A stretch of DNA of 43,033 nucleotides, from NCBI GenBank assembly GCA_002633005.1, contig NMRA01000782.1, positions 1 through 43,033 on the forward strand, given 5' to 3'. Both the position numbers and the translations under genes were made by a program. The notes under the pieces were generated by a model. It ran no database searches, was not told where the DNA came from, and worked only from the letters and a program-made list of their open reading frames with translations. Position 1 is the stretch's first letter; each line of letters starts with the position of its first letter. The stretch comes from Phoronis australis (lineage: Eukaryota; Animalia; Phoronida). Below, piece after piece: positions 1-43,033 of the stretch.

Positions 1-2142
1 CAAATTGAACTGAAACGAATGCCTGATGAGAGAAAATACATATTCTGAGGTTCAGTGGAGACTTACTCTGTTACAATAATACATACATGTAATCCACTAA
101 ACTACGTACACCTACGGTCAGATAAGGATATATGCTGAAATTCTGCTATTATTCATTGTCATTGCATAGTAGACTGGCACACTTGTCACTACTAACAGAA
201 GTTAGGAGCATAAAATGCAGCCAATGGTCCTAAACACACAAACATTAAGTAGTCTAGCAATAGTTTTATAATGACTGACATTATCGCTTTTGGCTGTGCC
301 ATTCAGCAATGATTGCCATCGACGGTATCGTACAGTCGTGCGGAGTGTTCAATTATTTAAGAGGGTGTTTGTTGCTGTGAAATTAGGATTATACCCACTC
401 TTTAGTATAATCAGCAAGATAAAACCTCACCCTTTTGTGAGTTGGCACATTCATTAAAACTGACCCATTTTGGTTAGAGCCTCAATGGAATAGTCAACTT
501 TTCTGTTAACATAATTATGCTATTAAGTTATTATTTACAGGGAATTGAATTTCAGCAAAAAGCTGGACTGTATTCTTTTTAACACAAGAAGCCTCAGTTG
601 TATATGAAACATTTAGTGGTTATGGTTTAAAATGGATCATTTTATACAGTTCAAACCTAAAAGTAAAAATGTTTGTGTTGAATTTATTTGGAAATTCGCC
701 CTTTCATGGTGACTTTTACAATGCCTGAGTCACTGGTCAGAGGGGCACATTTGGTCATATGCAATCTATGCAAGTGTCCTCACTCTCCTGTACCCTGACT
801 CGTCGACTGTTTCATTTTTTTGCTTTCCAGATTCACATAATGTCAAGTGTTGCAGTTTGCAACAATCTATTAATTTCAGTCTAATTGCAAAACCAGAACC
901 ATTCTAAAACATTCAGAAACTACTATGGTAATCTTGGAGTTAGACTTTGTAAGCAATCGAACTTTAAAAACCTGGTTCGTTGAAATGACTAGTTGCAAAA
1001 ACATCTCACATTTCAAAATTGGGAGGTCAGGGTACTTCAAAGATTTTAAGTTGGGTCACTTAACCCAAATCGACGGTTTCTTGTATGTTACATGTAGGTG
1101 GGTTGGATTGTTATCCAGGCAATAGTCACTCACTGGCAATCCGCATTTTGAGAACATGTTTTAACGCCTGCTATTCAGTGAGAAATTGGTTCTTGTTATG
1201 CAGTAGAAAACTCTGGTTCTCAAAGTGGGGGTCCCCTGTATGTGACTCATATTACCATTATGCTTTGCTCAGTGTTTTGAGCAACATGCTAGTGTTTCAT
1301 TCTTGTGGTTATGATCTACATAATTCAGCAGTAATTTTAGTCAACATTTCGGTCTTTTCGAAAAGTTTTTCAAAATTACAAATTTGACTCTTATTGAGGG
1401 GGCCTCCTCGTGGCAAGAGTTGGGCAGTGTGAAATCCTTGAGAACATTCGCACTGGCAAACACCCTCACGTTGACTCAAAATTAAAAACCGTGACATCAT
1501 TAATGTGTTCCTAGAAATATTACACTCATAAGCTACAAAACACACACAACATGCTAAGAAATTTGTCTAACATTGGGAACTTTTTTTCTGATGTATTGAT
1601 TAGAAATATAATCTAGTTTAAGGATAGACTGAAGTACTAAGTCTGGGCATTAACATAACCACAGGGCGCACAACACGACTACACCCTCTTCATTGCAGAC
1701 CCTTCCCCTGATAGAAACTCATTTCAGTTTTGTGCGTGCCTAGCTCCTCTGTCCCTGTCCCCTGTTCATGCAGTGCCTCCAGGTTGCCTGTCACAATCAT
1801 GCATTGGTCGCCAACAATTTCAAGTTTGGCAACCTCTGTTGAATAATTCTGACTACACCAGTGGTGCTAGGGGAATAGGTTATTAAAGACCCGACTTCCT
1901 CTCAAGTTGCACATTCACTGCCTTGTGAAAGCACAGTACACCATTATGAAAGTAACACCTGGGCCCGGTCAAATCTTTTTACTCGAAATGGAACTCGAAA
2001 TTAGGTTTGGGATTTTCTACTCTACGTTTGGGCGAACTCAAGATAAGTGTCTATTACACCACAATATTAGCGTCAAATGGCAGATACAACCGTGTAATAA
2101 CCCATAAAGTTATCTCACTAGTGAGATAACGATTTGGCGGGA

Positions 2143-2214
2143 AACCGAGGACGGAGTCGAACCCTGACCCTGGAATTGCTGGTCGCCGACTTTACCACTA
2201 CACCATGCAGCGAC
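2143..2214 (-). other. tRNA-derived (SINE-head-like) sequence with Pol III A and B boxes
   Basis: The reverse complement reads ...TGGTGTAGTGG (A box)...GGTTCGACTCC (B box)... at tRNA-like spacing. Acceptor and anticodon stems do not pair well, so it is not called a tRNA gene. Confidence 0.6.
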
Positions 2215-3750
2215 TGACGTCATCAAGAGTGAAAATAGAACACTTAAAGTCCTTCTTGCAAACTGCCCATGTGGTTCCAGTATCCGAAAATACTTACTAC
2301 ATAAATTCTTATTTTCGACACCCTTTCTTTATATTCTTTTCGCCTTTCTTGCCAAAAGCGATTTTTTAGCAGTATTTGACCCTTCTCTCTGAGCGTATGA
2401 TTACCGGTTGTCATCGGTTATTTCCGTACCCACATTTCGGGCTGATCAGTTCAGGAACTTGTCCTGAACGCCGCCATTTTTTCCTTGTAGTTGAATGTGC
2501 TATGGCTAGCTCGAAAAGTCTTCATTATTTTGTTTTATTAGTAATATATCGTGATTCGTTTGCATATGTAGTGTATTTATAGTTTGTAGTTAGTGGTCGT
2601 TGATTTTTTTTGGAATGTTACGCGTACTTAGTATGTTAAAATAGCATTGGTGTTTAGTTCCTTACGTAGGAGGGTCGAACCTAGGAACCAATATGGGTCG
2701 AACCAATTTTTTTCGATTTTATTTTTTTCCTCGTTTTGAAAAACTGCTTTGATATCATCGGAAAGGTAGTACATTCTACTCAGTAAAAATCGAAAAAGTA
2801 TCAAAATCGGGGCAAGCACTGTAAAGTTATTGCAAGTTTTGTGGCGAAATGTTGGTCACTTTGTTTGGATCGCGTCTGCCATATTGGAGGACAGCGGGAT
2901 GAGTTACGAGTTTAAAACTGTGTAAATTGTTTCATAAAATTGTCCGTAGTTTGATTTTATCAAAATCCCCGTTTGCTGACTGGTAACGGTACAGGCACTG
3001 TTCCAGTCGCACTGACGGCGTTTTCTCGGCCTGGGTTCCTGAATGAATTGTACTTCCGTGTTCGCGGCAAGTTCAAAATGGCGGTGTTTCTTCGGGTGCG
3101 AATCGTGAGTGGCGCGTTCATTTAAACTGTTTTCGAGTACGGATTGTGTATTAGTTATGGGGTAGGTACTTCTTGGATCCTTATAACATCTTCTAACCAT
3201 GTAATAAGGGTTAACAACGCGTGAGAGAAGGACTTTAAATGAGCACGCGCAATAATCGCATGTTCAAAAAACCGCATTGTACTGTACTTATACGCTACGA
3301 AAAATAAGACACATAATTTGTATAAAAATGATATCTTAATTCAGTGAATTTTTTTTCTCATGTCCTCCTACTTGTAAATCACCGATCTCCAGTTTGAATG
3401 CGGGTATCGTGTCGTCAGGATCTTTGACTTGAGAATTATATTCAGTTACCTGTGGTAACCTACTTTAGCAGACGATAATTTCCCGGTCGAAGCTTAGCGT
3501 GAAAAAAAAACGTGTTTTAAGCATAATAGTTGGTAAACCTTAATTTATCAACTCAATTTATTTCTATTATATTTAAGTTTTCAATTGGTTTTGAGTAAAA
3601 GCATTATTTGACAAAAATAGCCCGGCTTTTCTTAAAAGGTCACGACCTCCGACTCCGGGCCTCTGACGTAGAAAGTAGTTGCAAAGCCATGGAGAGTCAG
3701 AAAAGGCAAATCGATTCATTGCAATGTTTCTCGTTTAGTATGTGGTATAA

Positions 3751-3915
3751 ATAGATTATTACATGTTCTCAGTCGTTATCCCCCGTTATCTAGAGCCCTC
3801 GTGGATTTTGTAGAATTATCACCCTCGGGGCTGACGCCCCTCGGGCGATAATTCTCCAAAATCCACTCGGGCTCTAGATAACGGGGAATAACGACTTCGC
3901 CATGTAATAATCTAT
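3751..3915. mobile_element. Palindromic MITE (near-perfect 165-bp hairpin)
   Basis: ATAGATTATTACATG...CATGTAATAATCTAT termini; the arms pair almost to the centre (GTTATCTAGAGCCC/GGGCTCTAGATAAC, GTGGATTTTG/CAAAATCCAC). Confidence 0.85.
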
Positions 3916-5199
3916 ATTTATTCTATATTTGAGTGTATATTGATGGCAATTAATGATCCCAGCATTAGAGCTAAAAGTTCGAGTCTGAGTTCGAGGTTTT
4001 ACTAGAAATCTTAAGTTTTTACTCAAATTGTAGTTCGAATCTAGTGGTCATTAAGCACTACCTTGATCTCGCAAGAAAGTGGACTGGAAGTGACAAAAAC
4101 AATTTCGAGTTCGATTTGGATTGAAAGCTTCACTCTAGAGGTGTATTGACAAACATGATCACATAATCCCTTTTCAGGGTTTAAATCAATCCATACAAGA
4201 CTGGGCTAGAATCTGTTTAGACCAAAAAGCATTTAAATACATGGTGGAGAGTAAGAAAACATCTGTACTAAACTCTATTGAAAAATGAACCCTTTTTAAG
4301 TTCCTTATACACAAAGTGTACCATTTTTCAAGCTGCTGGTAATCCAAACTCTTTTTAGAACCATCATGTAACAATGTAAGATTGGTCTTGTACTAACAAT
4401 GTTGTTTTTGGCCAAAATAGTAGCTAGTAAATCTAATCACAATTGCTCGCATGAAGATTGGCATGTCCAGCAGTTGGATTTGGATACTAGTGTCCGGTGT
4501 CAATCTTCACGTGTGTGCTCGTGGTTAGACTCTTGATCTCATACTGTTCCTTACTGAGGTTACACGTGGCATATTGGCTTCCGTTGAACTGATAGTTTGT
4601 TATTGCTTAAGACCTGGTGCAATAACCATGGCTTTGAGCACTAGCAAAGTTTGAGTTCTTCCAAGTCCACTAAGGAACAAGTTGAGACAGGGATATATAC
4701 AGGACTTGGAATTTTCCTCTTTTAAGAGGATTTTCTATTGTTTTTATTTCCTCTTATTTGATTTCCAGCTTCTTTTTTATCATTATTTTGACTTGATTCA
4801 TGCAAAAACATTTATTTCAGTTAAATATTACAACACAAAAAATATTTTTCACTGTCTAAATGGGTGGAGATTCTTCTAGCACCAGATTATGCATAAAACC
4901 AAAGCTTAGGGCCCATTTGGGACACCTCTCATAGCTACAAATTTACCCTCGGAACATCTAGAGCATGTCAGCTATTTTCTTATTTAATAATTTTTCTTAG
5001 AAACACTTCAGGTATTTTCGTAGCCTAAAATATCCTCTCGAAGATGAACGTTATCCAAAATATGGCAAGTCACGTGATTTTCAGTCGAGAATAATAGGCT
5101 AACTGAAGTCCGCACACATGCAGGAAGCGTTCACCCGAGGTGTTCTGGATGCCCTTGGAAGTAATTGTTGTCGAAAATTGTGGTGTTCTAAGGAGTGAA

Positions 5200-5345
5200 T
5201 ACTGTGNCAGAAAGGGGGCCATGGCCCTGTCTAAAATTCTCCCAGATTCCATTTGGCAGTTTGGGGGTGTGAATGTCTGACGGTCAAAATACTCTGTTCT
5301 TGCCCCTGCCCCCTCCCCCCAACTCAAAATCCTGGATGCGCCCCT
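5200..5345. mobile_element. Short MITE, family A copy 1 (one end degraded)
   Basis: Shares CTAAAATTCTCCCAGATTCCA, GAATGTCTGACGG and AATCCTGGAT..GCCCCT with 23391-23531. Confidence 0.7.
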
Positions 5346-6310
5346 ACAAGTTACGTTTTCAATTCATATAAAGCGTTCAAATACTGAATCTGAAAAAGCC
5401 AAGTGAAAAGAGTGAAGCCATTGTAAATTCAGATTTATTTTCAAAAATGAGGAAGCAACACTCCTTCCGTAGCCGCCATTTAATCAATTCGGGAACTAAT
5501 CACGGACGTCGTTTCATAATATCCATAACTCTGTTATTGAACATATAAAACGAAACATCGAACATATAGTAAGTTAATCGCACATAAATATTGTCATTAT
5601 GGAATACAAAATGTTAACATCTAATGTATAAAGTATAAGATCAAATATAAATATCAGATATTGGATGCATGCATATAATTACATCAAACATAATTTTTGA
5701 ACATTGAATTTTGCAACACATAACACGTCATAGATAAGACGCGTTTGCTGGAGCTACGTGCATACTGTGCAAATATTTGCCCTACTTCCTGGTCACATCA
5801 ACGAAACGTGGACATTTTTACAGCTAAGATAACACGTCACAACTGAAAAGGGATAGCGTTCACCAAATGTAGAGCCGCCAGTAGGCGTACATGTTACCTG
5901 TAAAGAGCACTTCGTGTTTGAATATTCGAAGTTCAGTACATCATAGAAACGACAAAACAAGAAGAATCTATCCAGCCAACCTCTATCTTATGAACCAGAC
6001 GGGTGTCTTAGTGACAACTTTCTTAATTTTGGGTTGGACGACAGGAATCCTAAAATTCTAATCAAAGTCAACAGGTCGGATTGTGCTATCAGTAAACGGA
6101 CTGTGATACAGCCTTTGAAACAAAGAGTCACCGAGCGGGCACATGACCGAGTGCAAGTCTTCATCTAAAACGACATCATTGTATTGAAGCGCCAGCGACA
6201 CACAGGTTTTTGAAAGCACGGTAATTATTGTTGCGAAATAAAATGAAGGTTTGTGTTGTCTCACCTCGGCGTGTGGTATGGTGTGTGCGTCTGTCAGTTT
6301 CCGTTGGTGG

Positions 6311-6463
6311 ACCGGCGTGCATTCATGCAGTAACGCTTGGACTTACGCTAGGGCCAATAATCTAGCCAAGGTCACTTGTTTTATTTAAAATACAAGCAAT
6401 ATGTCTTGTAATGTGTCGAAGTATTGCTTATTAGTGAGGTCCTAACGTTATTGAACAGGAGGC
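6311..6463. mobile_element. Short MITE, family B copy 1
   Basis: Imperfect TIR CAGTAACGCTTGGACT / AGGTCCTAACGTTATTG; aligns by eye along its length with 18732-18890. Confidence 0.7.
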
Positions 6464-8067
6464 GGGTGTTATTTGTACACCTGTACGAGTGTAGTCACGT
6501 GGATGGGTTATTGATTGTTGTCTCTCTTCGTCTGGTCCTGGTAATGGCAGGACGACTGCGTTCTGTTGTGTGACACTCTGCGAGTCCAAGTCTACAATGA
6601 GCAAAGGTAAGACTGCATGAGAACCCGCGATATTATGATCCTTCAAACTCACATTTGTTGTTTTTCAAAATAAGCATCATGCATTTCCGAATGTTTAAGT
6701 AATTGCTTTTGTCGTTAGGCACCAATAAGAAATGGTTGCTGAACTTGAGTCAATGACACTGTACTTGTTTGTTTCCAAACAACGGCCGATGGAAAGGAAA
6801 GGACACACCATTGCGTATTTTACAATCCTTCACTACGAGCAGTATGCAATTGTATCTCGTTCACCCCATAAACGGGCTTCATTATTTTTTTGCAAATACA
6901 TGTTTCTGTCACTTGTCAAATTCCCATAAAGAGATAAAAACGTCATCTCTTGAAATAAATATTGGTCGCATGTGTTTCAAAATTTTAAGGTAGTAAGTTT
7001 AAGGTTACCTCTAGCAAGTCATGTCTGAAGTGATCTTAGTGCAGTAAAGTTGATATGTAACTCAAAATGATTCAACAATCTATTAACACCTTAAAATGTA
7101 ATTTAGAATATTTCTGCAATACAAACATAACCAGAACACGCTAAGCATGAAACTGGACATGGATAATGTTGCCACAGCACCTGATTACTATAAAAAAAAC
7201 TTTGGATTTGACAAGCGGGATAACAAAGAATATGAAGCTGTAAAGATGAAGTATTTGTGTACGTTTCCCACTTCACAATCCCAATGTAGCCTATTTCTGT
7301 AAATCTGTAAATATTCTTCACATTTTATTGCTTTGATATATCCTGAAGGAGCAAGTAACATGTTAAATGTACAAAATACATGTATGAATCGGCTAAAAAA
7401 TAAAATTTAGAAAAACATTTGTCCTTCAATATATGTTCATACGTTGGGAGAAAGTTTATTTTCAAACAAAAAATCAACTCTTTTTAGCACAGTCCAAGGT
7501 CAATTGAACGGGCATTTTACATTTGAATAAATAGAACTATCGCTTATAGTTTTAGCGCAAACACTGGGAAAGTGTACAAAGATGCCTTTTTGTATCAGAG
7601 TGACTACAAATATATTTTACTTAAATTTTCACAGATCACAAAGTAGCTTTTTGAACATGTGTTTTTTAGTTCAGCATTAGTTGCGGCCATATTTAAATCT
7701 TAAGCTCTCTCCTTGGGCATAACGCAGCATTGTAGCCGCTTTTATTTTATTTATTGCAATATTTAAAATGAGGGTAACCTCGTCAGTGTCAGCACTGCTT
7801 TCTAAGAGGGCCCTTAACAATAGGACCAACCAGAAGCCAATAACGCGCGTATTTTGCTTGAACAACCCACGCACATTCCATGTAATATTCGTAAGTTTCC
7901 TTAGGACGTTACCATGTACCTTAATGAAGTTAAGCTTGTGTAATGGCTTTCCCGCGCAAATGTATCGAACAATCTCCGCGCAACGAAAAAAAATCACATT
8001 ACGTATTTATACGAGGAAAGATTTTAAAAACACATGTAACACCACTTTGCCCTTTTATCAGTAGAAC

Positions 8068-8445
8068 TACTGTAAAGCTTCTAATAGCAGTCGTGGCGTA
8101 TTTTCGCACATGCTCCAGACATCCCATCTTTCAGAGGGAGGTTATTTTTCGATCTTACGACAGCCCAGCACATGATATCGTACGATGGCAAACGAAAAAT
8201 ACGCCTTTGCCAATCGTCCACTGTATAGGACGAACTTAAGCTTGATTTTACACACCACCTGCTACTTTGCTTTCTTCCTATACGACATCCAGACAATGTG
8301 GAGAGGGCGGTTTCTTTAAGGGATGGAGGGCATTTACATGTATTAGAAACATGGCATTTATTAATTTCAGCATGCCTCACCTTCCGGCTTCTATTAGAAG
8401 GAGGCGTTTGTTATAGACCCTGCCACTGTTAGAAGCTTTACGGCA
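8068..8445. mobile_element. MITE with TIRs (Tc1/mariner/pogo-type termini)
   Basis: TACTGTAAAGCTTCTAATAGCAG ... CTGTTAGAAGCTTTACGGCA inverted termini; subterminal CTTCTATTAGAAG palindrome. Confidence 0.7.
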
Positions 8446-9069
8446 CTGCTACCTCAATCCAGACTGATCAAGGTCTCTCCACGTCATCAGATAACCCAAA
8501 TTTTTAAATACAGAGCTCACCTTAATATTGATAAAGCGATCTACATGTAGATGTTGCATTCTATATTTGATTTATGAGACGAAAAGGTGCGGTTATCTTG
8601 AGGCTGTTACCGTATGACCTTCTCGACAATACAGGGTCCATGGATTATTCTCTTTGGACTTCGAATCTCAAAGTGGGTTGGACCATGTTATCAGCTCATA
8701 TGTATACCATTCAAAGTGTTTCTGTGGCAATTGATTTGAAAACACAATTTATCAGTTACTTCATGGCATAACTGGGAATTTAAATCGAAGTGTTTTGTGA
8801 GGCTTATCGGTGCTGGGTTAAACATACTCAGGTCGTCTAGACATATATTCGTAGAAAAACTGTAAATATACAAACGCTGTGACCGCTAGGGTTCGTATCG
8901 TTATAACGCTACACTATATCCTTCCCCTCCTAAAACGTAAATGGTAACTAAAGTCTCTCTAAACTAAATAAGTCCATACAAGGCACTTAACCAAGAGTTC
9001 GATAAACGCAACACGATCACACGTAATCGTTGAGGTGTGCCGGGCGACGCGTAATACGTGAAGATCGTC

Positions 9070-9520
9070 TCACACTTGAAGTACTGATCTTTCTGCTGTA
9101 CAAGAATCTGTCTGGTGATTCCTTCCATCTTCGTCGTCGCTCGATTCATGAACATCTTTGGGCACTGGTTTGAAGAAGTAAGAGTTTCTTGTGGTAGTCT
9201 TGTCGCCATGTGCTGCAGTTATCACGGAGCCGTTGGTTTTGACATCCTGACGAGGTTGCGGACCGTAGGGTTTGTCAGATTTGCGGTAAGCTGGAGGACA
9301 CTTGACGAGCACGTAATCGCCTTCCTTGAAGTTGTAGGGCTGAACATGCCTCTTTCGGTCAGCGCAAAGTTTCATTTTCAGCTTCTGTTCGGTATCACGA
9401 AGTCCCACGGTCAGCTTTGATGGCATTTTATGTAGTAAATGGGAAGTGGTTGCCACTAATGGTATTCAGTAGTTTATAGAAATTGGTGAGTGAATGGAGC
9501 CCTTCCAATTCTTGTCCCCT
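9070..9520 (-). mobile_element. Gypsy retrotransposon remnant (integrase C-terminal region)
   Basis: ORF 9070..9456 reads RDTEQKLKMKLCADRKRHVQPYNFKEGDYVLVK...KSDKPYGPQP...NGSVITA...TTRNSYFFK, typical of the Gypsy integrase C-terminus. Degraded. Confidence 0.75.
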
Positions 9521-9899
9521 TGTTTGCACCGGGGTAGTGTCGTGAATTTGCGTGTTTGAGGATAAAAAGACTAAAATCGCAATATTTGGACATTTTTTGA
9601 TGTCTCATTTTTCCGAAGAACGTAGCAAGACAAAGGACGTGGCTTTGTTGAGTTTCATGGAGTGTGCTTTTTGTCAGTTAATTTCTCTTTTTCAAGTCTT
9701 TCTGGGGCCAGGGAGCGAGAAACGGCTTTTATTGACCCACACCAGTGATAACGTCAAAATCAGCTACTCGGACTGTGATCTGAACATGTAGCCATATATG
9801 TTATTTTCAGACGAAAAAATCATGAACTCTCCTGTATCAAAAATAATTCCAAAGAGACCACCTCTGCCATTTGTAACAGCTTCCCTTCCTCGTGAATAA

Positions 9900-10260
9900 T
9901 TCCTTTTGCCAAACTATTTTGACAGGACTCGAAATGTCGATTTCCTGGACATACCGGTAATGGTTGGCAGGTGCAATTCAGTGTCAACAAACAGCTCGCC
10001 TTGCAGCTCCTGGGAAAGTAAGTAAACATGTCTGTATGCATTAAATGTATCTCTTTTTCTGTTTGTTGGGCATTCGTGAGACTGCTTTCCAGTGAATCTC
10101 TTGGTACTGAATCGCAATTTCGAGATTTCACGAGAATGATTGTCCTTGGCATTGCAAATGAATTATATGTACGTATCCATTGTAACCCGCTTTTGGAAAA
10201 TATATGTAAAGCCAATGAAAATAGTAATTCTCCCTCCAAAACTTAGTCTCCTGGCACACA
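9900..10260 (-). pseudogene. Possible P-element/THAP9-like transposase remnant
   Basis: Frameshifted peptide FSLALHIFSK(S/A)GYN..IRT..FAMP....KSRNCDSVP.FTGK resembles the P-type transposase segment FALTLHFYSPKAY.Y.R...LP....R......PGF. Catalytic core not clearly seen. Confidence 0.4.
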
Positions 10261-11733
10261 TACTCAAGGCTGGAAAGGTGGGAAAGGTTTGTTAAATTGA
10301 TACTGCATTCTGAAGTTAATTTCATCGGATCATTACAGTCAGTATACAGCAACTTCATTTAATGTTTTCGCGATGGAATTTTCATTCGAGTGTGTGCAGC
10401 AGTTCCTAACACTCGCGTTCATAATATAAACTCAGTTGATTTTATAATCTTTAAGGAGCTTTGAGTTGTGAAGTTGACAAATTCTTTACACTGGGAGACA
10501 TGTACATAAGCAAAATGGAACCAACAACCTGTTCTGAAGAAAGTTGTAATCGATACTGTGTTCCAGTTTCAAGTGCACGACAAAAGTGAAACTATTTCTC
10601 CTCCCCGGTGGTATATTCAGGTAAAAGTCAAAGCCTTGGAATTTTGACGGAATTTCCAAGAGATTTTGCCATGTCATAAACTGGCATACGATGCTTACAG
10701 TAAGCAGCAACTTTCAATGCATTGTTCTCTAAGTTCAGTGTATGTATTACAATTAAAAGAAAATTGACTCATTTTCAGTTATGTTGTGAAAAACGGGTCC
10801 ACACAAGCCGCCTGGTCAATATCCAAGTGTCTCTAGACTTCATTGAACAGGAAACTTGCCATAGTCATAATCTCTGCACAGGGAATACTTAGACTTAGAT
10901 AACTTTACAATCTTAAATTCCAAGAATTAAACGAGATACGTTGTCGTAAGCCTTCCAAGCTTTACCAACCAATTTTTAGGAATGAATTTGACAACATGAG
11001 TCTATGTACAGGCTCAAAGGTTTGACGTTCAAAATCAAGAGTTGGGAATTTGTATACACAAAATATCGTGTTTAGGCTTGTGCGATAACTGATTAGTAAT
11101 GAACGGTCTTATGCTAGCCGTACACGACGCCTCAACTGACGCGCGCCCGGTTAATGAGCTGCGGTGACTTCACGGCACACCCAACACGCACACGGTGTTC
11201 CTCAATCCGGAACATCTCGGGTATTTACGTAGACCATTTATTCAATCGGAGGACAATGTTGTCTGCATATGTTCGGGCTTTAGTTACAAGAAAAGTTACA
11301 TGATTTTCAAATTGGCCAAAAACATGTAAGGCAAATAACTGAAACATACAAAACATCTTGTCGTCAACCAACAGCATAAACGTTGTCATGTGAATTTCAG
11401 TTGTTTAATGGGCTTAACCTTATTTCATTTCCAATATTTGTGTCAGCATGCACTTAGCAACTTAGAACAAATAAAGTCGTTTTATATGACGTCTTATTTT
11501 TTGATGTTTTCTAGACGATTCCGCAAAATAAGCGGCAAAGAATGGCTTTTGACTTAGCCGCCTGTTATTAGTTTGCTTCCAAATGTTCGTCTTATTTATC
11601 TCAGTTGTCTATACCACACTGCCTCCCCATATCAATCTTTTTAACGGATGTCTTACTTTCAGACTCTGGCACTTTACACGTGATGAAACAATTGCCAGAA
11701 AATTTCAAATGTAGGATAATCAAAAATCTAACA

Positions 11734-11905
11734 ATGGCTGAACTCACCCCCTCGCTGGATGACTACAGAGCAGAAGGCCCAGTTGAAACTCAAGAACCTA
11801 AATGGCAACGCGCGGATACCACTGGTGAAGAACTGACACATGCGCCAACGAACAACAGAAAGGAGGAAGAGACGAATGAGGATGATACATGTAACACATC
11901 GCAAG
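11734..11905 (+). CDS. RHIM/TRADD-N-like/NTase-like/TPR gene, first coding exon (acidic low-complexity N-terminus)
   Basis: Acceptor TTTCAG ending 11662, ACAATGG Kozak-like start at 11734, MAELTPSLDDYRAEGP...TCNTSQ, phase-1 donor G|GTAGAG. An upstream in-frame ATG at 11684 (MKQLP) is an alternative start. Confidence 0.65.
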
Positions 11906-12215
11906 GTAGAGATTGCAAAAATGTTCCGTTTGCTGTGTCACAAACAAAACTGCTGCTCTTGCTTGCTAGCCATTCTACCCTGTGAAGAACTTAGTACAAA
12001 ACATAACTGTAGAACTGATTTAGTTTTTGAATGCTAGCCTACTAGCTCTCTTGAAGTTAATTCAATAGAAATGACCTGCATACACGTACATGTATACATA
12101 GACTAATGGGGGATGATACGACGATCAGCAGGCCTACGAGTGTTATAAAAAACTATGCGCTGAACGCAAATACACGCTTCGTTAGATTTATGTAAAACAC
12201 AAAGGTTTGCAACAA

Positions 12216-12350
12216 ATTCTGCCAACTGTAAACTACAGAGTATTCTGCCAATTATAAACTACAGAGTATTCTGCCAATTGTTAACAACAGAGTGTTTTGC
12301 CAATTGTAAACTACAGAGTATTCTGACAATTGTAAACTAGAGAGTATTCT
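12216..12350. repeat. Intronic minisatellite, 26-bp unit x about 5
   Basis: Consensus ATTCTGCCAATTGTAAACTACAGAGT repeated head to tail with few substitutions and no spacers. Confidence 0.95.
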
Positions 12351-12750
12351 CAAGCTGAAAAAATAATCAATCCAGTCTTGGATACCATCGTTGCCTGCAA
12401 GCAATGTTACCGTGGCACCCATGTGGCATTTTATAGTTCACAGTACTAAGGCCCTCGGGCTGACGTGTCCCTCCCTCCCTCTCTTTATCATATTCTCCCA
12501 CCTCCTTCCGTCCCTCACCCCAAATGTTCTCTTCCTTCCTCCTCATTCCTTGCTATCTAATTTCGACAGGGAGGTTAGTTAAATGCTAACTGTGGCACGT
12601 TATTGATAATCAAGACGTCTGGTTTTAGATGCAGTATTTTGCGGACTTACCGCGTCACATTATTACACTGATAAATATTGTCGACTTGCAATTAGATTTT
12701 CTTTGCATTTTCGAAAACCCATTATGTTTCAATCCGACCAGTTATTTCAG

Positions 12751-12924
12751 CGCAATTCCTAGAGTCTACAGACAGAGCGTGTGAACAAGGGCTTCCCGAT
12801 GAGAGCAGTGGGCCGAATCCAGAAACAAACAAAATGCATCGTCTCAGTATTTTTGAGAACGTGGTCAATCTCCAGATAGGAAACAACAATACTATTAATG
12901 AGTGTCAGAGGGAACAGGGATATA
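12751..12924 (+). CDS. Coding exon 2 with RHIM-like motif 1
   Basis: Acceptor TTTCAG| (in-frame alternative TTCCTAG| starting 12763), donor A|GTGAGT, phase 1-1. Peptide ...ESTDRACEQGLPDESSGPNPETNKMHRLSIFENVVNLQIGNNNTINECQREQGY. Confidence 0.8.
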
Positions 12925-13115
12925 GTGAGTACATGTGTGCACAATTTACAGGAGAGAAAAGATATTACCAAGCCATTTAATTAATTAACGTGTGTTAATA
13001 ATCTCACGTCCTCATAAAATACACGTATTTTTAGATTCGTAGGTATTAGCATTGGGTAAAGTTTCAGCTCTTGGTATAAACAAGGCTCGCACAGTTCTAA
13101 TTTAACCAGTTATGT

Positions 13116-14588
13116 CACGTGTCCCGAAAAGTGACAATTAATTGACCAAATTCGTTAAAATTTTTCTAAATGTATCTTTGGTTTGTCATCAATAAGCTTA
13201 CAAAGTACATGTATCTCCGTGAAATATAAGAAATTATGGAAGAACTGTTAAATTCAAACCAGCGGGACGAAGAATGCAATATCACTGTGACTTTCATCCT
13301 GTTCATGCTCTACTCTCACTAAAAAAACTTCCTGTCTGGATCTCAAGCCTACTGTTTTTTATTGTCAGATCAGTTCTGTTCAATACTCTGGTTTGTTAGG
13401 ATGCCTTTGAGTGAAAGTGATAAATTTACAATTAAAACCTTGTCTCAAGAAGAAAGGGTGGAACGGATAAAGGATCGTAAGGGAGTTCCCAGGAAAAGGG
13501 TGGAGTCATGTGACTGTATTGCTAAAATACGCAACACAGGGTCTGTTGGCTTAATACTGGCAGTGGAAGACCCAAGACTGCATGTTCGAAAGAAAACTAG
13601 GATCGTGTCGAGGAACTAATTCAATCCCTGGAGGACAACCCGTGGAATTGCAAATCTTTGAGACAAGTCGCAAGGGATTTCCAATTGAGCAAGTCTTCTG
13701 TGCAAGGAATGGGGAAAACACTGGAGTTAAAACCCTTCAAAAGTATATGTGTATCCTGGAGAAATCTAAACTTTAGAAGGAACAGAAAAATTCGATGCTG
13801 CTAGTTGCATGACCTCTATTCAGCGACCGATGTGAAAGGAATCATTTTCACTGATGAAAAGGACTTCACGCTAGAAATCACTAAAACCACCAAAACTGTC
13901 GTATTTATGGGAAACAAAAACGAGACATTCAGCCTTGTCGACTCTATCATGAAACTTCCAGATTTCTCAAAAAGTAATGGTTTCCGTATCTTGGGAAGGA
14001 AAAACAAATATTCATTTTATTGACGCTGATACAGCCAAAATTAACAAACAACGTTACATGCAGTTATTGGACGAAAATCTTCCTGATAGCAAGCAACTTT
14101 ATCCTGGAAACAATTACGAGTCTCAGCAAGATGGGTCTCCGTCACACACGAGAAAGATAGCCCAGGCTCATCTGGACGAAGCCACACCAAAATTCATCAA
14201 AAAGGATAAGTGGACTCAGCTTAGTCCTGACTGCAATCCAATTGACTGAAGGAGAAAGTTTACCGGGGAATGAGAGGAAAACTGACTGAGCAGGAGATGG
14301 ACGAAATACGGAAAAGCATTCCTAGTTGGTAAAAAAGCTCCGTTTAGTCGTGACGGAGGCCACAATGACCGTGGACTGAAATAAGCGAGCTTCCCTTTGA
14401 TATTTTATTTTTTGGCCTGATGTTTTTAATTTGTCAGTACTCGCATAATTGGACACAGATCTCCTTGATGGACATCATTTGTTGATAATGTCATTAGGTT
14501 CATCTTTAAGAAATTTGAAAAAAAAACGATTCATCCGTTGCTGTGAAATTTGTTGTTAAAAACTGGCTCACTTTTTGGGACGCCTAAT
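13116..14588 (+). mobile_element. Decayed Tc1/mariner-superfamily transposon, maT (DD37D) type
   Basis: Imperfect TIRs GTGTCCCGAAAAGTGA / TCACTTTTTGGGACGC. Frameshifted transposase with IIFTDEKDF, QQDGSPSH and SPDCNPID; 37 residues counted between the second and third catalytic D. Confidence 0.9.
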
Positions 14589-16193
14589 ATGGGTTGCGAT
14601 TTCGACGCCCAGGCCTCACCCTCCTTACTTTAACAAAATGAGTGCCCCCGGGAGTAGACGTTGGTGGGTTGATCACACGCTACATCACTGACGAACGAAA
14701 GGGTTCAGCAGTCGTATTAGAAATCTCAAAACATGTTAAATTAATAACCCAACGAACTTCCCAAACACGTTGTTGCGCCATTCAGACGGACTGCAATATG
14801 TGTTTTTCCATCAAGCCTCGCAACGTGTGAATTCACTTTCGATTTTTCAACTGATGCCCTCTGAAGAGCCGGTAACCTCGTCTAAACACACTCTGCTTAA
14901 AATTTTAGCCTCCGCGCATTATCGACCCCTCCAACTGCTTAAACGTCAACTTTGGCATATCTTTCAACGACTTTGACTACTTTTTCACCATTGTTTACAT
15001 TAACAGACTAAGCAGATGCATGTGTAGCCTCGTTTTGAAATCCGGTAGTCGGAAGTATGCATGCTTTTGATAATCTCCTGATAGATTAGCCAAAATAAAA
15101 ACGAGTTTTTGGATATACGTTCAATACAATAATCAATGCTTCCTCGAAAACGATCGGTGAAGTCATCTCACAAAGCGAACAGATATTTTAGTTTCTTATT
15201 CTTCCTCAAATGAACCATGTTGGGTCTGCTCCGCTCAGTGGGTCGTTACCTCCAACCAACTTCAATTGTTGGAGAGGGTGCTTTGAGAACCGTTGCACCC
15301 TTTACGGGTGTGGGTTTTGGAAAATTCACATTTCCACCAAGTCATATAGATACTAGAGTAATCAGGCGATGGGCATTTATTCGGGTGAATAAATAAATGC
15401 CAAAAAACATCAATTGCAACGTGTGGAACTTACTGTAAAGCAACTTTCTCAATGTTACATGCGGAGCCGCCTAACTCCTTCCGCGGGGGATTAACGACTG
15501 TCTCAAACGAGTGTCCCATGTCACTTAAGCGCCAAGCCATGCGCTTTCTGACCAACTGTTTTGCCTCACCAATATAGTCATGCAACCCTCAGCGTGATGA
15601 TGTCCGTCGAGTCGTGTATCACATTTCGTGCCATTGTGACGAATTTGGAAATTCGTATACGTTGTCTTTGTTGCAAGTTTAACGCTTTACAACCCAAAAA
15701 TAACCAACAGGGTTCCCAGCCAAACGCCTGGATGGCAGGTTTAAAGTAGATTAGACACTCAACTGGGGTCTAGCAACATAAGGCTTTTGATTTTTGTCTG
15801 ACAAATTTATTTGTTTAATAAGTTGCTCTACCACCCAAATAATCCAGCATTTTCCAACATGTTGAAGACCGTGGAAATCAGTTTTTATATAATTATGCTT
15901 CCAACTTTACAAGTTGAACAAATTTTATCGTCCTGCTCATTCAAGGCTCATATCAAGAAAAATAGCGCGGTCTAGTTACATGTAATTATATGATTGAGAT
16001 TTGAGGTGAGTTATACATATAAAATTCAATTCCGTGCGCAACTCTCAATCATACACTCAATGCGTATGAACCACAAAATCTAATGTACATGTTAAAACAA
16101 AAAATATTTCTCATTTCTCATATATGCACGGTACACACCAAAAAGACAAAGACCCCGAATTTGCCGTCGTGATTGTCAAATTCATTGTTTCAG

Positions 16194-16268
16194 GGGTCTC
16201 TCTCACGACTCAGAAACGATGGGAAATTACAGGAAAGTTAATAAAGTGGCGAATACTGACGGCAGACG
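16194..16268 (+). CDS. Possible additional 75-nt symmetric exon
   Basis: TTGTTTCAG| acceptor and G|GTATTT donor, length divisible by 3, open in phase 1 (VSLTTQKRWEITGKLIKWRILTAD). Weak donor and no motif support; not counted in the 1444-aa model. Confidence 0.3.
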
Positions 16269-16829
16269 GTATTTTGTCTAATTACTCTGGCCTTGTACTG
16301 CAAGAATAGCAAAACCAAGCGTTTAAAAAAATCAGACGTATAAACATGTTTTTCGTATGTACAATTCGTTGATTGTCCGTCTGCTTTTTGTGCGATTTTT
16401 TGTGGTTCAGTTGCTTGATTCTTGTTCGTACATACTATGTTGTGGTTCGATTGTTCGAGCGTGTGATTCTGGCATGCGCATGCGTGTCTACCCAGCAAAA
16501 CCGAAACTTGAATTAGGTCTTGTTTTATTCTCACGTAATTTCCCTTGTCATGATACCTTTATATTTCCGGTATCGGCAAGAAAATAGAGACCACCAGCGA
16601 CCACAGAAAATCCTTAAAGCTTTATTGTGGTTGGCCAAACGTAAAACTGCAAATTTTGAAATGGCACATGTATATATTGAGAGATGGTAACGGAAACGGG
16701 ACGCTAATGACGCTGAAGAATACTGTTCGATCGATTTCATGGGCGCAGCATGCCTAATTCGATTTTTGTATTCTAGTCTGATAAACAGGGAGACGTATAG
16801 GTTTAATTATGCATACAATTATATTTTAG

Positions 16830-17108
16830 ATGAACTAAAAAACGAGGATTGTAGCGGACAATCTTTTAAAGGTACTTCAAGCTCGTCTAGTTGTGCAGCT
16901 TTTTGTGACGTCGCTTATGTGGGTAACGCAACGAACGTCCAGCTAGGAAACGATAACGTTATGAATATTGCTGGTCCAACAAACAAAGAAGACATAGAAA
17001 ACGTTAGGGCCGAACATGAACAAAAGGAATGTTCAATCCCGGAGAAACCGTCTGGCCATGTACAGGGTGTGTCACCAGACGGAAGCACAGAAAGCACAAT
17101 CAATGAAG
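16830..17108 (+). CDS. Coding exon 3 with RHIM-like motif 2
   Basis: TATTTTAG| acceptor, G|GTAATG donor, 279 nt, phase 1-1; contains DVAYVGNATNVQLGNDNVMNI. Confidence 0.85.
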
Positions 17109-17999
17109 GTAATGTTACATATTGTAATGGTTCATGAACTGTATTGTAAAGAGTTATGGCAATGACATTTCACAGTCTCATTAACTAAACATAGTAGCCG
17201 TAAATATGTTACTTTTGCTTCCTCTCACGACCGACATTTTCAAGACGTACACATTTCTTTAAATGACCAATTTTTCATCGTATAAAATTGTAACAGCAGA
17301 TGTACTGATTTCGATGCCCCGGCTGGCGAGTAAGTTCGGGGACGTTATTTTTCAGTACAAGTATGATTATAGATAATACTAAATATTTACTTAAACATAA
17401 TTAGCAAACAGCATCGTCATTGGATAATAAGCATATGCTAGTCATTAATTATCTTTTTAATTGATCTTTTATGGTTTCAATCACCAAAACTGATGTGGAA
17501 ATAACGCATATAGTTGCTCCGCTTAAATTATGGTGGCGGAACATAAAAACCTAGTTGCAACACCAATAAAGTCCATGGCCGAACCAAAAAAACCCATGAC
17601 TCAATGGCAGGACCAAAAATCTTAGCTCTTTGGCTGCAAGCATACCAGTGCGAGCCCGCCAATTTTCTGACTGATGCAGTAGGGCACCCAGTGTTTTCCG
17701 CCATTTTGTCCTGTGTAGCACTCTTCAATATGGCGTCATATTGACAACGCGAGCTGCATGTATCTGAGTGGCGCCCGCCCGGTCTATGTATTAAGATGTC
17801 TATGATTTGAACTAAGTTATCAACGTATCTTTGAGAACTGACCCCAAGTGGATCGCAAGATCCATCCACCGAGTAATAGTACGGGATTGATGTGTAATAT
17901 ATCACAGAATCTTGAGTGAAGTAAGCAGCGTGTTCAATATCAACGCTAATAATAACAAATTCGTAAGTCTGCCTAAATGCAACATCTTTTTTGTTTCAG

Positions 18000-18080
18000 G
18001 TGCCAGTGTTGGTTGTACTGCTGAGCCCGAACCAACAAACCATGCCACATACAATAATTTGCTAGAACGAACACGTGAAG
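18000..18080 (+). CDS. Coding exon 4 (linker)
   Basis: Strong polypyrimidine tract plus TTTCAG|, G|GTAATG donor, 81 nt, phase 1-1, GASVGCTAEPEPTNHATYNNLLERTRE. Confidence 0.8.
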
Positions 18081-18731
18081 GTAATGTATCAATGTACACA
18101 GTTGAAATTTACGGTGTAAACGCGTTGTAGCTTGAAAAGAATGGCTAATCACTACATGTATGGACAAGGACTTGAGGTAGATATTAGGAAATGCCTACAG
18201 GTAGGAGACCTTTGCGTTAAAAGAACTTTTCAGGAATAATAGCAGCATTGTTTCAAAGCAAATCGAATATCCAAAATTCTTTTCTGTTTTCATAGATAAA
18301 AAATTATTACGAAAATACAAAAATCACTAACTGTTAATATTTTTGCAAATTTTTGTCCAGAACAACAATAACTACTCTTTTCAAAAATGGCTCAAACGTG
18401 ACCATTAACAACAATGTGACATTATTCGAAAGGCATTTACATTTTGTCCTCAGTGGTTCACAAAAGGTGAACTATTACTGGTTGACAAATGACACTCGAC
18501 AGACTTCCGTGACAAGGAATAAAGATTTGCCGTATGCTCCCAGCAATTTAGTTACTCTTCATGTACCAGTGGAAATAGTAATTCTACTGGTACATTGTCT
18601 TCGATTTACGTCGAGTGAACGCGTCTATCTGTGGATAAATTAGTTACCTAAGTGGTTGGAAGTTTAGTCTCTGTCTCTGAGAGCCTCAAGTCTGTTACAT
18701 GTGACGTATTAGAGACACAATTCACGAGAAA

Positions 18732-18890
18732 CCTGGCGCGCGTTCAGTAGACGCTAGGACCTACGCTAGGACCTAGCTAAAACCTAGTCACAGTCACGTG
18801 TTCTCATTTAAAATACACGGCAATATCTCACGTAATCTCTCGAAGTCTTGCTTTTTAGCGAGGTCCTAGCGTTACTGAACGGGAGGCTGG
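18732..18890. mobile_element. Short MITE, family B copy 2
   Basis: TIR CGTTCAGTAGACGCTAGGACCT / AGGTCCTAGCGTTACTGAACG; related to 6311-6463. Confidence 0.8.
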
Positions 18891-19269
18891 ATTTCTTCGA
18901 ATGAGTTCCTGTGGTGGTACCTACATATTACTTCCATGGAGGTCCACTCAGCTGATTTGTTTACTTGAACTGAATGGAACGTGCATCACAGCAAGTTGTT
19001 GAATTGATACTTGTATTCTAGTCTTTTCTGCAGTAAAAATCCACGAGTGTGCGTCTCTGAATATACGTGCAATACATGTACATGTATGAGCCTGATAGAC
19101 CTATAGACCGACGTTGAACACAAATCAAGGAAAATATATGCATGTTTGTATTTCGTGGTCGTTGTCATGGTGAAAACGTGTACATGAGGGTATGTCTAAG
19201 GAAATAATGGAAATATGTTAACTTGGAAACAAAAAACAACTGTGAAAGGTTCGGTTCTCTGGTAACTCG

Positions 19270-19668
19270 TACCGGGATTTTCCGTACAGTGTAGATAAGC
19301 CCTGCCGATGAAACACCCATCGTCGCGTAGTCGGAAAATTATGCCGAATAAACGTCTATGGTTTTGCAACTTCTGGTGCAAAGTGTCCAGATAGTGAGGC
19401 ATTATTGGGAAAATTTCTTTTTCAAAGCCCAGTAAGAGTCAACTTTTTGTCACACATTCAATTTTGTAAACCATATATTATTTACAAAAACGAACAGTGT
19501 TTATTAACAAAAATTTTAAAAACAGTTTTAAGTAAACTACGACTTTCCGTTTACGCGCCCTCCTTTTCAAAATAGAGGCCCGGGCGTATATTTGGTGTCA
19601 CTAAAACGACTGGAATTTTTCATTTTACAAAAACACGCCCATCCGCTTATCCACAGAAAATCCCGGTA
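19270..19668. mobile_element. MITE, TA-flanked (Tc1/mariner/pogo type)
   Basis: TACCGGGATTTTC...GATAAGC and GCTTATC...GAAAATCCCGGTA inverted termini. Confidence 0.8.
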
Positions 19669-19718
19669 GTGTGGACGGACAGTTATCTCCCTTTAAAACT
19701 GATGTTTTACTTTTGCAG

Positions 19719-19769
19719 CCGCTAATCATTTGGGGAACAGAATGTTGGATTTGATGCAGTACCTTGATA
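19719..19769 (+). CDS. Coding exon 5 (51-nt mini-exon)
   Basis: TTTTACTTTTGCAG| acceptor, A|GTGAGT donor, phase 1-1, AANHLGNRMLDLMQYLD. Confidence 0.7.
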
Positions 19770-20709
19770 GTGAGTAAAATGTTTTGTTTGGATAGAAGGT
19801 GGCTCAGTCATGACAAAATTGTTCAATTTGCGTGTGGGGTTATCGTGCACTCGCTAGTGGCCTGGAAAAGTGTCTTTAACGAAGTTTTTATTATTTTTCA
19901 TTTATTTCGATACATAATGGACATCGTTTTGTTTAGTAGCATATATACATTTTTTGATATTCATATACCCGTAGACTGGCGTTCAACTGAACTTTTCACC
20001 AAAATTATGAGATTTGATCGGCAGACTATGCAGGGAGGATCACTAGATTACTGAACTCAAAGCCTCCTTAGTGCTGTTGTCACGAGAAATTAAAGAAATG
20101 AACAACTTTTTTTTAATGAGAACCTCTAATATACACTACCTCTGTAGAGTTAAGGAGAGCTCATTTTGTATTTGTTCAAACACGATACTTGGATTTATGA
20201 ATCTTTAAAAAGCAATTTTTGTTATTTTTGTAAATGGCCACTGATTGCCACTACACCAGACTTGTCATCTTTTGTTATCATACCAGAACTGATTGATCAT
20301 GCTACGTTTAAAATTTAATGAAAACTACCTTTATGCAATGAAACTACAAAAAAATGAAGTTTATCAGAGGGTTGGCCTAACGACGCGACCCACTGTACTT
20401 TCCTCGGGGAATCCGAGCAGTTGTGACCTACTTCTCATTTGGCGAAACTTAGCAGACTGCGGACTAAAAATATCGGAGAATCTTCTCTGATTTTGTTCGA
20501 ACTATCCTGAAATTTATGGCGTCGTGCAGATAATTCGACTTGAAGGTACATACCCAGCTTTACATGAACATGTCGCATCAGTGGCCTTGCCAGTTTTCAA
20601 GTGAACTCCGTGTGGGGTTCTTCGGATTATCGCTGGCCGGCTCCGAAGTACTTTTCCTCAAAAACTTACTTTTTCATCGTCGCCTATGCAAATTCCCAAA
20701 TCATGAGCG

Positions 20710-20805
20710 TACGATTCTCAGCTGAAAAACTGTTGTCTTTGTCGAAGCGTTTTTGTAACATACGATTCTCAGCTGAAAAGCTGTTTTCTTTGTCGAAGCA
20801 ATTTT
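20710..20805. repeat. Tandem duplication, 51-bp period x 2
   Basis: TACGATTCTCAGCTGAAAA.CTGTT.TCTTTGTCGAAGC at 20710 and 20761. Confidence 0.9.
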
Positions 20806-21439
20806 GGAAAGTGCAAAAAACACTCATCGACTCCACCTGGAAAGCCGTTTAGGGAGTGTATTTGCCTCTGACATCTTGTTTGTTTGTCGGGTGTCACATG
20901 GCTTCTTGCAAGGGGGCGGAACTTGCGATTGGTAAATTATAATTTGAGTGCAAAGGAGCACGTTTTGCGGTTCACGTCAAAAATTGACCTACCGGTATAC
21001 GTTTTGACTCTCCCTAGCGCAATGATTTTATTGCACAGGCGTCTTGAGAACATCTCTGACTGACACTGGTGACCCGTTGCATGAATCAGTCCCAATAGGG
21101 CTACTCCCTAAATTTTTGGCACGTATTTGAAGACTTTTTTTGCTTTGTTTTCAAGAAAATGATATGGGACAATCAGGTACCGTAGTAGCGTTCTGCAGAC
21201 TTGATTTCTCGAGAGAAGTGCAAGATCTTGCAAGGCGCGAGTGAAAAGCAAGTACTACTCCAGTATACTAGCCTGTCACGGCTAAATGACAACCACTAAA
21301 GCGATATTAGTTGGCGAGGTTCAAATATTTATGGGATAGAATTCATGAATTATGGGATTGAATTTGATGTTTCCGTTCCATAAGAAGTTTATGGTCGCAA
21401 GCGCTATAACCATGCCCAATGCTTACAATGACACTCAAA

Positions 21440-22134
21440 AAGGGGGTCATTCTGATGTGTCCCAAGTTCTACGTGTCCCGGGATATACCTGCCTCGTTTT
21501 ATGCATATCGGGGTTCTATGTGTCCTGGATTTTATGTGATCAATTTTCTGTGCATCGGAAGAGTTCTATACTGCGCATGTCCCGGGTTCTGTGTGTCCCG
21601 GTTTGGTAGTGGTGATTGACCGCTGTAGAGAATGTTCTAACTGCATGTACACATGTATTTGATTGCCATCATACGGGCGCGACATTCAGTGGGTTTTCCG
21701 GATGCTTCTTTCAAATACACGCATTATGCACACAATTTCTCCAGGCGGACGATGGTTAATTTCATACCGGGCTTCATGTGTCCCAGGCCATTGTTCGACC
21801 AGCCAAGAAAATCAACATAAGATTGCCGTTTGAGACCAAGTCAAAGGAGTACTGTCAAGATCCAGCTTGCATTCGAAAATCCCGGAGGGCATTGCTTGCT
21901 CTGACAACGACCAGGATCAGAATTGTTACGTGGACCTAAAATGACGATTGTTGCTACTGTACCTTTCCCACTCTTTTGCTTAGCGCCTGGACTATAAAGA
22001 CCGGAAAACAAAGAACCGGGACACATAGAACCCGAAGTTCACAACGCGGGACACATAGAGCACCGGAGACATAGAATCCGGGACACATTGAACCCGGAAC
22101 ACAAAGTACCCGGGACGCAATGCTACGCACCCCT
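21440..22134. mobile_element. Foldback-like non-autonomous element with arms of about 17-bp tandem repeats in inverted orientation
   Basis: The left arm has GTCCCGGGTTCT(A/G)TGT-type units (21455-21605). The right arm has the reverse complement CCGGGACACATAGAAC x about 6 (22010-22120). GGGG...CCCC termini. Confidence 0.7.
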
Positions 22135-23390
22135 CGAGAGGAATATTTTGTTTACATTTATACTGATCGTCTATTTCCAATACCTGAGAAATTGTCCAAA
22201 ATGGAAAAACGTACAACTGAAATCGTTGACCATATTTGTCTCGATATTGGAGAAAATGACTTGTTGGAATACGCATACACAGCAGATCGTAGCTAAAATT
22301 TACCAAATGGCCTAGCTTTCGAGATGTACGACAGACTATAATGCTAATGATAGAGGTTGAGTTTGAAACTTTGAGTGGCAACTCAATTATCAGTTGAGCC
22401 AGGTGTACAGGTGTAGACTACGAAAACGTAGGTGACGCTTTCATTTCAAGGTACACATCATTTGAACACGTAGAGTTACAGTTTATTTCTGTCTTCTTCA
22501 TTTTTCTGAGATAAACATTTATTTAATTGCAAAATATTCATTCTAATTTCATGTTGCTCCTTTTTTGAACAAGAGTTGTACTATTAACAATGCAAAATGC
22601 TATGCTAGAATGACATGTGAGTTGAGAGCCAAGATGATAGACGATTCCTGTGTGTATACATTCCCACTAATTGATTGGTTGCATTTTTGTTTGACTGACG
22701 TGTTAGAACTGTCCATTTGGAACTGAACGCAAAAAAATGTCGACCAGTGAAGTTATTGCCACGCCTTGCAAGATTCTTGCTGTGCTATCAGCACAGAAAC
22801 GTGGAGTTTTACTAGATTACAGTTTTAAGCTCTATATTACAATGGACATGCAATGTGAAGACCTAAATTGTCACAGCCTCTCAAGTTCCCACAACTTTAA
22901 AACTATGACAATTTCAGGACTGCAGGCCCATATTGTCAGAATTTGTTCAAAGTGTCAAATCATTGTTTGCTTGTGGGTCGGTACTATGACATCCGCAACA
23001 TCAAGAGCAGTAACGTAAACACAGCGGGAGCAGAACCATAAAAACTTGCTGTCTCAAACGACAGTGGCGCGAATGACGTTCAAGATCCAGCCCCAAGGCA
23101 GTTACACAAACGACGCGGGTTAGACACAGTCGGCATTCAAAAGAGACTATTCGGCAACGCTAACTGAGACTATACACGGCATGTACCAGTGCAGTTATCA
23201 AACAGGCAATAAAGCTCTTTAATCCCCATAAGGTTGTCTTCCGCTTACCGAAGCTTTGCCGAAACTTCGCTTACCTTTCACACTTAATAGCGGTATCGAC
23301 GTTATCGCCATGACATCAGATGACGCAGTTCATTTGTACTCTCAAACGAACGGGTTCGAGGCTAACTGAGAAATTTTTGCCTGCCATTTA

Positions 23391-23531
23391 CAGTGACGGA
23401 TTCAGAGGGGGGGCTAAGGGGCCCATGCCTCTCCTAAAATTCTCCCAGATTCCAATTCGGGGGTGCGAATGTCTGACGGGCAAAATTCTAGCTAATAACC
23501 CTCCTAACTCAGAATCCTGGATCTGCCCCTG
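23391..23531. mobile_element. Short MITE, family A copy 2 (CAG..CTG termini)
   Basis: CAGTGACGGATTCAG / CTGGATCTGCCCCTG imperfect TIR; internal similarity to 5200-5345. Confidence 0.75.
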
Positions 23532-25169
23532 ACTTACGAGTGTTTCTGAAAATGATTAAGGTCATTCATCACCTGACATTCTTTCTTTTATTTATTTTCG
23601 TCCGTCTCTTGAGAACACGTCGGCTACGCACCAACAACAAAGAAAACGTTTTGCGAGTCTTGCGTGATCGTATGTCGCTGCTGGGAACTCTACCGATATC
23701 TTGGACGACTCTTCACTTTTAGTTTTCCCTACATCAAAGCTTCGGTTACTATCGAAGCTTCGCTTTCAAATCCTACCATTTTAAGCGAAGTCAGGCCCGT
23801 AGCCAGCATTGCGCGGAGTGTGGTTCGATTTTCTAAAACGGTGGACCTTTGATCGTATTTCGCAAACGTCGGCCATTTTGCAGTAGCGCCCTTAAGCAGC
23901 TAGACCCGGCAGAAAGGAAATCCGTATACAGGACGACGACTCCTGGCGTTTCCATTTTCTTGAGATAAGATGGAATTCGTAGGCCTAATCCAAGAAATGC
24001 CATGACAGCCACACGCAAAAAGGGTCCAAATTCGGTTTTCTTGTGATCCACGAAGTTCTCTTTCTGCTGAGTGCGACCTCTGCCAAATTTTCGAACCACA
24101 TGTGCTTTTAAAAATTAGTGATTATACTCCTTCACATAATCGGAGGGACACATATTCTAAGAGGATGACTTGCAGAATTTTTTTCTGGTTTCTTAAGTTA
24201 CTCCTAGCGTTGGAAATGGGAACAGCCAACTACTCCAATGGTTCACTACAGCAAAAAATGTATGAAAATTCGGACTGAAGTGTAATTTTTCTACTTCCAT
24301 GTGCAAAAATACACACTTCGGTTTCCACGCATTGGCGTACCTAGTAATGATATAGTGAATAACGCCCTGAGGTATTAATAAACTTTAACTGTTTGGGTTT
24401 CTTGCACATGCGAAAGTGGGCCCTAAAGTATATCTTATGGATAAGGAAAAAACATACGTACTTGCATTTTGAAAATGTGAAGTAGGAATATTAATACATT
24501 ATCAAGCAAGATAAATTCATCAAGTCCCTGTCAAGATTGCATTATTTCACAGTCCGACTGAAAAGTTTATCCGCTGCGCTCCAACCTGAGTCACTCACCG
24601 CATCGGAAACATGCCCGTGACCGGGTCAAAACTAACGGTACATGTAGTACGACACCTGATCTTTGCCAGTTTTTACCAAGTCAGAGTGTCACATTTAGTT
24701 TTCCCAAATATAAAACCGCCCGTGCGTCATCGCAACCCTCAGTGAAATGAAATACCACAGTGCCCTCGGTGTTGTCCCTGTTTTGAAAATGTGTCGGCTT
24801 AGATTCAAAAATCGCGATTGTGAATGATTGGAACTTATCTCATTTGCAAACAACGCAATCCATTATTTAAGAACTATTCGTTTTTTGCACACCCTTTAAA
24901 TGATTACTAAATGGACACAGATACAATAGTAAGTTAATGTCAGTCCCGCCTCATCTGCAACAGACATTTAGAGTAGTAAACTCTCGCACTTGTGAACATC
25001 ATGGTTTCCCAATAGTCAGCGTTGGAAGTAGTGGAAATCTCTTCAATCAAATTTGATGCTCGTATGAAGTCTGCGAGGTTGTGCACCATTGGCAATAATT
25101 TACAAGATAAGATTTTTCTTCTTTGACAAAAATTTTTATTAGGCCTAATCCTACTTTTTACGAATAATG

Positions 25170-26290
25170 TGAAAATGCTTGTCGGAATTTTCCCAGTGCA
25201 AGAAAACACGATAGTGAAATGTTTGCTTTTTGAGCAACGACCGCGGCTATTCAAGTTAGTGGAGATTGTCTCCCAATACAAATATCTTGGATTATGTTTT
25301 ACACCAAGATTAGTTTGGTCCAAAGCGACTAAAACTCACGTCAAAGTAGTAAAGCTGCTATGTCTATCACTAAAATTAGAAACCGGTGCACGGAATTACC
25401 ATTGAGTTTATCACTTGAACTGTTTGATAAAATTGATGTGCCAACTATGTGCTACGGTGCGGAAATCTGGGTTTTCAAAGAATATGAATGGTTTGAAAAT
25501 GTATCTGTTAAAAGCTGTAAAATTGCTCTTGGAGATGGAAAACGCAGCTGTATTGGGCGAATGTGGAATTTATCCGCTCTTTGCAAAGTATTATGTCACA
25601 TTTGTAAAATATTGGCTAAAGTTGTTGAAAAATGTCATCCGCTATATACACTAGAGCGGCTTATGAAATTTTAGTTGATTTAGATCAGAATTGGAGAAAT
25701 ACTTGGGTATCTTTTGTTAGACAATTGCTATAAAAATACGGTTTTTATGAAATTTGGTTGAATCAAGGTGTCACATGCGAAGGCTCGTTCTTAAGTATCT
25801 TGGCGCAAAGAATTAATGACTGCTATAAGCAAGGTTGACGATAAGAAATTGAGGATATTGTAAAACTTAAATACTACTGTAACTTTAAAACTCGTTACTG
25901 TTTTGAACCATATCTTAAGTTACCGCTACATAATAGTCTTACTCAAGCTTTTACTCATTCACGTTGCTCCAACCATAGACTACAAGTGGAAGTGGGTAGA
26001 CAGGAGAAAGTGGAATATTATAATATATTACTTTTGGTTTGCAGTGATAGTCTGGTAGAGGATGAAAGCACTTCCTGTTGATTTCCAAGGGCTATAAATA
26101 ATTTTGAACTTAGGTCACGTTGTATGAAAGAACTTCAGTGGAGGCACCCAACTCAAGTTAAACGCCTGCTAATTAAATATGTGTATTCTGCCCTTACAAG
26201 TAGAGAACAACTCTTAAATGGGTTGACTGCGTGCGCAAATGTGCCTGCTTAATTTTTGTTTATTTTACATTGGGCCAGAGGCTTTTAATA
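25170..26290 (+). mobile_element. Non-LTR retrotransposon 3' remnant (RT thumb and C-terminus; RTE-X-like)
   Basis: Frameshifted EIVSQYKYLGLCF, LELFDKIDVPTMCYGAEIW, NAAVLGECGIYPL, VKYWLKLL, EIWLNQ, FEPYL, RCSNHRLQVEVGR and VEDE motifs. Clade assignment is tentative. Confidence 0.85.
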
Positions 26291-26366
26291 CAAATGAACG
26301 TATGACGCAGTTACAAGAATGAAATTTATGTACTTTATGTAATGCGCAATGTTTATGACACGCTAG

Positions 26367-26702
26367 GAAACTGCTGTCCTGCAAAGAGACATTCTGACGA
26401 AGGAAGAATGCAGACTGTGGAAAGGACGATAGTAGAGCAGCAAAATGCAGAGAACTCTCCTCTTCGAAATTCTATTATTAATCTGTCGCATGGACATAGC
26501 CGCGTTATTATTGTTCAACTTGCGTGCATCGAAATAACCTTTGAATGCACGAGTTTGGAAGATGTCAAAGAACTTAAAAGGCAACTTCTGAGTGGTAGTT
26601 TAGATGGACAACTTAAAAGAGCTTTCATGACCGAAGAAGTAATGAAGTTGTCCGAGGGTGTCGATTTCGATATCAGCATCGAAGTTGTTGATAATCTTAC
26701 AA
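26367..26702 (+). CDS. Coding exon 6, TRADD-N-like domain
   Basis: CTAG| acceptor (weak pyrimidine tract), A|GTAAGT donor, 336 nt, phase 1-1. RVIIVQLACIEITFECTSLEDVKELKRQLLSGSLDGQLKRAFMTEEVMKLSEGVDFDISIEV matches the TRADD-N-like pattern (hxhxCxSLExLxxL...SGxLxxxL...hTEE) that I recall from invertebrate proteins. Confidence 0.75.
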
Positions 26703-27265
26703 GTAAGTACAATGACTTCATGGTCCTTGTGTAGACGGCAAACATGTGATGCAAATAGCTGGTTAATTCAAATATTTTGATAACCATTACGGGGCTTCAT
26801 TTCCAACAGTTTTAGAGATTGTACACGCTCTCAAACTCATATTTTTATAATTGGCTGCCATGTACTCATAAAACGAAATTGTCTCTAACGTAGCTCTAGG
26901 ATAAAATTCTCTACATACTAACTAACCATAACTTAACTGATAATGAGATTAGCCTACTTTCTAAGCGACTTAACTTTTGTCCTACCAAAACCTGAATTAC
27001 TCATTGTTATTTCTACTTTTGCGAGACGTCTTAGGTGTGCAGAACATTTTGACAGTCCCACCAAAGATGAAAATGAGAAATCCACCTTAGAAATTACCCC
27101 TTTCACGAAAAAAAGCAATTGGAATCCACCCAAAAGTCAAAACCATGCCCTCTTACGTTACACAGAACAAATTACTAATGATGTCATGAATTACAAAAAG
27201 CATAACTACAAAAATATAATATTACTAAATTCGAAAATGATGCCCTCACAATTCTCGTTAAAAAC

Positions 27266-27524
27266 TAGATAAACATTCGTCATTTCTTGTCAACCTTTAT
27301 TGAAAGAATGATGGAGACCTAGAAGTACAAGTAAAGAGAATGCTTACTGTATAGCTCAAGGGTAATGACAATGTACTATAAACGGGATATAAAGTGAATA
27401 CACATGGAAAAGGTGATAATCCCTACCTCTATGTAATATCAACGTGTAGTCACTAAGACAATGGTGGGAAGCTAGCTACAGAGACACCTAGTGGTTATAG
27501 TATGAACTATTATATAATTCTCTA
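27266..27524 (-). repeat. 3' LTR
   Basis: Direct repeat of 30015-30273; TAGA...TCTA ends; adjoins the PPT (CCTCCCCCT on +). Confidence 0.95.
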
Positions 27525-27569
27525 CCTCCCCCTAAGTTATGGAGGGACGCAATAACTAAGAGTAATGTA

Positions 27570-29571
27570 TTATGAAGTAACAAAATCGACCAGCCAGGCC
27601 GGTTTGCGACGTTCCCGAGTAGACCGTCGAGGGGCCGGGGGTTCTGCAGTAGGGCAGGGCTCGGAAGAGCTCAGGATAGGCGGAGGATCTGTAGTGGTCA
27701 CGTTAGGTTCTGGGTCGTGTGAATGATCGTCCGGAAGCTGTGCGTCGACGCTCCCGCGCGACAGTGAGTTATCAGGTGTGAGGGGTGGACCAGCGTTGCG
27801 AGTGACCAGCATGTCAGGGAGTGCAGGCCTGGCTTGGACGAGTGGCCGGGCAGGAATGTACTTCCGCAGAAACCGTCTGTTGCGGAGAGTGACACGTCCA
27901 GAGCCATGAACTCGCACGACGTATTGGTCGAACTGTCTCACCTCTATCACTAGGCCCGTCTTGTCCCAGTGGAGTGGCTCCGGTCCGGTTTGATTTTGGA
28001 TGCGGACGAAATCACCGACAATGAGGGGACGAAGACGTTTGGTGTGCTCAGAGAGCTTCTCCGAGACCTTCATATGTCGGTGGCGCAAAGCGGCCTCGCA
28101 CAGATCCAGGGTGTCAGTCCAGGTGTCGTGGTGCTTGTAGCGACCGGGCAATATCGGAATAAAATCTTTTATAGGACGACCGAAGACACATAGAGCTGGT
28201 GACAATTTCGTGTCTTTATCTGGGGTGTTACGGTACTGTAACATCGCCCGCTGAAAGGCATCCGTGTCGAGTTCGCCGTTTGGTCCAGTGTTGTCCGTAA
28301 TGAGTCGCTTGATTGTTTTCACGCCAATCTCGGCTCGACAGTTGCTGTGGGGGAAAGCGACGGAGGAAACACGATGGTGGACACCCCAGGACGAGAGTAG
28401 GTTCGTGGTAGCAGAGGACGTGAACTCTGGGCCGCCATCACTGGATAACTCGTCGGGTATGCCGAAAGTGACGAAACAACGGCGTAAACTGTCCACGAGA
28501 CCTTTGGACCCCGAGTGAGCGCGCTCAACAATAGGCCAGTTTGAGTAACGATCGACGATAACGAGGTAATGGACACCTTTATATGTGAAGAAGTCAGCAC
28601 ATACACACTGAAACGGGTAGACGGGTAAAGTGGGTGGTGTGGGAGGGGCATGTGGCTGGGATGGTGACATGCGATTGCAATGGTGACAACCCCGACGTCT
28701 CTCAGCAATGTCGTTAGTTATCCCTGGCCAGAAGACGGAAGCGTCAGCCCGAGCAGTCATAGAGGATATACCTTGGTGGGCAGAGTGGAGCGAATCCATG
28801 ATAGATGGCCGTAAGGCAGGAGGAATGATGACGCGATCTTTATAGGTGATGACGCCATCTATGGTGGACAGGTAGTCGCGAAACTGGTGGTAAGGCCGTA
28901 ACGCCTCGGGTAAGGCTTCTCGTTGGTCGGGCATGCCAGATTCGATGATGCCTAAGAGGGTATGTAGGTCCTCGTCACTGCTGGTAGCCTCACGGACACG
29001 GTCCCATGTTACACATTTAAGGGAGGTAAGGGCGCAAGTAGCTGTAATGTGGACACCGCGGTCAATATCAGTATCGATGGAAGCGACGTCGTCAGGGAGG
29101 GGAAGCTGCCCCGTTCTGCCGGTGGGGTGTCTGGAGAGACAATCTGCCGCCTTGTGACGCACGCCGGGGACGTGAACTATGGTGAAGCGGTATCGTAAGG
29201 TCTTCTCTTTGAGGTTGCGTAGGCGGGTGTTTGGGATATCCTCTAAAGCTCTGTCGGATAAGACTTTGACAAGTGGTTTGTGGTCGACGGCGACCGTTAG
29301 GTCGGTGCATCCCAACACAAAGAATCGAGCCTTGTCCAAGGAGTCAGCAACAGCCAGGGCCTCGCCTTCGATTGGGGCATATCGGGTTTCGGCAGAATGG
29401 GTGAACCTGCTGCCGACGAGTGTCACCTTCCAACCGGATGGACAACAGAATGGCCTCGTCTTGGAGCAATGGCAGTGTTTCTGCAGTAACCAGAAGCCGA
29501 TTCCTGTCTTGGACCAATCGGTTGCCAGGCAAGTTGGTTTAGTCTTGTCAAAGATGCGCACACCTTCCTCG
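27570..29571 (-). CDS. pol: Gypsy pol (RNase H and integrase), 5' part in the assembly gap
   Basis: [21 protein letters not shown] and VDHKPL (RNase H); H-x3-H...CHHC zinc finger; CADFF, SDGGP and RAE with D-35-E spacing; uninterrupted 663-aa frame. Confidence 0.95.
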
Positions 29572-29720
29572 NNNNNNNNNNNNNNNNNNNNNNNNNNNNN
29601 NNNNNNNNNNNNNNNNNNNNNNNNNNNNNNNNNNNNNNNNNNNNNNNNNNNNNNNNNNNNNNNNNNNNNNNNNNNNNNNNNNNNNNNNNNNNNNNNNNNN
29701 NNNNNNNNNNNNNNNNNNNN

Positions 29721-29962
29721 TTGGTCGCCGTGACGTAATCGGACCAGCGGGAAAGGAAATATTGCCAGTTCTCACTCGTCCCAGCCGAGGCGATGTGAGG
29801 CCGTTTGACCTTTTCAGCAGGCACAGCATGAGGGTGGGGGCTACCAGGGACTGGTGACGTGTGACTTGTGGCGTGAGTTGTCAGTAGAGCGGCCACAATA
29901 GCGGGGTCGACGTCAGGCGTCATGTAGGGGCATCCCTCAATAGGGCACTGAATGATCGGCAT
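29721..29962 (-). CDS. gag: Gypsy gag N-terminus
   Basis: ATG about 40 nt after the PBS; MPIIQCPIEGCPY...LLTTHATSH...AEKVKRP...WQYFLSRWSDY; runs into the N gap. Confidence 0.85.
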
Positions 29963-30001
29963 TGCGACGCTTGAGAAGTCGGTAGAAGTAGGTCACTGAA
30001 T

Positions 30002-30014
30002 TAGGTCTCCATCA
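30002..30014 (-). promoter_or_regulatory. Primer-binding site complementary to the element's own LTR
   Basis: Element-sense TGATGGAGACCTA directly follows the 5' LTR and is the exact reverse complement of element-sense TAGGTCTCCATCA at 30058-30070 inside the LTR. Confidence 0.8.
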
Positions 30015-30273
30015 TAGATAAACATTCGTCATTTCTTGTCAACCTTTATTGAAAGAATGATGGAGACCTAGAAGTACAAGTAAAGAGAATGCTTACTGTA
30101 TAGCTCAAGGGTAATGACAATGTACTATAAACGGGATATAAAGTGAATACACATGGAAAAGGTGATAATCCCTACCTCTATGTAATATCAACGTGTAGTC
30201 ACTAAGACAATGGTGGGAAGCTAGCTACAGAGACACCTAGTGGTTATAGTATGAACTATTATATAATTCTCTA
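30015..30273 (-). repeat. 5' LTR
   Basis: Identical to 27266-27524; AATAAA on the - strand at about 30045-30050. Confidence 0.95.
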
Positions 30274-30570
30274 AAAACAAAGAAATCGTAATCAAACCAG
30301 CTGATACAGGATCAGCTGTTGTTAGAATGGACAAGCACTGACGAGGCTCTCCGGTAATTAAGGACACTACATACTACAAACTTTTAGATAATAACCCCAA
30401 CACAAAGCATATCAATATTATAACTAAAACTATTTTGAATGCTTTCCACTGTGGTCATATTGACAAAGACACCAAAAACTATGACCTCATTCCTAATAAT
30501 GCTCAACCTAGTCGGTTTTATCGCCTTCCTAAAATCCACAGAGAAGGTAATCCTTGACGCCCGATTATAG

Positions 30571-31127
30571 GCAGCACATGCTCGTGTTTTCTTTGCTTGT
30601 GATGTATGCAGGGAGCAGAGGGTACAGCTTCTCCAGACATTCGAAAAATACCCCGATATTTACAAAAAAAATATTCTGAAATTCCGCAATTGTACAACAA
30701 TTTTTTTTTTCTATATGAATGTCAAGAACTCAACCCAAATGAAAATAAGTACATATTCAAAATAGTTCAAAAATTTCTTTATAATATTAAATCTCTTTGT
30801 GTAAGTAGATATACACAAAACGTACCGAGCGCGGCGTACCTTCGGTCTCAGTCGATACGCGGAATAATGTCTCGTGTGATATTATTTCATGTTCGCCACG
30901 CTCGGTATGTTTTGTGTATGTATACACGTGTATGAAAATGATTTATTTTTACATTCGTAATCATATGTCATTGTAACCTTATCATCAGTTATTTTTAATT
31001 TGTGTGTATGTGTGAAATGATTTAATATAGATTTCTTTGTATATTTTAACCCAGATATAATGCCTCTTGGCGCTTTCTGGGTTATGCATGTTCATTGTAT
31101 TGAAGATTTCGTAATAAACATTAAAAA
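30571..31127 (+). mobile_element. 5'-truncated LINE 3' end (CR1/L2-group-like) inserted in the Penelope remnant
   Basis: RVFFAC...QR..L...FLYECQELNPNENKYIFKIVQKFL ORF2 C-terminal pattern, AT-rich 3' UTR ending AATAAACATTAAAAA, and ATAG repeated on both sides. It interrupts Penelope RPII|ASNNCPTEK. Confidence 0.7.
30811..30919. mobile_element. Palindromic MITE, family C copy 1 (internally deleted)
   Basis: ATACACAAAACGTACCGAGCGCGGCG / CGCCACGCTCGGTATGTTTTGTGTAT inverted termini. Confidence 0.85.
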
Positions 31128-32065
31128 ATAGCCAGCAACAACTGCCCTACTGAAAAATTCACAATTTGACGAGTACCATCTTCAGCAATATGTCTCCACT
31201 CTTCCTTTGTATGTTAAAGATACTAATCGTTTTCTCAATATAATTAAAACCGTCAACGATTTACCTAAAATGTCTTCCTAGTTATTCTTGATGTCAAAAG
31301 CTTATACACTACTATTCCTCAATATAAAGGCATAGAAAACTGGACCAAATTTCTTAGTCAACGTAATAATCCTAATGTACCTACATCTTTTATTCGCTCT
31401 CTTCTTGAACATGTACTTACCATGAATCTTTTCACCTTCAATAATAAACATTATCTCCAAATATTAGACACAGTTACATGTATGGGCACTAGAGTTGCCC
31501 CTAACCTTTTTATTCACCTTTGTATTTACCTCCCGCACTACTTCAAGAGTGACCTCTGACATGGAAAGTTTAAAAGGTAGGTCATTGGCGACTCGACGTC
31601 GTTAGCCGGCTCGATCACCAAACTGTCGGAAAATAGTTTAAGGTAATACAGTTATATCAGTGTAAATAACGCTCAACATACAATCAGGTCTCAATCGTAA
31701 CATCTGCAACAGGACTGTTAATTATATGACAGTCCTGTCTCAGTTTTCACTTGCTAAATATTTTATCGTCTGCAACTCAAGCGCCGATTCCTCGGTAACT
31801 ACAATATCAAATTGTTGTTATTTTTCTCTTTTCAGGAGATATTACAACTTCAATGAAAAGTTACCCTTGTTTTCATCTTTGTCATCTCTTTTCAAGTAAT
31901 AAATCGTCATATTTAAAACTGTTTCTTTTACTAGAGAAAACGTGCAGCCTAACGCGCAAGTACATACTTATAGGATGTGGTGCGCCACGTGAACAGTCTG
32001 AGTGAAGTATTATAAAAATCTGCTGAAAAAATGAAAGAAACTTAGGAATTCGAAGCGTATGGGAT

Positions 32066-32200
32066 AAATACAAAACGTACCTCGATTGGCGTACGTGAAG
32101 TAATATCCCACTAGACATTATTCCGTGTTTCGGTCGATACGCGTCATAATGTCTCGTAGGATATCACTTCATGTTCGCCACTCTCGGTACGTTTTGTGTA
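32066..32200. mobile_element. Palindromic MITE, family C copy 2
   Basis: ACAAAACGTACC...GGTACGTTTTGT; shares GTCGATACGCG..ATAATGTCTCGT..GATAT.A.TTCATGTTCGCCAC with 30811-30919. Confidence 0.85.
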
Positions 32201-32246
32201 AATATCCGAAAAATTCCGTTGATCCATTATTGTTGTTTTATTTACC

Positions 32247-32327
32247 TATATATATATATATATACATATACATATACACATATATATGTATACATATACA
32301 TATACACACACATATATATATATATAT

Positions 32328-32415
<88 letters not shown>

Positions 32416-32418
32416 CAC
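32247..32418. repeat. Compound (TA)n/(CA)n microsatellite
   Basis: Directly visible dinucleotide runs. Confidence 0.98.
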
Positions 32419-32830
32419 ATTTCGTCAAACTATAGTATCCTTAACAGGATCTGGATTGCCCCTTTTAATTTCAGATTTATTTTCTACGTTATTCTACAAA
32501 TGATGTATGCTTATTGCATTTTGCTTTGTATATTTGCTCAAAATAAGTCCGTCTCGGGAAGAATAAACCGTGACCTTTTTGTCTAACGGTGTAGTGAAGT
32601 AAACTTTCACTTGTTGTGTCTCTCTTATCTGGGAAGCATAAATTCTTACAGCATGTGGGCGAGACGAGCTAAGTGCTTAGCCGATTGCTTTCGGTAATCA
32701 CTAATTGCATTAACTGTCAACAGCAAATTTTTTTTCTCCCTGACACAATCTAACCATGTGTATTACATTTACTCTATTCACTACGAACGTAAGTTACAGG
32801 TCAGCCAGTATTTCGCTCGCTGTGTTTTAG

Positions 32831-32953
32831 TTAACCTTGACGAAATTGTGACCAAAGCAAAAGAAATACAACAAGGAATTGCGAAGTTGCATGAGAATCG
32901 AGGGAAGTTGAAGGACCTATTGCCTAAACAAGGGAAAATTGACTCATACACGG
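32831..32953 (+). CDS. Coding exon 7 (coiled-coil-like)
   Basis: GTTTTAG| acceptor, G|GTAAGT donor, 123 nt, phase 1-1, NLDEIVTKAKEIQQGIAKLHENRGKLKDLLPKQGKIDSYT. Confidence 0.85.
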
Positions 32954-33710
32954 GTAAGTTCAACTTTCAACCTCGCCATCGCCCCCACTCCAAAATGCAA
33001 TTTGGCGGTATCTCAATATTTGCCAATGGTTTTACATATTCTCACAATTGCAATTTACCTAGGTTTCTCGGAAGAAATCTCACAAGGCTATTTTGAAAAC
33101 TAAACTGCACTCCTTCTCGGAGTAATTTTGTGCCCATCCACGTATATCCTCTCAAGATAATTTGTGAGTACAATGTAAACATTTTTTTAAAATTGATATA
33201 CGATGTCGTTTACTCGTCTCACTGGTTCACGAAGGTTGCTGGTGATAGAGAATTCATTGCTTGCAGGACATTATATAAACAGCAACGCTAGGTATGCTGC
33301 CTTCAAACCTTTGTTTGCTATTTTGTATCAAGACTACACTGAAGATCCATCGCGGACCTCTCTTGCATTCTCCTTATTAGGGTTTATTTTTTATGAACAC
33401 AAGTCTTTTTTCGCACGCTGTAATTCTTTTCTCGTGTACCACCATTCTGTTCTTTCTGTACCATTTGATGTTGTAATGCTGAAAACCAGGGCAAACATCC
33501 CTGGATTTGCACTAATTAAAGCATTCGTGTTGTCCCATATTCCACACATACATGTATGCTGTTATTTGTCTCGTTGAGGTCCTCTTTGTTATTTGCGTTG
33601 TTACTGCTTGTAACATGTTTGCGTACGTAGTTGCAGCCATAGCCGTAGTCGTGGTGGTGGTGGTGGTAGTGTCACTGTCTGTGCTCATACTTGTACTGTT
33701 GTTTTTTTAG

Positions 33711-33815
33711 CTGATCAACTTAAGCAAGTTTCGGAGACAACGGAGAAATTGGAGAGTGATTACAAGAAACTTACAGAAATTATACAAAAGGAAGAAATAA
33801 AACAGAGACCCGGAA
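33711..33815 (+). CDS. Coding exon 8 (coiled-coil-like)
   Basis: GTTTTTTTAG| acceptor, A|GTATGT donor, 105 nt, phase 1-1, ADQLKQVSETTEKLESDYKKLTEIIQKEEIKQRPG. Confidence 0.85.
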
Positions 33816-34527
33816 GTATGTAGATGCTATATTTGCTCCATCTATTTGTCTCAATTACTGCCATCAGTTATCAACCTTTGGGAATGGGCATTATATAACT
33901 CCCACTGCAGCACCTACAATTCAACATTTTCAAAATCTTTTAAAATCCTTCATAAAAAGCATACACCACCGAAACTTGAAAAACAAGCATACAGGTAAAT
34001 GTAGTTTGAATCATGTTTTTGTAGATGCATTTATCTCTCTTGTTTTCAAAGTTTAAGACTGTTTTTTCAATCAGTGAAGCGTGAACAATTTTTGCCTACT
34101 CTTTGAACTAGGAAATCCTGTCACGAATGGTTGGTTTAAGATTAGGCTGCATTCCAAATCGACCGACAATTGTCCGTATTTTCAACAGAAAAAAATATAA
34201 GATCGTACTCAAAAGGCCTGACCAACACTATAGGTCCTTTTTACCAGCTGCGCTACGTGTTAGCTAAAGCTTTACTTCCGACAAATACATGTAAGTCGTG
34301 TGCCAACGAACCAGATGGTGGCGCCTCTTCTTGAAAGTCCATGTGCAAATATCGGAATTGCGAGTCTGATGTCTATGGTCTGTGGCTTAATATAAATCGT
34401 GGGTTTAGTTTTACTAAATTTCTTGATATGTGTTTAGAGTAATTGCAAATGAGACCCTTGTGGAGAGACCGTGTTTTGTTTCCACTATGTCGACGATTTT
34501 TTGGATTAATAGTTTTTATGTTTGCAG

Positions 34528-34632
34528 GAAAATCTTCAGTTGATTACAGTGCCGAGAGTAACTCTAGGAAAGAAAATATTCAGTTAATAGCACGAGTGAA
34601 TCTTATTGTAAAGAACGACTTTGTGGAAGCAG
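34528..34632 (+). CDS. Coding exon 9
   Basis: TTTATGTTTGCAG| acceptor, G|GTTAGT donor, 105 nt, phase 1-1, KSSVDYSAESNSRKENIQLIARVNLIVKNDFVEA. Confidence 0.8.
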
Positions 34633-35443
34633 GTTAGTATACAATTCTTTTAGAAATAGAAATTTTTCCTTTTCAGACTGAAAAGGTACTTGCTGTGTGA
34701 CCCGTTTTGACAGCCACACACGCCTTCTCAGCACATCTTTTTTGACATATCTTTTTATCCAAAACAGTTAACTTTGTAGATGGTGCTTTCAGTCACCACT
34801 TCATTACCTGTATTTATGACGATCGGTAGCCCAGTGATACTATAATAATGAAGTACAGTGGTTGCTTCTGTCTATCGTAATAAAAGTTCACACCGTGAAA
34901 TTCAAAATATCGCGTAAGAAGTGAAAAACATCCTTTGAGGGGTCACTTTTACAAGGATTATGAGAATATCAGACAAATGTGACTCAAGTCCTTATTTTTT
35001 CATATCATTGGATAATCGTAAATTGCTCTTTCGGGAATCCTTCATGGCTGATATTAAGGATATCTAGCTGTTTTCTTGATTTGATACTAAACCATGTTTT
35101 GTTAATTTCACTCAAAACTGTTTTTGTCTCTTACATCCCTGGAAAGGTGAAAGCATTGTTCAGGTTAAAATTGTACTCAGTGTATAACTGTTACATGTGT
35201 ATGGATTCATTGATTTGAGATTCACGGCTTTCCCCCTCAGTCGTCTATTAATTTGTCTTGTCTAAACCTTCAGTTATGGTTGCCGATAGAGCAGACTTTG
35301 AACTTCTCAAATCAATCCTTAAACTCAGTTTTAGCAAAACTGACTCCGGTGTTGAGGTTATGATAAGACGGTATTCCAGAACCGGGTCAACGTCAATAAA
35401 AGCAAGTGCTATCAACAGCAAAGAAATCAAGTTTGAATTTCAG

Positions 35444-38352
35444 ATCGACAACTTGAAAGGTTGGAGGCGAGGGAAGCAGAGTTGGCGGCATCACTCAGAG
35501 ATCGTTCTGCGACTGGAGGATCGTCATCAGTATGTGAAATACTTCAGCAACTGGGAGATGTTTACAAAGAACGAGGTTTGCTGACTAAGTCAACTCAACA
35601 CTTCGCAACAGCTTCTGCATTATATAACGCGGCTTTCTTCCGTGCAAAAGAAGCTGATTCTATTCAGAATCTGGAAATGCTATTGAGACAAAATGAAACC
35701 GCGTTCTGCAAAATTCTGTCTATATCAAATGGTACGCTCCCAGTTGACTTCAGGTCAACCATTACTGACAAGTTAGAGACACTCAGACACGGCGTAACCA
35801 GAGAGAGTAAACGGTTACTCGACAACTTTGCGGAAAATCTTAAATTTGATGCACCAAACGATGAAAGAATTGAGGTAGAAAAAACGTTTGTGATCGAGAG
35901 CAGAAAGCTGTCTCAACGTGTAAGCAATGAAATACCATCTTTGTGTAAGGAATTCTTTTCAAAAAGTTGCGAAATACTGGGTCCACCACCTCACGATTAT
36001 GCTGTCATTGCCTTTGGGTCCTTGACAAGGGGCGATGTTACACCGTGTTCAGGTAGGCCTATTAAACTGGGAATTCTTTGTGAAAACGGTTGCAGTGATG
36101 TCGAGTATTTTAAAAACATGATGAATCTTGTCCACATGTTTGGCCATAATATGGGCGAAACTGATGTTAGTAATTTGAAAATCAAATCAGTTTCACCAGG
36201 TGGCGTTACAACTTCCGGATTCTCGCTTGACAGTTCGTCTCCTTATTCTGACGTGATAGTGCAGGAAAGAAATTTATTAGTCGCGACCCCCGCCCAAATG
36301 GCAGAGATACTTGGCTATGGCTCATCGTCATCAAGTGGTCAGGAGTTCACTGATGTCCTTCAAATCCATGGTAGCGCTGGTGGCGATTCACTATTTAAGG
36401 AATTTGAGTTCATTAAATCTAAAAAATCAGAAAGCGGAAACTGGAATCTCCTGTCGGAAATTCAAAATTGCAAAGAAGGTATGTTTGCCATAAGCCTTTT
36501 TAAACCACTCTTTCGTCTGGAAAACAACAACGTTTGGGAAATTCTTGATGAAATGAGATCCAAGGCAATATTATCAGAGGAAGCCATGCACAATTTACAA
36601 GTAGCGTTATCGGTAAGCGCGCTCTTCAGACTGCTGGGACAGAACTGTGACGGCAAACAGAATGAATGGTACTCTGTAAGCCAGCTCTTATCATTTCTTG
36701 CAAGCAGTAAATCCGACTACGGAGAAGTGCCAAAATACAGCAAATACAATCCTGTCATTATCAGATACTGTTGTACAGCTTTGCCCTTTTTTGCTTTTTT
36801 GTGCAAACAGGGTCCTGATTTTAAGCAGGACACTGAAATCAAAAAACAGAAGTTCTGCGATGAGTTTCTATTAAAAATGGGTGGGGTACTCATATTGTCA
36901 CAGGTGAGTGGAGGCAAAAGTGAGCACATTATTGAAGCGTATCTTAAATCCTTAAGTGTCGCAGATGAGGCTAGTAGTGGTATTGTGGAGGAAAAAGCAT
37001 TGGAATGGTTGAACGAAATTTCAACTCTGGCTGACCGTTTGATAGAAAGTAGAGGTACCACTGCACAGGACACGGCAGGCATTGGGCTCTCAAGCACTAA
37101 TGATGATGCGGGGTGTCATATATTTGCACCATGTTTGGGCATTATAGGTCAAATGTACAGTGAAATGGGTAAGCACGAATTGGCCTTGAAGTACTATCAA
37201 CAATCACTGACTTTCTGGAAAAGACTTTATGGTGAACGCAATAGGCAAGAAGTTGTTGCCTGTCTCAGTAGCATCGGATGTGCACTCGTGCAATTGGGCA
37301 ATTACAACCTGGCCCTAAAGTTTCTTCAGGATTGTTTAGATATGCAGAGGAGGATCAGTGGGATCAGAGATGACAGCCGTATTGCTTCATGTTTAAATAA
37401 CTTGGGGAACGCGTTCACAGGCAAGGGCGATTATGAATCCGCTGAGAGATGTTACACGGACTCGTTGAGTATGATGAAACGACTTCATGGAGACAAAAAT
37501 CGAGCTGATATGGCGTCATGCTTGTGCAACATGGGTAACTTGTGTAAAAAGTTGGGCAAGCATGAGATAGCCATGCATTACCTTCAGAACTCGTTGAGTT
37601 TAATGCGAAGGACGTACGGTGAAGATCATCCAAAAACTGCATTGACATTGGATAGTATTGGAAGTGTACACAATGCTAAGGGCGAATACCAAGTTGCATT
37701 GGGATTTTTTGAAAATTCTTTTGCAATGAAGAAGAGAGTACTTGGAGATGTTGAAGATTTCGGCATTGCAGCATCTATAAATGACATAGGTGGTATGTAC
37801 TATAAAATGGGAAAATACAATGATGCTTTAACATATCTTAAACAATCGATGAGTATTTTAGAGAATATACTTAAAAAAAAGGATCACCCTGACATCGCGC
37901 ATAGTTTGAGTAACATAGGAATTGTGTATAGCACAATGAATCAAAACCAACAAGCTTTGCGATGTTTTCAAAAATCATTGGATATGATGAGGAAGGTCTA
38001 TCATGATGCAGATCATCCCGATATTGCGCCATGTTTGAATAATATTGGAAATGTATACAGTAAAATGGAGAATTACCAAAGCGCCCTGGAGTATTATAGG
38101 TATGCACTGAAGATCTGGCAGAAGGTCTATGGAAATGATTATCATCCTGACATAGTCAGGTGCCTGCACAACATGTCGATTATGTGTTCACAACTCAACG
38201 ATCATGTGCAAGCCCAGCGGTATAATTACGACTCGCTCCAGGTTAGGACATTACTTGAGTCTCGAGGACATAAGGTAGATGTTTCTTCAGGGCTGGCGAA
38301 GGGTAATTTGAATGTAGGTTCTTTCTCAAGTATTTTCCAACTTTCATGTTAA
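35444..38352 (+). CDS. Large terminal exon: degenerate DUF294/GlnD-like nucleotidyltransferase region plus nine TPR repeats
   Basis: TTTCAG| phase-1 acceptor just after an in-frame TGA, so the TTG 'start' in the ORF track is probably not real. LGDVYKE...ASALYNAA, LGPPPHDYAVIAFGSLTRGDVTPCS and LSEEAMHNLQVALSVSALFRL motifs; 42-43 aa repeats of the AxxLNNIGxxY...HPDI type from about 37126. Confidence 0.93.
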
Positions 38353-41300
38353 ACCAAATTGGACATCTTCTAAGGTACTGGTGGTGTTAGTACTACTTGG
38401 GCCATACATTCGAAGTCATACAAATCCTTCAATGATGTACTGTACAGATTCAAGTGCATTATTCACCATCCTTGTTTTGTAGTATGTTAATGGTATTATA
38501 CTGTGTTGAAAAAATTATTTGGTGATGAAAACCCGGTAGCCTAGCTGATCGGAAAAGTTTGTTCTCGATTTTAATCATTTACGTGTGCGTGTACATGTTC
38601 ACGTACGTTGCTTTTTATCTTTTTAGACAATTGGTCGCACGCGAGTTAAAAAAACGACTCGGCGATATTCATGATGTTTGGTTTAGGAGTTACCGGTACA
38701 TGTACGTCTTTTTGTTAGTGGTTTATTTTTCAATGGAGACATCGTATTACAAGGTCTTGCCTGGCGACAAGAAAAACATACTACGAACAGAATTGATGGC
38801 TTGGATAGCATAGGAAAATGTGAAAGTAATTTTCAGCTTTGCAATACACGTGACATTCTTAGCGTTGTTTTCAGTAGTACATGTACGGAGTTATTGGCAG
38901 AACTGCGTCTGTTTAATGAATGCATTACTCTTCAACTTGGTGAGACTTGTTGCAAAACATAGTTTTCTTGTCAAAACATCCACCAAGTGTATAAAGTATG
39001 GACTTTACTCTTATAAAATTGGCTACTGTTTAATCAACTCGTAATAAGGTTCATGCGAATTCACCTTTCTTACTTAATACCTTCAAGGCAGTGTTTTCGA
39101 TAGCCAGCCAGCTAGCTGTATGAAGACTGTCGTGAAAATATAGCTAGGTACCACTCTTCCGTAGTTGTACATAAATATACAACTTTTGTGGGTAAAAACG
39201 TGGTAAGATAAAATCTGACACGAAATTAGTGTCATTAAAAACTACAGTCTTCCTTGAGTAAACTGAATTATTTAACTGTGTTGGAAAAAATGGCGTTCTA
39301 CCGTTATACTGCTGCTAAAGTTATGGACGGAACTTTAGCGACGGCTTTCGGCGCCATGAAATATTGTGTCACCTATTGGCCAGTTTCTTTTTTCGCCGAT
39401 TTTAAATCAACCGTTCTTCTTTCACGAGGTATATTTAGTATACAGCTTTGTACCGAGGCTAACGTTAGCTTTGTATTGGTTTGCGTGAATATAATTCACT
39501 TCTACTTAGCTTTTCATTATAAACCTTGATTGTTTTTTTCCTGATTATAGTTGTACATACCGTTCTCCAGGAAGTCACCTGGTGGCGCTTGCTACAAATT
39601 TAAATATTTACTGTTTTAATGAGACATAATATCTTTAAGACCAAACATATTGGAAGTTTTAATCCAGGCTTTGATTATTAAGTTTAAACTACTTGGATGA
39701 CTAGATAACTCTTGACATTACAACTGGCTTTCTGTGTGTGAATTTGACAATTGACGATGATATACATCTATATCCATGTATCTGTCCAATCGAGTGGCTT
39801 TAACATATTTTTGTGACCATTTTGCCGTATGTAGATGTTTGATCAATAAATAGTTGTGGTTAATATTTTACAATTTTGCATGTACATGTACATCTTGCGT
39901 TAGTCCGTAACAAAATCAAATTCCTTTATCTTTTCAAAATTCTCTTCGTCGCGTTTATACACATGAAACAAACCAAAAAGATACAATAAAACGTGCCGAT
40001 AGTGACAAGCGGTTTTCCACCGAAACCGCATTTAATTTGAGATCTTAAAGTTACGATTTCGTTTACATTCAACAATTTAATGAAAGAACAAAAACATTGC
40101 CGTTAATTGCAAACGAATATTAGGCAATTTTAACTCTTTTAGATTCGTTTGTCACTTCAAATCAAATATAGTGCTCGTCCTAAAATAGGGGCTGGTGCGC
40201 GCAAAACCGGAAATATGTGACACAATTTCTCATTTCGTCATGCGTTCCGCGATGTGCATAGCTGGCAGACAAGGTGCGATATAAATAATCCTACACTCGT
40301 CTCAGCTTTATGACGTGGGAAAAACCTCTTGAAAATTTGGTTCAAATTCATCAATTCATCGGCTTTTATTTTCTCACATGAACTGTAAAATACGATTTTC
40401 TGCAGAAAAACAAAGTGTCGCCAGTCATAAAATGTAGAAAAATATGTATCCTATTGCGACACATAATAAAACCAAAGATAAAACCTTGAAGAACGACTGA
40501 CTTTCAAGCAAACGAGTTCAAAACAATTTCAAATATTTTTGCAAGAAAGTGTAACTGAATGGGCAATTCAAAGTGAATATTCGTTGTGTTGATGACAACA
40601 ATCCTACATACTGTACAAAGTTGTTTTTTATAGCAATGTATATCAAGATGTATAAGAGTTAAATCGTCACCGAATACAAAATAGGCGATTGAACATGCCT
40701 TTCAATTCCACAAATGTCGCCGTTTTGTCTGTGCCGCTGGCGACGAGACCAACGGTACTTTTGAGCATTTTAATCACTTAATAATTAACCTCTGCGGGAC
40801 TAAAGTCTGATGAAAACAGTTGAATGACACAGAATAGTAGGTAAAGCTATGTCTCACTAAATTTCACTGTAAAATATGGGTAAAAATTATTTATAAACAG
40901 CTTTAAACTCGTAACTTATGCTGCTGTTGTCCAAGCTGGCTGACCCGATCCAAACAATGTGACCCAAATTTCTCCACAAAAAGTGTTATAACTTGGTACT
41001 GCTTCACCCGATTTTGATAATTTTCTCGTTTTTGTTGGGGTGCATTATCTTTCCGATGATATTGAAGAATTTCTTTAAAACGAAAAAATGGTTCGACCAC
41101 TTATTTTGTATTTCATCGTAGACTTGAAAGCCCGGCATCATTAGAGGAGAATCTGTGCTCAGACACAACCAGCCCGTGGTGTATTGTCACAACCTCCCAC
41201 TACACAGCGTGTGTTCTTCTTTAAATGCCAAGGCCAAGCTATGATGTTCAAATTTGCAAGAAAATACTGGAACTTTTGACATTCATCAATAAATAAATAC

Positions 41301-41755
41301 TACCGACTCGCCATTGCTTAAGGACACGTCTCACTTATGTAACTCATTATCCGAATATAACCGAAGTTAACTGTTCTTAAAATGTTGTGGGGCAAACAGG
41401 AACATTTTTAAACGAAATATACACGAATTACGGAAATAAATAAGAAAAATATGGTTCATGAGTAACCTTTATTAATAATCGCGACATGCGTATGCATATT
41501 AAGAACAACAAATTAGCTTTCAGTCTATCACTTTAAGCTTTTGTGAAACCTTATTGACTAGTCTGTGAATTTGACAAAGTATCTACAAAACTACAAAATT
41601 TAACTTCGTGAAAGTATATTTATTATTTTCTGAAAGTAGGAACTCTGAAAATTTGATTTTGACTTATACCTAACTTTAACCACTTGTGCGTCGTGACCAT
41701 GTCTAACATTCATTGCCCACAACAACGACATCAATAACATGACCAAATGAAGCGT

Positions 41756-43033
41756 GATGGGGGGGGGGGNGTTAGTCTGGCGGTTTGCACTTCCGGAGGC
41801 ACTCCTCAGAGTAGTGCTGCCTCACTCATCATTTCCAACATGATTATGCCGGATGATATTGCTGCTCTAAACCTTTGGTGCAATAAATAAAAACGAGGCG
41901 TCGTATCGTACCGGTTATCTGAAACGTTACAAAAGAAACAGTCTAAGTTATGGGGACTGGTTAAACTACACGAACTATACGATCACGATAGACTATCGTT
42001 ACACCAAGTACATAATGTTGTGGTGCCACCTATCAGTTATGACGATTTGTTAAATCACTGTAGTTTAGTCTCATTTTTTGTCAATATACCAACATCAAGT
42101 GTCTGCTTCAATATAGTATTTAATTCGCTTATAATTGTGTGTTTCTGATCCCTACACTGGTGACCTCGAACAGTGAACACTTACAATGGCAGAGGGACAT
42201 AGTTATACAAAGCTTGTTACTGACCTCGCCTCAACTCTCCAGACGCTTGCAATGCAAACAACTCAGGTAAACGCGGTATCCATCAGGTTGTCAGACTTTT
42301 GGACGAAATCGCCCGAAGTTTGGTTTGCCAAAGTCGAGGCTCAGTTTGGAACAAAAGGGATTGTACAAGATCAGACAAACTATGATTATGTGGTGAGTGC
42401 CCTTGATGTCACCACAGCCGACGAGGTTCAGGCTATACTCCTCCACCCACCACTCACAAACAAGTAAAACGCATTGAAGTCCGCGCTCATCAACGCTTTT
42501 GGAAAGTCCCAGGCGCAGAAGGACTCTGAGCTTTTGAACCTCAATGGCCTGGGTGACAAACGTCCCACCGCTCTGATGAGACGTATCAACGCTCTCAATG
42601 AAGATCCCCAGACTTTAAAACGTGCTTTGTTCCTAACGAACCTGCCTGCTGACGTTCGCACTATCCTGGCGGGCCACAGCATTAATAGCATAGAGGACCT
42701 TGCTACGACCGCGGACCGTATCTGGGAGGCACGTACTGCCGGAGTGCAACAAGTCTCTATGCCTACCACCAGTCAGACAACGTTTTCGGGTTTTATGATG
42801 ACAACGCCGAGTCCACGTCCGCTTCGGTGGACGTGGTTTCTGCCGATAAGCGCTTCCGACGCCGTTCCCGTTCCAAGCACGGTGACGCCAGCCCCCTTAT
42901 GGGTTCCTCCACCGTATGCTTCTACCATGTGAAGTTTGGGCCCGAGGCTCGTCGATGCCAGCCTGGCTGCAAGTTTGCGTCACTGATACCCAAGAAAAAC
43001 AACCAGGGAAACGCCACAGCCGGCCGTTGAACG
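41756..43033 (+). mobile_element. CsRN1-clade Gypsy retrotransposon, 5' portion (LTR, PBS, gag)
   Basis: LTR end ...CCCTACA at 42156 and PBS TGGTGACC at 42158 (complementary to the tRNA-Trp 3' end), followed by gag. The LTR start is uncertain. Confidence 0.85.
42186..43030 (+). pseudogene. gag: Disrupted gag (CsRN1 type)
   Basis: RLSDFWTKSPEVWFAKVEAQF, LGDKRPTALMRRI, LFLTNLP and the Cx2Hx9Cx3C knuckle CFYHVKFGPEARRCQPGC. Premature TAA at 42465-42467 and a frameshift near 42790. Confidence 0.9.

Follow-up and report, generated by a model that had tools for sequence, protein, structure and literature searches.

Several described systems come close to the protein analysed here. The vertebrate proteins ZBP1, RIPK1, RIPK3 and TRIF carry RHIM tetrads of the type (I/V)-Q-(I/V/L)-G followed by Asn-x-apolar, and RHIM-bearing RIPK1-like kinases are known from certain spiralians, from Lingula and from lancelets (PMC12119088). 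According to Kajava et al. 2014 (PMC4262963), ZBP1 bears tandem RHIMs beside a sensor domain, and invertebrate RHIMs stand in place of death-fold adaptors, also as tandem copies with unstructured linkers between them; the amphioxus protein BF82280 is a large chain with an N-terminal RHIM adaptor, a central NACHT ATPase and a terminal repeat array. A short N-terminal motif combined with a C-terminal repeat sensor is also described (PMC4262963; bioRxiv 10.1101/2020.01.06.895854) for fungal NWD2/HET-S and for bacterial NLRs with amyloid motifs; these receptors belong to the STAND NTPases, and a neighbouring gene encodes the partner with the matching motif. In expanded marine-invertebrate proteins, Kaur et al. 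2021 (PMC8195603) find TRADD-N preferentially at the border between variable adaptor regions and constant ones, usually together with a death-fold domain; TTC28-like TPRs and an NTase, oligoadenylate synthase, are among the fusion partners of TRADD-N that they list. A text search of that paper gave RHIM 0 times and did not turn up the terms GlnE, AMPylase or adenylyl.

The window, i.e. the whole stretch of 43,033 nucleotides of Phoronis australis contig NMRA01000782.1, contains a gene for a predicted protein of about 1450-1490 aa, whose domains form a new combination inside the immune-type expansions known from invertebrates. Judged from its parts, the protein is likely, with a probability of roughly 55%, a scaffold for signalling in innate immunity or cell death that would combine RHIM-type amyloid, a pseudo-NTase and TPRs. 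It shares with BF82280 the N-terminal adaptor, the size and the terminal repeats, whereas its centre is a GlnE/DrrA-type NTase fold lacking the catalytic residues. The features of the gene are the following:

9922..10017, plus strand: upstream exon, absent from the first-pass model; 5' end undefined; ATG 9960 in good context; junction reads, and an X1 contig over 9922-10017
11663..11905, plus strand: exon 1, with ATGs at 11683 and 11734; acidic, polar N-terminus, probably disordered; both flanking junctions in reads
12751..12924, plus strand: exon 2 with RHIM-like motif 1 (core LQIG, then N-N-N-T-I, ~12867-12896; pattern match); junction 11905/12751 in reads
16830..17108, plus strand: exon 3 with RHIM-like motif 2 (core VQLG, then N-D-N-V-M, ~16934-16963; pattern match, sub-threshold Pfam RHIM); junction 17108/18000 in reads
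18000..18080, plus strand: exon 4, linker; junctions on both sides in reads
19719..19769, plus strand: exon 5, short helical linker; junctions on both sides in reads
26367..26702, plus strand: exon 6, 111-aa module, candidate TRADD-N-like domain (language-model lead); acceptor junction in reads
32831..32953, plus strand: exon 7, charged helical segment; AG/GT borders, phase 1-1, open frame, crude heptad score
33711..33815, plus strand: exon 8, charged helical segment; AG/GT borders, open frame, crude heptad score
34528..34632, plus strand: exon 9, linker or helical segment; AG/GT borders, open frame, crude heptad score
35444..35745, plus strand: start of exon 10, end of a helical stretch and TPR-like helical cap (AF2 pLDDT 60-90)
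35746..36855, plus strand: GlnE/DrrA/DUF294-type nucleotidyltransferase and helical domain, degenerate catalytic motif at ~36013-36090 (BLASTP, structure alignment)
37139..38310, plus strand: TPR array of kinesin-light-chain/nephrocystin-3 type (Pfam)
38350..38352, plus strand: stop codon TAA (spliced translation)

The first-pass annotation had joined ten exons into 4335 nt, coding for 1444 aa plus stop. This is exact if 11663 marks the beginning of an exon rather than a start codon: the total exon length counted from 11663 is 4406 nt, and the 4335 nt from the ATG at 11734 encode 1444 aa and a single terminal stop. An AG precedes each of the ten exon starts, 11663 included, and a GT follows the first nine ends; polypyrimidine tracts lie before the acceptors, and the donors resemble GTAAGT. 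Because the lengths of exons 2-9 are each divisible by three, all nine introns are in phase 1. As had also been claimed, the last exon is the only prominent one among the plus-strand stop-to-stop ORFs of at least 150 aa (35437..38352, 971 aa). The sole polyA-signal-like hexamer found downstream of the stop codon is ATTAAA at 39234.

In order to assess splicing, RNA reads from runs X1-X4, which carry the same species label, were mapped over positions 7500-27000; the junction table requires at least three reads per run. Two of the three raw-read runs gave junction support, with X2 and X3 covering the gene and X4 barely doing so, and the read strand matches the expectation for plus-strand RNA. 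Four of the five predicted junctions in this interval (11905/12751, 17108/18000, 18080/19719 and 19769/26367) were recovered in spliced reads or a contig; 12924/16830 is unlisted at three or more reads per run, the other junctions having just 1-11 reads. The additional junction 10017/11663 (GT..AG), absent from the first model, was found in four reads of X2 and one of X3. This is a real, transcribed and spliced animal gene, and the proposal of a single gene thus holds at least from the upstream exon through exon 6. With the 5' exon added, the upstream frame is open back to a stop at 9897; it contains in-frame ATGs at 9960 and 11683, and therefore the first model may be 43 aa too short.

The mapped interval ends short of exon 7, which leaves room for a chimeric model in which the NTase-TPR exon would have a transcript separate from that of exons 1-6, with exons 7-9 as open AG/GT segments arisen by chance. 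These three exons are short (123, 105 and 105 nt) and match no family, the amphioxus homologues described below have the helical/TPR-like opening unit of exon 10 at their very start, and that the joined frame is open says little about exon linkage, since every intron is in phase 1. We nevertheless regard two genes as very unlikely. Past the strong donor at 26702, exon 6 stays in frame for just 32 nt (stop-to-stop ORF 26306..26734), and the transcript is therefore bound to splice further; exon 10 opens at a good phase-1 acceptor and lacks an ATG-led start in the model. Moreover, exons 7-9 are each divisible by three, open, and encode charged helical protein, and the window holds no other recognisable gene (a Pfam family above threshold was found in 0 of 20 further ORFs).

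For the single gene, the C-terminal TPR array announced by the first-pass annotation is certain: Pfam assigns TPR_10 with an E-value of 4.1e-70 (8 stretches) and TPR_12 with 6e-70, while TPR_NPHP3 (5.3e-33) remains below its cutoff of 100. A superposition of the helical cap with the LGN TPR structure 4jhr_B by VIA gave a Z-score of 13.4 and an RMSD-value of 1.7 for 86 aligned residues. The coiled-coil character of the helical segments was derived from a home-made heptad score, which flags TPR helices too.

Between cap and TPR array lies the region that had been called NTase-like, and homology to proteins bearing PF03445 (DUF294) now backs this call. A phmmer search with spliced aa 1-1040 against 120 fetched proteins matched five over aa 485-930 (35-67 bits). 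The amphioxus members are C3XXI7_BRAFL (Branchiostoma floridae, UniRef; P0011) as well as P0004, P0007 and P0086; P0097 is a metagenomic relative. BLASTP E-values were 5e-31 for P0011 and 5e-24 for P0086, with 25-26% identity over about 450-500 aa. Against PF03445, four of the five homologues reach or pass the cutoff of 21 (32.1, 21.9, 21.7, 21.0) and the fifth scores 19.3; the window protein itself is sub-threshold (12.9 bits, E 0.1). The Atlas groups the central region with eukaryotic DUF294+TPR clusters (score 0.94). The homologues are colinear with the window protein in the helical/TPR-like cap, the GlnE/DUF294-type NTase with its helical domain, and the KLC/NPHP3-type TPRs. Their N-termini are built from copies of the helical unit seen at the start of exon 10, contain no RHIM-like pattern and do not match window aa 1-480. 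The amphioxus DUF294-TPR proteins are uncharacterised. Sequence comparison thus identifies the central domain as homologous to these proteins.

Its predicted structure points to a GlnE/DrrA-like fold, in a model of low confidence (mean pLDDT 52.5). VIA-align ranked DrrA/SidM (6yx5) first (Z 15.1, RMSD 4.5, 289 aligned) and GlnE (1v4a, 3k7d) third and sixth (Z 12.6 and 11.6); these best matches comprise 267-289 aligned residues at 9-12% identity on the low-confidence model. The top Foldseek chains are likewise DrrA and two GlnE chains (probabilities 1.0, 0.93 and 0.90), with no match below an E-value of 0.001. In the Pol-beta-like NTase fold, acidic carboxylates bind the catalytic metal. The catalytic element reads S-D-L-E-F-A-I-L in the five homologues and S-G-R-P-I-K-L-G-I-L in the window protein; neither acidic residue of S-D-x-E, conserved in 5/5 homologues, is retained, and the window protein has an insertion of two residues there. 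For this reason the central AMPylase-type domain is probably a pseudo-enzyme, at variance with the active bacterial enzymes DrrA and GlnE. An active effector, which would use other residues to AMPylate or nucleotidylate a TPR-bound target in the manner of DrrA or GlnE, would fit the fold and homology, the retained G-S motif with a downstream Asp (F-S-L-D-S region), and the amphioxus relatives, which retain the full motif and may be active; given the loss of both acidic residues and the insertion, we assign it little probability. Of the parallel to NLRs drawn in the first-pass annotation, the NTase-like fold stands; a nucleotide-driven switch in the manner of NACHT is not indicated, and Pfam detected no P-loop family in the protein.

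The tandem RHIM-like motifs distinguish the window protein from these homologues. They were located with a pattern combining the published tetrad and the C-terminal Asn-x-apolar feature (PMC4262963, PMC12119088), widened to admit L only after both motifs had been seen (motif 1 opens with L instead of I or V); it matches at aa 98 and aa 152 only. Pfam RHIM (PF12721) scored motif 2 at 14.5 bits (E 0.027; cutoff 20) and did not match motif 1. Of the two RHIMs initially proposed, both therefore stand as motifs in exons 2 and 3, one scored below threshold and the other missed by the profile. The N-terminus is rich in polar residues and probably disordered, a composition which favours such short patterns; together with the Pfam result, this would suit a common TPR scaffold whose disordered, Asn/Gln-rich tail resembles RHIMs by chance and which plays no part in amyloid formation or immunity. 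We consider this unlikely. In shuffles of aa 1-235 that kept the composition, one match arose in 0.064% and two matches in 0 of 200,000. The extended form N-h-Q-h-G-N-x-N-x-h-N, common to both motifs, occurs just these two times in 86,062 six-frame residues, and none of the 120 fetched TPR proteins matches the RHIM pattern. In the divergent X1 contigs V152 is changed to I and flanking residues differ; the tetrad, now IQLG, is thus kept. By these sequence statistics the two RHIM-like motifs are non-random and far from chance. They share the tetrad type with the vertebrate RHIM proteins, whose kinase, Z-alpha, TIR and death domains the window protein lacks.

Less can be retained of the TRADD-N domain that had been assigned to exon 6. 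Half of its Atlas matches (15/30) are clusters with PF20694 TRADD-like_N (score 0.93), a protein-language-model lead. Pfam gave no TRADD-N match at E-values up to 10, phmmer none against 1.84 billion protein representatives, and PDB sequences none; the single-sequence AF2 fold has a pLDDT of 42. A TRADD-N adaptor domain is possible; the window protein would then have it between adaptor and constant part as in the marine-invertebrate proteins, albeit without their usual death-fold domain.

Taken as a whole, the earlier interpretation as an amyloid-signalling immune receptor is partly supported, and an immune-receptor function is what we infer. Binding of a ligand or partner to the TPR array would be the first step. 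The off state would be kept, or oligomerisation driven, by the dead adenylyltransferase-like domain together with the helical segments on its flanks; clustering would then unite the tandem RHIM-like motifs, which with RHIM-bearing partners would seed an amyloid of the RHIM type. If exon 6 does encode a TRADD-N domain, this module would recruit a further adaptor.

The statement that no protein of this architecture was known is partly outdated, as the amphioxus DUF294-TPR proteins, amphioxus RHIM-NACHT-repeat proteins (PMC4262963) and TRADD-N-to-TPR fusions of marine invertebrates (PMC8195603) exist. A second example of the full architecture was not found among the 120 fetched proteins, because the five homologues lack the RHIM and TRADD-N modules. 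With respect to evolution, it looks as if a constant DUF294-TPR core had gained variable adaptor modules via phase-1 exons.

The DNA of the window is AT-rich and of animal type, with a GC content of about 0.35-0.43 outside one retroelement. Its + strand contains a single long ORF (35437..38352), which is the last exon of the gene under study and was rightly singled out by the first-pass annotation as the one exon visible in the ORF track. The ten-exon model proposed there (11663..38352, + strand) has sound splice borders: AG precedes all ten exons, GT follows the first nine, the acceptors have good polypyrimidine tracts and the donors are GTAAGT-like. Counted from 11663, the exons sum to 4406 nt; starting at the ATG at 11734, one obtains exactly the length previously reported, namely 4335 nt encoding 1444 residues with a single terminal stop. 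Because exons 2-9 are all multiples of three, every intron is in phase 1, a pattern that would be expected for shuffled domain exons. Since all introns share this phase, the open joined frame is a weak test of the small exons. Among 20 other ORFs of the window, none belongs to a Pfam family above threshold; scans of the window gave no Rfam matches and no tRNAs. Three elements were located in the introns:

27266-30273, minus strand: LTR retroelement inside intron 6
18735-18890: MITE-like element of about 155 bp with terminal inverted repeats, in intron 4
32219-32426: TA/CA microsatellite in intron 6

The LTR retroelement, which accounts for the local GC peak of 0.50, has direct repeats of 259 nt (27266-27524 and 30015-30273) that are 100% identical and flank a 733-residue pol-type ORF with RT RNase H, integrase zinc-binding and integrase core domains; an assembly gap (29572-29720, 149 N) interrupts it. 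Two + strand ORFs of 160 and 117 residues at 32104-32586 are spurious and were created by the microsatellite. RNA depth over the MITE-like element was very high in every one of the four runs, amounting to hundreds of reads and, for the contigs, to depths in the thousands, and loose ends occurred on either side; this identifies it as a high-copy repeat present in many other transcripts as well.

A less likely rival reading is a chimeric gene model, which joins exons that do not belong together. RNA data cover the region 7500-27000. They comprised one contig run (X1, presumed to be RNA) and three raw-read RNA runs (X2, X3 and X4), all with the same species label. The proposed junctions 11905/12751, 17108/18000, 18080/19719 and 19769/26367 were recovered here as GT..AG joints, and the read orientation was that expected of + strand RNA, whereas 12924/16830 was not among the joints listed; as junctions elsewhere had just 1-11 reads, its absence is weak negative evidence. 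A further GT..AG joint, 10017/11663, is missing from the original model; it indicates that 11663 is a true acceptor and that at least one exon lies upstream. Once this 5' exon is added, the next in-frame stop upstream lies at 9897, and in-frame ATGs occur at 9960 and 11683; given that a contig of X1 spans 9922-10017, the protein may start 43 residues upstream of the modeled start. In this region the gene is covered in X2 and X3, but barely in X4 of the same study, which indicates that expression differs between samples.

Two further observations were made in these data. Within intron 2 (12925-16829, mainly 13359-14660), sense RNA reached a depth of about 2-6 in X2 and X3, equal to that of the exons, and the reads contained short non-canonical skips, e.g. 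14320->14379. This signal could stem from precursor RNA that is not yet spliced, from a repeat that is transcribed or from an exon missed so far; two ORFs of 98 residues within this intron matched no Pfam family. Contigs of X1 were about 95-97% identical to the window in exons 1, 3 and 6 (11696-11865, 16932-17041, 26520-26523). Among the 15 differences listed for these exons, 11 change an amino acid and four are silent, and position 26520 shows a third state in the reads of X2. The pattern suggests either an allele that has diverged or a closely related paralogue, together with fast protein evolution.

Exons 2 and 3 each encode one motif of the form N-h-Q-h-G-N-x-N-x-h-N, with the cores LQIG (motif 1) and VQLG (motif 2); the six-frame translation (86,062 residues) contains this form nowhere else. 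If the wider set including L and C is admitted, the RHIM core tetrad reads (I/V)-Q-(I/V/L/C)-G; motif 2 agrees with it, and motif 1 departs conservatively at the first position. PMC12119088 gives the tetrad as V/I-Q-V/I-G; in PMC4262963 the core is followed on its C-terminal side by a conserved Asn, a variable and an apolar residue, the flanks are unstructured, and tandem copies occur. The Asn-x-apolar feature follows both cores, as N-T-I and N-V-M. The two motifs are 54 residues apart and lie within sequence in which 43-47% of residues are polar or small, a composition that suggests N-terminal disorder around them.

Another less likely rival reading is an ordinary scaffold in which the motifs arose by chance. 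A broader pattern, composed of the tetrad and the C-terminal Asn-x-apolar feature as given in PMC12119088 and PMC4262963, matched the protein only at residues 98 and 152 and was found in none of 120 fetched TPR proteins. In 200,000 shuffling trials of residues 1-235, one match occurred in 0.064% and two matches never, for a pattern in which L at the first core position had been allowed after the motifs had been seen. In contigs of X1, V152 is replaced by isoleucine; the resulting IQLG keeps the tetrad, and neighbouring residues are altered. With the Pfam RHIM family (PF12721), motif 2 scored 14.5 bits (E 0.027), below the gathering threshold of 20 bits, motif 1 gave no match at E-values up to 10, and exon 3 had no match among PDB sequences. 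The case for RHIM-like motifs, as read from the sequence, is good but not formal.

Exon 6 (26367..26702) is a self-contained module of 111 residues, for which a TRADD-N-like fold had been claimed. The claim is backed by the protein-language-model search of Atlas, where 15 of 30 matches were clusters with PF20694 (TRADD-like_N), scoring 0.93 at most, sharing 209-213 features and reaching a recognition value of 2708; by the tool's own statement, such feature similarity is a lead only. All other searches failed to reproduce it: neither exon 6 nor its stop-to-stop ORF matched a Pfam family (PF09034 and PF20694 included) at E-values up to 10, phmmer found nothing among 1.84 billion representatives, a word-indexed search against longer proteins yielded none among 109 candidates, and the PDB sequences contributed just one unrelated chain (E 1.4). 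PMC8195603 describes the TRADD-N fold as an RRM-like alpha+beta sandwich of two layers, in which four antiparallel strands are combined with kinked helices; its beta2-beta3 turn combines a tiny residue with Ser, sometimes Cys. A single-sequence AF2 model of exon 6, of low confidence (mean pLDDT 42.2), shows just a hairpin (45-51, 54-60) and, after it, three helices; in the predicted turn the window has A-C and the X1 variant G-C, which would fit that description but is only suggestive. A crude heptad score and visual inspection mark the adjacent exons 7-9, together with the first part of exon 10, as charged and helical; the coiled coil assigned to them is plausible, but unproven.

The C-terminal TPR array is beyond doubt: as had been stated, Pfam recognises TPR_10 (4.1e-70, eight stretches) and TPR_12 (6e-70, five stretches), and the 34-residue helix pairs are of the KLC/NPHP3 type. 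In a PDB sequence search with the A1 profile, TPR chains crowded out all else. The 545 residues preceding the array had no Pfam family in the first profile search, and a word-indexed search with the non-TPR part of exon 10 found no homologue among 7992 candidates. With the TPR part as query, 120 proteins were retrieved; these were generic TPR proteins of 38% identity or less, and five of them proved useful. Comparing residues 1-1040 of the spliced protein with these 120 by means of phmmer, we found that four Branchiostoma proteins and one metagenomic protein match residues 485-930 with 35-67 bits; pairwise BLASTP values were 5e-31 for the amphioxus protein P0011 and 5e-24 for P0086, over about 450-500 residues. 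The five score 32.1, 21.9, 21.7, 21.0 and 19.3 bits with PF03445 (DUF294; cutoff 21) and have additional weak matches to DUF294_C and SidM_N. At the homologous place (exon-10 residues 165-228), the window protein reaches 12.9 bits (E 0.1) with PF03445, below the threshold of 21 bits. In Atlas, the central region lies among eukaryotic DUF294+TPR clusters (0.94). NCBIfam added nothing relevant, and none of 35 pattern matches from a metagenome locus scan with the central domain was confirmed.

An AF2 model of the central domain, based on a six-sequence alignment, was poor (mean pLDDT 52.5). In Foldseek, DrrA and two GlnE adenylyltransferase domains took ranks 1, 2 and 6, the best E-value being 1.3e-2 and none reaching 0.001. 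VIA-align superposed model residues of about 79-469 on DrrA (Z 15.1, rmsd 4.5, 289 aligned), GlnE-N (Z 12.6, 282 aligned) and GlnE-C (Z 11.6, 267 aligned), and the first 100 model residues on TPR units. Given the low pLDDT, support for a nucleotidyltransferase fold with a helical substrate-binding domain is moderate. The homology to DUF294 proteins and the fold matches together confirm the nucleotidyltransferase-like assignment made earlier and specify it as the GlnE/DrrA/DUF294 adenylyltransferase type, to which PF03445 and PF10335 belong.

Is this domain still an active enzyme? G-S...S-D-L-E-F-A-I-L is kept in all five homologues, and the corresponding stretch of the window protein, S-G-R-P-I-K-L-G-I-L, retains the G-S. 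Neither carboxylate of the catalytic D-x-[DE] element survives, as each has been replaced, and the stretch carries an insertion of two residues, for which reason the central domain is most likely a pseudo-enzyme.

The hydrophobic N-terminus of the metagenomic homologue P0097 (residues 1-25) resembles a signal peptide, and the Parachlamydia TPR protein P0099 carries DUF294_C; the DUF294-TPR core may thus have bacterial, possibly secreted, relatives.

The parallel to an NLR drawn in the first-pass annotation holds for the layout. No P-loop family (NACHT/NB-ARC) was among the Pfam matches of any exon, as anticipated, whereas a central P-loop NTPase of this kind belongs to the NLR/STAND receptors; the likeness is limited to the layout. 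The gene looks like a constant DUF294-TPR core, common to amphioxus and a metagenomic, possibly bacterial, protein, to which adaptor modules were added through phase-1 exons; the five homologues lack the N-terminal modules. PMC8195603 reports that TRADD-N has expanded in marine invertebrates, where it stands between a variable and a constant part and is fused, among others, to TPRs and to an NTase; PMC4262963 reports RHIMs in place of the usual death-fold adaptors, sometimes in tandem and including an amphioxus RHIM-NACHT-repeat protein. A core with acquired adaptor modules is exactly the style of evolution in these surveys. Both the components and the principle of the design are known already, but no second example of the combination was found; among the open papers listed by the literature searches, none describes an animal DUF294-TPR protein or a RHIM + TRADD-N + TPR protein.

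In the proposed mechanism, the TPR array would bind a partner or ligand, release or oligomerisation would follow via the pseudo-enzyme and the helical region, the RHIM-like motifs would cluster, and RHIM-bearing partners would be templated. A more far-reaching reading, to which we give about one chance in four, is that animals possess a class of cytosolic immune receptors without a STAND ATPase, in which a catalytically dead fold of the GlnE/DrrA adenylyltransferase type, serving as a nucleotide-binding or oligomerising switch, links a TPR sensor to tandem RHIM amyloid motifs and a TRADD-N adaptor; the receptor itself would nucleate the RHIM amyloid, and active DUF294-TPR relatives from amphioxus and bacteria would mark the enzymatic ancestor.

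To our knowledge, detailed studies of RHIM amyloid signalling are limited to RIPK1, RIPK3, ZBP1 and TRIF of vertebrates and to the IMD pathway of the fly; RHIM proteins elsewhere are known mainly through sequence surveys. As modelled, the gene couples RHIM-like motifs to a sensor-type TPR array via a degenerate AMPylase-like fold in place of a NACHT ATPase, and it offers testable pieces: two short motifs, one pseudo-enzyme domain and one TPR array. Without a signalling role, it would add another shuffled product to the large domain expansions of invertebrates. With one, receptors composed of a repeat sensor and an amyloid adaptor could use a different central module, and immunity or cell death would become the setting of the animal DUF294-TPR family, which is unstudied.

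Follow-up and report, generated by a model that had tools for sequence, protein, structure and literature searches.

In mammals, RHIM amyloids drive both NF-kB signalling and necroptosis; their ancestry has been traced to fungal prion-forming domains. The core of the motif is the tetrad (V/I)-Q-(V/I/L/C)-G, and in both RIPK1 and RIPK3 an Asn is located five residues ahead of the tetrad Gln (N535/Q540 and N454/Q459, respectively) (PMC9444067). The tetrad of TRIF is VQLG and is required for TRIF fibrils (PMC9182532). LQIG is a natural variant of the RIPK3 tetrad; most of the human RIPK3 tetrad variants tested activated NF-kB, with TQIG and VQSG the only ones named as inactive, and all variants supported ZBP1-dependent death (PMC12119088). 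Among invertebrates, Kajava et al. (2014; PMC4262963) described a large set of RHIM proteins in Branchiostoma, with immune-type architectures in which RHIMs occupy the positions where CARD-like domains usually sit, and noted that further invertebrates have subsets of these families and that RHIMs can be arrayed in tandem, two or three at a time. RIPK1-like RHIM proteins are present in lancelets, Lingula and zebra mussel (PMC12119088).

Here we describe a locus in a 43,033-nt contig of the phoronid Phoronis australis (NMRA01000782.1; the entire contig is hereafter referred to as the window) that encodes two RHIM-like motifs in consecutive exons. The transcribed peptide at 16910-16969 (motif 2) matches known RHIM cores and, judging from its sequence, is probably a motif of homotypic amyloid-type assembly in the N-terminal part of a TPR protein with a nucleotidyltransferase-like domain. 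Its tetrad is the same as that of TRIF, and the Asn-to-Gln spacing of RIPK1 and RIPK3 is common to this motif and the upstream one (motif 1), whereas motif 1 begins with Leu. The Asn-rich C-terminal flank of both motifs resembles those of RIPK3 (VQVGDNNY) and RIPK1 (IQIGNHNYM). ZBP1 also carries tandem RHIMs, as does the gene model of this locus; however, unlike RIPK1, RIPK3, TRIF and ZBP1, the predicted protein is devoid of kinase, death, TIR and Z-alpha domains. Given that neither Z-alpha nor TIR has a Pfam match in any of the exons or in 149 open reading frames (ORFs) of the window, the protein is not a relative of ZBP1 or TRIF. The cRHIMs of arthropods (PGRP-LC/LE, IMD, Pirk and shrimp SRB2) are likewise RHIM-like amyloid motifs of invertebrate innate immunity, but their consensus is divergent (VxxG), whereas the motifs described here fit the vertebrate-type tetrad (PMC4262963; PMC13506858). 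With respect to the order of parts, the protein resembles the amyloid-signalling receptors with TPR, WD or ANK repeats, in which a short amyloid-type motif is likewise N-terminal, and with which it shares the two copies and the flexible linker; in place of the NACHT or NB-ARC ATPase centre of those receptors, it contains a GlnE/DrrA-like nucleotidyltransferase domain, and no partner gene is known.

The RHIM-like motif at 16910-16969

Motif 2 (VAYVGNATNVQLGNDNVMNI, plus strand, translation) is encoded in exon 16830-17108 (plus strand, 279 nt, phase 1-1), the single open frame of this segment, with the VQLG tetrad at 16937-16948 and an Asn five residues ahead of the tetrad Gln (N-A-T-N-V-Q). The exon ends at a GAAG/gtaatg donor (17108) that is joined to 18000 in 4 reads of run X6 and 7 reads of run X7, and its start was placed at 16830 from the polypyrimidine-AG context of the acceptor (tattttag/A) and the single open frame. 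The RNA evidence used throughout comes from raw-read runs with the same species label, of which X6 and X7 express the locus and X8 does not. Motif 2 is spanned by 2-5 RNA reads per run, with no differences. The sequence-only reading had placed a RHIM-like motif with a VQLG core at this position, and the translation, the open exon and the covering RNA reads all bear this out.

A 224-nt contig from a further run, X5 (presumed to be RNA), which represents either an allele or a paralogue, spans 16878-17095 with 10 differences. Seven of these are listed by position, namely T>K, V>I (which changes VQLG to IQLG), N>S, A>P, P>Q and two synonymous changes; five of the seven alter residues of the flanks or the tetrad, and V>I is the sole listed change in the tetrad. 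The variant tetrad IQLG is still inside the RHIM consensus while the flanks vary, as far as the 7 listed of the 10 differences go. Within the protein, motif 2 forms a less hydrophilic island (residues 151-180, KD 0.05) amid N-terminal sequence that is otherwise acidic and hydrophilic; judged by composition alone, disorder-promoting residues make up 60-73% of the stretch 31-300.

The same reading had pointed to a close likeness to mammalian RHIMs and proposed an HMM scan as a check. The VQLG of motif 2 is also the tetrad of TRIF (PMC9182532), and the RIPK3 chains in the PDB carry the comparable segment IYNCSGVQVGDNNY. In the scan with the Pfam RHIM profile (PF12721), motif 2 was matched, with 17.6 bits (E 0.0028) for a 22-residue peptide, 14.5 bits for the exon and 13.4 bits for the ORF, all under the gathering cut-off of 20, and there was no match to motif 1. 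As a control, we scanned 149 of the 194 stop-to-stop ORFs in the window that reach 60 residues, the 149 being those with 64 residues or more. The RHIM profile matched the motif-2 ORF alone; however, 20 other ORFs showed a below-cut-off match to some family at E<=0.1, so that the Pfam RHIM match by itself is at noise level.

The sub-threshold score brings up the possibility that the motif is a chance look-alike, belonging to an Asn-rich disordered linker that originated in an exon duplication and has no RHIM-type function. Apart from the Pfam score, which does not stand out from those of the junk ORFs of the window, this explanation draws on the composition of the N-terminal 231 residues of the gene model (10% Asn) and on the occurrence of a third such sequence, VQLGNYN (37288-37308), within a TPR helix of the same protein; the latter comes from the TPR consensus, is taken as a chance occurrence and cautions against scans that rely on the motif alone. 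Furthermore, searches for homologous proteins with the motif-2 exon, at longer and near lengths, yielded no match and accordingly no orthologue of the motif exons that would show constraint. In the ESM Atlas, the motif-2 exon reached a top score of 0.79 with no informative cluster.

The statistics of the pattern speak against chance once the flanks are considered. A regular expression for the bare tetrad finds ten matches in the six frames of the window, two of them with Asn-rich flanks (motifs 1 and 2), and for bare [IV]Q[IVLC]G in the six-frame translation, 4 occurrences compare with 3.97 expected, which is the chance level. In contrast, the extended pattern N[IVL]Q[IVL]GN.N, which was written post hoc from the motifs already seen, occurs twice in the window versus 0.0006 expected and was absent from 200 simulated windows. 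The retention of a consensus tetrad in the X5 variant, although five of its 7 listed differences (10 in total) alter the flanks or the tetrad, points in the same direction. So does one of the comparisons with PDB sequences. Searches of the PDB with phmmer gave no matches for either motif exon, and a profile built from the two window motifs produced no significant match, a viral RHIM chain and ribosomal protein S5 sharing the same E of 0.43. When one motif from each of two Branchiostoma proteins (P0024 and P0058, see below) was added, the resulting four-row profile retrieved 14 matches at E<=10 among 177,635 PDB sequences, of which 10 are RHIM fibril chains (five of RIPK1, four of RIPK3 and one of a viral RNR-like protein). 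The top matches are the RIPK1 chains 8ib0_A (E 0.0032) and 9m6m_A (E 0.0036), with RIPK3 chains and the viral one ranking next, so that genuine RHIM cores come first among all PDB sequences, a result that is partly circular because the two Branchiostoma rows were picked with the tetrad regular expression. Together with the tetrad of TRIF, these matches support the proposed likeness to mammalian RHIMs. Taking the two sides together, and with the amphioxus comparison presented below, we regard a chance origin as unlikely, and the evidence from sequence and context supports the assignment of motif 2 to the RHIM class, short of formal Pfam membership.

The tandem motifs and the gene model

Motif 1 (NVVNLQIGNNNTINE) is encoded in exon 12751-12924 (plus strand, 174 nt, phase 1-1), with the tetrad LQIG at 12870-12881, which is outside the strict consensus, and, again, an Asn five residues ahead of the Gln (N-V-V-N-L-Q). 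The acceptor of this exon is observed in the joint 11905>12751 (1 X6 and 3 X7 reads and one X5 contig), and the donor is predicted at ATA/gtgagt. The two motifs are identical at seven aligned positions (N, N, Q, G, N, N, N), are both in the coding frame of consecutive coding exons, and are spaced 54 residues apart in the gene model. A predicted complex of the motif-1 exon with the motif-2 segment scored 0.04, below the mark of 0.34, a result that carries no weight on binding either way. The intron between the motif exons contains a remnant of a mariner/Tc1-like transposase (13555-14249, plus strand; weak HTH matches and a DDE-like tail), over which the sense-strand RNA depth is 2-6; these reads may come from other copies of the element.

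The gene model extends over the plus strand in both directions from the motif exons. Upstream, exon 9922-10017 is either a 5' UTR or a first coding exon; an X5 contig begins at 9922, and the joint 10017>11663 is present in 4 X6 reads and 1 X7 read. The following exon, 11663-11905, has joints on both sides and an open frame with candidate starts (MKQLPENF.. and MAELTPSL..) and an acidic tail. Downstream of motif 2 are the coding exons 18000-18080 (81 nt, phase 1-1, bounded by the joints 17108>18000 and 18080>19719, the latter with 7 X6 and 6 X7 reads) and 19719-19769 (51 nt, phase 1-1, bounded by 18080>19719 and 19769>26367, the latter with 11 X6 and 6 X7 reads and an X5 contig), followed by exon 26367-26702 (336 nt), which encodes a segment of about 110 residues of no known family; its acceptor is observed and its donor is predicted at caa/gtaagt. 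Next come the coding exons 32831-32953 (123 nt, phase 1-1), with an acceptor (ttttag/TT) predicted and picked by phase, 33711-33815 (105 nt) and 34528-34632 (105 nt), the latter two with joints on both sides. The respective joints are 32953>33711 (12 X6 and 11 X7 reads and an X5 contig), 33815>34528 (10 X6 reads, 1 X7 read and an X5 contig) and 34632>35444 (4 X6 and 6 X7 reads). The last coding exon, 35444-38352, encodes a helical region, the nucleotidyltransferase-like domain and TPR_10/TPR_12 repeats and ends with a stop codon at 38350-38352. The first mate of every read on the gene maps to the minus strand, and each of these joints has GT..AG ends when read on the plus strand. Ten exons joined in this way form a single open frame of 1467 codons that ends at 38352, with no internal stop, and in which an acidic N-terminus with both motifs is followed by the GlnE/DrrA-like nucleotidyltransferase domain and the TPR repeats.

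The window also contains several other elements. A short dispersed repeat at 18735-18890 is covered by RNA reads from both strands to a depth of about 40-75 in each of the three runs, X8 included, with hundreds of loose ends leading into unrelated sequence; Rfam and tRNA scans gave no match in the window, this repeat included. The long intron 26702-32831 contains, on the minus strand, the remnant of an LTR-retrotransposon pol gene (27570-29992; RT RNase H, integrase zinc-binding and integrase core), broken by the N run of the window (151 N in the window), and, ahead of exon 32831, a (TA)n/(AC)n/(ATAC)n microsatellite (32247-32412). A high-copy element at 39100-39460, in or just past the 3' UTR, is covered on both strands in all runs and shows many non-canonical and opposite-strand joints. 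Further downstream, the region 42177-43030 (plus strand) matches DUF7041 with E 3.1e-17, and open frames then continue to the end of the window; it is probably another mobile-element gene.

Two links in the model, 12924>16830 and 26702>32831, are placed from canonical sites in matching phase; neither is among the listed joints, and the second is outside both stretches of read mapping. An alternative model, which assigns the motif exons to a short transcript of their own upstream of the TPR gene, turns on these two links, and the sense-strand depth of 0.9-5.7 across intron 12925-16829, which equals or exceeds the exon depth, would fit such a transcript. Nevertheless, reads chain the motif-2 exon to 18000, 19719 and 26367 and the TPR exon back to 32953; the exons share the strand, phase 1 and a similar depth in X6 and X7, with none in X8; the complete model contains no internal stop; and the amphioxus protein P0024 displays the same order of parts as one annotated protein. 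Two separate transcription units thus appear quite improbable, and a single gene, predicted to place both motifs on one protein, is the model that we prefer.

The sequence-only reading had compared the locus with ZBP1, as tandem RHIMs on one sensor. The two motifs in consecutive exons stand; that they reside on one protein is plausible from the gene model with its two predicted links, the role of a sensor is suggested by the TPR and nucleotidyltransferase-like domains, and kinship with ZBP1 is not borne out. The same reading had noted that each motif sits in its own symmetric exon, which is the case, the lengths of 279 and 174 nt both being divisible by 3, and had proposed that splicing could tune the number of RHIMs. 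However, phase 1-1 is common to all eight internal exons, which makes the symmetry gene-wide rather than particular to the motif exons, and none of the 13 joints listed skips a motif exon (11905>16830, 12924>18000 or 11905>18000), at counts of 1-11 reads per joint, a depth at which rare isoforms are possible. The proposal of splicing-tuned RHIM number has no support from these observations.

The nucleotidyltransferase-like TPR protein and its amphioxus relatives

The C-terminal part of the protein consists of TPR repeats (approximately 37100-38310) that are recognized by Pfam above the cut-off (TPR_10, E 4.3e-70 in 8 stretches; TPR_12, E 8.5e-70). In this region, an in-frame skip of 126 nt (37755-37882), equivalent to 42 residues or about one TPR unit, with non-canonical GA..AG ends, was found in 2+4 RNA reads and may represent an allele with a different TPR copy number, a paralogue or a between-repeat artefact. 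The 540 residues preceding the repeats were used as the query for the nucleotidyltransferase-like domain. A HMMER search with this segment detected 438 homologues at E<=1e-3 (best E 1.1e-65, 29-34% identity), and in the ESM Atlas it falls into DUF294+TPR clusters (0.94); a homologous-protein search with the initial 520 residues encoded by this exon returned no match. The Pfam DUF294 profile (PF03445) scores the window protein at 12.2-13.9 bits (E 0.05), under the cut-off of 21, which many of the scanned homologues exceed (P0002, for example, with 80.1 bits). An AF2 model of the 540 residues from a 30-row alignment reached pLDDT 74.9 and pTM 0.77 (without the alignment, pLDDT was 37.3 and the model unusable), and the top four Foldseek hits of this model are all GlnE or DrrA structures, including GlnE 1v4a (E 3.3e-4), DrrA 6yx5_B (6.5e-4) and GlnE 3k7d (2e-3), with E from 3e-4 to 3e-3 but TM-scores of 0.33-0.48. 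On the basis of these homologues and this model, the last exon is predicted to contain a GlnE/GlnD/DrrA-like (DUF294-type) nucleotidyltransferase fold. Alignment with the relatives places the nucleotidyltransferase motif (family form G-S-x9-S-D-L-E) at approximately 36016-36078 on the plus strand. The acidic pair that follows G-S is catalytic in Pol-beta-type transferases; in the window protein, the Asp found in 29/29 relatives and the Glu found in 28/29 are replaced by Gly203 and Lys207, and the motif also carries a two-residue Arg-Pro insertion. On this ground, we predict that the domain is a pseudo-enzyme with no activity. No Walker A motif was found in the window protein.

All 18 homologues that were looked up are Branchiostoma proteins, so that no close orthologue is represented for the organism of the window. 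When 150 listed homologues of the 438 (187,314 residues) were searched for [IVL]Q[IVL]GN[ND]N, two matches were found versus 0.006 expected, both in a single protein of B. floridae, XP_035692194.1 (LOC118426748, hereafter P0024), with VQLGNNN at position 345 and VQIGNNN at position 401. The two motifs are 56 residues apart, compared to 54 in the window protein, and are located N-terminal to DUF294 and TPRs; the Pfam RHIM profile gives 14.3 bits. The nucleotidyltransferase domains shared by the two proteins align with E 1.9e-22 and about 30% identity. Between their N-termini, only the motif is alike, and the score of the likeness is attained by 4 of 500 shuffles. A tandem motif with near-equal spacing in flanks that otherwise do not align is a further argument against a chance origin of the window motifs.

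Other relatives display variations on this architecture. A protein from a Branchiostoma hybrid, XP_078621836.1 (P0058/P0151), combines a RHIM-like IQIGDEN at position 387 with an IRF domain, DUF294/DUF294_C and TPRs, the IRF DNA-binding domain (residues 601-705) being identified with E 1.7e-18. Pfam scans of 34 relatives revealed two in which an N-terminal CARD takes the place of the RHIM-like motif. The tandem motif of P0024 and the CARD alternatives match the description of the Branchiostoma RHIM proteins by Kajava et al. (2014).

P0024 differs from the window protein in possessing a post-RHIM domain with no detectable counterpart in the latter, apart from a weak likeness to exon 26367-26702. 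This exon has no Pfam match; BLASTP against residues 469-523 of P0024, the site of a weak TRADD-like_N match, gave E 0.061, and a profile of the post-RHIM domains of P0024 and P0058 scored it at 2.5 bits, rank 4 among 1073 ORFs of the window. A TRADD-N-like identity of this exon was considered and rejected as unsupported.

The loss of the acidic pair bears on another possible reading, namely that the RHIM-class motifs sit on a regulator or decoy that caps or sequesters RHIM assemblies rather than initiating signalling. There is precedent for RHIM-bearing inhibitors, both cellular, such as Pirk (PMC4262963; PMC13506858), and viral, such as M45 (PMC9444067), and an inactivated domain would not be out of place in such a protein. 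However, the window protein retains a full set of TPRs and the order of domains typical of its family, and P0024, with the same tandem motif, retains both the catalytic Asp and the catalytic Glu. Given these features, a decoy appears unlikely, about to the same extent as a chance look-alike, and an assembly motif on a sensor-like protein is the reading that we prefer.

Possible mode of action and implications

If the assembly motif reading holds, both motifs and the TPR exon would belong to one protein of about 1467 residues in which the TPR end and the dead GlnE/DrrA-like domain might sense a ligand or a partner. Oligomerisation would then draw the N-terminal motifs together, and the two motifs could seed a cross-beta stack, possibly one of two rungs as in HET-s. 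Such a stack might recruit other RHIM proteins, for example, a RIPK1-like kinase, leading to signalling of the NF-kB type or to death signalling.

A more general proposal, which we put forward tentatively and consider less probable than the assignment of the motif itself, is that non-vertebrate animal receptors signal by amyloid templating. Under this proposal, tandem RHIMs would provide a HET-s-like two-rung nucleus on nucleotidyltransferase-TPR proteins, conserved in at least two lineages, as a counterpart of the fungal NWD2/HET-S and bacterial NLR/BASS pairs, with a GlnE/DrrA-type scaffold replacing the STAND ATPase. A literature search found no paper that combines RHIM with DUF294.

By its predicted architecture, the locus adds to the kind of RHIM proteins that Kajava et al. 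(2014; PMC4262963) described. Invertebrate RHIM proteins were predicted in that work and have been little studied in the literature surveyed. The Phoronis locus is an example that is expressed and in which a predicted nucleotidyltransferase-like TPR protein carries two tetrads of the vertebrate type, an arrangement that recurs in a relative from amphioxus. If these motifs nucleate amyloid, the protein would offer a tractable system for the coupling of a repeat-domain sensor to amyloid signalling in animals and for the possible action of tandem RHIMs as a two-rung seed.
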